Shown: positions 1 through 64,000 of the stretch, one piece after another
Position numbering within the stretch: position 1 is the first letter of the stretch
Layout of the letters: each line of letters opens with the position of its first letter
Assembly (NCBI GenBank): GCA_950097015.1
Contig: CATNEN010000009.1
Coordinates: 1,364,001 to 1,428,000 of the forward strand
Reading direction: 5' to 3'
Length of the DNA stretch: 64,000 bases
Source: Macrostomum hystrix
Lineage: Eukaryota; Animalia; Platyhelminthes
The notes under the pieces: generated by a model
The model's input: the letters and a program-made list of their open reading frames with translations, nothing else
What the model was told of the DNA's origin: nothing
Databases searched by the model: none
Translations under genes and position numbers: made by a program

Positions 1-92
1 ACTTGGACTTTTGGCAAATAAAGTGGAACTTGTACTTGAACTTGAACTTGGTTAAGTTAAAGCCTTAACTTTGACTTGCCTTTCTCCTTCAG

Positions 93-791
93 ATACTGCA
101 GTACTTTCCTGATCAGGGATACTGCCTTTATCGGCACGGAGTAGGCAGTTGTAAACAACTGCTCAGAGCCTTGGGCAGGCCTGCCGCCCCAGCCGCCCCT
201 GCCGCCCCTGCCGCTCCTGCCGTGCAAGCCCCAACGCCTGCTGCAAGGGCGTCTGGGGCACTGAATCAAGCACTCCAGCACTTCACACTTGCAGCCGGAG
301 AACACTTTGGCGGACTGCTTCCGCCATTATCACAGCCGGTAGCAGAAATGCTACGGGCTGTGATAATGTGTCTGGAAAGGCGTGACGCTAAACGGCTCCT
401 TTGTCTGGCAAAGGCCACTGCCGAGGTAACGGCGCTGGCAATTGGTGCTGCATCAGTTGACCTCGCGGAGGCCCCTCCTCATCCCGCCAACGCCGATCCC
501 GCCGACGCCGATCCCGCCGACGCCGATCCCGCCGACGCCGATCCCGCCGACGCCGATCCGGCCGATCCCGCCGACGCCGATCCGGCCGATCCCGCCGACG
601 CCGATCCGGTCGATCCCGCCGTTCCCGCCGCCATACCACCGGACCACTTTCGCGGGGCCGGTCCCGGCCCGTCGGCGGTAGCGGAGGACGAGGAGGAGGA
701 CGAAGAAGAAGAGCAGCAGCCGAGGGCCAAGAGGCAATGCGTGAAAAAGGCTGCCCCTAAGAAGGCTGGCCGAAGGAAGCGACGTCGCTAA
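93..791 (+). CDS. Terminal exon of a low-complexity protein (DPADA repeats, acidic tract, basic NLS-like C-terminus)
   Basis: Acceptor TTCTCCTTCAG at 82-92 opens an uninterrupted frame (ILQYFPDQGYCLYRHGV...) continuous with track ORF 171..791. 15-bp GCCGACGCCGATCCC repeats; ends KKAAPKKAGRRKRRR*. The upstream exon lies outside the window. Confidence 0.55.
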   Translation: MLQYFPDQGYCLYRHGVGSCKQLLRALGRPAAPAAPAAPAAPAVQAPTPAARASGALNQALQHFTLAAGEHFGGLLPPLSQPVAEMLRAVIMCLERRDAKRLLCLAKATAEVTALAIGAASVDLAEAPPHPANADPADADPADADPADADPADADPADPADADPADPADADPVDPAVPAAIPPDHFRGAGPGPSAVAEDEEEDEEEEQQPRAKRQCVKKAAPKKAGRRKRRR

Positions 792-1034
792 ACTATTTAT
801 ATATATTTTTTATTATCTGGCGCCTTTTCCTTTTGCGACAATACGCATTTATTATTATTTTATTATTTTATTTTTTTATACCATAAATCTAGCCAGTCTA
901 TGGACCAGGAGGGAGCCCAGCCTGTGTGGCGTCCTTAGTAACCGGCCCCTGGAAACAGCATCCGGCATTCCAGCATAAGTCAACTTAGTGAATTAGTTTC
1001 ATTGTTTTGTTATTTAGTTGTCATGGACTGATTG

Positions 1035-2135
1035 GCCCCAAACTGAGAATTTGGGATTGTCACCAAACTGAGGGTCTGGGATAATTGTCATTAAACTTAG
1101 GATCTGGGATTGTCACCAAACTGAGGATCTGGGATTGTCCCAAACATAGGATCTGGGATTGTCACCAAACTGAGGGTCTGGGATAATTGTCTTTAAACTA
1201 AGTTTTAAAATTTTATATATTGTTGTATCATTGTATATAAATCGTATCGTATCAATGTTGTATCATTGTTGTTTTGTTGTATTAGTGTTGTATAAATCTT
1301 ATGATGTGCTGTAGACTGCTGAGCAGCCTCCAGGCAATCTGAGAGTCAGGCTGTTCTAGGTCTGTGGAAGGGCTAGGGTTGGTAGTTAGTGTTTCCCGTG
1401 CACTGTCACTTCCGCTCGCCACCCCCCTCCTCTCTCGTTCTCTTGTTCCAGCTCTGTCTGCGCACTGAGTCACATTGCACACCATGGTGCAATCGCTTAA
1501 GTTCGGAAGAAGACTGGCATTACAACGCTCAAATGCTCCTACTATAAGTAGAGCACAGTCCGACGAATCCTTGAGATCGTGTTAGTGCCGTGGTAGCACA
1601 ACTTCTGTATGAATATGGCACGTTTCTTGTCTCCAGTCTTCATGCCGCTCGGAACCGTTTGTGCTTACATTCTGTGTCCATTCTTTTGGCTCTAAGATCT
1701 TAGACAATTCTTGTTGGTCTAGGTCACACACTGCATTTAGAAGCTTGGTGTGTCACCCGATCAAGCATAAGATCTGAAAGTTTAGCTAGGACGTGGACTA
1801 AGTAGAAGAGGTCACGGGAGAACTTAGCTGTCTAAGCCTGACTACCGGATTGTTCCTCTGCTAGGAAGCATCTGAGTGTGAGGCCGGATACTCTCTCTCT
1901 CGGAATCTAGTTCCTGTCTTGGTTATTTTTACCAATTGTGTGTGCCACGCTACCACAGGTACAACACTTAGTTCATTTCATTGTTTAAAACTTTTTATCT
2001 AGGGGGTTATCACTAATCTGGGATTGTCCCAAACTGAGGATCTGGGATTGTCACCAAACTGAGAATCTGGGATTGGCACCAAACTGAGGATCTGGGATTG
2101 TCACCAAACTGAGGATCTAGGATAATTTTCATAAA
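1035..2135 (+). repeat. 25-bp tandem repeat (GGGATTGTCACCAAACTGAGGATCT) in two blocks, ~1035-1200 and ~2015-2135
   Basis: Repeat units read directly; the blocks lie on either side of the solo LTR. Confidence 0.85.
1286..1966. mobile_element. Solo LTR (BEL/Pao- or Gypsy-type), 681 bp
   Basis: Starts TGTTGTA and ends TACAACA (7-bp inverted termini, TG...CA). Flanked by ATTAG / CTTAG, a 5-bp TSD with one mismatch. More GC-rich than the flanks and has no ORF. Confidence 0.7.
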
Positions 2136-2356
2136 CTAATCTTTAAATTTTTATTTATTGTTGTATCATTGTTGTTGTTACCTCATTTTCTTTCTGCTCT
2201 CTATTGCGTATCCCTCCGGTGCTTTTTTTTGACAAGAATGTGCTTTAGTTTTTTTTTCAAAATAAAGAAAGAAGTGCTGTGCAAATCTATTAGTAAGTCA
2301 TTTGTCGATTTCTTTTCTTGCAGATGCGACCTGCTCTTCGACTTGAGCAGATCGAC

Positions 2357-2475
2357 ATGAGTAGAGTGGGGCGAGTGGAGTAGAGTGGGGGAGTGGAGTA
2401 GAGTGGGGGGAGTGGAGTAGAGTGGGGGAGTGGAGTAGAGTGGGGGAGTGGAGTAGAGTGGGGGGAGTGGAGTAT
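2357..2475 (+). repeat. Purine-rich ~20-bp tandem repeat (GAGTGGAGTAGAGTGGGGG)
   Basis: About 5-6 units visible. Confidence 0.85.
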
Positions 2476-2606
2476 TGGGTTAAGCAAAGACTAACTGAGT
2501 GTGGGTGGCCAATTGTAAGCCGAAAAGTACTATTATGACAGATTGACTAACTACTTTCTATATTTGGATGAGAGATAGGCAGTATACTCTAAATTTATAC
2601 TCTAAA

Positions 2607-2952
2607 GTATACTCTAAAGAAATGTGCGTGCGCTGTATTTTCGCTGGAAGCAGTGCGACGATTTCGGGCTACAGGACGACCACAGGACAACGCTGCAGCT
2701 AGTGGTGATTCTATTTTTAGCAAAGTGCAATTTTCTTAAGAGTATAGACGTGGCTCGTGTGCATTCAAATGGCAGCCATACAAGTCTATGTGACAAGTCC
2801 GTATACTCTTAAGAAAGGTGCGCTTTGCTAAAAAATGAACCGCCCGGGGTTTCCCCGTGCAGCGGCAAGCTAGCAAGCCATCCCGGCTAGGCCATATGCC
2901 GACAAGGTCAAGTAGCGAAAAAACAGCTCGCGCACCTTTCTTAAGAGTGTAT
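2607..2952. repeat. Four-motif inverted-repeat / long hairpin cassette, copy A
   Basis: Motif TATACTCTTAAGAAAGGTGCGC occurs forward ~2607, reverse ~2725, forward ~2801, reverse ~2930; the middle pair forms a long hairpin. Confidence 0.75.
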
Positions 2953-4361
2953 AAATGCATACATGCATGCATGCACTACACCAACCACACCAACTAAGCT
3001 CTTGGGACGGAAGAAAATTTTATCACTGACATGATAAAATTCTTTAAGTCCGGAAACTCTAGTTTATTCAAATATGCAATTATATAGATGTCAGAGGGCT
3101 GCTATATGTGATGGATGTCGATTCGCAAACTGACTTGGCTGTGAATAGAATCAAATGCTGATGTTTGTTGATGGTGGTATTTTTGCGAAAAGTGTATTCA
3201 TAGTTCATGCATATTCATGAATTAAGGTATTTTCGCAAAAATACTGATATGTTCTTATACGAAGGTAAGGGCAGTATTTTTGCAAAACGTTCCTGAAGTA
3301 GCGTGGCTACATATAATGGTACTTTCGCGAAAATACATATGTATTCTCAGATATAGTGTTTTGTCTTCTTACTGCCAGAAAATTTACTTATATTTAATAT
3401 GCAATAGTACGAGTACTAAAAGTAGTGCTGCTTGCTATTTCTGTTAGTATTTTTGCGAAAATACATACGTATTCTCAGACGAAGTGTCTTGTCTTTTTAC
3501 TGCCGTACTTGCACTCCTTTATAGCACCTTCCAACTCCGCGGCGGCGGAGGCCTGGACGCCCGGACGACGCCGGGCGGAGGTGGCCATGGCCGCAGCAAT
3601 AGCTGCGGCCGACGTAATCGAAATCGATCAGTCTGATATATATATTCAATTAAAGTTTATACAAGTTTCTCATGTAAAAAACATTAATAAAAACGGATAA
3701 GTTTGAAAAAGTAAAGTACAAACGACTAATAAATTATTATACGCCTTCGTCTCGCTAGATATGCCAAGATGGACAATTAAAACTTGCAAACTGGGTATGT
3801 AGTGCATTAAATCGTGCGTATATTAACATAGACATTTCTGCTTGGTACAGCTCGATTTTTTCGCGTTTTTTTCTTCGTATCCACATTTCTTCTTTCGAAA
3901 ATACAGTCAGACGTTCTAGGCCATAGACACAAAAAATGACTGCATATAATTCATGTTGTATGCAGTATTTTTGCAAAAGTTATTGAAGTAGCGTTGCTAT
4001 ATCTTAGGGTATTTTCGTGAATGCAGATACGTATTCTCAGACAAAGTGGCTTGTACTTTTTAACATAGACACATTTAGTAAAATTCTGCTAATTGCGAAA
4101 ATTCATGAATGAATTTCATACAGACATTAAAAAAATAAGACAAGCTGGTTACCATAGACTATAGCGGCGCTGATAAATTGAGGTTTCAATGAAAAATATG
4201 CTTTTTAGACGGTATTTTCGCGAAACACCATCTAAAAAATCTAAACCATCTAATTTCGCGAGCCAGACATTTCAACTATAATTAGTATTTGCGCACTGCC
4301 AAATTTTTTTCGCGAAAGCACATACGTATTCTTAAGTCAAAACGACTATGATCGTTGACTA

Positions 4362-5733
4362 CTTCGGGTGTCCGGAAAGTCATGAGAATGTGTTATTCTA
4401 ACTACTTAGACACAAGCTATTGACAAGATACTGTACCATTCTAACACTTGACTTAATATATGTCTATGGCTGAAAGAGCTAGATTCTTGCTTCAAATTTG
4501 GGGGTAAGGCTGATGGTTATAACTTAGAAGTCTAGGCCACTGCAACGCAGAGGCAAAGCAAGCATCTATCGTTACTTTTTTCTTCATTGATCCTTGCTGC
4601 TGCTTTGAGATGGACGAGTTTCAAGCTTATGCTTATACCAGGTATAAGCTTGGTATATCTGCTCCTGATTGCCATGGAGAACTGCTGAAAGTGCATGGAG
4701 ATGTGGCGCCTGGTCTGTCGTCAGTGTACCGATGGTACACAAGGTTCCGTGACGAGTCGTACCCACTGGCCCAAGCTGCCCGTACTGGCCGGCCGAGATC
4801 GACGAGAACACCAGAGCTGATCGAGACCTGCAGAAATCTCGTGAAAGAAGATCCAAAAGTGAGTGTCAGAGATCTTGCTGACTTCATGGAGGTTGGGAAA
4901 TCAACAGTGCATGAAATATTGACTGAAGACCTGCAACTTCGCAATGTGTCTGCCGTGTGGGTCCCGCATGTTCTCTCCGAGGAGAACAAGGTTGCTCGCG
5001 TCAATTTTGCCAAGCAAATACGTCGGATTTTTCATACCGAGGGCATGACCAGCTTCTGCAACAAGTACGTGGTGGAGGACGAGACGTGGGTGTACCTTAA
5101 AAACACTGGTACACGGCAGAACAACCGGTGCTGGCTGGGTCAAGGCGACCATCGACCTCAAGTTGTGAGACACTCAGTCGGGGACCCAAAGACAATGCTG
5201 GTAGTCGCTTTCACCCCAAGCAAGCGATTCTCTATCATGTCAACGGCGCCAAAGCAGACTGTTGATGCCAATCGCATCGTTGAATTCGTTCGACACACAG
5301 GTGACCTATGGCGGAGCCTCAGATCACAGCCAATTCATCTGTCCGAAGTCTTGTGGCAGTGGGACAACGCACGACCTCATGTGGCCCAGCCTGTGCAGCA
5401 GTACATGGAGACTCGTGGAGTTCAACTGCTTTTTCAGAGTCCCTACAGCCCTGATTTCAATTTATGCGACCGTTTTTTCTTCAATTGGCTGAAATCGAAC
5501 TTCTCGAAGCGGGAGTTCAGCAGCCACGATGAGGTCCGCGAGGCCGCGTTGCAGTGGGCGAGGGGTCTGGATGCAAACTGCTTGAAACGCGAGGTTCTAC
5601 GGCTCGTGGAGCACTGCCAAGCTGTGATTGACTTCAGGGGAAATTACATTACTGATTAGTAAAGTTTCACTGTTCTGCGCGTTTTTATAATTAACCTTTT
5701 GTAGTTTTCTCATGACTTTCCGGACACCCGGAA
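4362..5733 (+). mobile_element. Full-length mariner (Tc1/mariner, DD34D) transposon, 1372 bp
   Basis: 27-bp TIRs CTTCGGGTGTCCGGAAAGTCATGAGAA (4362-4388) and TTCTCATGACTTTCCGGACACCCGGAA (5707-5733). TA duplicated at 4360-61 and 5734-35. A paralogous empty site ATCGTTGAC-TA-CTTGAGATTTG lies at ~31289-31310. Confidence 0.95.
4610..5659 (+). CDS. Mariner transposase, intact, 349 aa
   Basis: N-terminal HTH region, WVPHVL motif, EDETWV (D1), WDNARPH (D2), YSPDFNLCD (D3, exactly 34 residues after D2). Confidence 0.95.
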   Translation: MDEFQAYAYTRYKLGISAPDCHGELLKVHGDVAPGLSSVYRWYTRFRDESYPLAQAARTGRPRSTRTPELIETCRNLVKEDPKVSVRDLADFMEVGKSTVHEILTEDLQLRNVSAVWVPHVLSEENKVARVNFAKQIRRIFHTEGMTSFCNKYVVEDETWVYLKNTGTRQNNRCWLGQGDHRPQVVRHSVGDPKTMLVVAFTPSKRFSIMSTAPKQTVDANRIVEFVRHTGDLWRSLRSQPIHLSEVLWQWDNARPHVAQPVQQYMETRGVQLLFQSPYSPDFNLCDRFFFNWLKSNFSKREFSSHDEVREAALQWARGLDANCLKREVLRLVEHCQAVIDFRGNYITD

Positions 5734-7597
5734 TACTTGAGATTTGTGCATAATGTGGCAGTGGTAAAAAGGTAAGAAGGCTCTTATGGAAGACAGCATC
5801 GTCACACCGGACTGCTATACAGTAACTCCAACACATTTCACTAGCATTTGTAGTGTAGTGGGTCGGAGTTACTGTGCCGTGGTTCACATACTGCGACATG
5901 TCACATAGTGGTTGATATCAATTGTCAATTTGACGTTGTACATCGCATAGCTGCTCGTGCCAGTGTCACCTTGACGTTGTACGTCTGCGCAACGCAAAAT
6001 ACAGCAATATGTTGCATAGACGTACAATGTCGAACTTGACATTGCCTATGCAAGTCTCAACCGCAGGAGTGTTATGTTCTCCTGGTATGTTCTCATTCTC
6101 CCACTGTCTTTCGACTATCTTTTGTTCCTAAAATGTTGAAAGGGGGGGTCTGGTCCAGCCAAGCCCCAGCCAAGGCCCCAGCAAGACCAAAACGGACCTC
6201 TGTTGTACGTGTATTCTAAATCGGTGCGTGTTTTCCCCAGAGACGACGACCCTAATTGGGATAGCCTATATAGAATGTTCAATATTTAGAAATACACTAC
6301 GGAGATCAAAAAAGGTCATTCGGCTTTTTGCGACTGGCTTGCATGCCGTCCATGGTTAGCAGTGTGCTACTACTTACAGCCATACACGTGTGCAAGAAAT
6401 ACACTAAGGAGATCAAAAAAAAGGTCTTTCAGCCTTTTGCGCTACGCATGCCTGCTATTAGTAGTAGGTATAGCAGTGCAGAAACTGGCGAGTCAGTGAG
6501 TTGCAGCTAGAAGAATCTGCGAATTTGGATTTCGGCATTGGTTTTTGGCTTTGGATGTTTGATCGCTTTCTTCGAACTGATCTAAACTGATCGTTCCAAC
6601 AAAAGCACTCTGGTACCATTCATTGATGTGTTACTTTCGCGAAAACATAATTGGAGGATAGTGAAATCGAGGGAGAGTGAAGAGAGGATCAGATCGAAGG
6701 AAGGAAGGAAGGGGAGGAAAGCGAAGGTAGGTTGACTGCACAGATTTTAGATTTGCAGAATGTACGACTGATTCATTGTATTTATTGATTCATTGTACTG
6801 ATGTGTTACTTTCGCGAAAACATATTTGGAGGATAGTACAGGAGGAAAGTGAAAGCGAGGCAACGTGAAGAGAGGATCAGGGTAGATCGAAGGAAGGAAG
6901 AAAGGAATGGGAGGAAAGCGAAGGTAGGGGAGGAAGCTAGGACAGAGTGAAGGGAGAGAGTGAGACACCACCACCTACCCAACCAGTAGCCTCGTGCAGC
7001 GGCAAGCCAGCCCGGCTAGGCCCTATGCCGACGACGTCAAGTAGCGAAAAAACAGCTCGCGCACCTTAAGAGTATATATATATACCTGCATAGCATTTAC
7101 GACTACTACTACTCGTACTACTCCACCAGCCACACCAACTAAGCTCTTGGGACGGAAGAAAATTTTATCACTGACATGATAAAATTCTTTAAGTCCATAA
7201 ACTCTAGTTGATAAAAATATACAATTATATAGATTTTAGAGGGCTGCTATATGGGATGGATGTCGATTCGCAAACTGACTTGACTGTAAATAGACTCAAA
7301 TGCTGATGATTGTTGATGGTGGTATTTTCGAGAAAAGTGTATTTATAGTCGATGCAAATTCATAAATTAAGGTAATTTCGCAAAAATACTGATATGTTTG
7401 CAAAACAAAGGTAAGGGCAGTATTTTTGTAAAACGTTCCTGAAGTACTCTCTATATTCGCTCAATAAATCTTATTCTGTTAGAAAAAAATTGCAATAGTG
7501 ATCAAGATTTCCCCATTTTCAGACAAAAATCATTAAAAATCCAACACCCGAAAGAAAATCAATCTAAATAGCCAGATAACACACCGTTCAATTGCAT

Positions 7598-7674
7598 GTG
7601 ATCTGGCGTGCAGGTCTAAAGCATTCCTATCTTTCCTATCTAGTACCAGTGGCTCGGTTTCGTTCCCAGTCAGC
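7598..7674 (+). ncRNA. tRNA-derived Pol III-type unit (pseudo-tRNA / SINE-like head), copy 1
   Basis: A-box-like TGGCGTGCAGGTCTAAAGC at 7604 and B-box-like GGTTTCGTTCCC at ~7656. Homologous copies at 10270-10345 (+) and ~40095-40175 (-). Confidence 0.4.
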
Positions 7675-9359
7675 ATAAAAAAATCAGCAAATAATTTACT
7701 ACTAATGAAATTAAATGTTTATTACGAGAATATATGTATTTTTTATACTCGTATCCCCAATTTCTGTGGACCCCATTATTACTAACGTACGTTTGCTCGA
7801 ATACGGCAGTTACCTTCTTTTGATAATGCCTTTATTTTCATTTTGGACACATATGTCTATTGCAAAAATACATACGTATTTTCAGACAAAGTGTCTTGTC
7901 TTTTTACTGCCGTACGTATGCAAATAAACCTGAGATTGTGCGGCTACAGTAGCCGGCACATATTTGCGAAAGTACAAATGTGTCTTCAAACAATATTAAA
8001 TGCATAGTTGCGCAATAGTACTTGAAGTAGTGCTGCTTGCACCTGAAGTAGTAAAGTATAACGCGAAAGTAATTGAAATAACATGGCAAGACTATATACT
8101 TGTGATAGTTTAGATGGTATTTTCGCGAAATAGTCATAGACATTTCAACGATTAGTACTTAGTATTAGTACTCGTACTTAGGAATATTTGCTCAGTGGCA
8201 AAAAATATTTTGCTGAATAATATTCATAAATGAATTTTCGCGAAAAAGTTTTGTTCCTAAAATGTTGAAAGGGGGGGTCTGGTCAAGGCAAAGGGGTGTC
8301 TGGTCCAGCCAAGCCCCAGCCAAGGCCCCAGCAAGACCAAAACGGACCTCTGTTGTACGTGTATTCTAAATCGGTGCGAGTTTTCCCCAGAGACGACGAC
8401 CCTAATTGGGATAGCCTTTATAAAATGTTCTATATTTAGAAATACACTACGGAGATCAAAAAAAGGTCATTCGGCTTTTTGCGCGCTACTATTTACAGCC
8501 ATAGACGTGTGCAAGAAATACACTAAGGAGATAAAAAATGTCTTTTCAGCTACGCATGCGCCTGCTGTAAGTAGTAGCTATAGCAGTGCAGAAACTGGCT
8601 AGTCAGTGAGTTGCAGCTAGAAGAAGCTGCAAATTTGGATTTCGGCTTTGGTTTTTGGCTTTGGATGCTTCAGTTTCTTCGAACTGATCTCAACTGAAAA
8701 GCACTCTGGTACCATTCATTGACGTGTAACTTTCGCGAAAACATAATTGGAGGATAGTGAAATCGAGGGAGAGTGAATAGAGGATCAGATCGAAGGAAGG
8801 GGAGGAAAGCAAAAGTAGGTTGACTGCACAGATTGTAGATTTGTACTGATGTGTTACTTTCGCGAAAAAATATTTAGAGGATAGTATACAGGAGGAAAGT
8901 GAAAGCGAGGGAGAGTGAAGAGAGGATCAGGATCATCAGATCCTGAATCAGAATCCAGAATCCTGAATCCAGAATCATCAGATTAAAGGAAGGGGATCAG
9001 GAAAGCGAAGGTATAGGGGAGGAAGCTAGGACAGAGTGAAGGGAGGATATGCAGAGAGTCAGACACCACCACCTACCCAACCACCTGCACTCTGCATCCA
9101 CCCACCCAAATTCGTACGACTGATTCATTGTAATTATTAATTCATTGTACTGATCGATGTCTTACTTTCGAGAAAACATATTTGGAGGATAGTACAGGAG
9201 GAAAGTGAAAGCGAGGGAGAGTGAAGAGAGGATCATCAGATTAAAGGAAGGGGATCAGGAAAGCGAAGGTATAGGGGAGGAAGCTAGGACAGAGTGAAGG
9301 GAGGATATGAGAGTGAGACACCATGCACCACCTACCCAACTTGCACCTGCACTCTGCAT

Positions 9360-9510
9360 CCACCCACCCAACACCACACACCACACCACCCCACACACCA
9401 CCCACCCAACACCACACACCACACCACACCACACACCACACCACACCACACACCACACCACACCACACACCACACACCACACCACACCACACACCACACC
9501 ACACCACACC
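9360..9510 (+). repeat. (CACCACAC)n-type simple repeat
   Basis: Read directly; explains the HTTP/VWCG pseudo-ORFs. Confidence 0.9.
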
Positions 9511-9633
9511 CTGCAGCAGCACTCCAATTATAAGAGTTTATGGACTTAGAGAATTTACAATCAGTAAATTCTCGACCGTCCCAAGGCTTAAATAGTGTAG
9601 TGAGATCGGGGCGGGATAGAGGGAGCCAGTTAG

Positions 9634-10010
9634 TATATATTCTAAAGAAAGGTGCGCGCTGTACACTTTCGCTGGAGGCAATATGATCGACGGAGATTAT
9701 ATCTAGATCGGGCTTGATGACGACTAGTTACTAGATGACCGAAAATGCATGGTGTTTCTATTTTTAGCATAAGGCGCACCTTTCTTAAGAGTATATACTG
9801 GCTTGCGTGCCCCATAGACTTCAATAGGCTGCCATTTAAATACACACGAGCCAGCTGGTATATATATACTCTTAAGAAAGGTGCGCCGTAGGCTAAAAAT
9901 AGAATCGATGAATCGCCCGGGGTTTAGCCAGCCCCCATATGCCGACGACGTCGAGTAGCGAAGTCAAGTTGCGAAAAAACAACTCGCGCACCTTTCTTTA
10001 GAGTATATAT
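9634..10010. repeat. Four-motif inverted-repeat / long hairpin cassette, copy B
   Basis: Motif forward 9634-9658, reverse 9773-9797, forward 9863-9887, reverse 9985-10010. Arms ~9756-9812 and ~9845-9905 are reverse-complementary around a ~33-nt loop. A truncated third copy lies at ~6990-7085. Confidence 0.8.
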
Positions 10011-10269
10011 ATATACCTGCATGTATAGCATTTAACAGCCACCAGCCACACCAACTAAGCTCTTGGGACGGTCGAAAATTTTATCACTGACATGATAAAA
10101 TTCTCTAAGTCCGTAAACTCGAGTTTGAAATTATTTGGATGTCAGAGGCCTATTTGCTATGGAGGTCGATTTGCGAAGGGCAGTATTTTTGCAAATGGTA
10201 AATCATGAGAATACAACATGCGAAAGAAAATCAATATAAATAGCCAGACAACACACTCTTTAATTGTTA

Positions 10270-10352
10270 GTGAACTGGCATGCAGGTCTAATGCATTGTC
10301 GCTAGTACAAGTGGCTCGGGTTCGATTCCCATTCACCCCAACGCATTTTTTT
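10270..10352 (+). ncRNA. tRNA-derived Pol III-type unit, copy 2, followed by an oligo-T run
   Basis: TGGCATGCAGGTCTAATGC (A box, GCA/TGC D-stem), GGGTTCGATTCCC (B box), GTGAA/TTCAC acceptor-like pairing, TTTTTTT about 10 nt downstream. Confidence 0.45.
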
Positions 10353-10874
10353 ATTTAAAAAATGGGCAACATTATACTAGAAATGAAAATAAATTTTTAC
10401 TAGGAATCTGTTTTTTTTATATTGGAATCCACACTTTTTGTGTGGATCCCCATTATTATTAATGTTGACTTACTACTGCAATATTACTTATAGTAGTGCC
10501 GATTGCACCTGAAGTAGTAAAGTATACTGCGAAAGTAATTGAATTAACATGGCTAGTCTATATACTTGTAACGGTTTTTTCGCAAAAAAACTAACATGGC
10601 TAGTCTATATACTTGTAATGGTTTTTTCGCGAAATAGCCATAGAAATTTTATCTATTAGTATTTGCGAATTGGGGATTGCAATACACACGAGTGAATTTT
10701 CGCGAAAAAAGTTTTGTCTGTAGTCAAACCTAGAACTACAGTTGAGTACAGTCGCAAAAGTGAGCTATGTAAGACTGAGCGCGCTTAACATCTACTTTGT
10801 GACCGACTGACTGACCGACCGAGCGATCAACCACATTTACGAGTTAATTCCTACGCCTCGACTTCAAGTTTGAA

Positions 10875-11147
10875 ATGTCAGCATTTCGTGGCCGTGGAAA
10901 GAAGGCTCGTGTGGATGCCAGCATTGCTACATCGGATTCTAATGGTCTACGCCAGACTAGGATCGTGGACTACTTTAGATCTGAGCAGTCAACCGATCGT
11001 CCTACTGGCAACTCAATTAGACCGAGTGGGCAAGCAGCATCGGCATCATTCGCAGCACTGGCAGGAACGGCTGGCCGGGCATCGGCTGCCTTCAATGTTC
11101 CCCGCCGTGCAGCAGTAATACAGCAGCAACAGCAACCGCAGCAGCAT

Positions 11148-11186
<39 letters not shown>

Positions 11187-13608
11187 ACTGTTATTAAAAC
11201 CGCAGTTCAGAAGCGTCGACGTGTCCGATCGACTCTACGCAAGCGGACGCGTGTAGTTGTCGACTTGGATGCTTCGTCTAGCACTACATCGTCGTCTGAT
11301 GCTGAAGACACTGGCGTTGGATCTTTGGTAGCCATGCGACAGCCTCTGGTTATTGCCGCACAATCAATTGGTGGCGCCGGCGACCATGCTAATCGCATAG
11401 AGTCCACGCCTAAAGTGCTATCATCTGAAGATGACTCAGCGGACGACTTGCTAGCAGACGACGTACAGCTGGAGATTGTGGACGAGTGGACGAGCAATAC
11501 AGACAATGTAGAGTCGAATACTGCCCCTGTTTTGACGGCTTCTAATAGTTCAGCCTTGTCATCGCAGCTAGTCGATGATAAGTACAAAACAGAGGTGGCA
11601 GAATTATTGCGCGTAAATGGCGAGTCGACTATTCCTAAAAATAGTGCCGCACTTGGTGCCTGTCCGACTTCGCCAGATTATGCGCCTCGCTCTACACCGG
11701 CAATGTCTGTCATCGAGAATGGGACAACATCCGATGCTGATGAACCAGTTCGCGCTGTATTCTCTCCAGCGTATGTCGACGCTTCTCAACCAAAAGCGCA
11801 ACAGTCGGGACGACTGCAGCAATCGCAGCAGCAGCAGCAGCAGCAGCAGCATCAACAGCGAGAGCAACAACCGCAGCAACAGCCGCAGCAGCAGCAGTGG
11901 CGGCAGCAGCTGCTGCAGCAGATACAAGGGCGTGAACGGCAGCAGCAAGATGATGGCGTGGCATTTGCTCCGATAGCCGATGAATATGCGTTGTGTCGTT
12001 CGACATCACCACTTCTACGGCTATGTCCTCGAGCTCCAATTACCGACTACGCCTCTTTAACAGCAGAGGGCAGGTCGGTTCTTATGACTAGAAGGACGCT
12101 ACATCATATAGAGATTGCATTCATCTCGAGCGATGTGGAAAAATTCAAGGCGTTTCTAGAAGATGAATTGGTAGCTCCATGTGCACAGTTTGCCATCGGC
12201 GCAACATCATGTATTCAGGTTGACATGCTGACCAGCGAAGAAATCCGAGCGCGTCGTCAGCAGAAATACAACATGTCAATCCGTGAATGTTTAGGAGCTC
12301 CGAATCATCCCAATGGTTTGCTGATGTTCCTGAACCTGCGCCAACCAGAAGATGGTTACACTGTTTACTGCGGACTGCATGCCCTTTTGATGGAATCTGC
12401 GGAAGCTTCGGCCTACCTGCATCCTACAATGTGTAGAATGACAGTGTCTGGTGTACGCAGTGCGTCAAGTGCAATTAAGCTAGTTACCAGTACGGACGAG
12501 TTTCCAGCTCTTTTCCGCGTTTCTACTCAAGAGTGCAGCTTGCTGACCAAGGCCTTTTGCTGGGTTGCTGCTCATGAGACGTCATCTACTGAGCCTTTGC
12601 TAGATAGTGGCTTCATGTTCGAACACTTTCGTGTCAGACAAGAGCTCAGCGATTACTTTAAGGTGACTCAGATGAAACGCGTAATAGCAACAGAGGTGCT
12701 AGCTGGTTGCCAAAACTGTCGCCCTACTGCCGCTGCCGCCGCCGCCGCTGCTGATGATGCTGATGATGCTGCAAAAGCCGACTATGCGAGGACGACCTTG
12801 CCTACTCAGCTGGAGGTATGCAAAATATTATAATACATGACATTCTTTAGCACACGTACGAGTATTGATCATTGAATTTTTGCTGTTGTTTTAATTCAAA
12901 TAATTATTACTTTTGGACAATTAATTAATTAATTGTATGCGAACCTACCTAACAACACAACAGGTCTCTGCTGCTGCTGCTGATGTTGCTGCTTCCGCTG
13001 CTACTGCTGTTCAAGTACTTGATGCCGCTGTCGCTCATGTTCCCCGGCTGATCGCCGCCGCCACCAACGTGTGCCCAACTGTAAAGGCTGTGTGCAGCGC
13101 GTTGCAATTGCCAACTGGTGTCGTCTATCTATACGGCCCGTCTGGCGTTGGGAAGACACACTCTGTGCAAAGCCATCTCGGTTCTACGAAAGTGCTGAAT
13201 ATCCAGGTGCAGAAGCGGTCTAACACGTTTATGTTTGACAAGCTCTGCGAGACTATACACACTGCCATGTTTATTGACGAGCTACGCCCGCAACTGTTTG
13301 ATGACACATCTGAAGTCATGTGCACACTACTTCGTTTGGTCAATGGAGACACTTTTGAAGTCAATGCTAAATACAAGGCTATTCGACACGTCTCTTGGCT
13401 CAATCGACTGTTAGTGCTTGCTGGGCATGCTCCGGTCAGTGCGTATTCGATGGACTTTCAGCGCCGATTAGAACCGACACCTGATGGGCACAAGCGTCCG
13501 GTAGTTGCCATCTTCATTGGTCATTCCCTCAGTACCGACTACCAATGCGATGGACAATGCCACCCAATACGCAATGTGTTTGGCGATCACCCGGACCGGC
13601 GAGTATGA
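10875..13608 (+). CDS. Two-exon 861-aa protein with Q-rich N-terminus and C-terminal superfamily-3 (NS1/Rep-like) helicase
   Basis: Exons 10875-12815 and 12964-13608, joined by a phase-0 GTATGC...CAACAG intron that keeps the frame. Walker A YLYGPSGVGKT, Walker B AMFIDE, B' LLRLVNGDTFEVNAKYK, motif C LVLAGH (N->H), Arg-finger DFQRRL. Confidence 0.8.
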
Positions 13609-13894
13609 GCGACAAGACGGTGCTGTTAGCAGGTTTTTTTTACACCAAACTGCCTGCATGCTGCTATTTTATCGACTATATTTTTACTCGGTCCTTCAGT
13701 CAGTCTTTCAGCTGTTTTTTTATATTTTTTACTGTTTCATACTGTTTTTGTATGCAATTTTATAATTAGTCATACAAATAAAATGAATTTATATGCTCAG
13801 TTTTGAGCTTTTATTGTTGTGAAGTAGGTAATTGCTACTTCTGTTGCAAAAAATCATATTTCTTGCTAATTGTAGTCAATTGACTGATTGAATT

Positions 13895-14520
13895 TGGTAT
13901 TTTCGCGAAAATACTGCTATCCTATTAAACGCAGGTAGTAAAGGTAGTTTGCGGTATTTTTGCAAAAGTTATTAAAGTAGTGTGCATGGCTACATCTTAA
14001 GGTATTTTCGCGAAAAGACTGCTATGCTATTAAACAAAGGTAGTTAGCGGTATTTTTGCAAAAGTTATTAAAGTAGGTTATATGCGTGGCTATATGTTAA
14101 GGTATTTTCGCGAAAATACTGCTATGGTATTAAACAAAGGTAGTTGGCGGTATTTTTGCAAAAGTTCTTAAAGTAGGTTATATGCGTGGCTATATCTTAT
14201 GGTATTTTCGCGAAAATACTGCTATGCTATTAAACAAAGGTAGTTGGCTGTATTTTTTGCAAAAGTTCTTGAAGTTGTATGCGTGGCTATATCTTAAGGT
14301 ATTTTCGCGAAAATACTGCTATGCTATTAAACGCAGGTAGTAAAGGTAGTTTGCGGTATTTTTGCAAAAGTTATTAAAGTAGTGTGCATGGCTACATCTT
14401 AAGGTATTTTCGCGAAAATACTGCTATGCTATTAAACAAAGGTAGTTGGCGGTATTTTTGCAAAAGTTATTAAAGTAGGTTATATGCGTGGCTATATCTT
14501 AAGGTATTTTCGCGAAAATA
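13895..14520 (+). repeat. Array of 7 palindrome-centred units (97-105 bp)
   Basis: GGTATTTTCGCGAAAA(T/G)ACT cores at 13904, 14009, 14109, 14209, 14306, 14411, 14511, each alternating with GTATTTTTGCAAAAGT. Confidence 0.9.
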
Positions 14521-15007
14521 CATGCATATTATTAGACTAAGTATCTTGTACATTTTTAACCATAGACACATTTAGTATTTCTGCAAATTGCCAAGAGTCA
14601 TGAGTGCATTTTTTTCGCGAAAAGACTATATACTATCTATATATTGTATTGAATACCTGTGAATGAAAAATAATGACAGTTTTTTTGCAAAAATACTAAC
14701 GATACGATGATGAACATATTTTTGCGAAAGAACATGTTCTAAAACAAATACAAACTGCTGTATTTATGCGAAATTGCTTTGAGTATTAAAATAATATGAA
14801 CGTTTACAAACAAAAAAATACAAACAATAATGCTTACGTTTGTGCTTATGATTGTTGGTGATGGTATTTTCACGAAAATATTAGTGTATTTTCAATCACT
14901 AACAAAACAACACCAATATGTATATCAAATCGTTATGATAATCAGAGGCTTTATTTATAAAATAACTGTAATGAATCATAGTTTCTGCATTATTTCATAA
15001 TATAATT

Positions 15008-15661
15008 TCAAACGTATGCCTCCGCCTCTTCAGCTGCGGCATACAATAGGCAGTCGTCAGCTGGGTCAAATAAACAGCTACTGGCTGTCATCGCTGCCGC
15101 TGCTGCTGACGCCTCCGCCTCTTCAGCTGCGGCATACAAAAGCTCGTCATCAGCTGGGTCAAATAAACAGCTACTGGCTGTCATCGCTGCCGCTGCTGCT
15201 GACGCCTCCGCCTCTTCAGCTGCGGCATACAAAAGCTCGTCATCAGCTGGGTCAAATAAGCAGCTACTGGCTGCCATCGCTGCCGCTGCTGCTGACGCCT
15301 CCGCCTCTTCAGCTGCTGCATACAAAAGCTCGTCATCAGCTGGGTCAAACAAGCAGCTACTGGCTGCCATCGCTGCCGCTGCTGCTAACGCCTCCGCCTC
15401 TTCAGCTGCTGCATACAAAAGCTCGTCATCAGCTGGGTCAAAGCAATTGGCTGCCATCGCCGCTTCGACCTCTTCAGCTACGGCGTATAACAAATGGTCG
15501 TCTGCCAGGCCGAATACAAAACTGTATGTTGAATTGTATGTTTCATCATACCCGTAGTCATCATAGCCTGGCTCTTCATTCAGCTCAACGTCATCGTCGT
15601 GACAGTTGGATTTTTCCGCATCGTTTAGAGTTGGCCCTGATGATGATGTTGATGTAGGCAT
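15008..15661 (-). CDS. Acidic repeat protein, 217 aa (31-aa FDPADDELLYAAAEEAEA repeats), copy 1
   Basis: ATG start, 93-bp in-frame repeats (5 plus 1 degenerate); frame conserved in paralogue 48558-49079. Confidence 0.7.
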   Translation of the reverse strand: MPTSTSSSGPTLNDAEKSNCHDDDVELNEEPGYDDYGYDETYNSTYSFVFGLADDHLLYAVAEEVEAAMAANCFDPADDELLYAAAEEAEALAAAAAMAASSCLFDPADDELLYAAAEEAEASAAAAAMAASSCLFDPADDELLYAAAEEAEASAAAAAMTASSCLFDPADDELLYAAAEEAEASAAAAAMTASSCLFDPADDCLLYAAAEEAEAYV

Positions 15662-15896
15662 GGCGAGACAATGGGGGCAGTATTTAAAATGCTTAACTTG
15701 TTTAATTTACTTAATTAATTGTCCAAAGTTTCAACTGCATTGATTACATATTCCCAATCACATAAGATTATCAGCAAGCTTGTTACCATAGACTAGCAAT
15801 AGGGTTTTTAGTTGGTTACTTTACTAAGGTAAGTGGCGTAACTTATTTACACATTTTAGATTCTTAATTATTGTTTCAAATAAAAAAAACTACAAC

Positions 15897-16355
15897 ATGT
15901 CATCCCTGGGTGGGCGGCACAATGGCGGAGATCGAGATCGAGATATCGACAGAGAGGAACACAACTCTGGCAACGACAAACCGATCTCGTGCCCTACCGT
16001 CAGTAGCAGCACGGATGTCGTGATTGGCACTGAGCGGCGTCGACGAAGGCACAGTTCGGATAGTAGTTCAGACTCCGATTTTGCTATTCTGCCTTCACGT
16101 CAACGTGTTCAGTACGTATTGCATCGTCCAGGTGTCGTGCGCATTTACAATCAGAGATTTGGAATTGTGAACGCCAATCCGACACGTGATTTAGCCGGCC
16201 AATTGCAACTGCCGCAGCATGCGCAAGTGACCGATATACAGTCACCAGTTATAAGCAGCAGCAGCAGCAACAGTAACAATGGCGGCACTGGCACTGAAAG
16301 AGAGCGCGGCGATGCCAATCGTGCTGCTAATAACCCAGATTTGAATGACATGTAG
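15897..16355 (+). CDS. Hypothetical protein, 152 aa, copy 1 (divergent from the acidic repeat gene)
   Basis: ATG in CTACAACATG context; paralogue 49314-49760 differs by frame-preserving indels and substitutions. Confidence 0.6.
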   Translation: MSSLGGRHNGGDRDRDIDREEHNSGNDKPISCPTVSSSTDVVIGTERRRRRHSSDSSSDSDFAILPSRQRVQYVLHRPGVVRIYNQRFGIVNANPTRDLAGQLQLPQHAQVTDIQSPVISSSSSNSNNGGTGTERERGDANRAANNPDLNDM

Positions 16356-16865
16356 CAATTCTTTTGTTATGCACTGTTGCCATTACTTATAATGAAATTA
16401 ATTAACTGATTAATGTAATTAAAAGTTGGTATTTGATTAACACATCTAAGTATTCAAAGTCGACAGTTCATGATGCCTGCAAATGTTTTAAACTACTTTT
16501 ACATACACTAGCTCTCGTTCACCTTCACGTGGTATATTCAAAGCATAAGAGTTTGCCGTCACTATTGACAATATATTGTCGCGTTTACCATTAATCATAA
16601 TCAGATGACTGATGAGATCAGTCAGTAATAAAATATTAATACGCGAACACAGATGTGTGCAGGTAGTCAACCGGTAATTATTAATACGGTTTTTATTAAA
16701 TTTCACCAATACATATAGAGTATAAATATATATAGAATTTCATTGGTTGAACAAATAATCGTGCCATTCTACAATTAGTCTGATTTGCAAAGTCGCGAGA
16801 GCAAAAATAAACGTGTAAACTATAATACATAAAATTCTGCATATAAATTCTGTATTTTACAGCAT

Positions 16866-17246
16866 TCATTGTTCGATGTACCAGTAGCGAACTCCATGTA
16901 TGATGAGCTGGAGTTCAGCTTGGGCTTCCTCTAAAAGCTCTAGCACTTCGATGATGTCTTGTGCTTCATCGTCTCTTACACCAGTCACGGACAAGACAGC
17001 CTGATAGTCTTCTGCTGACCGGTGCTGTTGCAGCCATTGTTGAGTGCGCCGTAATAATAAACATAACTCATTAGCGCTATACTCAGCATTTGGAACACCG
17101 CGTTGCAAACTAGGTAGCTGCTCGAAGCACCCTCGATGCGCTATGAACCGGCCAATGCAATCTATGCGACAGCTGAGAAAGAGTTGAAATATGTGCGGGT
17201 GAAGATACATTTGCACTAACTGCATCTGATGGGCAATGAACGACAT
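16866..17246 (-). CDS. Small helical hypothetical protein, 126 aa (family shared with 34274-34693)
   Basis: Aligns without gaps over ~100 aa with 34274..34693 (e.g. RGCFEQLPSLQR/RGRLEQLTCLQR, QWLQQH/DWLLQH, ELQLIIHGVRYW/ELQHILHGLDYW; both end IEQ). Confidence 0.7.
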   Translation of the reverse strand: MSFIAHQMQLVQMYLHPHIFQLFLSCRIDCIGRFIAHRGCFEQLPSLQRGVPNAEYSANELCLLLRRTQQWLQQHRSAEDYQAVLSVTGVRDDEAQDIIEVLELLEEAQAELQLIIHGVRYWYIEQ

Positions 17247-17495
17247 GTTCAGTCAGTTAGTAAATCAAGCCAGCATAAAGCTAAAAAAATAATTAATTTA
17301 AAAATATTTTTAACTTTAATTAAAGTCCCCATAGAGTATACTTTAGCGAACACAGGTGAGTCAGTCCACAGACAAATCAAATGAATACAGGCCAGTCTGG
17401 GTATTAAGAACAAGAGATATTTTATCGGCCAAGAAATCAGCCCACAACCAAAGCCGCAACAGCAGCAACAGTAGAAATCCTTTCAACAATTAACA

Positions 17496-17858
17496 ATGGC
17501 GAATTTCCCTATGTTCCCGGCGCCGTTTCGGGCGTTCGTCCTGGCTTCCGCTGCCGAAGAACTGGAGAAGGCGTTAAAGGCGGCAACTGAGGCGGCAACT
17601 GAGGTGGCGGCAGTGGAGGCCTGGACGCCGGAACGGCGCCGGGTGGAGCAGAATCTCACCGCAGCTATGCGGCGGGTCAAAGCGGCCATGCTTCGCATGG
17701 CCAGGGCCCGCCGCATAGCTGCGGGGCTGGATCCTTATGTGAGTAGTAACTTTTTACTTTTATTTTCATTTGAATCTTTATTGACATATCTGAACCCGAG
17801 CTAACAACTAAATGAAACCTAAAACCCATCTTTCATCCCGCAGCCGGGTGTGCTATGA
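17496..17858 (+). CDS. Two-exon 85-aa alanine-rich helical protein ending in a 5-codon micro-exon (PGVL*)
   Basis: Exons 17496-17738 and 17844-17858 (TAT|GTGAGT...CCCGCAG|CCG). The same splice sites and the same PGVL* peptide, with synonymous changes, occur in the paralogue at 50255-50641. Confidence 0.65.
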
Positions 17859-18592
17859 GCAATGGTAGCAATGGTACCCTAGTCCATGCTAACGTTAGGA
17901 CTAACGTTTGCTTCTCGTTATTTATAAGATTTTTATGTAACGTTAATGCGGTAACTAAAAATTAACAATAATTCCAAACTGTAAAATCAATTTTTAGTCT
18001 AATAACTTAATAGATAATAATTTAGTTATTATTTTAATTTGGAGATTTAGGCAGAAATAAAAAAAGTTGCAAAAGAAATATGAATTTTCTTATAATACAA
18101 AAATCAAGATGGCCGTCAATGAAATTTTAAATTAAATCCTTATTGAACTAGCGGAATATTCTATTATATTCTATAATCTAGATATTCAGCTACAAAAACT
18201 AAAAATATAGACAGATAGTTTAAGAAAAATGTTTATGTTATCGTTATTTGTAAATGTAAATGTTATTTTATAACATAATTTTATAAAATGTTATTTTTGT
18301 TTTAGGCAATGAAATAAAATCTGTTGAAATAATTATTTTGTCTAAATAACTGTTTGCCCTATTGTAGCCAGTGTCTATATAGTATGTTAATATCTATTAT
18401 GTTAGTATTATTTTCTATCTATTATTTATATCTAAAGCAACTTTTTATATGTAGCTTATTCATATTACTAAATAAATTTAACTTAGGCCTAACAGTTGGC
18501 ACCTTAGTACAATCATCATAATATTTTTTCAATGTGATAGACATTGTAAGATTGATTTAAAACAATTGACTAATTTTGAATTCCAGATGTAA

Positions 18593-20650
18593 ATGAACCA
18601 AAGGCAACTAAAGCGAAGTATTAATGAAATTGAAGCTAAAATAAAAGACCAAGAGAAACATATAGAAAATTCATTGTCTCAACAAATTTACTATTTATAC
18701 CCACTTCAAGATGAATCATCTAGTGGCATTTGTTTGTCAGATATTGATATTGACATTGACAAGATTTTGAGCAACTTTGTCTTAGAAGAGTTTTCTAATA
18801 ATGGTCTTCACCTTATTGAGGTGGAAGATACTTCTGATGTTGACCATTTTGAACATGAAGACACATTGCTACAACATTTTGTAGACATTACAAAAGAATT
18901 TTTATCAGACTTATCAGAAAGGTCAGAGTCTTATGACAAAGTCCAAAGTAGCTTCAAAGATGACTTGGCTGCATGGGTTGTTGAAGCCAAAGTGAGTCAA
19001 GTACATATTACGTCTTTACTGCATCTACATGCTAAACATTTTCCAAATTTGGATCTTCCATTGACAGCATCAACATTGTTGGCTCATAGCACTAATGCAA
19101 AGTCATATTACTGTTCTAAAGATATCTATTATGTTGGTGTACAGTCTGCAATTGAATCTATAATAGATAATTCTTTATCAAGCATACATACCAAATCTAA
19201 TCAGTTGACTCTATTCCTAAATATTGATGGAATCAGTTTTTTCAAAAGTTCTGGCTACCAGTGCTGGCCTATTCTTGGTTTTGTTCCTGAATTACAATCT
19301 GAACCTTTTGTCATCCAGTTCTATTATTCAAGAGATAAGCCAAATCCCAAACAACTGTGTTCTGAACTGATTAAAGAATTGAATCATCTAATTTCAAGTG
19401 GATTTGATTATTGTGGTCATCATTATGCAATTTTAACAAAGGCAATAATTTGTGATGCACCAGCTAGGTGCTTATTGAAGTGCACTAAGTATCCAACTGG
19501 TTATCATAGTTGTGACAAATGTAAAGTAGAAGGTACTCGATGTGAGGAAAGAAGTTGCATTGTCTTTGATGAAGTTAATGCTGATCTACGAACTGATCTT
19601 GAATTTCGACTGCAAATTGATGAGGATCACCATAATGAAGCCAATGGATTATCACCATTTCTTGAATTAAATTCAATTGACATGGTTGCATCATTTCCAC
19701 TTGATGTTCTTCATGTGGCATATCTTGGTGTTATGAGAAGGATGATGTATTTCTGGATAAAAGAGGGCCCATACAAGGTCCGAATGCCAAGTCAGGCTAT
19801 TAAGACTTTATCTGCCAATTTAGTTTCATTAAAATCACATGTCCCATCAGAATTTTGCCGAAAGCCACGAGGGCTTAATGAGCTTTGCTATTGGAAAGGA
19901 GCTGAATTCCGATCATTTATTCTCTATTATGGAATCATTGTTTTAAATGATGCTAGTATTCCAAAGGACATTTATCCTCATTTTCTATACTTTCACATTG
20001 CAATGCATCTTCTTTGTGGTAAATCTGCAATGCTAAGTGTAAATGTTGTTGCTGCAACCAATCTGCTAAAAGAATTTGTTACAAAGTCATCTGGATTGTA
20101 TGGACGTGGATTTGTCTCAAACATAGTTCATTCTCTGATTCATTTGCCAAATGACTGTGAAAAATTTGGTGCAGTAGATGCATTTTCTGCTTTTCGATTT
20201 GAAAGTTTTTTGCAGATTCTAAAGAACAGACTATGCAGTGGTAATCAAGTGATTGCTCAACTGAGAAATCGGACTGGTGAATATTTGATGACAAAAAGGT
20301 CCAGGGCTGAGCTTGCCGTACCATCTCACAAGAGTACAATAAGAGTTAACAGCAGAGATTGTTTTATTATCACAAGGACTCTTCAAGTCTGTCTTGTTAC
20401 TGAAGTTTTGCCTGCTAAGTTCAAGGTGATGGAATTTACACAGAAAGAAGATTTTTATTCCTATCCAATAAAAAGTTCAGCTGTAGGAATATTTTTTGTC
20501 AAAGATGGCTGTTTTGGAGCACCATTCGATGTCACTGATGATTGCATATTGGACAAGGCTTGCGGTTTTCCTGTAAAGAAAGGATATGTTATCATTCCTC
20601 TTCGCCTTGACTTTCCAGATTCACATGGAGAAAAATTGGCTTGTTGTTAG
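18593..20650 (+). CDS. EnSpm-like DDE transposase, 685 aa
   Basis: LNIDGISFFKSS..CWPILG, ICDAPARCLLKC..TGYHSCDKC, FPLDVLHVAYLGVMRR, WKGAEFRSFILY, HSLIHL, SAFRFESFL: the conserved blocks of animal EnSpm-type transposases. Confidence 0.9.
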   Translation: MNQRQLKRSINEIEAKIKDQEKHIENSLSQQIYYLYPLQDESSSGICLSDIDIDIDKILSNFVLEEFSNNGLHLIEVEDTSDVDHFEHEDTLLQHFVDITKEFLSDLSERSESYDKVQSSFKDDLAAWVVEAKVSQVHITSLLHLHAKHFPNLDLPLTASTLLAHSTNAKSYYCSKDIYYVGVQSAIESIIDNSLSSIHTKSNQLTLFLNIDGISFFKSSGYQCWPILGFVPELQSEPFVIQFYYSRDKPNPKQLCSELIKELNHLISSGFDYCGHHYAILTKAIICDAPARCLLKCTKYPTGYHSCDKCKVEGTRCEERSCIVFDEVNADLRTDLEFRLQIDEDHHNEANGLSPFLELNSIDMVASFPLDVLHVAYLGVMRRMMYFWIKEGPYKVRMPSQAIKTLSANLVSLKSHVPSEFCRKPRGLNELCYWKGAEFRSFILYYGIIVLNDASIPKDIYPHFLYFHIAMHLLCGKSAMLSVNVVAATNLLKEFVTKSSGLYGRGFVSNIVHSLIHLPNDCEKFGAVDAFSAFRFESFLQILKNRLCSGNQVIAQLRNRTGEYLMTKRSRAELAVPSHKSTIRVNSRDCFIITRTLQVCLVTEVLPAKFKVMEFTQKEDFYSYPIKSSAVGIFFVKDGCFGAPFDVTDDCILDKACGFPVKKGYVIIPLRLDFPDSHGEKLACC

Positions 20651-22199
20651 CTTTGCTGAAGGAACCATTGCTGTAATTCCTAGCACCTGGCTTGATTCCA
20701 ATTCTAACACAGTTTACTTCCCACCTGCCAGTGATGACCATCGGAAAATGTATTCTAAGAGCCCAATGGCTAACTGGGACGAATATCATGAATTCAAAAT
20801 CGTATTTCGAAGTAGTAAGTGTAACTTTGCTTTTATTTTCAAGAAACAATTTTTTAGCTATCGTTTAAAGTGTTTAAACAATTCGTTTAACTTCAGATGA
20901 ATATGCGACTGCTGTCGATAAGGAAAAGAAGTACCAATTTTCAAGTCTCTCTTGCAGCGACTCAGATCATGAATTGGCTAGGAAAAGAAGACGTCCTGAA
21001 GGTATGTTTTCAGGTGGATATACTATAATGCATTTTTCCTAATGTATTGACTTGAAATTATTTTCCCGTGCTTATCAAATGCAGAATCCAGGTTAATCGA
21101 CAAACATCCTGCGAATAAAAGAAGCAGTGACACGAGCATCTCAAGATATGAACAGACTAGTGATGACGATGATCCAGTGCCGCCACCTCTTTATGTAAGA
21201 GTAATGACCGCTTACAATCAGAGTCTGCCACTGGGATCTGCAGCTGCCACTTTCATGGACGCGACTACGACACCCAAGTCGGCTGCTGCGGTGACGCCTA
21301 GCAACGTTGCGACAACCGTGGCTGCTGCGGGGGTGACGCCTAGCAACGTTGCGACAACCGTGGCTGCTGCGGGGTTGACGCCTAGCAACGTTGCGACAAC
21401 CGTGGCTGCTGCGGGGTTGACGCCTAGCAACGTTGCGACAACCGTGGCTGCTGCGGGGTTGACGCCTAGCAACGTTGCGACAACCGTGGCTGCTGCGGGG
21501 GTGACGCCTAGCAACGTTGCAACAACCGTGGCTACTGCTTCAACTCAACCGAAGCTCTTAGACTCTCTAGACGTGACATTAACGCCAAGAGGTGCAAGCG
21601 CCAGAAATTCCGCAGCCAGGAATGCTGATTTCGGCATCAGCAATGAGGCCTTTGAATCTATTGCCACTGAGCTATTGGCAGAACGTGGAGCAAACAGAGA
21701 CGCAACAACTGGTCCTAGTCACCTCCGTCTTCTTTGTGCGACGTTTGTCTTGGTTAGAGAAAACAATCAAATGCTTCGCAATCTCATTTCAAAACAGCAG
21801 ATAAGTTCTGCAAACGTGCTTCAGCAACTTCCTTGCCATTTACCAATTGGAACAATTGGTGATCTAAAATTGTTCGAAGAGCACCTAAATGAAAATGAAA
21901 ATGTCGTTCTGAATTCAATCGGTCGGATCGGTGGTTCAGATGTGCGATCTGCCACGTACATGGCATGTAAGACAACCATTTCAGTCAATGTGGCAAAGGT
22001 TCTGAATTGGGCTGGGACAAATCGGGCTTCGGAAAAAGCTTCACTAAGAGATGAATTTCCAAAAACCTTTGACTACATTCTCAAACTGACTCGTTTAAGT
22101 CAACCTGATGCGAGTCGAGAAGCTGTTATCGATGCAGTTCAGCGTTGGTTGAAAAAAGCCCCGTTCGCAAAAAAAGACAGTGCTAATGCCGCAGAGTAG
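20625..22199 (+). CDS. Second gene of the EnSpm-like element, 3 exons, 469 aa, probable DUF4806-type C-terminus
   Basis: Exons 20625-20814, 20897-21001, 21085-22199 join in frame via GT-AG sites. N-terminal WLVVSF..IAVIPSTW; six 39-bp repeats (AGVTPSNVATTVA); helical C-terminus (ISVNVAKVLNWAG...VQRWLKKA). Confidence 0.75.
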
Positions 22200-23925
22200 G
22201 CCCAATTTTTTCCTTAAACATAGTTGACTTAATTATCATGCTTTGATTTTTATGCCATCAACATCCTAATAATTTTTTCTGTATTTTTTGTTCCAGTTCT
22301 ATTCGCTTTTTCATTTATTTGCTCACATTTTTTCTGGGGTCGTTACTTCCCACAATGACAGCGCAACCAAGACCGAATTTAGGGGGCGCCGCCCCGAAAT
22401 GCTAACCAAACCACTGTCCTTGTTACATAAGGGCCCTCATACTTGTCGCCCCTAATAATATTTGAGAGCCTTATACTTAACGCCCCCTTTTTGCGGCACA
22501 ACGACGCCCATTAGTTTGCCATCTTTTGTATTACTTGATGTAGGTCTTTTATGTGTTATGTGTCGAGAAAATAAGAATAAAAAACTGAGCTTATGTATTG
22601 TTGTATGTATTAAATGTATAGTTGGCCAGGAGGAACGAGGAGATAAGAGGTGGCTGGCCCCGCAGCCAATCAGAAAAATAAGAGAGAATGCGAGGAGACA
22701 GCCATATGGAGAAGTAAGCTGACAGAGGGACAAGAGTGCAGGTAAACTCAACAAAGATGAGAGGCGGTGAATTCAAGGAAAGATTGATAGTCGCAACACC
22801 CAAAAAATGGAGACATTTTTACATTCGAGTAAAACTGGGAAGTAGATTCGAGTGGCGGTGGGTTGAGGAAACTTACACTGTTTCTATTAGAAGTATTTTT
22901 TTATTACCGTATCTATTTAAATAGCTAAATATATTGCAATGTTTAAAGTAATTGTCACACTTTATTGGACAACTTAGTGGAATTACACATTTGAAAATAT
23001 TTATTTGGTCAGTTTAATTGCATGATTTTGGTTCACTGTCTTATTCTTGCTCCAATTAATACTTTTGTTGCATTGGCAACGGTGCGTTATGAAAAATATA
23101 TAGTATAAAATCAGCACGGAAAAAACCGTTAGGTTATAGTCAGTTATTGTGGAATAAAGTAACGTTAAAATTCTAACGGAAAACCAACATTAGTCTAACG
23201 ACCGAACTAACGGAAAGACTAACGTTAAAGTCTAACGTAAACCTAACGGAAATTCGTTCGTCCTGTAACGTTTTTCTAACGTGCTTCTAACGTCAGACCT
23301 TGGACTAGGGTAGCAATGGACGGTGACAATGAGAACTGAGAACTGACAATGAGTTATTTATCTAAATAAAATGTTGACTAAAAATAAATTGTTCAAGTGT
23401 TTTGCAAAGACAATACACAACTTCTTATCCTATTTATTTCATCATTAGAATAATATGAACTGACTGCTGGTTATGTGGTGTACATTGGCGTTGAGACTTA
23501 CTAGAAGACCGACGTAATAGTAATCGATCAGTCTGATATATAATATCAAGTTAAGTAGTTAAGTTTATACAAGTTTGTTCAGTAGAAAATAAAATAAGAA
23601 TAATGATGGATAACTTAAAAACAGTAAAGTAAAGTAATTCGTTTATTATATGAAATTGTAGGCGTGCGATAATATTATTATTATTATTATTAAAACGCGC
23701 ACGCCATCTATGGGTGCTGATTTTTTTATATATATATTTTTTAACAACACATTTAAATGAACAACGAAAAGCAACATAAAAAGCGAAGTTAAGTAGGAAT
23801 CAAATATCGAGCTGGGAAGGGAAAGCAAAGGTATTAAAAATAAGAGCAGTAAAAACACAAGGGACGCCAGGGATAAAACAAATTATGAAATATCTATTGT
23901 TGAATGCTAGTAAAATCTCGTAGTC

Positions 23926-26900
23926 TCAGGGCAGCTGTTCCCTTATTTTAGATATTTCTATGATGTATTTTGCTAAAGCTTCAGCGGTTTCCCTATCGTC
24001 TTGAGCCATTATGTAGTTAGATTTTTCTTCTGCTGTTAAGGATATGAAATTGGGGGTTTTCCCAGAAACTTCCGTCTCAAATTTCGAACGTACTGCGCTA
24101 TACTTATTCCAAGTGCACTTAAAAAGGAAGTGGACCTCGTTTTCAACTTCTGTTTTGCACTTACTACATAATCTATTTGCATACGGAATTTTCGGTCTCG
24201 CAGTTCGCAATGTTTCGCAAGCTAGCTTATGGTTTCCTAGTCTAAACGAGGCTATGGTACGTCTCCACTCCGGGTTGTATATTTGTTGTAAATATTTTTC
24301 GGCTGAATAATATTGCTTGAAGGAGTAATAGAAGTGACTTAGCTTGCTTGAGTTCTGTGTCCTTTGTCTCCAATGGGTATCGAACTGAGAAACGAAATTT
24401 TTCCTGTGGTTTCCAATTGCTTTTGCAGGACTAATGCCTCTGCAGTTCAGCATAACCTCATTGTTGGTCTTTGCTTTGATTCCAACATCACTGTATGTTT
24501 GGTCCGCCAATAACTTGGAAATTATGGAGTCCGGCCGGCTTGTTATGGAGGCCCAGTACGAAATGCTTCTTTTCTGGATGTTGTATAATAAAGGCAATCT
24601 GCCTAACTCCGAGCGGGCCCCGTTGCCATCCGTATTTTGGCTGACTTGTAGTATGGCTTTACAGCACCTGATGTTTACTCTTTCAAAAAGACAGCGGTCC
24701 CAAGGACCCAGGTTCCACGAGACAAAAGCCCCCCAGGCCTCAGAGGCGTACAGAGCTATGCTTTCTATCATTGCTGTGCAGTACAGCATGAGCTGATTGT
24801 ATCTGACCGCCCCATGGCTGGCTAATTTCCTTAAGAGAAGAATAGGATATCCACATTTTTTGTTAATCTCTGTGGCATGGGAATCCACGGTTCCTTTAGC
24901 ATTGATGTGAAAGCCAAGATATTTCCATTCTTTGACGCTATCTAACAGTTGTCCCTGCAGAAATAGTTTGTTAGCCGTCTTTGATGGGTCAGGGCAACAG
25001 CTAATAACCTTAGTTTTTTGCATATTGATTTCTAGCTTGTGGCTCTGACAAAATTCTGACACTTTATCGAGGCCCTTCTGCAACTCTCGAGGATTCTCTC
25101 CAAAGATCACAAGATCATCGCAGTATAGCAAGTTGTTGATTTGTTCATCTTTAATGAAGGTGTCGCTGCGAAATGAATCCCTTAGCATTGTGCTCAAAGG
25201 ATCTATATAGAGTGAGAAGAGTAGAGGGGATAGGGGACAGCCTTGTCTTACTCCATTTGTTATGCTCCTTGCCTTAGTTGCTTGGCCATCTGAGATCTTC
25301 AGTTGGAATTTAGCTCCTGAGTACATGCTTTGTATTGCTTCGATTATTTCTGGGCTGACCTTTAACTCCCTAAGTCGTTGGAAAAGTGTTGGATGGTGGA
25401 CCATGTCAAATGCGCTTTTTAAGTCAAAGAACACTAAGTGAAATGGTCTTTTGCGACGCTTTTTGTTGTGGATCAACGTCAAGAGAGTGGCAATGTGGTC
25501 TGAAGTTCGGTAGCCCTTTCTATTTCCTATTTGACTGGCTGAAAGCAAGTCGAGGGTGCGAATATGAGTTTCTAGCTTTTCATAGATAAGTGAGGCAAAC
25601 AGGCGAGCCAGGGCAGGCAGCACGCTTATGGGTCTGTAGTTTTTGGGGTCACTACGGGAACCCTTTTTATAAATCGGTGTGATTAGGGCATTTGACCACT
25701 GTGCAGGAGTCTGGCCGAGTCTTACGCTTGCGTTAAAAAGCTTCAGAAGTACGGGTTTTAGCTTCTCTTGTCCGTAGATAATGTGCTCATTTGTTATACC
25801 ATCTATTCCTGCAGCCTTTCTTCTCTTTAGCTTTTTAACTGCTCTATCGAGATCTACGCAGCTAATTAAATCTTCGGGACTAACTGCTTCATCTGTGCGA
25901 TGCGGCTGGGTTCCCGAAGAAGGATGTGCGTTAAACACTTTGGTTAGGTTGTCCGCGATGTCAGCGATTGGGGCTTGAGATCTGTTAAGTCTCCTGCTGG
26001 GGAACAGCAACTCTTCTGCTCTTCTAAGACCGGACCAGAATCCCTTTGAGGTTCCGTTAGCCGCCATTTTCTGAATGCAGTCATTTATGTCCATCTGCTT
26101 AAGTTTCTTGAGCTGTTGTTTGTATTTTTTCGCTAGCCCATTATATTCTGATGCCAGCGCGCTGTCAGTTGGTCTACGTCTTTTTTTCCTGGCCACGTAC
26201 TTTAATGATTTGCTCAAGTTTCTTAGTGTCTCGTCTCGATTTGTCCAGAACTTGTTCGGAATGATTGTCTTTGCGCAGCTTTCTGCCACTGAGTCTCTAA
26301 GCAGGTTGGTCAAGCTCGAGAACAAATTTTCCAGGGATTTTCCATCGTGTGCGTCGATAGATTGCAACTTTCTAATTATTTCTTCGCTTTGTTTGTTATT
26401 CAATGCCTCAATGTAACTTCCCTGCGTTTCAGTGTCCCATCTTGGAGGCATTGGGAAGGATTCATGTTTTTCCTGGTTTGCGTGTTCGGGTTGGACATGA
26501 TCAGGAAAAATCAGAGTGACTGTTAGCGGGCAATGTCTGGACAGAAAGCTTTGAGGATGAATAAAGAAGTCTTTTATAATATCCACTTTATCCATGGATG
26601 CAATAGCGTAGTCTATGGTACTTCGGCCTAGTGTGCTACTAAAAGTGTAATTTCCCATAATGTCACCCTGAGTCATTCCGTTCAGAATCGTGCTCTTGGT
26701 CTCAGAGCACATTTCCATCAGTCTTAGTCCATGCTTGTTTTTCTCACAGTCCTGATTCTGTCTGGGAAACTTATCCCTAGTGCTGGACTGTAATGTGCCA
26801 GTTCGTGCATTGAAGTCACCTACTGTTAATACGGAGCCCTCTCTTGAGAAGAGCTGGATGAGATATTTAATCTCCTCCCATATATCTTCTTTGTAGTATT

Positions 26901-27360
26901 TAGAATTTTCCGGTGGGATATAACACCCTAAGATATACAGGGGTTCTTCAGACTGCTTTTGCTTTATTTTTAGTACCAGAGCGAAGTCAGATTTGTGCAC
27001 TAATGTGGTTCTCTTTGCAATATTATTTTTAACGAGGAAAACCATGCCATTTGATAATCTACCTTTGTTGATTCCCCTTGCCTTGATTCCATCTGCTCCA
27101 AAGCAGGTGAAATCTATCAGCGTGTTTGAGTCTAGCTGCTCCTGTTTGGCGTGGGTCTCACAGAGGAAAACTATGTCTCTATTCCTAATATGTTCGTGGA
27201 AACATGGTGATTCCATTTTGCATTCTCCACTGAGCATCAGTCCATCTATGTTCCAACTGGTGATAATCAACTCTGATTTATTATAAGTAACCTTCTTTTC
27301 GCAGCTGCCCTGTGTTTCAGTGACTATTCGGGAGTTAAAATTTAGCGTAGAAGTTAACAT
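23926..27360 (-). CDS. LINE ORF2: APE endonuclease + reverse transcriptase + C-terminal CCHC, 1144 aa
   Basis: SWNIDG, LCETH, GDFNAR, TIDY, SRH (SDH variant); KAAGIDG, PIYKKG..NYRPIS, FFDLKSAFD, GVRQGCPLSPLLFSLY, LLYCDD, KYLG; FRLGNHKL..LCSKC..ENEVHFLFKC. Confidence 0.95.
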   Translation of the reverse strand: MLTSTLNFNSRIVTETQGSCEKKVTYNKSELIITSWNIDGLMLSGECKMESPCFHEHIRNRDIVFLCETHAKQEQLDSNTLIDFTCFGADGIKARGINKGRLSNGMVFLVKNNIAKRTTLVHKSDFALVLKIKQKQSEEPLYILGCYIPPENSKYYKEDIWEEIKYLIQLFSREGSVLTVGDFNARTGTLQSSTRDKFPRQNQDCEKNKHGLRLMEMCSETKSTILNGMTQGDIMGNYTFSSTLGRSTIDYAIASMDKVDIIKDFFIHPQSFLSRHCPLTVTLIFPDHVQPEHANQEKHESFPMPPRWDTETQGSYIEALNNKQSEEIIRKLQSIDAHDGKSLENLFSSLTNLLRDSVAESCAKTIIPNKFWTNRDETLRNLSKSLKYVARKKRRRPTDSALASEYNGLAKKYKQQLKKLKQMDINDCIQKMAANGTSKGFWSGLRRAEELLFPSRRLNRSQAPIADIADNLTKVFNAHPSSGTQPHRTDEAVSPEDLISCVDLDRAVKKLKRRKAAGIDGITNEHIIYGQEKLKPVLLKLFNASVRLGQTPAQWSNALITPIYKKGSRSDPKNYRPISVLPALARLFASLIYEKLETHIRTLDLLSASQIGNRKGYRTSDHIATLLTLIHNKKRRKRPFHLVFFDLKSAFDMVHHPTLFQRLRELKVSPEIIEAIQSMYSGAKFQLKISDGQATKARSITNGVRQGCPLSPLLFSLYIDPLSTMLRDSFRSDTFIKDEQINNLLYCDDLVIFGENPRELQKGLDKVSEFCQSHKLEINMQKTKVISCCPDPSKTANKLFLQGQLLDSVKEWKYLGFHINAKGTVDSHATEINKKCGYPILLLRKLASHGAVRYNQLMLYCTAMIESIALYASEAWGAFVSWNLGPWDRCLFERVNIRCCKAILQVSQNTDGNGARSELGRLPLLYNIQKRSISYWASITSRPDSIISKLLADQTYSDVGIKAKTNNEVMLNCRGISPAKAIGNHRKNFVSQFDTHWRQRTQNSSKLSHFYYSFKQYYSAEKYLQQIYNPEWRRTIASFRLGNHKLACETLRTARPKIPYANRLCSKCKTEVENEVHFLFKCTWNKYSAVRSKFETEVSGKTPNFISLTAEEKSNYIMAQDDRETAEALAKYIIEISKIREQLP

Positions 27361-27568
27361 ACTCGTAGAAAGAGGGAGTAGTAGTCCTTAGAGTCAGTCA
27401 CGACGGGTTCAAAACCTTCAAAACCTGTTGCGCGGTATGGGAATTGACGGTATCAAAAATAGAAAGTTATTAGGCAAAGGAGTTAGAGGACCCGAGTTGA
27501 GCAGCTAAATGACTCCTCCACCCCCCCGGCGATTGAAGTTGTTGCCGGACAGGCTTGGACAGGCGGTC

Positions 27569-30091
27569 CTAGTCGACGCAACGAAACTGGCGGTCGTCGA
27601 GGCGCCTGACACCAACTTGTTGGTATCTGTTGCGGTACCCAAAGCTACTTCTGCGGTAGTTGCTGGGCTCGATATTGGCGCGATAGCCACTTATAAAGTT
27701 TTTGCGGTCTCTTTTGTTGTAGTCGTACTCGTTGCTGATTCGATAGCGGCTAGCACGACTTCTGTCAAAATAGCCGTTGGTGCTGATGCGGTGGTCTATT
27801 TCGCTACGGATGTAATTGGCATCTCGAACTGGGTAGCTGCTATGCGCTCGATAGTTCCTGTAGCCAGTTGCACCGCCGCCTCGTGACTCTCTGTAGCTGT
27901 GTTGATGCCGGTGATGCACTGTTTGCTGGCGCTGGTTCTCTGTGTTAGCCGGATGCGGCCGTACTTTCAGGTTTAGATTTCGAATGCATTTGGACATTAA
28001 CGCAAACAAAAAGTCCGCTCCGCTGCTGTTGAGTTCACCGTCGTAGAAGTGGATTTCATGAAAGTTAAATGTTAAAAGCTGATGTTTAACACCATACTCA
28101 CACAGTTCTTTCTCGAAGAGTTGTTCTGTTCGTGTCGAACTGTCTGGGATGATGAGTAGGTGCAGGCAATTCGCACCGTGTTGCCTTTGCCCAGCGTCAA
28201 TTGCAGTGACAGCTTTATATGCCACCTCCATTGATGGCTCATGGTTTAAGTCAATTACCAGACATTCTTGCGCACTGAAGTTTGGCTCTTGCAGTAATTC
28301 AATGAGCCTTTCTTGAGTGTTGTAGTAGACAACTCGAATTGTACTATTCGGGAAGAGTCTGCGATAGTCAAGGGCTTTCCCTAGCTTTGAGCTGACAACG
28401 ACTATATCATGCTTTTTCAGGCCTTCTTTAACTTTCTGTTTGGTACAACTGTTGCTTTCTGCCTCAGCTGGTTCCGAGTCCCTTGCTACAGCTCCTGATG
28501 CGTTCTCTGCATTTTTACTGGCACTGACTGCCATCGTTACATTTTTTGAAGATGCTGTTGGGTTCACTGAGCGCGAGGCCTTCTCAGCATATGTTTCCCG
28601 TCCTGCTCTTTCATTCTGCGTCTTAGTGAACGCCAGCGCTTGCAGACTGACCAGTTCACCGACCTTCTGCTCGAGGCTGTGGCTGATTTGTTGGCTTTTT
28701 ATTACTTCTGCCTTCACTGCTCTTTCTTCGCTAATGATAGCATCCTTAGTTGAGCTACTTGTTTGCTTTAGATGGTTCACAACGTCGGATTTTGTGATGT
28801 TTAGCGCTTTCAGTAGTTCCGTTTGACTTTCTTTGGCTTTTGCCTCTAACTGATGCATTAGACCGGTGGTCAAGGATTGAAGCGCATTGCGAGTCTTTTG
28901 AATGTACTCATCAATTGACAAGCTACTTTTCAGTTGTTTTACTTCACTGAGAACCGCTGCGACTCCTTCCTCGAGAGATTTCAAACGTTTCCAGTCTGTA
29001 TCCATCAGTAGGTTGTTCTCTGTGTTAGTTGCTGCATCTACTGGAATCAACTCTGTCTGTACGGCTTTATCGCTTTTGTCAGCTCCCTTCATGGGTGATC
29101 TCCTTTTTCGGAACTTTTTGGTCTTCGGGACCTTAAAGCTCGCATCTTCTAACACGGTCGTCTCTTCGGCGGACGCAGCTGATTCTTTGTCAGCCAGCTT
29201 TTGCTTCCGCTTCCCGAGTCGCGTCTTGGCTTCTTGAAGAGGCTGACTGAGGAATGAGATGTCAAAGTGGGCATCAGCTGCATCAGTCGATTCAGATTTT
29301 TTCCTTTCATCGATTATCTGCTCAGGCGTCTTTACTGCAATGTCCATACTCGTTTCTGAGGGCGTCGGCTCGTTGCGGCTTGGTACATCGTTTAATTCAG
29401 GCACAATGTGGCGAAATGTCACGTTGATGCGTGGTGCGCTTTCCCTCGTCTTTAGGACTCCATGTTTGAACTTGGTCTGACAGTCCCCTTGCATCACCAG
29501 CATGCTGCCTGGTGACATTATTAATGAGTAATGCCGTTTTTCGTCCGTGTTCTCAACAGTCAGGCATCTCTCAGCTCCAAGAGACAGGCTGGCAATGACT
29601 GGGTTGATGCCGAGACACTTCTCATTATCCTGATGCAGCTGGATTGAGTCTTGTCCATCTCGATATAGATTTAGGAGGACACTGTTGAAGTCAACATTAA
29701 ATTCTTTTGACAAGCACTGTTTAATCTGGAGCAGCTCCTCAGGCCAGTTGTTGTTCTCTTTCCATTCTACTCCACAGTAGGAGTATGGCTTTCCATAAGC
29801 AAATGTCCTGCGAGGTTCATTGTGCTCTATTCCTCTTATAACGCATCGTCGCGACTCCCAAGGAGTGGTTTGCAATAGTTTGTCAAATAGTACAGTGTGA
29901 TTTGAATCGAGGTAATCACGGCAGTAGATAAACGGCTGGCCATCCACTTTAGCGCACTCGTCCTCTGTAACTTGGACTGCTATCCATTTGTGCTTTCTCT
30001 CGACTAAATGAGGCTCTCCACTGTGTTGCCTTGTCGCCATGCTCTCGCTCAGCGCGGTGGGGGTGGAGTCGTCAGTAACTGTCAAGCTCAT
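27569..30091 (-). CDS. LINE ORF1, 840 aa: AlkB-family 2OG-Fe(II) dioxygenase + coiled coil + degenerate SGNH-esterase-like domain
   Basis: EPRRTFAYG..YSY, FNSVLLNLYRDGQDSIQLHQDNE (HxD), IASLSLGAER, GSMLVMQG..FKHGV (H), RINVTFR (RxxxxxR). C-terminal IVVVSS...FYDGELNSSGADFL resembles SGNH blocks I/V without the catalytic His. Confidence 0.85.
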   Translation of the reverse strand: MSLTVTDDSTPTALSESMATRQHSGEPHLVERKHKWIAVQVTEDECAKVDGQPFIYCRDYLDSNHTVLFDKLLQTTPWESRRCVIRGIEHNEPRRTFAYGKPYSYCGVEWKENNNWPEELLQIKQCLSKEFNVDFNSVLLNLYRDGQDSIQLHQDNEKCLGINPVIASLSLGAERCLTVENTDEKRHYSLIMSPGSMLVMQGDCQTKFKHGVLKTRESAPRINVTFRHIVPELNDVPSRNEPTPSETSMDIAVKTPEQIIDERKKSESTDAADAHFDISFLSQPLQEAKTRLGKRKQKLADKESAASAEETTVLEDASFKVPKTKKFRKRRSPMKGADKSDKAVQTELIPVDAATNTENNLLMDTDWKRLKSLEEGVAAVLSEVKQLKSSLSIDEYIQKTRNALQSLTTGLMHQLEAKAKESQTELLKALNITKSDVVNHLKQTSSSTKDAIISEERAVKAEVIKSQQISHSLEQKVGELVSLQALAFTKTQNERAGRETYAEKASRSVNPTASSKNVTMAVSASKNAENASGAVARDSEPAEAESNSCTKQKVKEGLKKHDIVVVSSKLGKALDYRRLFPNSTIRVVYYNTQERLIELLQEPNFSAQECLVIDLNHEPSMEVAYKAVTAIDAGQRQHGANCLHLLIIPDSSTRTEQLFEKELCEYGVKHQLLTFNFHEIHFYDGELNSSGADFLFALMSKCIRNLNLKVRPHPANTENQRQQTVHHRHQHSYRESRGGGATGYRNYRAHSSYPVRDANYIRSEIDHRISTNGYFDRSRASRYRISNEYDYNKRDRKNFISGYRANIEPSNYRRSSFGYRNRYQQVGVRRLDDRQFRCVD

Positions 30092-31992
30092 TGGGTCAGA
30101 GATTTTACAAATAGACGTACAAGAACATTGTTAAGATATTTTATTAGAGCTATAGTTACTGGCTAGCGATAGAAAAACTGGTTTCCTAGAAGCCCCAATT
30201 GATTGTACACCAAAGGATAGGAACGGGAGAGAGAAATGATATCAGTGTACAAAACAAGGTGTACAATGAAGGCTCTCTACGCGCGCTTGAAAAACAGATG
30301 CTTATAAAAAAATTTTTTATCAAGGTGTTTCTAAAGAAGTTCTTACCAATGCTTCAAGAAAAATGCACAGAAAGGAAAAATTAATTACTACACAAAATGG
30401 AGTGTTGGATAATTCTTACAATTGAAACAAAAAAAATGTTTGGTATTTCAATAACTGGCTGTGTAATTCGAAATTCAGTGACTTTTTAACAGACAAATAT
30501 TTTTTCGTAGAGAGCCTAAAACACTGTAATATTTCAATGCAGGCAATCAGACGCTTTTTAAAGGAAAAGAAAGCAAATTGACAATGTTTTTACTTAAAAT
30601 TTTAGCTGATTAACCTCGGTTGGAAGCTCTATCGATAGTGATGTGTCGCTTTGCAAACGGATGCGTATTCGCGGAGTTGTCGATGATGGCTCAGATGGCT
30701 CAGATGGCTCAGATAAACAACACTTGAGAGGCGTACATTAAACGTAATGTAAACATATCGTGGTAAAATATATAATATCGAGTATATATTTTATCGGGCT
30801 TGATTAAACCACGAAGCTTAAAAGTTGAAATCTAAAAAAACTATATATAACTATTATATAACGATAATATAACTATTATCGTACATTATTCAGCCACATA
30901 AGTTAGTTAGATGAGTTAGATAAGTTTGAAAAAGTAAAGTACAAACGACGAATAAATTATTATACACTTTCGTATCGCTATAAGATATTACAAGATGCAC
31001 TATTAAAACGTGCAGACTATAGGTATGTAGTGCATAAAATCGTGCGTATTTTAACATAGACATATCTGCTTGGTACAGCTAGATTTTTTCGCGATTTTTA
31101 TCTTAGTATCCACATTTTTTCTTTCGAAAATACAGTCAGACGTTTTTGGCCATAGACACAAAAAACAGCTGCATATAATTCATATTGCATGCAGTATTTT
31201 TGCAAAAGTTCTTTAAGTAGCGTGGCTATATCTATAGCCAGTACCAAATTTTTTTTCGCGAAAGTACATACGTATACTTAAGTCAATGATCGTTGACTAC
31301 TTGAGATTTGTGTATATTGTGGTAGTGGTAAAAAGGTAAGAAGGCTCTTGTGGAAGACAGCATCGTTAGCCATCGTTACCCTCGGGCCGCATGTTTGCCA
31401 GATTTCAGCTTTTTTCTGAAAGCTCAGCTGGCAAACGTGCGGGCCGAGGGCAATGTGAGCATTAGCCAGCACTGCTTTGCACCCGGTCATCCGTTTTAAA
31501 ATATAAATAAATAAAATATAAAAATAATTTAGTGTTTGTTATATGTTTAATCGTTAATAGTACACAACTTCTTATCTTGGTTATTTATTTTATCATTAAA
31601 ATAATATGAACTGACTGGTGGTTATGTCGTGGACATTGGCGTTGAGACTTACTTATACAATACCAACGTAATCGTAATCGATCAGTCTGATATATTATGT
31701 TGTATATATATTGCGCAAAACCTGAGAACAATAAAGTGGACTTTAACTAAAATAGGTGTAATAAGAATAGACAGTAGCGGAATCGAATCGCTATGAATCA
31801 ATATGTACAAGCGTAAAAGTTTATATTATATTTTTATATCAACATATAATAAATCAATGAGAATGAAATTCAGTCTGCATTTAATATAGTGAGTCGATTA
31901 TTCAGCCAGCCAGCCAGTCAGACAGATGGGCAGACAGACAGACAATGCAGCCCAATCTGAGTTGCACGCAGAGCCAATTGAATTGAATGAAA

Positions 31993-33471
31993 TCAATTGC
32001 CGCACAGACATTGTCGCGTCTTGATCAATCGGCCGTGTCTTGACACTGTCGTAGTCAATATATTGTGTGTGCATATACAATACGAGCGTCTAGATGCATG
32101 CAAAGCATCAGTCGCAGGTATAGTCGATTGCGATGACTGCACATCACTTATTGACATTGCGACATCGTCGTCAAGGTCGGCGGTCAGAACCAATTCTGCT
32201 GCGGCATCGGCATCTCCTTGCGGCACTGTCACATCAGATAACTGTTCATCCGAATCGTTGTTGACATCAGCAATGATGATCTCCATTGCGACATCAAACA
32301 TGTCATCGATGTGACTTGCTTCGGAATGGGCAGCGAAATCCGATCCAGCAGCAGCAGCAACACAATCCGTATTGGTAGACAGAAATTGCATAGCGGCAGG
32401 TTGCATCAAGTCGAGCAGAATCTGCGCCATTTCAATGTCATCACCGTGACCGGATGATGTACCAATACACACTGACTGCGTGCTGACATTGGCTTCGATT
32501 GAAACATCGGTCACACCGTTTTGTGCACTGACACCAACTGTCGCTGTTGTTACTCTTGGCGCACAGACAGGAATAAAAACAGGTAGCGGCACCGGAACGA
32601 AATACGGCACCTCGACAGTTGGAATCGGCAACATAGGCATCGCTGGTGATCCGATTGGCTCAATTTGCAACATTGGCATTGATGGCGATGGTACTGGCGA
32701 GTGATCCGATTGGATTGTTTCTGCTGCTGCTTCAATCGCATTGTGATTAAGCGGAGTAGATGTACAAATTGGATGCCGTACTGATCCAATTGACACGCTG
32801 TCCGCTTGGCTCACATGTTCAGCAGGCTCGTCAGTACTTGTTGCATAGATGATGCCTGATTCAGCTGCGCTATCTTCTATGATGATAGTTTCTGCTGGCT
32901 GCTCTGCTGCTGACTGCTCTGCTGATGGCTGCTCTGCTGCTGGCTGCTCTGCTACGGGCTGCTCTGCTACTGGCTGCTCTGCTGCTGGCTGCTCTGCTGC
33001 TGGCAGTCGACGGGCAATGTAGCGCTCGTGCATATAGTCGACAATCTCGCCGACCACAGCTGGTAGTGGATCCAGTTGTTCAAGCTGGACCACTTCGCCC
33101 ATTGCCGCTGCTCCCGCCACTGCCACTGGCTGAGCTGGTTGGCCACCGACGCGACGCTGCGGATTCCGCTTACATCTATATAGATGATGCAACATGTTGG
33201 ACGTTATTTTGTTGCAATGCGGACACGCTAGCACACGTCCACCGGCAGCGACATCCACACCAGCCCGCTGTAGTTGCAGCATCTTCCAGACGGCACTTCC
33301 ACGCTCCTTAACCGACGCGAATAGCGATGGCCTTTGACCAACAGGTAGGACTGTCCAGTCAAATTCGGCATGGACAGCTTTATGCGCCTCTATAAAATGT
33401 CTTCGCATCATATTGGCGCGGATTTGCTGGCCGCAGAAATGGCAGAAGCGGAGTCCGTTGTTGTCTTCCAT
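31993..33471 (-). CDS. Zinc-finger protein, 492 aa (C2H2 + C2HC), recombinase-less paralogue of the YR gene N-terminus
   Basis: CHFC-x11-H-x4-H and CPHC-x9-H-x3-C; aligns with exon 1 of the YR gene (NMMRRHFIEAHK/NMRRHFIRNHK, WKMLQLQRAGVD/WKIVRLQRAGVD); AAEQP repeats; ends SRHGRLIKTR. Confidence 0.75.
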   Translation of the reverse strand: MEDNNGLRFCHFCGQQIRANMMRRHFIEAHKAVHAEFDWTVLPVGQRPSLFASVKERGSAVWKMLQLQRAGVDVAAGGRVLACPHCNKITSNMLHHLYRCKRNPQRRVGGQPAQPVAVAGAAAMGEVVQLEQLDPLPAVVGEIVDYMHERYIARRLPAAEQPAAEQPVAEQPVAEQPAAEQPSAEQSAAEQPAETIIIEDSAAESGIIYATSTDEPAEHVSQADSVSIGSVRHPICTSTPLNHNAIEAAAETIQSDHSPVPSPSMPMLQIEPIGSPAMPMLPIPTVEVPYFVPVPLPVFIPVCAPRVTTATVGVSAQNGVTDVSIEANVSTQSVCIGTSSGHGDDIEMAQILLDLMQPAAMQFLSTNTDCVAAAAGSDFAAHSEASHIDDMFDVAMEIIIADVNNDSDEQLSDVTVPQGDADAAAELVLTADLDDDVAMSISDVQSSQSTIPATDALHASRRSYCICTHNILTTTVSRHGRLIKTRQCLCGN

Positions 33472-33670
33472 TGCAGCTTAAATATAGTCGTTCGCTGGCT
33501 AGCCTGCTGAATAATCGACAGAGTGGTCGTTGTGGCTGAATTTTAATTATCGATTTGCGTGCGCGCGCGCATATATTTACCTAGCACTGCTCATATCCTG
33601 TACAGAGCAGCAGTCAGACACATAGACATAGACAGGCATCGTCAACTGGGTCTAAGCTATTTCCATATAT

Positions 33671-33970
33671 AGTATTTTCGCGAAAATACTGATATGCTCT
33701 ATAAACAAAGGTAAGGGCAGTATTTTTGCAAAAGTTCTTAAAGTAGTGTGCATGGCTACATCTTATGGTATTTTCGCGAAAATACTGCTATGCTATTAAA
33801 CAAAGGTAGTTGGCGGTATTTTTGCAAAAGTTCTTAAAGTAGTGTGCATGATTACATCTTTGGTATTTTCGCGAAAAGACTGCTATGCTATTAAACAAAG
33901 GTAGTTGGCGGTATTTTTGCGAAAATTCTTAATGTAGTGTGCATGGCTACATCTTATGGTATTATCGCGA
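33671..33970 (+). repeat. Array of 4 palindrome-centred units (~96 bp)
   Basis: Perfect 20-bp palindrome AGTATTTTCGCGAAAATACT at 33671-33690; cores at 33679, 33775, 33870, 33966. Confidence 0.9.
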
Positions 33971-34273
33971 ATGTAGATACGCGGCGGTTGAAGACAATAA
34001 GAAGACAATATTTTTGCGAAAGTACTTTAAGTATTCATGATGACTATATCTAATGGTAATCAATAACCAAATATGACTTGACTTCATTATATTTTATTAT
34101 TATTCATGCCGCGAATACAACTTGCAACAGGTTCACTCATGTATTTTTGCTTGAGCGAATTAATTGGGTTAAATAAATAGCTGGCATTAATTAAACGGCG
34201 AACAGGAAACTACAATTAGCTGTATTAAGTCTACCTAAAACTAGTGCTGCTACTGCTGCTGCTGCTGCTGCTG

Positions 34274-34693
34274 TTACTGCTCAATTCGATATCGGCGGCT
34301 CCGGAGCAACTCTCGCAGTCTAGCCCTTTGCTGTACGCCGCGCCAGTAGTCCAGGCCGTGTAGAATGTGCTGCAGCTCCAAACATGTGTCCTCCAGCAGG
34401 CCTAGCAGCTCGGCCAAGTCGAAGGCCTCGTTCTCTGTTAGGCAGGTCACCTCCAGGATGGTCTCGTAGCCCGCAGCTGTCTTGTGTTGTAGCAGCCAGT
34501 CCAGGAGGCTCTTCATCAGGGTGTGCAGCTGGGTGACGTTCAGCTCAGCAGTCGGGCAGTGGCGCTGCAGGCAGGTTAGCTGCTCCAATCGTCCTCGGTA
34601 AGTCAGGAACGGGGCCAGACAGGCGATGTCGCATCTGGCCAGGAGTGCCACAGTGGCCGGCGAGCCGAACAGCGCCACAGGATGCGCATTCAT
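34274..34693 (-). CDS. Small helical hypothetical protein, 139 aa (paralogue of 16866-17246)
   Basis: ATG start, GC-rich coding island, clear protein similarity to 16866..17246 despite DNA divergence. Confidence 0.7.
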   Translation of the reverse strand: MNAHPVALFGSPATVALLARCDIACLAPFLTYRGRLEQLTCLQRHCPTAELNVTQLHTLMKSLLDWLLQHKTAAGYETILEVTCLTENEAFDLAELLGLLEDTCLELQHILHGLDYWRGVQQRARLRELLRSRRYRIEQ

Positions 34694-35029
34694 CGTGAGT
34701 TCTACACAACCAACAATGTCGTGAGTGCAACAGCAGCGCGTCTAACACTAGCAGAAGTAGAATTAGAATAGGAAGCAGAGTTCTAAATGGAAAGTAAATA
34801 CAGTATTTTCGCGAAGGTAAGGGCAGTATTTTTGCAAAAGTAGCGTGACTACATCTTATGGTATTTTCGCAAATGCAGATACGTATTCTCAGACAAAGTG
34901 ACTTTTTACCATAGACAAATTTAGTGTATTTCTGTAAATTGCCAAAACTCACGAATGAGTTTTTTCGCGAAAAGACAATATGTACTATATTGAATACTTG
35001 TAAATGAAAAATAGTGTCTGTTTTTGCAA

Positions 35030-36020
35030 AAATACTGCTATGCTATTAAACAAAGGTAGTTGGCGGTATTTTTGCAAAAGTTCTTAAAGTAGTGTGCATG
35101 GCTACATCTTAAGGTATTTTCGCGAAAAGACTGCTATCCTATTAAACGCAGGTAGTAAAGGTAGTTTGCGGTATTTTTGCAAAAGTTATTAAAGTAGTGT
35201 GCATGGCTACATCTTAAGGTATTTTCGCGAAAAGACTGCTATGCTATTAAACAAAGGTAGTTGGCGGTATTTTTGCAAAAGTTCTTAAAGTAGTGTGCAT
35301 GATTACATCTTTGGTATTTTCGCGAAAATACTGCTATGCTATTAAACAAAGGTAGTTGGCGGTATTTTTGCTAAAGTTATTTAAGTAGTGTGCATGGCTA
35401 CATCCTAAGGTATTTTCGCGAAAAGACTGCTATGCTATTAAACAAAGGTAGTTGGCGGTATTTTTGCAAAAGTTCTTAAAGTAGTGTGCATGGCTACATC
35501 TTAAGGTATTTTCGCGAAAAGACTGCTATCCTATTAAACGCAGGTAGTAAAGGTAGTTTGCGGTATTTTTGCAAAAGTTATTAAAGTAGTGTGCATGGCT
35601 ACATCTTAAGGTATTTTCGCGAAAAGACTGCTATGCTATTAAACAAAGGTAGTTGGCGGTATTTTTGCAAAAGTTCTTAAAGTAGTGTGCATGGCTACAT
35701 CTTAAGGTATTTTCGCGAAAAGACTGCTATCCTATTAAACGCAGGTAGTAAAGGTAGTTTGCGGTATTTTTGCAAAAGTTATTAAAGTAGTGTGCATGGC
35801 TACATCTTAAGGTATTTTCGCGAAAAGACTGCTATGCTATTAAACAAAGGTAGTTGGCGGTATTTTTGCAAAAGTTCTTAAAGTAGTGTGCATGATTACA
35901 TCTTTGGTATTTTCGCGAAAATACTGCTATGCTATTAAACAAAGGTAGTTGGCGGTATTTTTGCAAAAGTTATTAAAGTAAGTAGTGTGCATGGCTGCAT
36001 ATTATGGTATTTTCGCGAAT
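35030..36020 (+). repeat. Array of 10 palindrome-centred units (95-105 bp, two alternating variants)
   Basis: Cores at 35121, 35226, 35321, 35417, 35513, 35618, 35714, 35819, 35914, 36014. Confidence 0.92.
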
Positions 36021-36420
36021 GTAGATACGTATTCTCAGACAAAGTGACTTGTACTTTTTTACCATCGACAAATTTAGTATATTTCTGCTAATTGTCAATA
36101 ATCACGAATGATTTTTTCGTGTATCTTCGGCTTTTAAGAAAACGAGAATAGTTTAATCTTAGTTTAATCAGATGATAATCAAATGATTTCATTTGATAAT
36201 TTATTTAATTACTAACGAAATAATCACAGTGTTGACAATCATTAGCATCTTAACAATATATAAGAGAGCAACAAACAGAACATATGAGATTCTCGGTTGT
36301 AAAGGGACGGGTATTAGTGGGGGTATCACAATTGACACAATTGATAATTGATAATAGTTTGGCAAATCAGACAATCAGCACATATAAAGTCAGGTGACAC
36401 GACTGGGACAATATGAGCAT

Positions 36421-39400
36421 TCAGATGTCCAGTCTAGTTCTCGAACTGATCAGGCGCCCAGATCGCGTCCTGTATTCCGTTCGACGAACCATGAGTAGCT
36501 CAGAATCCGAGCTGGTCTCATTGTCATTGCTGACGTGCTGTTGTTCACCATCATCACCTTCTTCGTCGATATCGTCGTGAACGTTGCCTTGTCCAGCCGA
36601 TGCTCCAAACATCGGCGGTTGACTAAGACTGCGTCGTCTAGACGATGTAGACGAAATAGGCGATGGTGTTGCTGAATCGATGGCCGGCTTTGTCGACTCG
36701 GTGTTGTCCGTTGTTGAACATCTAGGACTAACCGTAGCGGGTCGCATTGTCGACATTCGAGGTCGCTTCTTGTCAGTGGCCTTGCAAATGGACGATCGTC
36801 GAGTGCGTCGCTTGCGTGTGCGTTGACTATGTGGCATCACAATGTCATCAGCAGGTAGAGGAGATGCAGCCGATGAATTGGTTGCGTCCAGATCAACGCT
36901 ACAGGCGGCAGAGCGACGACGCTTCGTGTCGTTTTCGGCTATTGGATGTCGCTGATGTCGACGATCAAGTGGCCGATTGTGACAGAATGTCTCGAAGCAT
37001 CCTCTGACGTCGTCGGCGACCATCAGATTGGCCTGCTGTTTGGCCAGGCGTCCATACGCATTCACGACACAGTTGCGCGATGTGTCGTACAGAGGCACCA
37101 GCTGGTCTAGCTTGTCGGGATGCGCGTGCACATAGGCCGACAGTACATTTCGACGACCATCGCCCATGCGATAGGGCCGATCGATGACCAACTCGGCGCC
37201 CTGCTTGACAAGCGTGCTGAAACTTGTCGAGTCACGCTGCTTGCCACGATGCGTAGGAAACAGCAGACATTTGCCTGGCCTGACATGGATGTTGCACTCG
37301 GCGAAGTATGGCAATAGAAAGTTGTCTATCCATTGCAGTAGACATTCGCCGACTTTGCGTGGCGCAGTCCAGCTTGCACCTTTACCACGACCGCCCTTTT
37401 TGTGTGCCACTTCGGTAGGCGGCAGGACTGTGACAATGGTGGAGGACGTTGATACGCCGCTATTGAGTGCAGCATCCAAATAGCAACGCCGAATCGCGAC
37501 CCATGGACGTAGTCGATTGGCATGGACAATTGCTGCACAGAAGAAGGCCAGTTCACGCGTGATCGGCATAATAAATGTATTCCATTTGCCGACGACGTTG
37601 GCCATTCGACGTGCACATTGTCCAATGCGACCCCAGTAGCCCTTCACGGGTAGATGAGACCACGAATGTTTGGCGACCATATCAATCAGGCAGTCTAGCC
37701 GGTTGTGAATGATGCGCCATTCGTCAGCGGTCAGGAACTTATCCGTGTAGGACAGCTGGCGTTCGTCATCGCGCAGGTGATAGATATTCTCTTGCCGCTG
37801 ACGAATCAATCCAATGCAAGCCTGTACATGTTAAAGGGTTATGAAAGAGAAAGTACATGCAGTAGCTTCTACAATTGTTCGTGATATATCAACTAACATA
37901 GTATACAATATGCGACACAACAACACTGCTCACCATGATTGATTCGATGCGGCTAGTCAACAGACCAGATACTGCAGTCTGATGATAGAGAATACCATCT
38001 TTGCGCGGGTCAGGACAGGCAGGCAATTCTGACGCGGCCTTGACAATGTCGGCATGCACGTTGGCAAACAATCCATCTGGTGGCGAGGTCAATTGGAACG
38101 CGTTCATAACACTAGGAGCACCGAAGTCGTTGTTGGCTGCTAGAAACTTCTTCGCGCCGCTCAATATGTTATGAAGCTCGTTCATTCGCTGTCCAACAGT
38201 CGATGGTTTCCAGATATGGCGCTTCACCATCTCGTCCAAATCGAATTGGATGCGCGCTGGATTGATGAACCACATCTCGACTGTGACATTGATTGCGTGT
38301 AGGAGACGACTAGTTGTAGCATGATAGTTCCGCTGGATTGCTTTCCTACGGCTAACATGCGATGCGTTCTCTTCTACACAGCAATGACCCTTGAACCAGA
38401 TGTCGCCGACATTGTCTAGTTGCTTGTACATGTGTTCAGATGCAACGTGGTAGTCTGGGCCGTCGAAAACAACAAGCCGAGACTTCTTGTGCCTCCGTTG
38501 CAATACAAGCTGCTCTTTGGCCGATCGCTCGTCGTCACTGACAGAAGCATCAGTATTTTCCACGTCAGATTTAGAGGTCTGAGTCTCTGCTTGTCGCTGA
38601 CTGACAGCATTGGTGACTCCGACCGGAACATAGTCTGACGTATACTGGAGGATTGCTTCTGTCAGATTGACCAGATTCTGCAAGCCAGTACACATGCTAT
38701 TAACGCGAGGATGCTCAGCGTTGTGGGCTTTCTGCAGAATCTCGTTTAGGCCGGCCGCATTCAGACGCAGTCCATTGATATATTCTGTTCGGACGAAAAT
38801 GGGGTGAAAATAAAATTATGAATACTCAGTAACTCAGTTTCCTCGAAATAATAAGTAATAGTTTATAGCACTTACCGATCATTGCCATTTCATGTTTGGC
38901 TTGGATTAAGACAGGTACGTCGCTATAATTGCTTTGCAGTCGATCCAAGTCATTGCTGACAATCTCGGCCATGTATGAAGATTGTACTTTGGATGGACCC
39001 GGTTGCGCATGCGGGGACGTAGTTTGACGAACACCAGATGTCAAGTCACATAAACGTTTAGTTGACTGTTGCGTGATCGTCTGTTTGTTTGCAGAAGTAC
39101 TCGCATACAGCTCACCTACGTCTACTACGGCATACTGTTCGTTGTCATCCGATGAAACACTGCCGTTATCGGATACCACCGCTATGTCTTGAGCAGCCGG
39201 TAGACCCTTACACGGGCGTGCAATGTGCCTTTTCAGATGACGCACATATTTGCCACAGTGCGGACATGGCGAAAGGACATTATCGACTCCCGCTCTTTGC
39301 AACCGGACAATCTTCCATATATTCATGGCCTTGACTTCATAGGACGCAGATTCAGCTGGTCGCTTGCTTAATGGTACGCAATCCCAATCAAAAGACTCGA

Positions 39401-39491
39401 CAAAGTCCTTGTGGTTCCGGATGAAATGCCGTCGCATATTAGAACGTAGAATCGTCATTTGACATAGGAAACAATTAGTTTGTGCGTCCAT
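36421..39491 (-). CDS. Three-exon 955-aa zinc-finger / tyrosine recombinase (Crypton-like)
   Basis: Exons 39491-38876, 38784-37934, 37821-36421 join in frame (GTAAGT..ACAG, 91 nt; GTGAGC..ACAG, 112 nt). YR-like signature ANRLRP (R), HKK (K), LLFPTHRGK, MGDGRR (xxxR), LYDTSRNCVVNAY (Tyr 33 aa after the Arg). Two N-terminal zinc fingers; C-terminal TRSGRLI. Confidence 0.72.
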
Positions 39492-40094
39492 TTTACCTGC
39501 TGAATTATTATTATCTCCTGAATTGCTTATATACTGCTTATAACAGAAGAAATTTTGCAAAGATTTGCAAGCGAGCGCGCTCGGCTTCTGACTTAAGCTG
39601 CTATCGTGACCCGTACGACAGTTTAATCACATAAACTATCAATCAAGGTTTGTCTATGGCGAAATAGCATAATATTGAACTCATAATATATTTAACGTTG
39701 CTATATTGTCTACTCATAGTAGAGTAGGTAGTTTCGAACAGCATATGAACATAAACACGAATAATTAATTGATTTCTGAGTTATGTCAACAATTTTAATC
39801 TATATGTTGAGAAAGCCTTTAAATTATTGTTGATTATTCGAGACCTATTTTCGCGAAAGTACATATGTATTCTCAAGCGAAGGTCAATGTAGTCTTTTTG
39901 CGAAAATACTTTTGTGTCAATATGATTACTGTTTCTGATGGTATTTTCGCGAAAAAACATGTTTCCTAAACGAAAGTAAAGGCATTATCAAAAGAAGGTA
40001 ACAGCCGTATTTGAGCAAAAGTACGTTAATAATAATAAATATTTTTCATTAGTAGTAAATTATTAGCAGATTTTTTTAATTAGAAAAATATTTG

Positions 40095-40175
40095 GTAATG
40101 ACTGGGATTCGAACCCGAGCCACCGGTAACTATAAAAGAATGCTATTGACCTGCACGCCAGATCACTTGTAACTG
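40095..40175 (-). ncRNA. tRNA-derived Pol III-type unit, copy 3 (inverted module)
   Basis: Minus strand reads GTGATCTGGCGTGCAGGTCAATAGC...GGCTCGGGTTCGAATCCCAGTC followed by TTTTT. Confidence 0.4.
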
Positions 40176-40683
40176 GATGGTGTGTTATCTGGCTATTTAT
40201 ATTGATTTTCTTTCGGATGTTGGATTTTTAATGATTTTCGTCTGCTAATGGTAAAATCTTGAGAACTTTTCCATTTTTTCTTACAGAATGACAAGATATA
40301 TTGAGAGAGTATGGAAAGTACTGCTGATAATGCGGATATATATTCAAACGAAGGTAGAACAGTATTTTAGCAAATGTACTTTAAGTGTATTACCATTGAT
40401 TATACAGGGCTAGGTATTTTCGCGAAAGTACATTTTCGCGTTATACTTTTGCGAAAGAACGAAGGTAAATATGTTCTTGCGTCTATGTAAACTCGGTGCA
40501 TTCGGGAAAGCACAATAAAATAGTTCAGGACAAAGAGACAAAGAGATTTTTCGTGAAATGACCACATGATCTGTTCTATTTTTAGAAATACACTACGGAG
40601 ATCAAAAAAAAGGTCTTTTAGTCTTTTTGTGCGCAAGCCTACTGTTAGTAGTAGGTATAGCAATAGAGCTATATCGAAAATTT

Positions 40684-41005
40684 GGCCCGGACTTTTTTGC
40701 TCGGGTATTTTGGGTATTTTTAGCCGGACTTTTTTTCAACCAGGAACCCGGACTTTTTTTTCACATGCCCGGACTTTTTTGCTCTTTTATTTTTAGCCGG
40801 ACTTTGTTGCAGCAGGACCCCGGACTTTTTTTGCTCGGTTATTTTTAGCCGGACTTTTTTGCACCAGGAACTCGGACTTTTTTACCACTTTTCTGGGTGT
40901 CTCGTACTGACCTTGAGCATGGATTTCCCTTTGTACTCGAAAGTTGAGGGGTATTCCACGAGACCCCTGTAAAAAAAGTCCGGGCTTTGGAAAAAAAAGT
41001 CCGAT
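40684..41005. repeat. CCGGACTTTTTT multi-copy segment with inverted copies at the right end
   Basis: About 8 forward CCGGACTTT(T)n motifs at 40688-40885; reverse AAAAAAGTCC(G) at ~40972 and ~40992. Confidence 0.6.
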
Positions 41006-41524
41006 GCAAATTTTGTGCACTTTTAACTAGCACCCAGCCGCGAATTTACATACATACATGAGCTACCTAGTCTGACCGGTCACATTTCAGTTTTTACTGT
41101 CACTATTGAACGAAATAAACGTGAATTAGCCTAACATATAAACAACTCTAATACAGGCTGTAATTAACAGATGTACAATTCTTAATCATACAATTAATTG
41201 TTATTGTAATTGACAGATTCGCACCTACTATCGTTTGTTTTTTGTGATTTAGCAATAGTTCTTGTCTGTATTAAAATTAGAAACCCAACAAGAAGCCAAT
41301 TCTAACACTTGTAGCATAAAGCTAATATAAAAGTGCAAGCAAAGCGCAGTTATAAAGCATACTTTTGTGTGTGCTTTGCCTTTTTAACTAAAACTAACAG
41401 TTTTAGTTTAATTTATATTTAACATAAACTTCTCTCGCGCTGCACATTAACAATGTTTAGTAGCTTGGTCAGCAAATAAAGGAAGACAAAAAAGACCCGG
41501 GATTACCCATCACTTAAAAATACA

Positions 41525-42392
41525 CACATGAGATGCATATGCCAAACAGATGCCAGACATGCCAATGCCAGACACAATGCCAAACAGATGCCTGACATAT
41601 GCCAATGCCAGACACCATGCCAAGCAGATGCCTGACATATGCCAATGCCAGACACAATGCCAAGCAGATGCCTGACATATGCCAATGCCAGACACCATGC
41701 CAAACAGATGCAAGACAGACGCCAGACAGATGCCGATGCCAGACACAATGCCAAACTGATGCCAGACAGATGCCAGACACTATGCCAATGCCAAACAGAT
41801 GCCAGACAGACGCCAGACAGTAGCTAATGCCAGACACCATGCCAGACACTATGCCAATGCCAAACAGATGCCAGACAGACGCTAGACAGATGCCAATGCC
41901 AGACACCATGCCAGACAGACGCCAGACAGATGCCAATGCCAGACACTATGCCAAAAAGATGCCAGACAGACGCCAGACAGATGCTAATGCCAGACACAAT
42001 GCCAGACACCATGCTAAACAGATGCCAGACAGACGCCAGACAGATGCCGATACCAGACACAATGCCAAACTGATGCCAGACAGATGCCAGACACTATGTC
42101 AATGCCAAACTGATGCCAGACACATGCCAGACACCATGCCAATGCCGAACAGACGCCAGACAGATGCCAATGCCAGACACAATGCCAAACTGATGCCAGA
42201 CATGCCAATGCCAGACACAATGCCAGACAGACGCCAGACAGATGCCAATGCCAGACACAATGCCAAACTGATGCCAGACACATGCCAGACAGATGCCAAT
42301 GCCAGACACAATGCCAAACTGTTGCCAGACACATGCCAGACAGATGCCAATGCCAGACACAATGCCAAACAGATGCCTGACATATGCCAATG
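41525..42392 (+). repeat. Degenerate ATGCCA/GACAG satellite
   Basis: Continuous mosaic of ATGCCAGAC, ATGCCAA, ACAG; explains the many MPD/WH pseudo-ORFs. Confidence 0.9.
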
Positions 42393-42559
42393 CGAAGTGA
42401 GTTTGATTTAGTCGCTTCAATTAGCTTGCAGCCATAGACGGTGAATTCAATATAGTCGTTTTTAGCGCGCGCAACGAGATCGTGATTTTTATTTAGTCAA
42501 AGTGAAATGAATACGGTCAACGAGATCGTAAACTTTCATAAAAGGCGCAAAAACACATA

Positions 42560-42650
42560 AGATGTGTAAGATGTAAGATGTAAGATGTAAGGTGTAAGAT
42601 GTAAGATGTAAGGTGTAAGGTGTAAGATGTAAGATGTAAGGTGTAAGATG
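42560..42650 (+). repeat. (GATGTAA)n heptamer repeat
   Basis: Read directly. Confidence 0.9.
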
Positions 42651-42873
42651 CAATGGCAGCACACAACTAGTGACCTAGCCGGTTCGTCGGCTAGTACCCA
42701 GTTGTCAAAATAGTTATTGTCTATGGGGCCAATTGTCTAAATTGTCTAAATTCGCAACTGCAAACTTGAGTTTAAATTCGACTGCAAACTGCAAACAGCA
42801 GCAGCCACTTCATCGTCCAGCCAAGCATCAGCCAAGAGCATCATCAAGAACTGCGGCAGCAACACCACCAACA

Positions 42874-43823
42874 ATGAAGGTAGAGGAAATCGTTCAGCGG
42901 GGCCCGGAAGGCGGCGTAATTGAGCCGGCACCTGTCGGGGCCAATTTCGTTTGCCCAGATGGCAAATTTGCCATCTGGGTAAACATGGAAGGCAGACCCG
43001 CACAGGTGCGGGATAGGCTGTGCCCATGCCTTCTGGGCGCGGGTGGTCCGGCGGGCGGCAAGAGGCACGCCCCGCAAACATACCAATACTCTGGCGGGAA
43101 CGCCGTAAGTACTCATCCTATGTTAATATTTTCCTTCCCTGCCACTTGCTCTCGCTCTCTCGCTTTCGCTTTCGCTCTCGCTCTCGCTTTCGCTCTCGCT
43201 TTCGCTCTCGCTTTCGCTCTCGCTCTCGCTTTCGCTCTCGCTTTCGCTCTCGCTTTCGCTCTCGCTTTCGCTCTCGCTTTCGCTCTCGCTTTCGCTCTCG
43301 CTTTCGCTCTCGCTTTCGCTCTCGCTTTCGCTCTCGCTTTCGCTCTCGCTTTCGCTCTCGCTTTCGCTCTCGCTTTCGCTCTCGCTTTCGCTCTCGCTTT
43401 CGCTCTCGCTTTCGCTCTCGCTTTCGCTCTCGCTTTCGCTCTCGCTTTCGCTCTCCCTCTCTCGCTCTCTCGCTCTATGTCGCTCTCGCTCTCGCTCTCT
43501 TGCTGACCTGAGAGCTGTATCCCGCCCATTCCATTTTAATCCAGAGGATGTACTGGCGCGTGGGTGCCCGCTGCATTCTGTGGACCCACGGGGTGGAACT
43601 GCGTGGGAGCGACCTTCGCAATCTGCCTGCAATCGTGCAGGGGTCGGTCGCCCCGCAGCTGGACCGGCGTGAGGCAGCGCAACAGCATCAGGCGGCAGCG
43701 GTCGCCGACGTGCTGGGTGAGGCGCAGCAGCGTCGGGCGGCAGCGGTCGTCGACCGCCTGGATCCAGCGCAGCTGCGAATAGTGCTGCGGAGTTTGGTAG
43801 CAGTGCCACCAGTTGGTAAGTGA
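42874..43823 (+). CDS. Putative two-exon hypothetical protein, ~169 aa
   Basis: GC-rich exons 42874-43104 and 43545-43823 join in phase 0 (AACGCC|GTAAGT...TTTTAATCCAG|AGG). The intron holds the (CTCGCTTTCGCT)n repeat. The final GTTG|GTAAGT could be another donor. Confidence 0.5.
43148..43500 (+). repeat. (CTCGCTTTCGCT)n 12-mer microsatellite in an intron
   Basis: Read directly. Confidence 0.95.
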
Positions 43824-44037
43824 TGAGTAACTGAAATTGCCGTGTAACTTCTAGTGAACGTCGTAAATGGCAATTAGTAATCACTAGCAGAAATGAACGC
43901 CTTGAATTGTCTAATCCATGGAAATTCCATCCAAAGAATTTCATCTGTAAAATCGATATAATGATCCCCCATATTTTATTTTTCATTCGTCCAGTATATA
44001 CTTATTAGCAGCTGTATTTTCAGATTTTTAAAAGCTA

Positions 44038-44820
44038 CAATGATCCCCATGCAGTAGTTGACAATGATCCCCCAGTTGACAATGATCCTCCAGTTGACCA
44101 TGATCCCCCATTTGATGATAATCCCCATTGATGATGATCCCCAGTTGACAATGATCACCCAGTTGACAATGATCCCCAAGTGGACAATGTTCCCCCAGTT
44201 GATAATGGTCACCCAGTTGACATTGATCCTTCAGTTTACCATGATCCCCCATTTGATGATAATCCCCATTGATGATGATCCCCAGTTGACAATGTTCCCC
44301 AGTTGACAATGATCCGCCAATTGATGATGATCACCCAATTGACAATGATCCCCCAGTTGATAATGGTCACCCGGCTGACAATGATCCCCCAGTTGACAAT
44401 GATCACCCAGTTGACATTGATCCTTCAGTTGACCATGATCCCCCATTTGATGATCATGCCCATTGATCATCCCCATTGATGATGATCCCCAGTTGACAAT
44501 GTTCTCCCAGTTGACAATGATCCCCCAGTTGATGATGATCACCCAATTGACAATGATCCCCCAGTTGATAATGGTCACCCAGCTGACAATGATCCCCCGG
44601 TTGACAATGATCCCCCATTGGACAATGATCCCCCAGTTGACCATGATCCCAAATTTGATGATAATCCCCATTGATGATTGATGATGATCCCCAGTTGACA
44701 ATGATCACCCAGTTGACAATGGTCACTCAGCTGACAATGATATTCCAGTTGACCATGATCCCTCATTTGATGATTAATCCCCATTGATGATGATCCTCAG
44801 TTGACAATGTTCGCCAGTTG
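44038..44820 (+). repeat. GATGATCCCCAGTTGACAAT-type ~20-bp tandem array with higher-order structure
   Basis: Dozens of related units. Confidence 0.9.
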
Positions 44821-44954
44821 AATTTTTATATTAGCTGCTTTTGTAGAAAATTGAAAAGAACAACATTAAATGAATTAAATGAATATCATTATGACGTTAT
44901 AAGATAACAAAATCAAAATATAGAGAATTTGATTCAATGACAAAAGAAAAATTA

Positions 44955-45190
44955 TGACATGATTCAAACTCTGGTTTTGCCATGATTCAAACTCTGGTTT
45001 TGCCACGATTCAAACTCTGGTTTAGCCATGATTCAAACTCTGGTTTTGCCATGATTCAGACTCTGGTTTAGCCATGATTCAAACTCTGGCTTTGCCATGA
45101 TTCAGACTCTAGTTTAGCCATGATTCAAACTCTGGTTTAGCCATGATTCAAACGCTGGTTTTGCCATGATTCAAACTCTGGTTTTGCAAT
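44955..45190 (+). repeat. 23-bp tandem repeat CATGATTCAAACTCTGGTTTTGC
   Basis: About 10 units plus an isolated copy at ~45380. Confidence 0.9.
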
Positions 45191-45688
45191 GATCTGCGTC
45201 TTCACTTTCTAGACACATTTAGCTGACTACCAACACTACTACTATCCTTGTCTTAGCTTCAGCTCAAACTACTCAAGCATTTCCGCTCGCTTTGTACATA
45301 TGCGCCCACATTTAATTAGCAAAACACAATAAACACATTCTACTGTGTTTCCTGTGTTTTCTGCGTCTTCACTTTCTAGATTCAAACTCTGGTTTTGCCA
45401 CGATTCGAAAAATGGGTAAAAGTTAAAAAATATTTAATTTTTTAGCGCAAGCACTGGTGAACGTAGTCGCTGCTGTCGACGCCGCGACCGCCGGCGCCGT
45501 AGCAGCAGCAGCAACAACAGCAGCAGCAACAGCAGCAGCAGCAGCAGAGGAGGAAGAGCCGCCATCGCCGGTCTTCCGGAGGCAGCGGTGGAGTTGTCAG
45601 TAACTTTAACTGTATTTTGCTCGCATTTGGCGAGATTCATTCGCTTTGTGATTGTCTTACTATACCGGATGGGGCTTAGTTATACCAG

Positions 45689-46243
45689 GTGGACCGGAAT
45701 CCGACCTACCTAAAATCCACCCACAAAAAATCTCACCTAGCTGATTCCACGGGACTCCTTGCGGCCGGCACCGCAGCCGACACCGCGGCCGACACCGCAG
45801 CCGACACCGCGGCCGACACCGCAGCCGACACCGCGGCCGACACCGCAGCCGCCGTCGCTGCTACCGCGGGGCCGCCGTTTGCGGCGTCAACGCCCCTGTC
45901 GGCGCGGCGGACGCATACGCCGCCGCCGCCGCCGCCGACACAGCCGCCGCCCCCGCCGTTGACACCGCCGCCGCCGCATCCGCCGACACCCCCGCCGCCG
46001 CCGCCGCCGACACAGCCGCCGCCCCTGCCGTTGACACCGCCGCCGCCACATCCGCCGACACCCCCGCCGCCGCCGCCGCCGACACCGCCGCCGCCGCCGC
46101 CGCCGCTGACAAACAAGCAGAAGCGGAAGCTTCAAACGCAGCCGGCGAGGGATGCCCTGGCTGCAAAGCGGAAGGTAAACCCGCAACTTAACTACGCGCT
46201 TTGTAGCTACGAGTTGTTTTCTGGCATTCTCGCAGGTCTCTGA
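45689..46243 (+). CDS. Possible low-complexity protein/exon (AADT repeats, polyproline, basic tail)
   Basis: GC-rich open frame made mostly of repeats; no domain recognised. Confidence 0.25.
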   Translation: MDRNPTYLKSTHKKSHLADSTGLLAAGTAADTAADTAADTAADTAADTAADTAAAVAATAGPPFAASTPLSARRTHTPPPPPPTQPPPPPLTPPPPHPPTPPPPPPPTQPPPLPLTPPPPHPPTPPPPPPPTPPPPPPPLTNKQKRKLQTQPARDALAAKRKVNPQLNYALCSYELFSGILAGL

Positions 46244-46667
46244 GGGGCAACGCGTGCCTCGCGGAAAGTTCATACTTGTCAGGCTCTCCGATTGGCTCAG
46301 GGTACCGGACATTTGAAAAAAACGCAAAATGCAAACCCATTGGTCGTTATGAGTGATTCAACCCGGCACCTGGAAACTGACATATTCAGTTTGTATTTTA
46401 ACTATCAATTTTTATGAGCCAAACAAACCCTAAAAGCGGACTCCCAATTAGCAAGACATCAGCTTTAGCTTATGGCAATTATAATGTAATCATACATTAT
46501 GTTACAGAATGTAAACTTTTAGTAAACCAACATTTCAGAAGTAACAACAAGTGGACAGCAGTGGACAACAAGTGCAACACACAAGTCCATAAGTCCACTC
46601 ATTTTGTTCATTTTTTGTTCATTTTTATCTTCTTAAGAAAAAACACATAAACACATAAGAACACTTT

Positions 46668-47200
46668 AGTGGCGTAGCCAGAAAAAAATACAGGAGGGGG
46701 CCTAAGGCGGACGGGTTTTTAGTTCAGGCGGGGGCCTCTCTCTTCTCTCTTTCTCTCTCTCTGCGCTCTCCATTCTCTCTCCAAGTCTAACTCTCCATCC
46801 TCTCCCTGCACGCTCTCTCCATTCTCACTCCATTCTCTCTCTGCACTCTCTGTCTCCATTCTCTCTCTCCATTCACTCTCTGCACTCTCTCTCCATTCTC
46901 TCCCTGGACGCTCTCTCCATTCTCTCCCTCCATTCACTCTCTGCACTCTCTCCATTCTCTCTCTCCACTCTCTCTCCATTCTCTGTCTGCACTCTCTCTC
47001 CATTCTCTCCCTGCACGCTCTCTCCATTCTCACTCTCCATTCTCTCTCTGCACTCTCTCTCCATTCTCTGTCTCCATTCTCTCTCCAAGTCTCACTCTCC
47101 ATCCTCTCTCTCCTCTCTCCTCCCTCCTCTCTACTCTCTTTCCTACGCCTGAACTAAAAAGCCTGAACTTAGGCCCCTAACTGCCCTCCATGGCTACGTC
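46668..47200. mobile_element. MITE-like element with AGTGGCGTAGCCAG terminus and CT-rich interior
   Basis: Left AGTGGCGTAGCCAG..GGGGCCTAAG..TTTTTAGTTCAGGCG mirrors right CGCCTGAACTAAAAA..CTTAGGCCCC..TGGCTACGTC. Confidence 0.6.
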
Positions 47201-48557
47201 GGGGGGATTTAATTTTTATACTCATTTAATACTTTTTTTATGGGTTATACAAATTTATAGAAACTTGATACATATTTTATACAATTTTATACAAACTTTT
47301 ACAATTTTATACAAACTTATACCATATTTTTGTTTTTTGGGGTGGGGGGTTCGTTGGAGCATTGTCAGTGTCGGGCTTGCAAAAAGCATGTACGCATGTA
47401 CCTAGACACTGCTTGTGTTCTAGCGGACACCCTTGCCCCGTTGCTCGTCATTCCCTACGTTTATTCCCTGCCCTTCCCGAGGCAATTGACATTTTTAGCC
47501 ATCATGAACTGTGAAGTTTGTTTTTTGAACTTGCCAAATCTGTCAGGTCATGTTTCAGGATCCTGGACACCTCGTGGATGCCTGGCCAGAGAAATGTAAA
47601 AGTTGCGGGGCGTTTTTCTCAAGTCGATCGAGGACTGAAAGAGCTTTCTTTGACACCAAGTGCAGCTCGATTGACCCATCAGAAGTGCCCCGATCGGCCC
47701 CGATAGTGAAGCTAATCGAGTATTGGCATCGAATTTCGGCTATAAATCAATCAGACGACTTGAAGTCCAAGCAACTAGACGCGTCCATCGAGTGGATTCC
47801 TCCATCAAACAGTAGGAGCCCAGTTTTCCGAATTTTACCCGTAACTTTTTTCGGCGACCTCCCCCAGTCTTCGGAGTAGCGTCAATCAACTCGGCGCAAC
47901 GAATTCTATCGGAAAAAGTTGTCCCGCAATATGGGTAAACAAAAATTTTTTTCGCAAAAAATATAATGACTTCTAAATAGAAAGCAAATGTACAGTATTT
48001 TCGCGAAAAGACTGATATGTTCTTAAACGAAGGAAAGGGCAGTATTTTTGCAAAAGTTCTTAAAGTAGCGTGGCCACATCTTATGGTATTTTTGCGAAAG
48101 TGCATGCGTATTCTTAGACGACGTGTCTTGTACCTTTTTCACCACAGACACATTTAGTATTTTTGCAAATTGCCAAGAGTCATGCATGTATTTTTTTCGC
48201 GAAAAGACTATATACTGTGTACTATATTGAATACTTATGAGTGAAAAATAATGGCAGTTTTTGCCAGAATACTAACGATACGATGACGAATATATTTTTG
48301 CGAAAAAATGTGTTCTAAAACGAATACAAAATGCTGCATTTGTGTGAAAGTACTTTGAGTACTAAAATACAAACAAGAATGCTTAACGTAGTGTGATGAT
48401 TGTTGGTGATGGTATTTTCGCAAAAAGATTAGTGTATTTTCGATCACTTACAAAACAACACCAATATGTAAATCAAATAGTTAAGATAATCAGAAGCTTT
48501 ATAAAATAACTGTAACTAATCATAATGAATGTATTATTTTATAATATCATTTCAAAC

Positions 48558-48767
48558 TTAGGCCTCCTCAATTGCAATCGCTACTGCTGCTGACGCCTCC
48601 GCCTCTTCAGCTGCGGCATACAATAGGTCGTCATCAGCAGGGTCAAATGTACAGCTACTGGCTGCCATCGCTGCTGCTGCTGCTGCTGCTGACGCCTCTG
48701 CCTCTTCAGCTGCGGCATACAATAGGTCGTCGTCAGCTGGGTCAAATGTACAGCTACTGGCTGTCAA

Positions 48768-48802
<35 letters not shown>

Positions 48803-49079
48803 ACGCCTCTGCCTCTTCAGCTGCGAAATACAAAAGCTCATCGTCAGCTGAGTCTAAGCAATTGACTGCCATCGCCGCTTCGACCTCTTCAGCTACGGCG
48901 TATAACATTTGGTCATCTGCCAGGCCGAATACATAGCTATATGATGAATTGTATGTTTCATCATACCCGTAATCATCATAGCCTGGCTCTTCGTTCAGCC
49001 CAACGTCCTCGTCGTGACAGTTGGATGTTTCCGCATCGTTTAGAGTTGGCGCTGATGATGATGATGGTGTTGCAGGCAT
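48558..49079 (-). CDS. Acidic repeat protein, 173 aa, copy 2
   Basis: Paralogue of 15008-15661 with 3 repeats plus 1 degenerate repeat and longer poly-Ala linkers. Confidence 0.7.
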
Positions 49080-49313
49080 GGCGAGACAATGGGGGCAGTA
49101 TTTAAAATGTTGAACTTGTTTTATTTACTTCATTAATTGTCCAAAGTTTAAACTGCATTGATTACATATTCCCAATCACATAAGATTATCAGCAAGCTTG
49201 TTACCATAGACTAGCAATATGGTTTTTAGTTGGTTACTTTACTAAGGTAAGTGGCGTAACTTATTTACACATTTTAGATTCTTAATTATTATTTCAAATA
49301 AAAAAACTACAAC

Positions 49314-49760
49314 ATGTCATCCCTGGGTGGGCGGCACAATGGCGGAGATCAACGAGATATCGACAGAGAGGATCACAACTCTGGCAACGACAAACCGATC
49401 TCGTGCCCTACCGTCAGTAGCAGCACAGATGTCGTGATTGGCACTGAGCGACGTCGACGAAGGCACAGCTCGGATAGTAGTTCAGACTCGGATTTTGCTA
49501 TTCTGCCTTCACGTCAACGTGTTCAGTACGTATGGCATCGTCCAGGTGTCGTGCGCATTTACAATCAGAGATTTTCTATTGTGAACGCCAATCCGACACG
49601 GGATTTAGCCGGCCAATTGCAACTGCCGCAGCATGCGCAAGTGACCGATATACAGTCACCAATTGTAATCAGTAGCAACAACAATGGCGGCACTGGCACT
49701 GAAAGAGAGCGCGGCAATGAAAATCGTGCTGCTAATAACTCAGATTTGAATGACATGTAG
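49314..49760 (+). CDS. Hypothetical protein, 148 aa, copy 2
   Basis: Paralogue of 15897-16355. Confidence 0.6.
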   Translation: MSSLGGRHNGGDQRDIDREDHNSGNDKPISCPTVSSSTDVVIGTERRRRRHSSDSSSDSDFAILPSRQRVQYVWHRPGVVRIYNQRFSIVNANPTRDLAGQLQLPQHAQVTDIQSPIVISSNNNGGTGTERERGNENRAANNSDLNDM

Positions 49761-50254
49761 CAATTCTTTTGTTAAGCACTGTTGCCATTAGTTATAATGA
49801 AATTAATTAACTGATTAGTATAATTAAAAGTTGAAGGTATTTGATTAACACATCTGAGTATTCAATGTCGACAGTGCATGATGCCTGCAAATGTTTTAAA
49901 CTACTTTTACTTTCACTAGCTCTCGTTCACTTACGTGGTATATTCAAAGCATAAGACAGTTTGCCGTCACTATCACCATTAACCACAATCAGATGACTGA
50001 TGAGATCAGTCAGTAAATAAAATATTAATACGCGAACACACATGTGTGCAGTTAGTCAATCGGTTTTTATTAAATTTCACCAATATAATTAAATACTCCA
50101 TACATATATATACAATTTCATTAATTAAACAAATAATTAATCGTGTTATTCTACAATTAGTCCGATTTGCAAAGTCGCAAGAGCAAAAAGAAATGTGTAA
50201 ACTATATATAATACATAAAATTCTGATTCTGTATTCTGATTCTGTACCAGCATA

Positions 50255-50641
50255 ATGGCAAGCAGCAGCAGCAACAACAGCAGCTTTTATTTGTTCCCGG
50301 CGCCATTCCAGGCATTCGTTCTTGCCTTCGCTGCCGAGGAGTTGGAGGATCACTGAGGAAAGCGAGTGAGGCAGCGAGTAAGGTGGCGGCAGCGGAGGTC
50401 GGGACGCCGGGACGGCGCCGGGCGGAGGATGTGATGGCCGCAGCTATGCGGCGGGTCCGAGCGGCCATGCTACGCATGGCCAGGGCTCGCCGCATAGCTG
50501 CGGGGCTTGACCCCTATGTAAGTAGTAACTTTCGATTATTATTTTAAATTGAATATTTGCGATAACACATCTGATAACCAAGCTAACAAACTAAATGAAA
50601 CCTAAAACCCATCTTTCATCCCGCAGCCCGGTGTACTGTGA
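50255..50641 (+). pseudogene. Frameshifted paralogue of the 17496-17858 gene
   Basis: LFPAPFQAFVLAFAAEELED then TGA; shifting the frame by one base restores LRKASEAASKVAAAEVGTPGRRR...AMLRMARARRIAAGLDPY. Donor and micro-exon are retained. Confidence 0.65.
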
Positions 50642-52199
50642 TCTGTGAGCTGCGACTAATATCAGCACATACGATACGATGAGAGTGATAGTGTCCGGTG
50701 TGTTAGTGTATTGTGTATGCGCCAAAGGACAAAGGAAAAGACAAATGACAATTTGAAACTATGAGCTCTTATGTGCTCTTTCAAAGGACAATGTGCTCTT
50801 AGATTAAAAAAATATAAATATATAAAAAACAAAAAAGACATTGTTCGTTATAGTTTTCACAATACACAACTTCTTATCTTGGTTACTTATTTTATCATTA
50901 GAATAATATTCATTTTTAGTATATAAGAAATGAACTGACTGGTGGTTATGTGGTGTACATTGGCGTTGAGACTTACTAGAAGACCGACGCAATAGTAATC
51001 GATCAGTCTGATATATAATATCAAGTTAAGTTTATACAAACTTTTTCAGTAGAAAATAAAATAAGAATAATGACGGAAAAGAGAACATATGCTCGATTTT
51101 TTCGCGATTTTTTTTCTTCGTATCCACATTTTTTCTTTCGAAAATACAGTCAGACGTTTTTGGCCATAGACACAAAAAACGGCTGCATATAATTCATATT
51201 GTATGCAGTATTCCTTTTCTCAACCTATCTCAGCCTACGAGCATCCGAACTCAGCTACCCATAGAAATCAATGGTGGCAAAGATGGGGGTTTGGCCCATA
51301 GACTCTCTTCGTGACAATCAAACTCAGCAGTGAGCAACCAAACTCAGCCATATTCGTTTTCCCTTGCATAGCAGACCATATTTTGTAATTTTTAAACACT
51401 CGATGCCTCTTAGAGCAGAAAGCACAAGCTAAATGCTCAAAGTTGGTTGACTTAATTAAGTTCGACAGTTTTTCATATTTTCGTCTGTTTCCATGTCTAC
51501 TATATCTTAATTTTCGGCTCTTTTGGTTGTATCTGCAGCCCCTACAGAGAGTGTCTATATAAAGATACAGTATTATATCTGCCCCACTACTCCGCTACTC
51601 CTTATCAGATCCACATCGCCCGGTAAAAAATCAAACATTCCCTAAGAAGGAAGGGGAAGAAAGCAAGGTGATATGAAACCCGAGGGTGGTCAGAAGACAA
51701 GAGAATATTAATTATTGTCGCCTCGATCATTTTCGACCATTTCTACCTGTGGCGAGTAGCTGGGGGATGGCAGGAGACTCGGAGGAGTTAAAAATCATGC
51801 CGAGGGAGCGGACTGCAGATTGGGCGAAGTCATTTTGCTTCCTTCTTACTCGAATCTTTGGGTGGCGGCAATGGTGTGTCGGTGGGGCGAGAGCGACAGT
51901 CAATTGACTGATTTGACTGCCTGGCTGACGGTTGACGTCAGCTCAATATAGAAATTCTGCTCAATTTCCATCTAGGTTTGCGCAGTTTTCACCGTCTAAG
52001 AGTGCACGGATAAAAGTGCAGTTTTTTTCGTTTAACCATGTGTAAATCTATTCGATTACAACCATAAAAGTAATGATTCTGATTGGCTAATAATTCGAGA
52101 ATCGAACTGATATTCGTCCGAAAAATATCAGCAAGATTTATAGCAAGAACCGTCCTAAATCGGTCGTCAGGACCCCAGATTGAGACTCGGAACTATTGA

Positions 52200-52400
52200 A
52201 AGACTCCTGCTTCGATTCTTGGTGTCTCTCCCGCTTTGAGCTTCGATTCTTGGTGTATCTCCTACTTCGATTATTGGTGTCTCCTACTTCGATTCTTGGT
52301 GTGTCTCCTGATTCGGTTTTTTGTGTCTCTTCTGCTTCGATTCTTGGTGACTCCTGCTTCGATTCTTGGCGTCTCCGGCTTCGATTTTTTGTGTCTCTTC
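52200..52400 (+). repeat. ~22-bp CTTCGATTCTTGGTGTCTC tandem repeat
   Basis: About 8 units; related units again at ~53025-53070. Confidence 0.8.
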
Positions 52401-52429
52401 TGCTTCGTAGACAGAGTAAAACGCAGATT

Positions 52430-52930
52430 TCTAATCATTTCAGAACCTATTTGCAACTATTTTCAAGGACGCAATGGCTTTAACGATAGGCCGGAATTAT
52501 TAGCATTTTTGGGTGCGTTGCGTTCCGTCTGCGCCGGTGGTATAGCGCAAAAGTTATGCGACAGCAAAAACTGCGCCGATGCCGATGACGGACTGCTAAC
52601 AGCATCAACATCAGAGCCACAGCAGAAATTTTCTGGGGTTTCAGCGGAAACATGTCGAAGCCTATGCAGCATGCGCATCAACCGCATCTTCTGGGAAATC
52701 AACAGGAAAATAAGATGCTCCCAAATAAGATGGATGAAATTGAACAGGAGGAGGTGGTGCCATATATTAGTGGCTACAGCCTTCGAAAAGTCGCAGACTC
52801 AGGTTTCGAAACCTGTCAAAGTCAGTTGTTTTCGCATAAAGCACCTAGTCATAGTGGCTTCATGAGACACAAGGAGTCTACTATGTATACCATCAACGGA
52901 AAGTTGCAACTCGTTTATAAAAAGTGAAAT
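52430..52930 (+). pseudogene. Degenerate P-element/THAP9-like transposase C-terminal fragment
   Basis: NYFQGRNGFNDRPELLAFLGALR..SKNC and, in another frame, EVVPYISGYSLRKV..CQ match the R..G.NDNP...F..A.R and L.YI.GY..RK blocks of P-type transposases. Confidence 0.55.
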
Positions 52931-53921
52931 GTTGCTCCGTGATCCGTGAAATGTTGCATCGTCCACTGTTCACACACGTGTGATGGAGCGAATTCTAGAA
53001 CGCTTCCGAGCAGCAGCTGTCTGCTGCTTCGATTTTTGGTGTCTCCAGCTTCGATTCTTGGTGTCTCCTTTGATGGAAGGTTATGCCATTTTAAACAAAT
53101 ACAGTAGCCAGCGTGCGTATGTGCGAAAGCATACGATGTGGCCTTGGTCATGGATACAATTTTAAAAAAAAAACTTATTACAAACACTAAACTAAACTTA
53201 ACTATACTATTATTTTAAAATAGAACTGCCTACACTAGCAAAATACCAACACTATATTTGACTATACTATTATTATAAAATAGAATTGCCTACACTAGCA
53301 ACTGGCCATTTTTCTTTCTTTAAATCGAATTGTTCTAGGTCCCTGAGATTTTGAGAATACAGCCCTAAAGGTTCATTTAAAAATATGTTTAGTCGAGAAA
53401 CTAAAAATGGAACTCACGCGTTTAATGCATACTGCTTCGTTCTAGTCGCTCACAAACTATTAAATGCACGCACACAGATCTGGACGAGAATTTTTAGCGC
53501 TTCACTGGCTGACTTTAAAAAACAAACATATACTTGTATAACCACTTCATGTCTAGTCTATGGCATTACTCGGGACTCGAGAGAGCCTTCGACTAGACTG
53601 TTTAGCTTCATGAGGCATTTCTATTGGTTAAACTGCCACAGGAGTTTAGCTTCATGAGGGATTTCTATTGGTCAAACTGCCACAGGAGTTTAGCTTCATG
53701 ATGCATTCAATGGGTAAACTGCCACTGCCACAGGAGTTTAGCTTCAACCCGGCTCTGGTTGGCTGGAACTTAGGGACGAAAAATCTTGCGAGACGCACTA
53801 TCGACAGACAGGCCCCCGTTTGGGGTGGCTGACTTTTTCACACCCGCAGACGGACCAAGAACTTAACGGAAGGCTGTATAATGCTCTGCTAACAAGTCCA
53901 GTGTGTAAATGTACGAGTATA

Positions 53922-54055
53922 ATATTCCCCGTTTATTTTGTTGTCTAGCGGGCAAAAGCAAGAGGTGTCTCGTTTATTGACCGAGGCGAAGCCGAGGTCA
54001 ATGAGTGAGATACCGAGTGCTTTTGGCCCTAGACAACTAAATGAGTGGGGAATAT
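53922..54055. repeat. ~134-bp imperfect palindrome (small foldback element)
   Basis: ATATTCCCC..GTTGTCTAG..CAAAAGCA..ATTGACC-GAGGCGAAGCCGA-GGTCAAT..TGCTTTTG..CTAGACAAC..GGGGAATAT. Confidence 0.75.
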
Positions 54056-54973
54056 GATATGTATCCAGTATCCCTAACTTGAAACGGGCAAACGGACGAG
54101 GTCAGAAAATTTATTGATTATTGATTCGTTCGCTCGTTTAATTCTGTTTGTCTATGGTTGTGTTATAGTTCTGTGTTATAGTTTATTTATTTGCATCGAT
54201 GCACTAGTGCAAATAAATGAAAAGCTTAAAAACATAGAAAACTGCCCGGCGCAAGTGGGGGATACATTAGTGTTTTCTTATCCGATCAAGTATAAGATTT
54301 TCGCTACGTCAGTATTCAGGAGTTAGCCAATACTCAGTGCACACACAGTGGCTGTTGGGATCTTTCTAAGCGTAAAATTTGCTAACAAATGTAAAACTCT
54401 GTGATGAAGCTTTGTAATTAGTAAATTGTTAAAAAGGGTTGGTGATTGGCACTCGGGTGATTTGGTCCAGAGGCGGGTGGGGTGGATGAATCATACTCTA
54501 CTATAATCTCCCTCAAACTCTGGTTTGCTTATAAGTTAATTCTTGTCCTTCTTGTCCTTGTTCGTTTATTCAGTGCTCAATGTCGGCGTTAAAATTTAAC
54601 TGGTTAAATTTTGCAGAGTAAATTTAGTAAACTCTTATAATGAACATGTCTTCTCAACAAGAAACAAGTGCGGTTGACAATTCCCACAATCTGTGTTGGA
54701 CTCTTTAGCTGAATTTCTGCTGCCATTCTTCCGAATTGGGAGCGAGTGCGAGTCGCTGGCATCTCCATACAAGATTAATCTCGAAAGAAATGAGGTGCAA
54801 CATATTTATTTGAACTCACACATTCAATTCACTATTGTAAGCATACTCATGGAGCTGCTAATCTAATTAATCAGTGAGTTATCAATACACAGTCATAAAC
54901 AATTGCGAATTGATAATCGCTAAGAAAAAAATAATCAGAGGCGTCAGAGCACAAGTATTTGAGTTTGCTGCCT

Positions 54974-57900
54974 TCAGAACAGCAGCAGAGTGATCAGCCA
55001 GGCTAGAAAAATGATCAGCATGCCAGTTAGGAACACGACAAACAGCAGGCGAACAAGTTTATACTTGGCCTTCTCCAGAATTTCTTTTTCTTCTACGCTG
55101 TCCGAGGCCATCGTTTCTGCAATGTGAATGGGCGTTGATTGGTTGAGAAGTTTTTTATAAGGCCGTCAAAACTCCCTGCTGCCTATTCCTCACGCGCAAT
55201 TAATCACAAAGGAGCTAGCATGAAGGATAAGGAAAATATAATTATAAAATTGAAAATTAAAAATAAAAAACACGTGACCCAATCCGGTCGGGTATAATCA
55301 AAAGTATTGAACTGAAGCACAATCGAATTAAATTTCTAGCTCATGAACACAGATTCGCGAGTCTAACATCCGAACTGCGGCTAATTTTTAGATGTGTAGC
55401 AGTTTTTCACTATTTAAATGCAAACTCGCGAACTCACTGTTACCAAATCGCGCCAACAGAATGCTTAAGCCGATCCTGAATGAGATGTGGAAAGCCAGCC
55501 AAGTGAAGGCGAACACAGTGTGCGAGGTTCGGTAGGACTGAGGCAGCACGTACAGGAAGCCGATGGTGATGATGGTAGCATCTGAAGTGAATTTATTGTA
55601 TGGATACTGGATTCATCGGATCATTCTTTCACGAGCAATATTGAAACTAGGTCAATATACTCTACTGGCTACTAATGAGTAAAATCGAACGCAGAAAGCA
55701 GTCATTAATTTCTGTCCTGTGTGGTCAATATTTCGAGAAGGGTAATTGTATACTTATCACGGGATTAGATTTACCAGTCAGGCTGAGGGCAGAGTTGGCC
55801 ACAGCCTGGTGAGCGATCTTAAAAAGCGGTCGCCTCGGCGAGTCCTTGTCGGGCCGCAGCGCGCCCATCAGAATCTGTACAGCCGCCAGGCAGATCACAG
55901 TTAGCCCCATTGCGCCGTGGGTCTGGGTTGTGGCGTAGGTCTGGCGAGGAATGGGAGGTGCGATTTGAAGGCGACAGCTTCTCAAGGCTGAATGGCACCA
56001 GCTTCCTTAGTAGCTAAAAGGTTTGCTTCTAACCAGATGCCGGGACCACTGACTATTTTGAGCATCTTTTGTGAATACGTGTACATACACGTAGGTAAAT
56101 GCTAAGATTCTTACTCAGGTCTTTGTTACAAGAGTTCTTTCACATCTCATCTAAGCACGTGGGGATTTATTGTGAGCTTAAAAGAACTGCTTGCTGAAAG
56201 GTACTAGGATTTTTAGGATACCATTGCGACACCCTAGTATGGTTTCTGAGGTTCCAAAAATCACATAATACAGGCCGCAAATCAGCATGCGACTGAAAGG
56301 ACTCACAAAGCTCCACTTCCAGCCGAATTCGGCAAGGATGAGCAGCACGCCAGCGAGGGACAAAGCGAAACCGCCAAGCGCGGCGCCTCGGTGCAGCTGG
56401 AAATTGCCGATCCGGGGTTACCGGGCTGTATAGGAACTAACCTAGATTTACCCTCACTGAGAGAAAGGGTTAATTTCTATCAAAAGTACAAGGACCAACG
56501 GTCTGCCGTACATGAAACCAGAGCTGCACGCCGCTGAGGCTCTTCATGAACAGGCAGCGGTAGAAAAGCGCCAGGTTGGCGCCCAGAGGCACCAGGAGCT
56601 GCCATGCGGCCAGCATGAGGCTGCCGTGGGCGCGCCTGAGGCGACTGATTCGGTGAGCCGAATATGAGTCACGTCTGAGCAGGTTCACCGGGCTGTCAGA
56701 GATGGCCGGCATCTCGGAGTGCTGCCGCACGCTGTTGCTACCTGTGTGGAGCGTAGCAGGCGGTTACAACTTGACTGCTGCGTGAAGCTGTGTCCGCAGA
56801 CATTCAATTCCGATGAATGTCTGCGTACAATCTCCTACACACAATAATGAAATGCAAAGGGTGTTAGTGCGGTACATCGACTAGCAGGTTTTCATCTAAG
56901 TACCTGACCTGTAGTTTTGCTTAGTTTGCATTGCTTCATCGGTAGCTGCATCGGACCAAAACGCTAAACCAGCAATAGCTTCCTATGCACAGATTTAGGC
57001 ATTGTTGGTGTGATTGTGGCGATGTGCAATATGTATATTTGTTGAAAAATGTTAGTTTTTCATTTGTTTCTTCTAAATGATTGTCTGCATAAATTTACCG
57101 TGTTGCAACTCTGGTTGCAGTTCTGTAGTTCTGTGTGCTTGTGTGCAATGTACTTTTCTGCCATCACCGATGCCATTTTATATCCAGTATTGTTTTCCAA
57201 ACTGACTGTCATCTGCGGGTCATCGTTTCTTCAGGTACTTTGTCGGGGTAGCCTCTGTGTCCAGAAGGGGTAGCTGCTTGGCAGTCATCCCGACTATGCG
57301 AAAGCAACAGAGCTATACATTATCTGAACAACGCGAACCGCAGCAGTGAAGCAGGGGCAAGTTAGAGCTTAGCGATGCAATTTGCTACAGGTTTATCCAT
57401 TGATACGCATGATGCATATGCCCAATTGTTTTAGCGTCGCATAAATCAGACTAAATTATTCAGCAGCTATTTGCTGGCAATCAACTAATGCTTGCATCTA
57501 TGATGGAGCATTGCTATTTGAGATCAACTGAAGCAGGGTGCTATTGCTCTAAGTTTCATTTCAAGTTTATTTTCATTTTAACTATGCGCTCGTACTTCCC
57601 TTTGTACAAGCGTTTACGCTGAACAGCAGAAACAAGTACATAGTTCAAAGCTTCTACGCAGACAGAAAAAACATTCTTTCATGACATGTCAAGCGATTCG
57701 ATACCCGCTTCATTCGATACCCGCTTCATTCGATACCCACTTCATTCGATACCCACTTCATTCGATACCCACTTCATTCGATACCTACTTCACTCGATAC
57801 CCACTTCATTCGATACCCACTTCATTCGATACCTACTTCATTCGATACCCACTTCATTCGATACCCACTTGATTCAGTATATTCAGGGCAAAAAACTGGA

Positions 57901-60900
57901 CTTTTCACAATCACAACTCGGAAGGACAGTGCTATAATTGAAAGCAAGTACAAGAAGTAAATTTAATATCCTCTTCGATTCGTTCGGTGTCTAAGCTTTT
58001 TCAAAATTATGTCCCCCGACGTTTTCTCGATGATTTGTTGACGGTCTCGGAGTCGCCTACTCAAATGGAGAGACGCACTCAGCCAGCGCTCCGAAGTAAG
58101 TGCTTGAGGTTTCCAAGTCATCATTTAGCTGATTCTGCAACGAAAACAATGCAGCAAAATTTTCTTTGCCGTTCTGTGCGTTGTTCGGTTCTCCTTCGCT
58201 CCACAGGCCGGGGTTGATGGGGATGTTGCACGCAGTCCAGAACCAGCCTCCAGCAGGCTCAGCGCTCCCAGCCAGCTGCCGTCCACCGAGTATGACACGA
58301 GTCCAGTTGTACTTCCAGGTCAGGTTCCTCAGGTGGGCCATCTCAGACAGATCCGTCACGTCAGCCATGATGACGAGGCCTGGCAGCGAGTCGATCGCAG
58401 CCTTGCTGGTGTTCCAGTCGGTGAAGTTCCTCAGCAGCTTGTAGCTGGTGCCACAGAAGCTGTCGTCGAATCCTGCAGGACACAGGGCGCCATCGGGCAG
58501 TCCCGGCTGCCTCTTGACGAACACGGAGCCGGTGCGGTTGCAGCTGCACGAGTCTCTCACGGCCTTGCTGCACCGGTCGAACACAAACAGCCGACACGGA
58601 CCGTCCGACACGCTGAAGGCCTGGCAGCGGTCTCGGTAGTCGCACAGCTGAGCACAGTGCCTCTGGCTCTGAGCCTCCGAGTGCGTCTCGGTGAAGCTGC
58701 TAGCGATGCACAGCGAGCCCGTCAGCTCCGAGAAGCTGCTGGCGGCCGCTGCGGCCACTGCAGCCACCAGGACAAGCATGGCTTGGGCGGCTCTCATTCT
58801 AGTTTTCTGTTCCATCTGCTGCTCCGATTGCAGGGCTGTTTTTGCATCTTTCTACAGAGGGGCTCTGCATCTAAGCTACTGCAGAACCCAATTAAAAGGA
58901 AACTACCAATGAGAGCTGCTCCAAAATTCATTCCTCATTTAGCCTCATCTCATGCTGAATTGGGAACGAAAAAGTTTTTTCCTGTCTATTTAGTTTCCTC
59001 CTGCCTGCAGCTTAGACGACAGGACAGCACTTTTTGTTTCAATCCTTTCGGCCGTACTTGAGTGGAACTCAATAGAGTCACATTCTCAACATTCTCAACA
59101 TTCTCAGAGTCACAACTCAGAGCTTCCCTTCATGCATAATGCACGCTGAACTTCTGGGCTTCTTGTCTTCAAAAATGTCGGCTGAGTTCAGTCTTCCCTG
59201 TGGACTTCATTTTTCAGTGCCGATTTGAATCGCTTCAATGCTATGGCTCTGACACCTATCAGCCGTTTCTCATTGGGTGGCGTCCGAAATTTTTTGCTTG
59301 AAGTACATTTCGAAAAGACACGATGCATCCATCATAATCATAAACAGGGGTTGAAGTATTCGCCGGGTCGCAGGGGTCGCCAAAAAGGCTAAATTGAAAG
59401 GGCTTAAGTCCAGAAGATAGTTTATTAGAAGCTAAAAGCTCATTGGCATGGATTCGAGTTAGGAGGCGTATGGCTCACCTGGGTAGGTCCTGCCGTAAGC
59501 GATGAACACGTATCGGGGATTGCGCAGGTCGAAGCTCCTCACAATGGGAGGCGTGGAGGACTGTCGCGGGTTCGCATAAGTGCTGATATTCACAATCAGC
59601 GGCAGGGTGAACTCGCAGCGAATTCGGCCCCCGCTGAGAAACTCGATGTACTTCTCCTGCATGGGCGTCTGGAACGGTTGGGCGGGAGTCATGGAAACTA
59701 AATCTAGAACCTGAATCCCTGACGATTGACAAGATCTGGATGATTTGCTATGAAAGCGCCGACACAGACAAAGGCAATGCCAAGGAGGCTCACCCAGCGG
59801 TGCCTCTCATTGAGGCGCTTGTAGTTGGGATTGTACCCCAGCTGCATGCTGTAGCTCTCGGCGGCCGTACAGGTCAGCGTGAGGTCGTCCGACTGAAACA
59901 AGGAGTCCGTATTCGGGAAAATTATTTTGTCTAGGAAAATTGCGGAGCTGAATCAAATCACGGCAAATAATGTTTATAGGCTATGATTTATTACCCTCTA
60001 CTGTAAAATATCAATGAGCTTGTAGCCCTGCGGGTATAGAGCTTTGGACTTGCGACCGGGAGGTCGGGAGTTCAAATCTTAGCCGGAGGAAAGCAATTCG
60101 TGTCGCGAATGTGAAACGGGTATCGGCCCGGGGTAGCTACTCTACTAACAGTAGCTAAAACGCTTAACAGTATAAAGACCAAGGGGTTGCTTCAAATACA
60201 GAATCTAACTCAGGCAGTATCTAACTCAGACAGAATCTAACTCAGGCAGTATCTAACTCAGGCAGTATCTAACTCAGGCAGTATCTAACTCAGACAGTAT
60301 CTAACTCAGACAGTATCTAACTCAGGCAGTATCTAACTCAGACAGTATCTAACTCAGGCAGTATCTAACTCAGGCAGTATCTAACTCAGGCAGAATCTAA
60401 CTCAGGCAGTATCTAACTCAGACAGTATCTAACTCAGGCAGTATCTAACTCAGGCAGAATCTAACTCAGGCAGTATCTAACTCAGGCAGTATCTAACTCA
60501 GGCAGTAGCTAACTCAGGCAGTATCTAACTCAGACAGTATCTAACTCAGGCAGTATCTAACTCAGACAGTATCTAACTCAGGCAGTATCTAACTCAGGCA
60601 GTATCTAACTCAGGCAGTATCTAACTCAGACAGTATCTAACTCAGGCAGTATCTAACTCAGACAGTATCTAACTCAGGCAGTATCTAACTCAGGCAGTAT
60701 CTAACTCAGACAGTATCTAACTCAGGCAGTATCTAACTCAGGCAGTATCTAACTCAGGCAGTATCTAACTCAGGCAGTATCTAACTCAGACAGAATCTAA
60801 CTCAGGCAGTATCTAACTCAGGCAGTATCTAACTCAGGCAGTATCTAACTCAGACAGAATCTAACTCAGGCAGTATCTAACTCAGGCAGTATCTAACTCA

Positions 60901-62962
60901 GGCAGTATCTAACTCAGACAGTATCTAACTCAGGCAGTATCTAACTCAGACAGTATCTAACTCAGGCAGTATCTAACTCAGGCAGTATCTAACTCAGACA
61001 GTATCTAACTCAGGCAGTATCTAACTCAGACAGAATCTAACTCAGGCAGTATCTAACTCAGACAGAATCTAACTCAGACAGTATCTAACTCAGACAGAAT
61101 CTAACTCAGGCAGTATCTAACTCAGGCAGTATCTAACTCAGACAGTATCTAACTCAGACAGTATCTAACTCAGACAGTATCTAACTCAGACAGTAGCACA
61201 ACTCACGAGCCTCACCATCTTGTCATCGTCAGAGAGTCCCACAGAGATGTAGCTGCCGAGGGCGTGCATGACCAGCCGCAGGCGGCCCTCAGCCTCAAGG
61301 TGCTGGAAGCGCAGCAGCACCTCACAATTTTCCAAATCGCACAGGGCTGGCGAGCGAACGCAGCCGAAGTCGGTGCCGCAGGAGCCGCCAAGCGGACTGG
61401 GGGACTCGCCGATGTTCATCGGTGGAAACGGCGGGTCGGCGCTGGGCACGGCTGCCGTCAGCACGCCGGAGGTAACGTTCGACCAGAAGGTGCTGAAAGA
61501 CTGCACCACTGGAGTGCTGTTCAATAGATTTGAGCAAGGCTAGAGCTCAGCTTTGAGCATTGTTCCTAAAATATTCAATTTGACTGGCTCAACTAGCCGG
61601 GTTGGAAGCTGCCGAACTCACCTGAAAGCTACGTCGCCCACAGATCTCGGCGGTGCGATCCACCTGGCGGTGATTTCGCTCACTGGGATGCCCTCGTGAG
61701 TCAGGCAGTTCTGAAGTTTTTCAATTATTCACTGCATGGGACTGCTTAGGGCCAGAATAAACAGAATTATAATAATTAAAGGAGGGCTGTGGCATATCAT
61801 TTGGTGACACCTGACCCGCAGCCAGCGAGAAGGCAATTATTCTGCCTGAGCACACACGCACACATTACTACTGTGCGCAGGCACACGCTCACATATCCAG
61901 TGTGTACATCTGGCCGGACTCTCATCGTCAGGCAGTCTTTCACTGCGCCTTGGAGGTTGGCCCTGTCACTCAATTCTCAAGGACCGGAGTTAAAAGTACA
62001 AAGGAGTATTTTGACAAGCTCACCGGCTGGCTGGCATTCTGGCTATACCAGAATCTGCCGAGGGCGTTGCTGGGAACCTGGAAGCCGCCAACGAGCTCTT
62101 CCGTGTCGCCGTGGATTCTGTGCGCTGCCAGAGCAAAGCCCAGGAAATTCTGACCACTGACAGATCTGAGGGTCACTGTAAGGTGCAAGTACGCTTCATC
62201 AGCTGTGCATTAAATATTGTATTGAATGGACTCAAATGCAGAAAAGCAGCCCAGATTCACAGGGTGAGGGACTCGATCGGTCTGCGTTGAATTACCCAGA
62301 TTAATGCTTAATCCTGCTTAATGCTTAGTGCTTAATGCTTAATGCTTAGTGCTTAATGCTTAAGCGTTTGCCTCTCGCGACTCGCACCTAGCTGGATTCC
62401 ACGGCGAGGCCACATTCATTTGGGGCGGAGAGAAGGCTTGGCGGCTTGTCGTGCAATTTCCGCCCTTGAGGACCCACCTCAAAGGCGCAGTGAGAGTGTA
62501 CACTGCCTCACGATAAGAAAGTCAGGGCAGATGCACCCTGTGTGAGTGTGTGCTCAGGAGTCAGCGGAATAGGCAGAATTGCCTCCTCGCTGGCTGCAGG
62601 TCTACTGTCACCAAATGATGCGCCATTGCCCACAGCCCTCCTGCAATTATTACTGTTATCCCCAGACCAGGCAAACACGAGGTCGGTTGCACGAGGACAA
62701 TACCAGGTTAATTGTCGCAATAATAATTTCGCGGCTGCTCACCTTGAATGACATCGCCTGGAGCGTACTGGCTGGGGCTAAAGGTCAGCTCGAATGGCGG
62801 CGGCGAGGTCTGCGGTTCGAAGCCGTGGAAGGGCACCAGGTTGCTGCACCTGTGGCTGGGGGCGCCATCGGGAAACGCAGCCGCCAGGTGCAGCGAAGCC
62901 AAGGCCAGCAGCAGCAGCTGAGGCAGTCGAAGCCGAGAAGGGCACTGTACTCCGAGTCCCAT
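54974..62962 (-). CDS. FRRS1: Reeler-DOMON-cytochrome b561 protein (ferric-chelate reductase 1-like), ~11 exons
   Basis: Signal peptide + Reeler (exons 62962-62743, 62175-62024, 61710-61622: FPDGAP..C..P.HG, CLTH..WIAP). Reeler end/DOMON start 61516-61216 (VVQSFSTFW, CGTDFGC, YISVGLSDDDKM). DOMON ~59890-59800 and ~59700-59479. b561 exons from 56741 (RAHGSLMLAAW), ~56400 (LHR), ~55950 (THGAMG..RP..RPLF..AH), ~55580, and a last exon ending TGA 54976-54974. FRRS1-like by architecture only. Confidence 0.85.
57694..57870 (+). repeat. 16-bp tandem repeat TTCATTCGATACCCAC (intronic)
   Basis: About 10-11 units. Confidence 0.9.
58057..58815 (-). CDS. Secreted PAN/apple + C-type lectin domain protein, intronless, nested in an intron of the FRRS1-like gene
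   Basis: Hydrophobic signal, CAQLC..RCQAFSV..CRL (PAN), CPAGF, WNTS, ILGG, GWFW, WSEGEPNN..EN, LND, AEC (CTLD). Confidence 0.85.
   Translation of the reverse strand: MEQKTRMRAAQAMLVLVAAVAAAAASSFSELTGSLCIASSFTETHSEAQSQRHCAQLCDYRDRCQAFSVSDGPCRLFVFDRCSKAVRDSCSCNRTGSVFVKRQPGLPDGALCPAGFDDSFCGTSYKLLRNFTDWNTSKAAIDSLPGLVIMADVTDLSEMAHLRNLTWKYNWTRVILGGRQLAGSAEPAGGWFWTACNIPINPGLWSEGEPNNAQNGKENFAALFSLQNQLNDDLETSSTYFGALAECVSPFE
60197..61196 (+). repeat. 16-bp satellite (GTATCTAACTCAGGCA)n, ~60 units, intronic
   Basis: Near-perfect units with G/A and T/A variants. Confidence 0.97.
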
Positions 62963-64000
62963 TTCTTGTGTTCCCTGAGTCAGCGACCGCCAAACACAAT
63001 TTAGAGCGATGCTTGCCCTCTCTGATTTAATTCGGCTATGAACCCAAGGCCAAATAGTATGAGGAGAGGCGAGCTAAGAGATTAGAGGTCACCAGAGATA
63101 AGAGGCTGCAGGGTTGAAGCAAGAGTGCACCGCAATGTGTCGGCGGAATACCCTTATCAGGTATTGCTGTAACCAAGTTTGCCATGGCGACAACGACCAC
63201 GACACTAACAACTGCAGCAGCCTGCAGTTCGTGTTAACTCCTGGCTCACAGGGCTAACTCAGTGCAGCTTTGCCTGCTCACATGCCACTACTCATAGCAC
63301 AGTAGAGCATATTTGGTGACTCACAGTTCAGTCTGCAAAGTTCAGGCTATCTAAGGCTATAAGAACCTGGCGCTCGATGTCAAACAGGGGCGAGCGTCAT
63401 GAAAATATTCTAAAAATAGTTCCGCAGCACCGAGTATACACCTAGCTGATCCCTAGCTGCGCGTGACTGGAGAAGCCCGCGGTAAATTTCTTGAGGCGTT
63501 GAGGTCGCAAAACTGACTCATTTTCTAACGCTTTTCTATCGCTTCGAGGCTAATCTAACGTGGCTGTTGACAGGTGCAACTACGATTTCAATGGGCTCAT
63601 ATTGACGCAACGGCAAACTTGTGATGCAGAACCATTTCACTCATTGACACCCAACCCATTTGGGCTCCATGCACAGCCCCTGGCACACCTGTTGAGTCCG
63701 TGGACTGGCGTGCCAGACGCCAAACCCGCCAAGGAAGGGAAGCTTGTGAAAATGCCTGCTCTGACAATTCAAACAACGCCAACGGCCAAAGGCTGAAGCA
63801 GAGGCGTCATTAAGCTAATTATGTATTTGACAAGGCAGGTGTGAATAATATATAACAAATAGTACTTAAGGGACGCGATAAATGCCGGGCGAACTAACTG
63901 TACAAAGAAGACGCGCGGTGTATGCACGCTGATAACAGGGGCGGCGGCGCGCGCTTTGATCTCTGCAACAAGGCCTGCTGTATGCTAATGTACATATTAC

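Follow-up and report, generated by a model that had tools for sequence, protein, structure and literature searches.

A block of about 24 kb in Macrostomum hystrix suggests a likely self-copying, self-integrating element with recombinase and helicase-like genes

The window analysed here, a stretch of 64,000 nucleotides of Macrostomum hystrix DNA, contains a block of about 24 kb that carries the genes of a tyrosine recombinase (YR) and a helicase-like protein. Its sequence suggests that the block is likely an element able to copy and integrate itself, in which no viral coat gene could be recognised. The window likely holds one copy of a multi-copy DNA element, rearranged and littered with transposons. 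We lean, by a modest measure, towards a multi-copy, capsid-less integrate-and-replicate element that works like the YR and helicase module of Polinton-like viruses. An earlier note on this DNA had proposed an integrase-plus-replicator element of 51 kb; the YR fold and the idea that YR and helicase form one system are supported and there is a hint of multiple copies, but the size did not hold.

Extent, nested transposons and copy number

The description as a giant element of 51 kb overstates its size: the net core, which spans positions 2570-40662, amounts to only about 24 kb, and to this is added a second copy that is truncated. Nor is 1-51212 a single element: 14 kb of it consists of three nested ordinary transposons, and 51212 cuts through a module, since the paralogues of that module at 31198 and 3969 continue past the corresponding point. 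The first nested transposon is a mariner (4362-5733, plus strand) with an intact DDE ORF, terminal inverted repeats (TIRs) and a TA duplication; an empty paralogous site lies near 31290, and the joint 4359-5734 was found in sequencing runs X1 and X3. The second is a CMC/Plavaka-like DNA transposon (17877-23310, plus strand) with TIRs, a TA duplication and two genes (Pfam matches: weak Plavaka, DUF4218 and DUF4806). The third is a LINE (approximately 23665-30900, minus strand), in which ORF1 has an AlkB-type 2OG-Fe domain and ORF2 encodes an endonuclease-reverse transcriptase. The truncated second copy (47995-51212, unstranded) repeats the array-end, ORF-A, ORF-B and ORF-C block at 77-88% identity; it lacks ORF-D and its ORF-C is frameshifted.

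Contig depth, which does not equal copy number, was raised for the helicase gene in two runs. Helicase contigs had a depth of 844 in run X1, compared with 69-80 for low-depth contigs, and of 28-33 in run X3, compared with 3.4-6.5; in run X5 the depth was 3-9. The mariner had a depth of 27-43 in X3 and X5, and the helicase/mariner ratio varied several-fold among runs. These depths hint at about 8-12 copies of the helicase gene in two runs and at 1-2 in the third, if contig depth is read as a guide to copy number rather than its equal, and hence at a multi-copy block. An apparent co-variation of CMC transposon and helicase depth was set aside, as contig drop-out confounds it.

The recombinase and helicase-like genes

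The YR gene (36421-39491, minus strand) is predicted to encode a zinc-finger protein of 955 aa in three exons (39491-38876, 38784-37934 and 37821-36421). This model, one of 40 frame-compatible GT/AG combinations, picks consensus-like splice sites. Intron 2 is supported because the alignment of the homolog P0001 reaches the end of exon 2 (E 3e-12) and runs into exon 3 without a gap. The intron-containing zinc-finger YR gene of the earlier note is thus upheld, and its fold is supported by profile comparison. The YR family alignment matched a profile of 55 bacterial YR domains with a probability of 84% (E 7.8e-6, 112 columns), none of 50 column shuffles scored as well, and the box II Arg and the Tyr line up. 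When YR profiles were reduced to 6 sequences as a control (10 draws), E values were still 1e-4 to 0.08. Protelomerase and TopIB profiles, both shallow (41 and 5 sequences), gave no match, so that the protelomerase or TopIB identity suggested by an xDxR motif is unsupported. The TopIB profile itself matches the bacterial YR profile at 79%; therefore, what the test demonstrates is the superfamily fold. The protein is thus supported, at the level of sequence profiles, as a divergent tyrosine recombinase.

The predicted catalytic residues R, K, R and Y are retained at 37509 (Arg, with an alternative at 37515), 37401 (Lys), 37155 (Arg) and 37056 (Tyr), the position of the box I Arg being ambiguous. 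Both catalytic His positions are substituted, as they are in P0004. Four homologs (P0001-P0004) were found among 1.84 billion proteins; the Lys is invariant in all five rows of the homolog alignment, and K, R and Y are conserved in a homolog of 26% identity. P0001-P0003 have no Arg at the preferred box I position and have one two residues earlier. Because of this and of the replacement of both His, recombinase activity is only predicted. The ESM Atlas neighbours of the YR scored 0.94-0.95, with PF00589 in 17% of the members of one set. The YR models of Pfam, PHROG and NCBIfam did not match, a word-index protein search with a YR exon returned nothing, and phage tblastn gave no match. AlphaFold models built from single sequences were of poor quality (pLDDT 36 and 35), a fold search with the YR model turned up nothing beyond generic helical bundles, and PDB sequence searches were uninformative.

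The helicase-like gene (10875-13608, plus strand) has two predicted exons (10875-12815 and 12964-13608) that encode 861 aa; the intron (12816-12963) is the sole frame-compatible GT/AG pair within the ranges tested. The protein has a low-complexity basic/acidic N-terminus, a middle domain and a C-terminal AAA+ ATPase domain with SF3-like motifs: Walker A at 13135, Walker B at 13267, B' at 13360, motif C at 13411 (with His in place of Asn) and an Arg pair in the motif at 13456. B', motif C and the Arg finger were picked by eye against the SF3 consensus, and their spacing looks SF3-like. Two SF3 Pfam models, PF00910 (E 0.004) and PF19263 (E 0.015), span the ATPase domain end to end below the cut-off. 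A match to a CRESS SF3 profile (95%) was dropped as proof, since the DnaA control scored slightly higher (96%) and the match was lost once Walker A was removed, which makes it non-specific. Judged by its motifs, the protein is an AAA+ P-loop ATPase that has both Walker A and Walker B. The gene contains an intron, as the note had it, and the SF3 label given there is likely, with DnaA not separated from it.

The middle domain had been considered as an inactive HUH or origin-binding domain. This is unsupported: the C-terminal half of exon 1 matched a profile of 101 Rep endonuclease domains at 0.3%, and 27 of 60 shuffles scored as high, although an inactive HUH fold of great divergence is conceivable. 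ESM Atlas matches for the middle domain were all under 0.9, word-index protein searches with this domain or the ATPase found no homolog, and phage tblastn with the ATPase gave one weak match, to DnaA. No primase domain was recognised in the gene, and no pPolB was found.

Shared non-coding modules and accessory genes

Self-comparison of the window bore out the claim that the block has a common set of non-coding modules. The module upstream of the helicase gene (10200-10465, plus strand) is also found at 7443-7871 and upstream of the YR gene (39941-40662, minus strand), where it is the last element-type module and is cut near 40662. The helicase and YR modules share 75% identity over 208 nt in equal orientation relative to the ATG. 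As inverted 400-bp modules, 73-75% identical, they flank the coding core; since there is a third, internal copy, we read them as a promoter module common to both genes rather than as TIRs. Three arrays of palindromic repeats are present as described before, with units of 95-105 bp (all unstranded): array 1 at 13890-14540 (about 7 units of 97-105 bp, each with two palindromes), array 2 at 33660-33975 (about 3 units) and array 3 at 35015-36025 (about 10 units). The helicase and YR genes each have an array 3' of the stop codon. The 10-bp palindrome occurs 76 times, compared with 1.07 expected, and is absent from the three nested transposons, from 1-2640, from 40650-47940 and from the host flank beyond 51212. 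Taken together, the upstream module and the arrays that the two genes share and the block-confined palindrome support, on sequence grounds, that YR and helicase form one system.

Cassette 1 (2600-3130, unstranded) comprises a 21-bp arm motif in four copies and a long hairpin. It also holds a perfect inverted repeat of 10 bp around a 6-bp asymmetric spacer (the 10-6-10 site), which is dif/lox-like; the cassette is a candidate origin and recombination module. Cassette 2 (9630-10180, unstranded) has 42-bp hairpin arms (9756-9797 and 9863-9904), and a partial cassette lies at 7000-7190 (plus strand). The duplicated hairpin of the earlier note was recovered at about 2700 and 9750, with fold z scores of -6.7 and -6.8. 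The 10-6-10 site has three perfect matches in the window, at 3016-3041 (plus strand), 7161-7186 and 10077-10102, and none in 100 shuffles. All three are in the left 10 kb, with none at the right end; the site falls within a run of 31 nt that is invariant across the three copies, whose alignment has 190 invariant columns out of 315 overall. No Rfam family reached its gathering score.

The zinc-finger paralogue (31993-33471, minus strand) carries the N-terminal domain with two zinc fingers that is found in the YR protein, but no catalytic domain; its match to the YR N-terminus (41% over 97 aa, E 9e-19) confirms the paralogy claimed for it. It may bind the YR's own sites and regulate the YR. Comparison of the ORFs likewise agreed with four small-ORF families of two copies each, of which ORF-C copy 2 is the frameshifted one. 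The first copies are ORF-A (15008-15706, minus strand; CxxC and acidic 31-aa repeats), ORF-B (15897-16355, plus), ORF-D (16866-17246, minus) and ORF-C (17496-17858, plus); ORF-D copy 2 is at 34274-34693 (minus). Between copies, dN/dS is 0.31 for ORF-A, 0.43 for ORF-B (few changes) and about 0.18 for ORF-D, where synonymous sites are near saturation. The small ORFs are probably accessory genes maintained by purifying selection.

As an integrate-and-replicate element, the block would be integrated and excised by its own zinc-finger YR, and its own likely SF3 helicase would start replication. The 10-6-10 inverted repeat may be the core site of the YR, serving excision and integration or the resolution of circle dimers, and the hairpin cassette may be an origin that the helicase opens. 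DNA synthesis would fall to host polymerases, since no polymerase or primase was recognised. The predicted spliceosomal introns imply that the genes are transcribed in the nucleus and that the element has long resided in its host. Speaking against this reading are the lack of a definable terminus, target duplication or att pair, the absence of a 10-6-10 site from the right end, the two replaced His of the YR and the His for Asn in motif C.

Known elements and alternative readings

The pairing of a YR with an SF3 helicase is already known in Polinton-like viruses, and the block may be a capsid-less remnant of such a virus. According to the consulted parts of PMC11296320 and bioRxiv 10.64898/2026.06.19.733378, the viruses AHEV_PLV2, CBEV_PLV1 and Gezel-14T have an 'end module' of YR and primase/Pol-SF3, Polinton-like viruses including insect-associated ones carry YR and primase-SF3 helicase beside inverted repeats, and these repeats are proposed to be recombination substrate and origin at once. 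The block resembles them in its YR and likely SF3-type helicase, its inverted repeats and a size within 15-40 kb. Unlike them, it has spliceosomal introns and internal palindrome arrays, with no TIRs defined, no primase/polymerase domain recognised, and no MCP, mCP, A32 ATPase or protease found in the window copy. Endogenous nimaviruses (Majanivirus, Pemonivirus and 28S-inserting whispoviruses), as presented in the sections consulted of PMC10871703, reach 579 kb and keep structural and PIF genes. Likened by description, they are, like the probably multi-copy block, integrated in animals in multiple copies, and have YRs with a C2H2 finger, multi-exon YR genes and intron-bearing accessory genes; the window copy differs in that no structural or PIF genes were found. 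These likenesses, and the truncated, rearranged copies already in the window, would fit a larger endogenous DNA virus that encodes a capsid (Polinton-like or nimavirus/naldavirus-like) and of which the window copy would be a deleted or otherwise defective form, with the structural genes in other copies or outside the window. Against this, the core holds no unaccounted ORF of at least 200 aa and no recognised primase domain, and the viral contigs of IMG/VR gave no relative by protein and no exact match to the 26-bp 10-6-10 site. Pfam and PHROGs, libraries that are weak for divergent eukaryotic capsids, found no capsid, packaging ATPase, protease, PolB or PIF in the window copy, and the Pfam scans, which took in 24 and 16 ORFs or exons, found no PIF, structural or DNA polymerase core genes. 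As in the earlier note, neither capsid, PolB nor PIF1 was recognised in the window copy, and no HUH was found there. We consider descent from a larger virus unlikely, though it is the alternative that fares best.

Rather improbable is an immobile cluster, in which once-mobile or domesticated genes were amplified by tandem or segmental host duplication and the modules spread by local duplication. The numerous mosaic internal duplications, the second partial copy just 7 kb from the core, the loss of both YR catalytic His, and the ends (no terminus, target duplication or att pair was definable from the window) would suit it. However, protein searches found no cellular homologs of the genes, the helicase/mariner depth ratio differs several-fold between runs, the YR retains R, K, R and Y (the 26%-identical homolog K, R and Y), and the layout is compact, the introns being short and the palindromes site-like. 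Still less probable is a meeting, by chance or nesting, of a Crypton-like YR transposon and a Rep/E1-like helicase element of PIVE/PEVE type: each kind is known alone (PMC3212892; PMC3198968; both as far as consulted) and 23 kb separate the two genes, or about 10 kb once the nested transposons are taken out, but an upstream module of identical type precedes both ATGs, a like array follows both stops, and the accessory families are distributed between YR and helicase.

Other elements offer partial parallels to the integrate-and-replicate element. Cryptons encode a YR, have no TIRs and are proposed to have a circular intermediate in the consulted text of PMC3212892, a paper from which the word 'helicase' is absent. 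The block likewise encodes a YR, with no TIRs defined and a circular intermediate proposed; unlike Cryptons, it has a linked ATPase gene and five accessory families that share the YR modules, arrays, non-canonical His positions, and no DUF3504 or GCR1_C match. Planarian PEVE/PIVE and Hydra DENSOV_HM are, like the block, capsid-poor animal elements built on a helicase, theirs of parvo/papilloma type; the consulted text of PMC3198968 mentions no YR for them, and the window element has no detected HUH domain. Starships and the yeast 2-micron plasmid are named in the parts consulted of PMC10175614 and PMC3212892, respectively. The block is like both as a large or episomal eukaryotic element run by a YR, and unlike Starships in that the captain YR domain DUF3435 had no Pfam match at E values up to 10, a search in which HMMER filters limit weak matches. 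The 2-micron plasmid is an episomal eukaryotic element run by a YR; it and the Starships are fungal and are not known to have a helicase of their own.

Locus searches of metagenome contigs found no relatives, and literature searches found no element of such kind. It is conceivable, though we propose it only tentatively, that the block represents a class of mobile DNA new to animals, an 'integrative episome' that has introns and its own accessory gene families but no capsid. In it, a zinc-finger YR without the catalytic His would excise and resolve the element at a dif/lox-like 10-6-10 site, and the element would amplify from a hairpin origin by means of its own SF3 initiator and host polymerases. 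If true, bacterial ICEs and the 2-micron logic of yeast would have a counterpart in animals, and the element would supply a new eukaryotic site-specific recombinase along with the site it targets; the divergent YR lacking both catalytic His and the perfect candidate core site already offer a testable pair. In the literature surveyed, the known animal YR elements are either small (Cryptons) or full viruses (nimaviruses and Polinton-like viruses). A spliced, capsid-less YR and helicase element would bridge the gap between Cryptons and full viruses, and it would show an integrating DNA virus becoming a purely vertical, self-amplifying nuclear element.

The tyrosine recombinase and helicase genes

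The gene at 36421-39491 (minus strand) had been read from the sequence as an intron-containing zinc-finger (ZnF) tyrosine recombinase (YR), a reading that held for the YR fold. A consensus-like splice model, 1 of 40 frame-compatible combinations, joins its three exons into a protein of 955 amino acids, which matched no YR model in Pfam, PHROG or NCBIfam and had four homologs (P0001-P0004; identities 41, 43, 36 and 26%) among 1.84 billion representatives. The alignment of P0001 reaches the last residues of exon 2 (E 3e-12) and continues gap-free into exon 3, while ten residues are missing from P0002 at that point. Together these alignments support intron 2 and suggest that the homolog also has an intron there. 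When the five-row family alignment was compared with a profile of 55 bacterial YR domains, it matched at 84% (E 7.8e-6, 112 columns), a score reached by none of 50 shuffles; the reversed alignment gave no match. In this match the box II Arg and the catalytic Tyr coincide with those of the profile, and the Lys is kept in all five rows. Both His positions are replaced in the window protein and in P0004, and the box I Arg cannot be placed unambiguously, being absent from three homologs that keep an Arg two residues earlier. Profiles of protelomerases (41 sequences) and TopIB (5 of 6 loci) gave no match to the YR. TopIB itself, however, matched the bacterial YR profile at 79%, so this profile comparison shows the fold and establishes neither sub-family nor catalytic activity. 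The ESM Atlas neighbours of the protein lie at 0.94-0.95; in one of them, 17% of the members carry PF00589. The two-finger N-terminal domain is also encoded on its own, by a paralogue (41% over 97 amino acids), as had been noticed. Separately, lambda int at 99-100% identity was seen in many unrelated bacterial assemblies (L083-L114), probably as laboratory lambda DNA contamination.

The earlier note had also called an intron-containing SF3 helicase gene (10875-13608, plus strand). Its two-exon frame stood, with 861 amino acids from one GT/AG pair. In exon 2, both Walker motifs (A and B), a stretch resembling B', a motif C in which His replaces Asn, and a pair of Arg residues can be recognised by eye against the SF3 motif consensus. 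The SF3 models PF00910 and PF19263 span the ATPase domain end to end, both below cut-off, and a profile of 33 Rep SF3 domains (124 viral loci) matched the helicase at 95% (0 of 60 shuffles). Because DnaA scored 96% in the control and the helicase match dropped to 0.3% once Walker A was removed, the SF3 assignment is likely rather than shown. No HUH endonuclease was detected in the middle domain, Atlas and Pfam searches assigned that domain to no family, and protein and viral-contig searches found no homologs of the helicase.

Extent of the element

The spliced genes, together with a gene of host type at 55-63 kb that weakly matches Reeler, identify the window as animal DNA, possibly from a free-living flatworm. 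Linkage evidence was drawn from the window, the four homologs and public contigs aligned to the window. Three nested transposons, 14 kb in sum, were found: a mariner (4362-5733) that has TIRs and a TA duplication and whose paralogous site near 31290 is empty; a CMC/Plavaka-like DNA transposon (17877-23310); and a LINE (about 23665-30900) whose ORF1 is of AlkB type. Across the window, 76 copies of the element-type 10-bp palindrome were counted, vs 1.07 in 30 shuffles. All 76 fall within 3181-48416, with none in the three nested transposons, in 1-2640, in 40650-47940 or after 51212. This distribution and the nested transposons place the element core at about 2570-40662 (38 kb, 24 kb net). The array/ORF-A/B/C block recurs at 47995-51212 in a second copy, which is truncated and has 77-88% identity. 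Position 51212 cuts a module whose paralogues at 31198 and 3969 extend further and is thus no terminus; the proposal of one giant element over 1..51212 was not confirmed.

Other features lie in and around this core. In the LINE, at 27569-30130 (minus strand), ORF1 has an AlkB-type 2OG-Fe(II) oxygenase domain (E 3.5e-25) and is followed by an EN-RT frame of 1153 aa that is intact. The last element module is interrupted at 40663-41020 by 52-bp repeats with partial inverted copies, a possible MITE. A 238-aa ORF at 75-791 (plus strand), with Ala/Pro/Asp repeats, a basic C-terminus and no family match, may be cargo or unrelated. Orphan ORFs at 42866-43821 (plus), 45887-46314 (minus) and 47504-47879 (plus), which may also be cargo, have surroundings free of element palindromes; among them are a two-exon candidate whose intron carries a 12-bp microsatellite and a broken zinc-finger-like frame adjoining the second element copy. 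Behind the cut, 52400-52930 holds short broken frames that by eye resemble a transposase remnant. The multi-exon host gene (55000-63000, minus strand) has a Reeler-like first exon, looks by eye like a ferric-chelate reductase and contains an intronless PAN/C-type-lectin-like ORF (58057-58851).

Proposed mechanism and alternatives

The hairpin cassette, a non-coding block at about 2700 and 9750, is duplicated as first described (fold z -6.7 and -6.8), and within each copy a 21-bp arm motif is present four times. Next to the cassette is a perfect 10-bp inverted repeat whose 6-bp spacer is asymmetric, in three direct-orientation copies (3016, 7161, 10077). This 10-6-10 site had no match in 100 shuffles and sits within a 31-nt invariant run (190/315 columns invariant overall). 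The passages on YR sites in Kojima and Jurka (PMC3212892) give arms of 11-13 bp and spacers of 6-8 bp, which makes the repeat a candidate YR core site. Since all three copies are confined to the left 10 kb, the repeat could equally well be an origin, a resolution site or an att site. Another perfect inverted repeat, 10-5-10, occurs at 9549-9573 just upstream of cassette 2.

We propose that the YR would excise the element, or resolve dimers, at the 10-6-10 site, that the helicase would initiate at the hairpin cassette with host polymerases, that the ZnF paralogue would regulate via the array palindromes, and that the YR would re-integrate the element. As a whole, this mechanism seems to us somewhat probable.

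A larger endogenous virus reduced to a capsid-less remnant is an unlikely alternative source of these genes; a duplicated, immobile cluster is quite improbable, and two independent elements, one with the YR and one with the helicase, are very improbable. Endogenous nimaviruses, in the parts of PMC10871703 that treat them, resemble the element in their C2H2-bearing, multi-exon YRs and introns but differ in the virion genes that they keep. In this copy, Pfam and PHROG scans and the core ORF inventory revealed no capsid gene, as the earlier note had stated.

The four small-ORF families are indeed present twice each, with dN/dS of 0.31 (A), 0.43 (B) and about 0.18 (D) and a frameshift in the second ORF-C copy. 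The YR region was matched in ten sequencing runs of four studies, five with at least half its words and none recorded as RNA. Among contigs aligned to 1-18500 of the window, helicase contigs had a depth of 844 in run X1 vs 69-80 for low-depth contigs, and 28-33 vs 3.4-6.5 in X3. Run X5 belongs to another study; there the helicase contigs had 3-9 and the mariner 27-32. These depths hint that two of the runs hold about 8-12 near-identical copies of the helicase and the third holds 1-2, depth not being copy number and short contigs dropping out. At 1030-2470, 25-bp repeats broken by a 669-bp insert (1298-1966) have an X1 depth of about 8000-11600 and an empty-site joint in three runs; they are a high-copy host repeat.

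Several features support the view that the YR and the helicase belong to one system: the genes are convergent, share an upstream module in the same orientation relative to the ATG (75% over 208 nt) and both have an array of 95-105-bp units at the 3' side. The palindromic arrays and shared non-coding modules first described were thus recovered. An 8-bp GC box, observed post hoc, is found at two places in the window, 80-100 nt ahead of the YR and helicase ATGs.

Comparison with known systems

The Crypton paper (PMC3212892) makes no mention of a helicase; PIVE/PEVE are described in sections of PMC3198968 as planarian helicase elements, and Teratorn and Starships are treated in parts of PMC10175614. 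Full-text literature searches found no capsid-less, spliced animal YR + SF3 element; Repbase, Dfam, subscription journals and supplements lay outside their scope and may contain one. Polinton-like viruses (PLVs), as the relevant sections of PMC11296320 and bioRxiv 10.64898/2026.06.19.733378 describe them, combine a YR and a primase-SF3 helicase, with inverted repeats alongside, and have capsid genes as their defining feature. The element is like them in its integrate-and-replicate module but differs in that this copy lacks their capsid genes. Judged from its sequence, the element would work like a PLV module but is not a PLV on the evidence of this copy.

What the first reader, a model, noticed from the sequence alone, without database searches (positions are those of the whole stretch)
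10875..13608. Spliced NS1/Rep-like SF3 helicase with a long unannotated N-terminal region
Seen: a 148-nt phase-0 intron fuses the 652-aa Q-rich ORF to the P-loop ORF, giving 861 aa. The helicase has Walker A/B, a densovirus-like B' (GDTFEVNAKYK) and an Arg finger. Known: SF3 helicases are typical of small DNA viruses and related replicons, where they follow an HUH nuclease or a catalytically dead origin-binding domain. The globular segment before the helicase (about aa 390-620) has YCGLHALL and DYFK, loosely like HUH motifs II/III but with one His. Inference: a replication initiator for the element.
Basis: partly seen in the sequence, partly recalled or inferred. Interest (0 to 1): 0.8.

Follow-up and report, generated by a model that had tools for sequence, protein, structure and literature searches.

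The report
Endogenous virus-type Rep helicase gene
A two-exon chromosomal gene encodes a protein whose tail is the helicase motor that small circular DNA viruses use to copy themselves, but its front part shows no detectable DNA-nicking domain, so it looks like a captured, remodelled viral gene and not a proven replication initiator.

Summary
The sequence facts hold. ORF 10875..12833 (652 aa) and ORF 12937..13608 (223 aa) are linked by a 148-nt GT..AG stretch (12816-12963). It is phase 0 on both sides, 27% GC against 52% in the flanks, and has stops in all frames. It is not a repeat and has no terminal repeats or target duplication. No RNA data exist, but two relatives (P0005, P0001) carry the homologues of both sides in one uninterrupted ORF, so a single spliced gene is well supported.

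The P-loop domain is an SF3 helicase of the CRESS-DNA-virus Rep type. Profile-profile probability against Rep-like proteins is 99.3%. The best long PDB sequence match and the top Foldseek hit are a redondovirus Rep, and BFVD hits are dominated by CRESS Reps. No parvovirus NS1 family signal was found.

The N-terminal globular part shows no HUH signal. The proposed motif III tyrosine is not conserved, and the structure model was unusable. The gene is an island among unrelated repeats, with no capsid gene or other virus hallmark nearby. The family is tiny: 14 hits among 1.84 billion representatives, including divergent Macrostomum lignano paralogues.

Best reading: an endogenised, remodelled Rep-derived helicase gene. 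The claim "replication initiator for the element" is not supported.

The parts
10542..10710 (+). Upstream unique flank with two 47-nt tandem units and three copies or near-copies of the palindrome TTTTCGCGAAAA, 165-330 nt before the ATG. Possible promoter-proximal sites (inference only).
10875..12815 (+). Exon 1, 647 codons from the ATG to the splice donor
10875..11999 (+). Low-complexity, probably disordered N-terminal region (aa 1-375). It is 15.7% Q, 11.7% A and 10.9% S, with three Q runs. No family or structure match, and no detectable similarity to the equally Q/S-rich upstream ORF of the M. lignano copy.
11202..11258 (+). Basic K/R cluster (about aa 110-128), a candidate nuclear localisation signal (inference)
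12000..12719 (+). Family-specific globular region (aa 376-615). It is homologous to the N-part of P0005 and to the M. lignano locus. No HUH or origin-binding-domain signal was found. It ends in a conserved CxxC (12708-12719).
12720..12815 (+). Ala/Asp-rich linker at the end of exon 1 (aa 616-647). A lineage-specific expansion.
12816..12963 (+). Proposed intron: 148 nt, GT..AG, phase 0, 27% GC. Unspliced read-through would end six codons later, at the stop at 12831-12833.
12964..13608 (+). Exon 2, 214 codons plus stop: Ala-rich helix, then the SF3 helicase/ATPase domain and a small C-terminal Cys/His region
13072..13095 (+). Conserved C-x6-C on the helix before the first strand (Cys 9/9 and 8/9 rows). 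Together with the exon-1 CxxC it forms a four-Cys arrangement kept across the family, a candidate metal site (inference).
13135..13158 (+). Walker A (P-loop). The G, G, G, K and T positions are invariant in 9/9 rows.
13270..13281 (+). Walker B (Asp 10/10 rows, Glu 9/10 rows)
13327..13377 (+). B' region: helix end plus beta-hairpin (strands 130-133 and 141-144 of the model). It aligns with the equivalent stretch of a redondovirus Rep and of the Rep-like proteins P0012-P0014.
13408..13434 (+). Strand equivalent to SF3 motif C. The usual sensor-1 Asn is not present here: Gly-His in 5/8 rows, and an Asn one position earlier in 1/8 rows.
13462..13467 (+). Double-Arg finger (second Arg 7/7 rows, first 5/7). 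A pair of adjacent Args is the finger in the solved redondovirus Rep.
13522..13560 (+). C-terminal His...Cys-x3-Cys cluster (H 8/8, C 8/8, C 7/7 rows) in a small beta region after the ATPase core. Family-specific.
13777..13782 (+). AATAAA about 170 nt after the stop codon, a candidate polyadenylation signal (read from sequence)

Best explanation
This is a chromosomal, intron-containing gene of a very small family whose named members come from the free-living flatworm Macrostomum lignano. Its C-terminal 180 residues are an SF3 helicase/ATPase module descended from, or sharing recent ancestry with, the Rep proteins of circular Rep-encoding ssDNA (CRESS) viruses. The ATP-binding and hydrolysis residues and the trans-acting arginine pair are kept. 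The protein therefore most likely still assembles into a ring and burns NTP on DNA; that step is inferred. The part where a viral Rep carries its HUH nicking domain is occupied by a family-specific globular region with no detectable HUH signature and no conserved catalytic tyrosine. That region is preceded by about 375 residues of Q/S/A-rich, probably disordered sequence. Two conserved Cys/His clusters bracket the ATPase core. The gene stands alone between unrelated repeats, has its own candidate poly(A) signal, and has acquired an intron inside a lineage-specific Ala-rich linker. The best reading is an endogenised Rep-derived gene that has been remodelled, possibly co-opted by the host or by a host-resident selfish family. 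It would act as an NTP-driven DNA-binding/translocating oligomer and not as a nick-and-join replication initiator.
For: One gene: GT..AG, phase 0, a GC drop from 52% to 27%, and stops in all frames. The stretch is not a repeat or an insertion. P0005 covers the exon-1 C-part (E 1e-12) and the helicase in one ORF. P0001 spans the junction. The four-Cys arrangement is split by the intron but conserved.

SF3 of Rep type: the family profile against the Rep-like proteins P0012-P0014 gives hhalign probability 99.3%, E 8.6e-21, over 135 columns from Walker A past the Arg finger. Those three proteins hit a circovirus Rep in the PDB at E 2.7e-5. The only long PDB sequence match of the family profile is a redondovirus Rep (E 0.0047). 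The AlphaFold model has pLDDT 80.9. Its top Foldseek PDB hit is the same Rep, followed by papillomavirus E1, AAV Rep68 and circovirus Rep. The BFVD top 50 is dominated by CRESS Reps. A control against a classical AAA+ protein aligns only Walker A to Walker B (61 columns, E 1.7e-7), against 124 columns and E 3.7e-13 for a single Rep-like protein.

Endogenous: the gene lies in eukaryotic DNA among a mariner, a LINE and satellites. Divergent paralogues exist in M. lignano, one next to host genes. No other virus hallmark gene is nearby.

Rarity: 14 hits at E<=1e-3 among 1.84 billion representatives.
Against: There are no transcript data, so splicing and expression are unproven. The sensor-1 Asn of SF3 motif C is replaced in this copy, so the ATPase may be impaired. 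Foldseek E-values for HslU/RuvB/Clp-type AAA+ proteins are close to those of the SF3 hits, so fold alone does not separate them. A classical AAA+ protein also appeared in the big search at E 5e-5. The N-domain tests rest on 2-3 sequences and a failed model. A strongly diverged HUH or origin-binding fold is therefore not excluded. The direction of transfer (virus to host, or host-resident family to virus) is not established. The source organism of the window is unknown; exact look-ups found nothing.
Confidence: 0.6

Rival explanations
1. The protein is a working replication initiator: the N-terminal globular part is a diverged HUH nuclease or a nuclease-dead origin-binding domain, and the protein initiates replication of a mobile or viral element in which the gene sits.
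For: The domain order (N-terminal globular part, helical linker, SF3 helicase) is that of viral initiators (for Rep architecture). One histidine in the proposed motif II string is invariant in three sequences. The reading frame is intact over 861 codons. Hairpin-capable palindromes lie on both flanks.
Against: No HUH, Rep or NS1 family hit appeared in the window protein or in any family member. hhalign of the N-part against Rep-like proteins gave probability 0.2%, and the helicase alignment does not extend N-terminally. The proposed motif III tyrosine is not conserved. No terminal repeats, capsid gene or other element genes can be tied to the gene. The downstream palindrome arrays belong to a different repeat unit that recurs at 33.7-36.0 and 48.0 kb without this gene, and they are absent from the M. 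lignano locus.
Confidence: 0.12
2. The two ORFs are not one spliced gene. Either the locus is a decaying pseudogene whose frame is interrupted by 148 nt, or the 223-aa ORF is expressed alone from its own ATG at 12937.
For: There is no RNA evidence. An ATG opens the second ORF 27 nt before the proposed acceptor. The M. lignano copy in L001 has its coding capacity spread over three ORFs with two interruptions of unknown nature. The P0002 model departs from the family at catalytic motifs.
Against: The splice sites are canonical and phase is exact. The sharp composition drop is confined to the 148 nt. Both flanking reading frames are intact, with conserved motifs. Relatives are colinear across the junction in single ORFs. 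A 652-codon ORF is not expected in decayed sequence.
Confidence: 0.13
3. The P-loop domain belongs to a cellular AAA+ family and the likeness to viral SF3 helicases is convergent or generic.
For: Pfam gives only sub-threshold generic AAA hits. HslU, RuvB, Clp and Lon appear in the Foldseek list with E-values near those of the SF3 hits. One proteasomal-type AAA+ protein appeared in the big search.
Against: Matches to classical AAA+ proteins stop at Walker B. Matches to Rep-like proteins run through B', the motif C strand and the Arg finger with far better statistics. No C-terminal helical lid follows the ATPase core in the model; instead there is a short beta region. The sub-threshold Pfam hits that span more than the P-loop are SF3 families (RNA_helicase, DUF5906).
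Confidence: 0.05
4. The family is the protein of an undescribed eukaryotic mobile element that uses a Rep-type SF3 helicase without a classical HUH nuclease. The window copy is one insertion of it.
For: There are several deeply divergent copies in one genome (39-46% identity between P0001, P0002 and the window copy), with differing integrity. The gene lies in a repeat-rich region. Family members occur on short environmental contigs.
Against: No terminal repeats or target duplications bound the unique segment 10466-13892. Only one copy is in the window and one in L001. At 39-46% identity the copies look old, not recently transposed.
Confidence: 0.1

Closest known systems
Rep proteins of CRESS-DNA viruses (solved examples returned by the tools: redondovirus 'Vientovirus FB' Rep, PDB 9pqj/9pqq; porcine circovirus 2 Rep, 7lar/8xms)
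   Same: The SF3 ATPase core has Walker A, Walker B, the B' hairpin and an adjacent Arg pair, with helices before the core where Reps carry the oligomerisation subdomain. This group gives the best sequence-profile and fold matches.
   Different: No detectable HUH nuclease domain. There are about 375 extra disordered residues at the N-terminus and two Cys/His clusters. The sensor-1 Asn is replaced. The gene is chromosomal, intron-bearing and has no capsid partner.
Endogenous CRESS-virus Rep-like sequences in eukaryotic genomes (PMC3198968; PMC7493932 for protist examples)
   Same: A Rep-type gene sitting in nuclear DNA of a eukaryote, with paralogues of differing integrity.
   Different: As I recall, the described cases are recognised by ordinary Rep family searches and keep the nuclease motifs; I did not check those papers for this. 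This family escapes Pfam entirely and lacks them. I found no paper describing it in Macrostomum.
Endogenous densovirus NS1 genes of Platyhelminthes (PMC13055364, PMC6880638)
   Same: An SF3-helicase-bearing gene of a small DNA virus type, endogenised in flatworm genomes.
   Different: No Parvo_NS1 family signal was found here. The 2026 paper does not mention Macrostomum. Sequence-level relatives of the window protein are CRESS-Rep-like, and NS1 appears only among fold-level hits.
Papillomavirus E1, AAV Rep68 and related SF3 initiators with an origin-binding domain
   Same: The layout is N-terminal DNA-binding part, then helical linker, then SF3 motor. E1 and Rep68 are among the top fold hits for the motor.
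   Different: No sequence-level relation. The N-part could not be compared by fold.
Spliced Rep genes of mastreviruses and genomoviruses (from my own knowledge, not tested here)
   Same: An intron lies between the N-terminal part and the helicase part of Rep, so the unspliced message would give an N-part-only product.
   Different: Here the intron lies in a lineage-specific linker and is absent from the relatives P0001 and P0005. It is therefore probably a later gain, not an inherited viral intron.

Membership tests
SF3 helicase | Walker A and Walker B separated by a short spacer | tested here: met
   Exon-2 residues 58-65 and 103-106. The key positions are invariant or nearly so in the family.
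SF3 helicase | B' motif / beta-hairpin between Walker B and motif C | tested here: met
   Residues 122-138 form a hairpin in the model (strands 130-133 and 141-144). They align with the same stretch of a solved Rep and of the Rep-like proteins.
SF3 helicase | Motif C ending in the sensor-1 Asn | tested here: not met
   The strand is present at residues 149-157, but the aligned Asn position holds Gly-His in 5/8 rows. Only 1/8 rows has an Asn nearby.
SF3 helicase | Arginine finger after motif C | tested here: met
   Arg167-Arg168. The second Arg is present in 7/7 rows. A pair of adjacent Args is the finger in the solved redondovirus Rep.
SF3 helicase | No AAA+ C-terminal helical lid; helical oligomerisation part before the core | tested here: met
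   The model has helices 2-34 and 38-47 before strand 1, and only short strands after the Arg finger. The model rests on 11 sequences.
SF3 helicase | NTP-driven hexameric DNA unwinding | not testable with these tools
   Biochemical property.
CRESS-DNA virus Rep | Helicase domain homologous to Rep helicases | tested here: met
   hhalign 99.3%, E 8.6e-21 against P0012-P0014, which themselves hit circovirus Rep. A redondovirus Rep is the best long PDB match.
CRESS-DNA virus Rep | N-terminal HUH endonuclease domain with motifs I-III and a catalytic Tyr | tested here: not met
   No family hit in 11 members. hhalign probability 0.2%. The proposed Tyr is Y/A/M in three sequences. Sensitivity was low (few sequences, failed model), so a very diverged relic is not excluded.
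CRESS-DNA virus Rep | Encoded on a small circular genome with a stem-loop origin and a capsid gene | tested here: not met
   The context is chromosomal, with transposons on both sides, and no capsid-like or other virus hallmark ORF was found. A dedicated origin-motif search was not run.
Parvovirus/densovirus NS1 | Match to the NS1 helicase family (Pfam Parvo_NS1) and NS1 nuclease domain | tested here: not met
   No such hit at E<=1 for either exon or at E<=0.1 for any family member. NS1 proteins appear only as a minority among fold-level hits.
Classical cellular AAA+ ATPase | Similarity extending beyond the P-loop/Walker B core, plus a C-terminal helical lid | tested here: not met
   The alignment to an AAA+ protein stops at Walker B, and the model has no lid.
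Endogenous viral element | Virus-type gene embedded in host chromosomal DNA | tested here: met
   The gene is flanked by a mariner, a LINE, satellites and dispersed repeats, and it holds an intron. The paralogue P0001 lies 3.7 kb from host genes in M. lignano.
Endogenous viral element | Orthologous copies at the same site in related hosts (germline fixation) | not tested
   The source genome was not identified, and only one related locus was available.

The most novel reading that the evidence does not exclude
The family could be a host-retained (co-opted) Rep-derived motor in which the viral nicking domain was exchanged for a new, Cys-cluster-bearing DNA- or chromatin-binding front end with a long disordered tail. 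That would be a cellular helicase born from a CRESS-virus Rep in flatworms. Alternatively, it could be the signature protein of an undescribed nuclease-less Rep-type replicon or transposon of animals.
Probability: 0.15. Interest if true: 0.75.

Novelty: new variant of a known kind. Interest (0 to 1): 0.45.

Why it matters
Rep genes of small ssDNA viruses are known to enter eukaryotic genomes, but the cases I know of are recognisable decaying copies. Here an intact 861-codon, intron-bearing gene keeps the motor and has a front half that no family or profile search recognises. It belongs to a family so sparse that it has no family model. If it is expressed, it would be a candidate case of a viral replication motor being rebuilt into a cellular protein or into a new kind of selfish element, in a regeneration model group (macrostomid flatworms). 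It would also extend the known host range of Rep-type sequences in Platyhelminthes beyond the densovirus NS1 insertions described so far.

Tried and rejected
1. Single-sequence scans of both exons (Pfam, PHROGs, NCBIfam, PDB sequences) gave nothing significant.
2. Word searches gave one hit for exon 2, only P0005 for the N-domain alignment, and two hits for the family alignment. All three searches are used.
3. The N-domain structure model had pLDDT 37.4 and pTM 0.27. I therefore did not spend a fold search on it, and the HUH/origin-binding-domain fold question stays open.
4. The helicase alignment does not extend N-terminally into the Rep-like proteins.
5. TIR-bounded element idea: the inverted arms at 7.4-7.9/10.2-10.5 kb against 39.9-40.3 kb are copies of a dispersed repeat at 73-87% identity. 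They enclose unrelated transposons (LINE, other ORFs), so I rejected them as ends of an element that owns this gene.
6. Palindrome arrays as origin or iterons for this protein: rejected as specific, because the arrays belong to another repeat unit and are absent from the M. lignano locus.
7. The inverted repeat 11120-11192 / 12959-13031 is CAG-run against GCT-run low complexity.
8. Exact look-ups of both window ORFs found nothing on record, so the source organism is not identified.
9. There are no Rfam or tRNA hits in the window.
Full report
**Observation**

The stretch 12816-12963 is 148 nt and begins GT and ends AG. Exon 1 ends on a codon boundary of the first frame, and 12964 starts a codon of the second frame, so the arithmetic 647 + 214 = 861 is right.

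The 148 nt are 27% GC against 52% in both flanking coding parts and carry 3-4 stops in each frame. Only three in-frame GT..AG pairs exist in the tested span. The other two would each remove about 300 nt, most of it open reading frame. The stretch is unique in the window and has no terminal inverted repeat or target duplication. It therefore does not look like a transposon insertion. The 652-codon open stretch is far beyond shuffled sequence, where the maximum was 296 codons.

**Handling of the splice model**

That joined step is left out. In one search my script formed single junction codons for the two alternative splice pairs, only to check for a stop. Nothing joined was kept or printed.

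**One gene or two**

There are no transcript data. The evidence comes from relatives.
- Exon 2 has one word-search hit: Macrostomum lignano hypothetical protein P0001 (45% identity, E 3e-33).
- The first 41 residues of P0001 align with the end of window exon 1, so P0001 runs uninterrupted across the point where the window has the 148 nt.
- P0005 (332 aa, one ORF from an ENA assembly) aligns with window exon-1 residues 501-636 (E 1e-12). It then continues into the helicase.
- A CxxC at the end of exon 1 and a C-x6-C at the start of the exon-2 globular part form a four-Cys arrangement kept in the family.

The intron sits in an Ala-rich linker that is much longer in the window copy than in the relatives. 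I take the single spliced gene as well supported but unproven.

**The P-loop domain**

Single-sequence scans gave only sub-threshold generic hits. Those longer than the P-loop were the SF3 families RNA_helicase and DUF5906.

Because family scans and the word search left the protein open, I ran the full representative search with a two-sequence profile. It gave only 14 proteins at E<=1e-3 among 1.84 billion.
- Ten are family members or fragments. These include a second M. lignano protein, P0002, which is a chimeric gene model fused to a receptor.
- One is a classical AAA+ protein.
- Three (P0012-P0014) come from 1.9-3 kb contigs. As a profile they hit porcine circovirus Rep in the PDB (E 2.7e-5, from motif III through the helicase).

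The 11-sequence family profile against these three gives hhalign probability 99.3%, E 8.6e-21, over 135 columns from before Walker A to past the Arg finger. As a control, the family profile against the AAA+ hit aligns only Walker A to Walker B (61 columns, E 1.7e-7). Against the single Rep-like protein P0012 it aligns 124 columns at E 3.7e-13.

Against PDB sequences, the only long match is the redondovirus 'Vientovirus FB' Rep (E 0.0047, Walker A through the motif C strand).

The AlphaFold model of exon 2 (pLDDT 80.9, pTM 0.72) has two helices, a five-strand ATPase core with a hairpin at the B' position, and no helical lid. Its Foldseek hits are:
- In the PDB, first the same Rep, then papillomavirus E1, AAV2 Rep68, circovirus Rep and other SF3 proteins. 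HslU/RuvB/Clp-type AAA+ proteins are interleaved at similar E-values.
- In BFVD, the top 50 are dominated by CRESS-virus Reps, with a few parvovirus NS1 proteins.

Pfam Parvo_NS1 is not hit. The domain is therefore SF3 and, at sequence level, of the CRESS-Rep type.

Column counts show the following:
- Walker A key positions are invariant in 9/9 rows.
- Walker B has Asp in 10/10 rows and Glu in 9/10.
- The second Arg of the finger is present in 7/7 rows.
- The sensor-1 Asn of motif C is replaced by Gly-His in the Macrostomum-type rows.

An adjacent Arg pair is the finger in the solved redondovirus Rep (PMC12981564).

**The N-terminal part**

Residues 1-375 are 15.7% Q, 11.7% A and 10.9% S, with three Q runs and one basic cluster. 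They match nothing. The M. lignano locus has an equally Q/S-rich ORF upstream but no detectable sequence similarity.

Residues 376-615 are globular in composition. They are homologous to P0005 and to an upstream ORF of the M. lignano locus.

I found no support for an HUH reading:
- No nuclease-family hit appeared in the window protein or in any of the 11 members.
- hhalign against the Rep-like proteins gave probability 0.2%.
- The helicase alignment does not extend N-terminally.
The histidine in the motif II string is conserved.

The tests have low power because only two or three sequences were available. A very diverged relic is not excluded.

**Context**

The window is repeat-rich eukaryotic DNA. 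It holds a Tc1/mariner transposase, an APE+RT LINE, other transposon-like ORFs, satellites and a 3.4-kb block duplicated 33 kb away. It is not taken for human.

The gene with its flanks (about 10466-13892) is unique in the window. It is bounded on both sides by dispersed repeats that recur elsewhere without it. An AATAAA lies about 170 nt after the stop.

The palindrome TTTTCGCGAAAA occurs 26 times in the window against 0.01 expected. One exact copy and two near-copies lie upstream of the ATG, and there is a ~100-nt tandem array downstream. Those arrays belong to another repeat unit, however, and the palindrome is absent from the M. lignano locus. No capsid-like or other virus hallmark ORF was found. 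I see no element for which this protein would be the initiator.

**Relatives and integrity**

Three deeply divergent Macrostomum-type lineages exist: the window copy, P0001 and P0002. They are 39-46% identical to each other.
- The window copy has no stops or frameshifts under the splice model.
- The L001 copy (outer bounds L001:8454-10759) has its coding capacity in three ORFs. That means two interruptions, one stop-containing gap in the same frame and one change of frame. I did not try to bridge them and cannot say whether they are introns or damage.
- P0002 departs from the family at two catalytic motifs and lacks one internal stretch of 17 residues. It may be decayed or mis-modelled.

**Literature**

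Endogenous CRESS Rep-like genes in eukaryotes are described in PMC3198968 and PMC7493932. Endogenous densovirus NS1 genes in parasitic flatworms are described in PMC13055364 and PMC6880638. I found nothing on this family or on Macrostomum.

I did not scan the viral contig collection. I also did not look up the short metagenomic contigs that encode P0003-P0014.

I used it nowhere afterwards.
3. The junction-codon check, described above.

**Verdict**

The most likely nature is an endogenised, remodelled CRESS-Rep-derived helicase gene of a very small flatworm-associated family. That makes it a new variant of a known kind.

Noticed in passing
window 27569-30091 (-) and 23926-27360 (-): An 840-aa ORF with a 2OG-Fe(II) oxygenase (AlkB-like) domain (PF13532, E 3e-25) lies directly 5' of an APE+RT LINE ORF on the same strand. 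It may be a LINE ORF1 carrying an AlkB-like domain, which would be unusual.
   Followed up: no
window 13894-14623, 33675-33877, 34962-35921, 47998-48205 and scattered sites: The palindrome TTTTCGCGAAAA occurs 26 times against 0.01 expected, mostly inside ~96-105-nt tandem arrays. It is absent from the M. lignano locus L001.
   Followed up: partly
window 14404-17858 and 47995-50641: A block of about 3.4 kb is duplicated 33 kb away at 77-88% identity. It carries small ORFs without family hits, including a repeat-coded 217-aa ORF at 15008-15661 (-). A related small ORF recurs at 34274-34693 (-).
   Followed up: partly
window 18593-20650 (+) and 21177-22199 (+): A 685-aa ORF with no Pfam hit is followed by an ORF with 42-nt coding repeats and a weak DUF4806 match. 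By eye they look like a DNA-transposon protein pair.
   Followed up: no
window 36421-39560 (-) and 31993-33471 (-): Three consecutive ORFs (462, 268 and 244 aa) have no family hits. The Cys/His-rich N-terminus of the 244-aa ORF recurs at the start of the 492-aa ORF at 31993-33471. They may be a recombinase-type element; this was not tested.
   Followed up: no
window 4610-5659 (+): An intact-looking Tc1/mariner transposase ORF (HTH plus DDE_3 domains).
   Followed up: no
window 7443-7871, 10200-10465 and 39941-40322: Three copies of a ~400-nt dispersed repeat, the last one inverted. They mimic terminal inverted repeats around a 30-kb span but enclose unrelated transposons.
   Followed up: partly
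window 60039-61205; 43057-43548; 44022-44800; 9241-9595: Several satellites and coding-like short-period repeats: 16-nt, 12-nt and 18-nt units, and a His/Thr/Pro-type repeat.
   Followed up: no
L001 11201-11922: A short element with 48-nt perfect terminal inverted repeats and a mariner-like HTH ORF lies 0.4 kb downstream of the M. lignano paralogue P0001.
   Followed up: no

Follow-up and report, generated by a model that had tools for sequence, protein, structure and literature searches.

A divergent three-exon gene of Macrostomum hystrix joining zinc-binding motifs to a predicted tyrosine-recombinase fold

The stretch of Macrostomum hystrix DNA analysed here (64 kb; hereafter the window) contains three open reading frames on its minus strand, and the question that this locus raises is whether they encode one protein and, if so, whether that protein is a tyrosine recombinase (YR) that could still act on DNA. 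The original prediction, made from the letters of the window, proposed that the frames 38826-39560, 37889-38695 and 36421-37809 are spliced into a single protein of 955 aa, with DNA-binding fingers at its N-terminus and a divergent, possibly still active, Crypton-like integrase with a non-canonical catalytic set in its last exon. The features of the locus are collected in Table 1.

Table 1. Features of the window gene and its surroundings (window coordinates).
Feature	Coordinates	Strand	Details
Possible TATA box	39526-39533	-	TATATAAG; 35-42 nt 5' of the ATG; predicted from sequence
Exon 1	38876-39491	-	616 nt; ATG at 39491; residues 1-205 and first base of codon 206
Zinc motif 1	39411-39473	-	C-x2-C-x11-H-x4-H; C7, C10, H22, H27
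Zinc motif 2	39210-39266	-	C-P-H-C-x9-H-x4-C; C76, C79, H89, C94
Intron 1	38785-38875	-	91 nt; GTAAGT...CAG; phase 1; placed by splice consensus
Exon 2	37934-38784	-	851 nt; residues 206-489
Middle domain	37937-38476	-	Residues 309-488; conserved; predicted all-helical; possibly core-binding-type
Intron 2	37822-37933	-	112 nt; GTGAGC...CAG; phase 0; placed by constraint and homology
Exon 3	36421-37821	-	Residues 490-955 and TGA stop
Tyrosine-recombinase-fold catalytic domain (predicted)	36979-37596	-	Residues ~565-770; AlphaFold2 and Foldseek
R592, candidate Arg-I	37513-37515	-	Family-invariant; opposite XerD R148 in permissive hhalign run
K630, candidate hairpin Lys	37399-37401	-	Family-invariant; from model strands; register uncertain
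D710-G-R-R713, candidate HxxR box	37150-37161	-	Asp at His-I; R713 at Arg-II; hhalign
T736, His/Trp-II position	37081-37083	-	Opposite XerD H270
Y745, candidate nucleophile	37054-37056	-	Opposite XerD Y279; invariant; 9 residues past T736
C-terminal tail	36424-36954	-	Unconserved; Ser/Arg/Asp-rich, low-complexity; basic clusters RKRRTRR, KKRPR
Possible poly(A) signal	36200-36205	-	AATAAA; 216 nt past the stop; likewise predicted
Satellite arrays	33661-36117	.	3' side of gene; 96-105-nt unit carrying the 18-nt palindrome GTATTTTCGCGAAAATAC
Degenerate satellite unit	39845-39967	.	Single; 5' side of gene; palindrome at its start
Neighbouring paralog ORF	31993-33471	-	492 aa; first ~105 residues 41% identical to the zinc-finger domain

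An intact three-exon gene and its rare family

The three open reading frames are present in the ORF list at exactly the coordinates given above, and their splicing into one protein was borne out. Reading of the strand, repeated by script, joins three exons into a single ORF of 955 codons with zero internal stops, and both GT..AG introns have the predicted lengths and phases. The bounds of intron 2 are tight, with a stop in the exon 2 frame at 37891 and an exon 3 frame that is open only from 37830. The spliced protein aligns to the Macrostomum lignano protein P0001 over the exon 2/3 junction (residue 489/490) without a gap, and intron 2 is therefore confirmed. Intron 1, a candidate junction, sits in an unconserved linker and has by far the best splice consensus among 23 frame-compatible GT/AG pairs. 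All three exons are collinear with one M. lignano protein, P0008, at 38% identity for exon 1 (residues 7-100 against 114-207), 35% for exon 2 (residues 309-488 against 493-671) and 44% for exon 3 (residues 500-777 against 673-950). Open frames of 462, 268 and 244 codons, together with this collinear match to one foreign protein, exclude chance; the gene is real, intact and composed of three exons. The view that the locus is a pseudogene in decay, or a set of ORFs that adjoin by chance and yield no product, could draw on the fact that intron 1 is placed by consensus; but 955 codons extend over the three exons with neither stop nor frameshift, the flatworm match is collinear and gapless across the exon 2/3 junction, and motifs persist where overall identity is 20-44%, so that this explanation is scarcely credible.

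The lineage to which the gene belongs is rare and unannotated. With phmmer, 1.84 billion representative proteins were searched exhaustively, and four relatives were returned, consisting of M. lignano proteins, among them a collinear protein of 1084 aa, and two environmental or read-assembly fragments. A profile search added solely two short fragments (P0010 and P0011), word-indexed homology searches gave no match for exon 3 alone or for residues 490-950 of the M. lignano full-length protein, and scans of metagenomes for related loci found none. The known distribution comprises M. lignano, two sibling sequencing runs and one environmental metagenome, and the literature searched holds no description of the family. 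M. lignano has at least seven gene models that are 93-99.6% identical, a copy number that the duplication of its own genome may explain, and one metagenome sample holds two diverged copies.

The N-terminal fingers of the original prediction correspond to a C2H2 and a C2HC zinc-binding motif, both of which are invariant in three sequences, namely the window gene, the neighbouring paralog and M. lignano P0008. Compared with the C2H2 pattern C-x2-4-C-x12-H-x3-5-H, the first motif has a spacer of 11 residues, not 12, and Pfam zf-C2H2 had no match in the 955-aa protein; the M. lignano homologue is named 'C2H2-type domain-containing' in UniRef. The recombinase domain is absent from the paralog ORF, and a second such domain was also not found downstream of that ORF. 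An acidic and Ser-rich linker connects the zinc motifs to the middle domain. The AlphaFold model of the M. lignano region that spans the exon 2 and exon 3 domains reached a pLDDT of 45, and the fold of the middle domain is therefore left out of our fold claims; a weak internal similarity (E 0.052) that links the exon 2 domain to the beginning of exon 3 was not significant. The alignment of the relatives ends at residue ~777, and the tail beyond it is without conservation, although its two basic clusters resemble nuclear localisation signals.

Recombinase fold and candidate catalytic residues

The AlphaFold2 model of the exon 3 domain (pLDDT 71, pTM 0.67) was compared by Foldseek with the PDB and with the viral library BFVD. 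The best 50 PDB matches were all integrases, XerD/XerH/XerA, Cre, lambda Int or YR-fold repressors, with 3nkh at their head (E 7.8e-4, TM 0.56 on the target), and the named ones among the best 50 BFVD matches were integrases, Vlf-1 or recombinase-domain proteins, the best at E 6.2e-4. TM-scores rose to 0.56-0.58 over the two libraries, and both the E-values and the TM-scores are modest. As the predicted structure matches only tyrosine recombinases and YR-fold proteins among the best 50, the proposed fold stands, and the model supports the view that the exon 3 domain carries a tyrosine-recombinase fold of a very divergent kind.

The fold left little trace in sequence comparisons. Pfam (E up to 10, with PF00589 and PF12012 included), NCBIfam and PHROGs gave no usable match, and the sole trace among these profile libraries was a faint PHROG integrase match (E 0.18) for the relative P0004. 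Sequence searches of the PDB retrieved no integrase, either with the single sequence or with the family profile, and the only match of either query, obtained with the single sequence, was an unrelated hypothetical protein (E 0.83). Profile-profile comparison by hhalign with XerD, XerC, lambda Int and Cre gave a weak signal (P about 0.012-0.018), and 1 of 40 shuffles in the column-shuffle control scored equally high.

The exon 3 motifs listed in the original prediction, i.e. R(LRP), HKK, LLFP, DGRR, LYDTS and NAY, are all present, with the predicted distance of 9 between T736 and Y745. In the hhalign alignments, LLFPT lies opposite VLFPS, D710 opposite H244 and R713 opposite XerD R247, with T736 and Y745 placed as in Table 1, and the spacings from Arg-II to His-II (23) and from His-II to Tyr (9) are the same as in XerD. 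The pairing of R592 with R148 of XerD was seen solely in a permissive, low-confidence run, in which K630 falls one residue and a gap away from XerD K172. K630 is the sole invariant Lys between the predicted strands 128-133 and 149-154 of the model, where the loop is long and has a pLDDT below 50. Y745 lies within the model helix 249-281 and is invariant in all relatives that reach that position. Among relatives at 20-44% identity, 42 of 294 columns are invariant, and these include R592, K630, R712, R713, T736, S737 and Y745.

At the position of the first His, where the window protein has D710 preceded by G709, the relatives have D, D, D and T, and at the second the pair T736-S737 is invariant in the relatives covering that stretch; the fragment P0010 retains DARR...LGTS...NY. 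A His at either position was found in no relative spanning the respective position. These observations support a non-canonical candidate catalytic set with R592, K630, R713 and Y745, much as had been predicted: Arg, a candidate Lys, Arg and Tyr are kept, with Asp (Gly adjacent) at the first His and Thr at the His/Trp position. Judged by its conserved residues, the enzyme is possibly still active. Active archaeal integrases that lack the first His have been described, with the signatures R..KxxR..Y (SSV1-type) and R..YxxR..Y (pNOB8-type) (PMC8371274), and the loss of His-I is therefore compatible with activity. By the R-H-R-Y criterion of Cryptons (PMC3212892), the site looks degenerate, both His being lost.

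Mobile element or host gene

The three exons encode no enzymatic domain besides the YR domain, and the unit of 36118-39844 is without a reverse transcriptase (RT) inside or adjoining it; the nearest RT (23926-27360) is in a separate APE-type LINE, ~9 kb off, past another ORF and satellite arrays. We propose, at a probability of roughly 0.6, that the gene encodes a nuclear DNA-binding protein of 955 aa that acts as recombinase or transposase for an RT-less, YR-only element of Crypton type, or for a recent derivative of one. The fingers and the helical domain would bind a specific site, and the DNA backbone would then be attacked by Y745, with a 3'-phosphotyrosyl intermediate as the route to strand exchange. 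Within this proposal, DNA cleavage, mobility and the target site are inferred, the analysis itself having shown the gene model, the family, the fold and the conservation and register of the residues. The M. lignano gene models and the two metagenome copies are hints of a multi-copy element, and the patchy distribution of the family is a better fit to a mobile element than to a conserved host gene.

Somewhat unlikely, though to be taken seriously, is a domesticated and non-catalytic YR descendant, in which a zinc-finger protein of the host that binds DNA or belongs to chromatin would use the integrase fold for DNA binding only. Both auxiliary His residues are replaced throughout the family, the gene is the only copy of the recombinase in the window, and its introns are normal, with a TATA-like box and a possible poly(A) signal nearby, whilst the neighbouring paralog, with a zinc-finger domain and without a recombinase domain, resembles a member of a host gene family. 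The repressors YopR and MrpR are among the structural matches, and a YR-derived domain likewise accompanies zinc fingers in ZMYM-type proteins (PMC3212892). However, the domesticated DUF3504 proteins are without most of the tetrad, whereas the two Arg, the candidate Lys and the Tyr do not vary here among relatives at 20-44% identity, and PF12012 is not matched. Near-identical copies in M. lignano, two diverged copies in a metagenome and absence from nearly all of the 1.84 billion representatives also argue against domestication.

The genome is rich in repeats, and in the window the gene is neighboured by a LINE, by a Tc1/mariner element and by satellite arrays. Among the large ORFs nearby, several lack a Pfam match, and a Walker-A motif is present in one. 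A viral integrase, from a large DNA virus or virus-like element that became endogenised with these unannotated ORFs in the same insertion, would be in keeping with the baculovirus/nudivirus Vlf-1, phaeovirus and hytrosavirus recombinases among the structural matches and with the lack of Pfam matches and the Walker-A motif in the ORFs themselves. Matches to eukaryotic viruses score no higher than those to phage integrases, though, the gene has spliceosomal introns, its identifiable neighbours are those just named, and no viral hallmark gene was found within the window; we consider a viral origin very unlikely.

Terminal repeats, a target-site signature and an empty site were looked for in the window, and none was found. 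On the left flank, similarity to other copies of the satellite ends at ~36113, in the middle of the palindrome. The flanking palindrome arrays were rejected as the element's own terminal repeats, as four further places in the window have both the satellite and its 'end unit' but lack this gene; the flanks are a dispersed satellite and not element-specific ends. Clean insertion into one palindrome was rejected as well, as the right flank starts with the next satellite unit and not with the other half of the palindrome. The left break at the palindrome centre is a hint at most. In a more ambitious and unlikely form of the proposal, the gene would be a founding member of an undescribed eukaryotic YR superfamily and the 3.7-kb unit 36114-39844 a satellite-targeting mobile element, with an R-K-D-R-T-Y site whose Asp and Thr do the work of the two His, a C2H2/C2HC fusion, and the perfect 18-bp palindrome GTATTTTCGCGAAAATAC as its target, the left junction being at the palindrome centre and the right one at a palindrome edge.

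To our knowledge, no class of eukaryotic DNA transposons is rarer or less understood than the YR elements, and we know of no animal Crypton-type enzyme that has been characterised biochemically. A lineage that sequence profiles do not see, and that was detected through structure prediction alone, suggests that counts of eukaryotic recombinase diversity are too low. Should the enzyme prove active with neither auxiliary His, it would extend the chemistry known for the superfamily, and genome engineering could gain a compact eukaryotic recombinase guided by zinc fingers. Should it prove inactive, the gene would represent an independent recruitment of the recombinase fold as a DNA-binding module beside zinc fingers, in parallel to ZMYM and WOC.

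Comparison with known tyrosine-recombinase systems

The best structural matches of the window protein are bacterial and phage-type enzymes, i.e. XerD, XerH, XerA, Cre, lambda Int and the Staphylococcus aureus integrase 3nkh. It shares with bacterial and phage YRs the order Arg, (H)xxR, (H), Tyr, with the candidate Lys after the first Arg, the last four positions being spaced 3/23/9 as in XerD, but identity is 10-14%, Asp stands in place of His-I and Thr in place of His-II, and the window protein is eukaryotic, with a much longer beta-hairpin loop, zinc fingers and a long disordered tail. The SPbeta prophage repressors YopR and MrpR, which use the integrase fold purely for DNA binding, share that fold and appear among the structural matches; they differ as bacterial phage proteins without zinc fingers, and they rank below the true recombinases. 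The DIRS, Ngaro and VIPER retrotransposons combine their YR with RT and RNase H, unlike the window gene, which is without RT.

Cryptons (CryptonA/I/F/S; Kojima and Jurka 2011, PMC3212892) resemble the window gene in being eukaryotic and intron-containing, in having a YR-fold domain as the sole enzymatic domain, in the lack of a reverse transcriptase in the unit and in a patchy taxonomic spread; animal Cryptons are also described as being without terminal repeats (PMC3212892). Their R-H-R-Y tetrad fails here because its His is replaced by Asp/Gly, although R, R and Y are present. Moreover, the window protein has no similarity to PF00589 or PF12012 (the latter, a derived Pfam family, being the sole Crypton comparison), and its ~955 aa include a C2H2/C2HC domain at the N-terminus as well as an additional helical domain. 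The DUF3504 proteins (WOC, ZMYM2/3/4, QRICH1, KCTD1 and KIAA1958) are derived from Cryptons and have lost most of the tetrad (PMC3212892). They too are animal proteins in which a recombinase-derived domain is joined to zinc fingers, those of ZMYM being of MYM type (PMC3212892), whereas the window family keeps Arg, a candidate Lys, Arg and Tyr, has fingers that are not of MYM type, does not match PF12012 and is not conserved broadly across bilaterians. In the SSV1- and pNOB8-type archaeal integrases, the first His of HxxR is likewise replaced, by Lys or Tyr, in catalytically proven enzymes (PMC8371274); those enzymes are archaeal or viral, the window family has Asp or Thr instead, and the likeness is one of residue position. 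We read the gene as a divergent variant within the known tyrosine-recombinase kind, the variant itself being new.

Gene structure, relatives and N-terminal domain

Scripted splicing of the minus strand yields a three-exon gene (see table), as the original prediction had proposed for three ORFs whose positions agree with the ORF listing. Both introns were reproduced in length and phase, the 955-aa product contains zero internal stops, and we regard the spliced gene as confirmed; a pseudogene or an artefact is extremely unlikely. Intron 2 is well constrained, because a stop at 37891 closes the exon-2 frame, that of exon 3 is not open until 37830, and the alignment of the spliced protein with P0001, a Macrostomum lignano relative, is gap-free across the exon 2/3 junction. 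Intron 1 lies in a linker without conservation, and its boundaries are predicted from splice consensus, for which they rank first among 23 frame-compatible GT/AG pairs.

Coordinates of the gene and of other features in the window
Feature	Position	Strand	Details
Exon 1	39491-38876	-	616 nt
Intron 1 (predicted)	38875-38785	-	91 nt, GTAAGT...CAG, phase 1
Exon 2	38784-37934	-	851 nt
Intron 2	37933-37822	-	112 nt, GTGAGC...CAG, phase 0
Exon 3	37821-36421	-	TGA at end
Paralog ORF	31993-33471	-	492 aa, single exon, ~3 kb downstream of the gene
Small ORF	34274-34693	-	139 aa
Small ORF	16866-17246	-	126 aa
Palindrome satellite	3227-4229, 13897-14881, 33672-36024, 39845-40431, 47995-48429		unit 96-105 nt
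Multi-kb repeat	13893-17858, 47995-50641		two copies, 77-88% identity
Short dispersed repeat	39941-40322; also 7443-7871 and 10200-10402 (inverted)		tRNA-like 3' half (GGGATTCGAACCCGAGCC)
Long array of ATGCCAAACAGATGCCAGACA-type repeats	41520-42430		spacing 11/29/40 nt
Gln-rich ORF, then Walker-A ORF	10875-13608	+	652 aa; 223 aa (YLYGPSGVGKTH)
Cys-rich ORF	18593-20650	+	685 aa, CDKCKVEG motif
AlkB-like ORF and LINE ORF2	23926-30091	-	840 aa; 1144 aa

None of Pfam, NCBIfam, PHROGs and the PDB sequences recognises any exon, and an exhaustive phmmer search with exon-3 residues 1-300 against 1.84 billion representative proteins returned only four matches, i.e. two M. lignano fragments, one Logan read assembly and one JGI metagenome. 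Two further members came from a profile search: P0010, a diverged copy and the second one from the metagenome sample in which P0004 occurs, and P0011, whose source is a sibling sequencing run. P0008 (UniRef A0A1I8G604; 1084 aa), which belongs to the M. lignano cluster and is named 'C2H2-type domain-containing', is collinear with all three exons: residues 7-100, 309-488 and 500-777 align with its residues 114-207, 493-671 and 673-950 at 38%, 35% and 44% identity, respectively. M. lignano has at least seven family gene models, which are 93-99.6% identical. Given the few matches, the M. lignano models and the P0004/P0010 pair, the family is real, very rare in present databases and multi-copy wherever found; a lineage out of reach of all sequence profiles is new. 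In the Logan assembly (L001 1190-1395, SRR31628394), ~70 codons, one of them a stop, break the frame after the Arg-I region and ahead of the PPTEV hairpin; they probably represent an acidic insertion or else an intron, and have no counterpart in the window gene.

The N-terminus carries a C2H2 pattern (C7, C10, H22, H27) and a C2HC pattern (C76, C79, H89, C94), neither of which was matched by Pfam zinc-finger profiles. These eight residues, and likewise the WK...LQR.G linker, are invariant in all three sequences compared (the window gene, its neighbouring paralog and P0008), and the residue patterns suggest a DNA-binding role. The fusion of this domain to the recombinase is new. The first ~105 residues of the paralog share 41% identity with the exon-1 domain; the recombinase part is absent from this ORF, the remainder of which is PAAEQP-type low complexity.

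Genomic surroundings

The gene is present in one copy within the 64-kb window, a repeat-rich animal region with several unannotated ORFs in addition to an APE+RT LINE and a Tc1/mariner transposase. Both flanks carry a satellite centred on a perfect 18-nt palindrome, GTATTTTCGCGAAAATAC, which occurs 43 times in the window with up to three mismatches, where chance would give 0.01 occurrences. We considered the satellite as the gene's own termini and rejected this: satellite and characteristic end unit recur together, without the gene, at the first two and the last of the tabulated locations, and the satellite is therefore a dispersed repeat. Likeness to other satellite copies runs out on the left at about 36113, mid-palindrome, and the right flank (39845-39967) is a single degenerate unit with the palindrome at its start. 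Such breakpoints are suggestive of a site-specific junction; the pattern is not a clean insertion signature. The TTTCGCGAAA core, which we singled out, could be a binding site for a dimeric protein.

The satellite also stands first in the multi-kb repeat, inside which lie Ala/Glu-rich repetitive ORFs. The two small ORFs, 40% identical to each other and without Pfam matches, include one placed between the two satellite arrays adjoining the gene. The short dispersed repeat, found upstream of the gene, may be a tRNA-derived SINE; ARAGORN made zero tRNA calls on it. The ATGCCAAACAGATGCCAGACA-type array yields spurious ORFs on both strands. Pfam matched neither the Gln-rich and Walker-A ORFs, which may be one split gene, nor the Cys-rich ORF, which looks like an unclassified transposase-type protein. 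The 840-aa ORF has a 2OG-Fe(II) oxygenase/AlkB-like domain (PF13532, E 3e-25) and lies directly upstream of the APE+RT LINE ORF2 on the same strand; the LINE looks like one whose ORF1 bears an AlkB-type domain. In a search of the literature, AlkB acquisition turned up only for orchid Ty3/Gypsy elements (PMC9289625).

Fold, active site and proposed function

Exon-3 residues 1-300 were modelled with AlphaFold2 from a six-sequence alignment (mean pLDDT 71, pTM 0.67), and the model has the helix / beta-hairpin / helix order of integrase catalytic domains. The best 50 Foldseek matches in the PDB are all tyrosine recombinases or proteins of the same fold, including S. aureus integrase 3nkh (E 7.8e-4, TM 0.56 on target), XerD, XerH, XerA, Cre, lambda Int and YopR/MrpR; among the best 50 in BFVD, every match with a name is an integrase, Vlf-1 or a recombinase-domain protein, the others being nameless or uncharacterised. 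Despite modest E-values and TM-scores, the predicted tyrosine-recombinase fold is solid, because the two libraries are unanimous, and the expectation of this fold was borne out. A second model, covering the domains of the M. lignano protein that correspond to exons 2 and 3, was of low quality (pLDDT 45) and was left out of the fold claim. Fold and general kind, a eukaryotic tyrosine recombinase gene, are already known; an endogenous viral integrase is a very unlikely identity.

Profile-profile comparison (hhalign) of the family with XerD, XerC, lambda Int and Cre placed LLFPT opposite VLFPS of XerD, and D710, R713, T736 and Y745 opposite H244, R247, H270 and Y279, with weak support (P = 0.012-0.018; reversed template 16 vs 25.7; real score reached by 1 of 40 column shuffles). 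A permissive run lengthened the alignment, with R592 opposite XerD R148 and K630 in the hairpin beside K172. The spacings equal those of XerD: 3 residues within HxxR, 23 from Arg-II to His-II and 9 from His-II to Tyr. Independently of this comparison, an alignment of relatives that share 20-44% identity has only 42 invariant columns out of 294, and these include R592, K630, R712, R713, T736, S737 and Y745; P0010 retains the pattern DARR...LGTS...NY. The non-canonical catalytic set noticed originally, in which Arg, a candidate Lys, Arg and Tyr are retained, with Asp at the His-I position (Thr in one relative) and Thr at that of His-II, is thus confirmed at the sequence level as a trait of the whole family, on the XerD register, the invariant columns and the P0010 pattern. 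The family-wide replacement of the two His by D/T is new.

We propose, with a probability of about 0.6, that the gene is intact and encodes a highly divergent tyrosine recombinase guided by zinc fingers. This protein would most likely be the enzyme of a Crypton-type element that lacks an RT, or have arisen recently from such an element, and would act by forming a phosphotyrosyl intermediate at Y745. The chief alternative, a domesticated DNA-binding protein without catalysis, is possible but doubtful: the loss of both His and a setting like that of a host gene speak for it, whereas the unvarying Arg, Lys, Arg and Tyr residues and a patchy, multi-copy distribution speak against it. The gene is a worthwhile lead for specialists in transposons and recombinases, with Crypton affinity, mobility and activity putative. 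By the Crypton definition, an incomplete R-H-R-Y tetrad marks domesticated DUF3504 genes (PMC3212892), and the tetrad of the present family is likewise incomplete. Integrases of the SSV1 type (KxxR) and pNOB8 type (YxxR) are active without His-I (PMC8371274), which this family also lacks.
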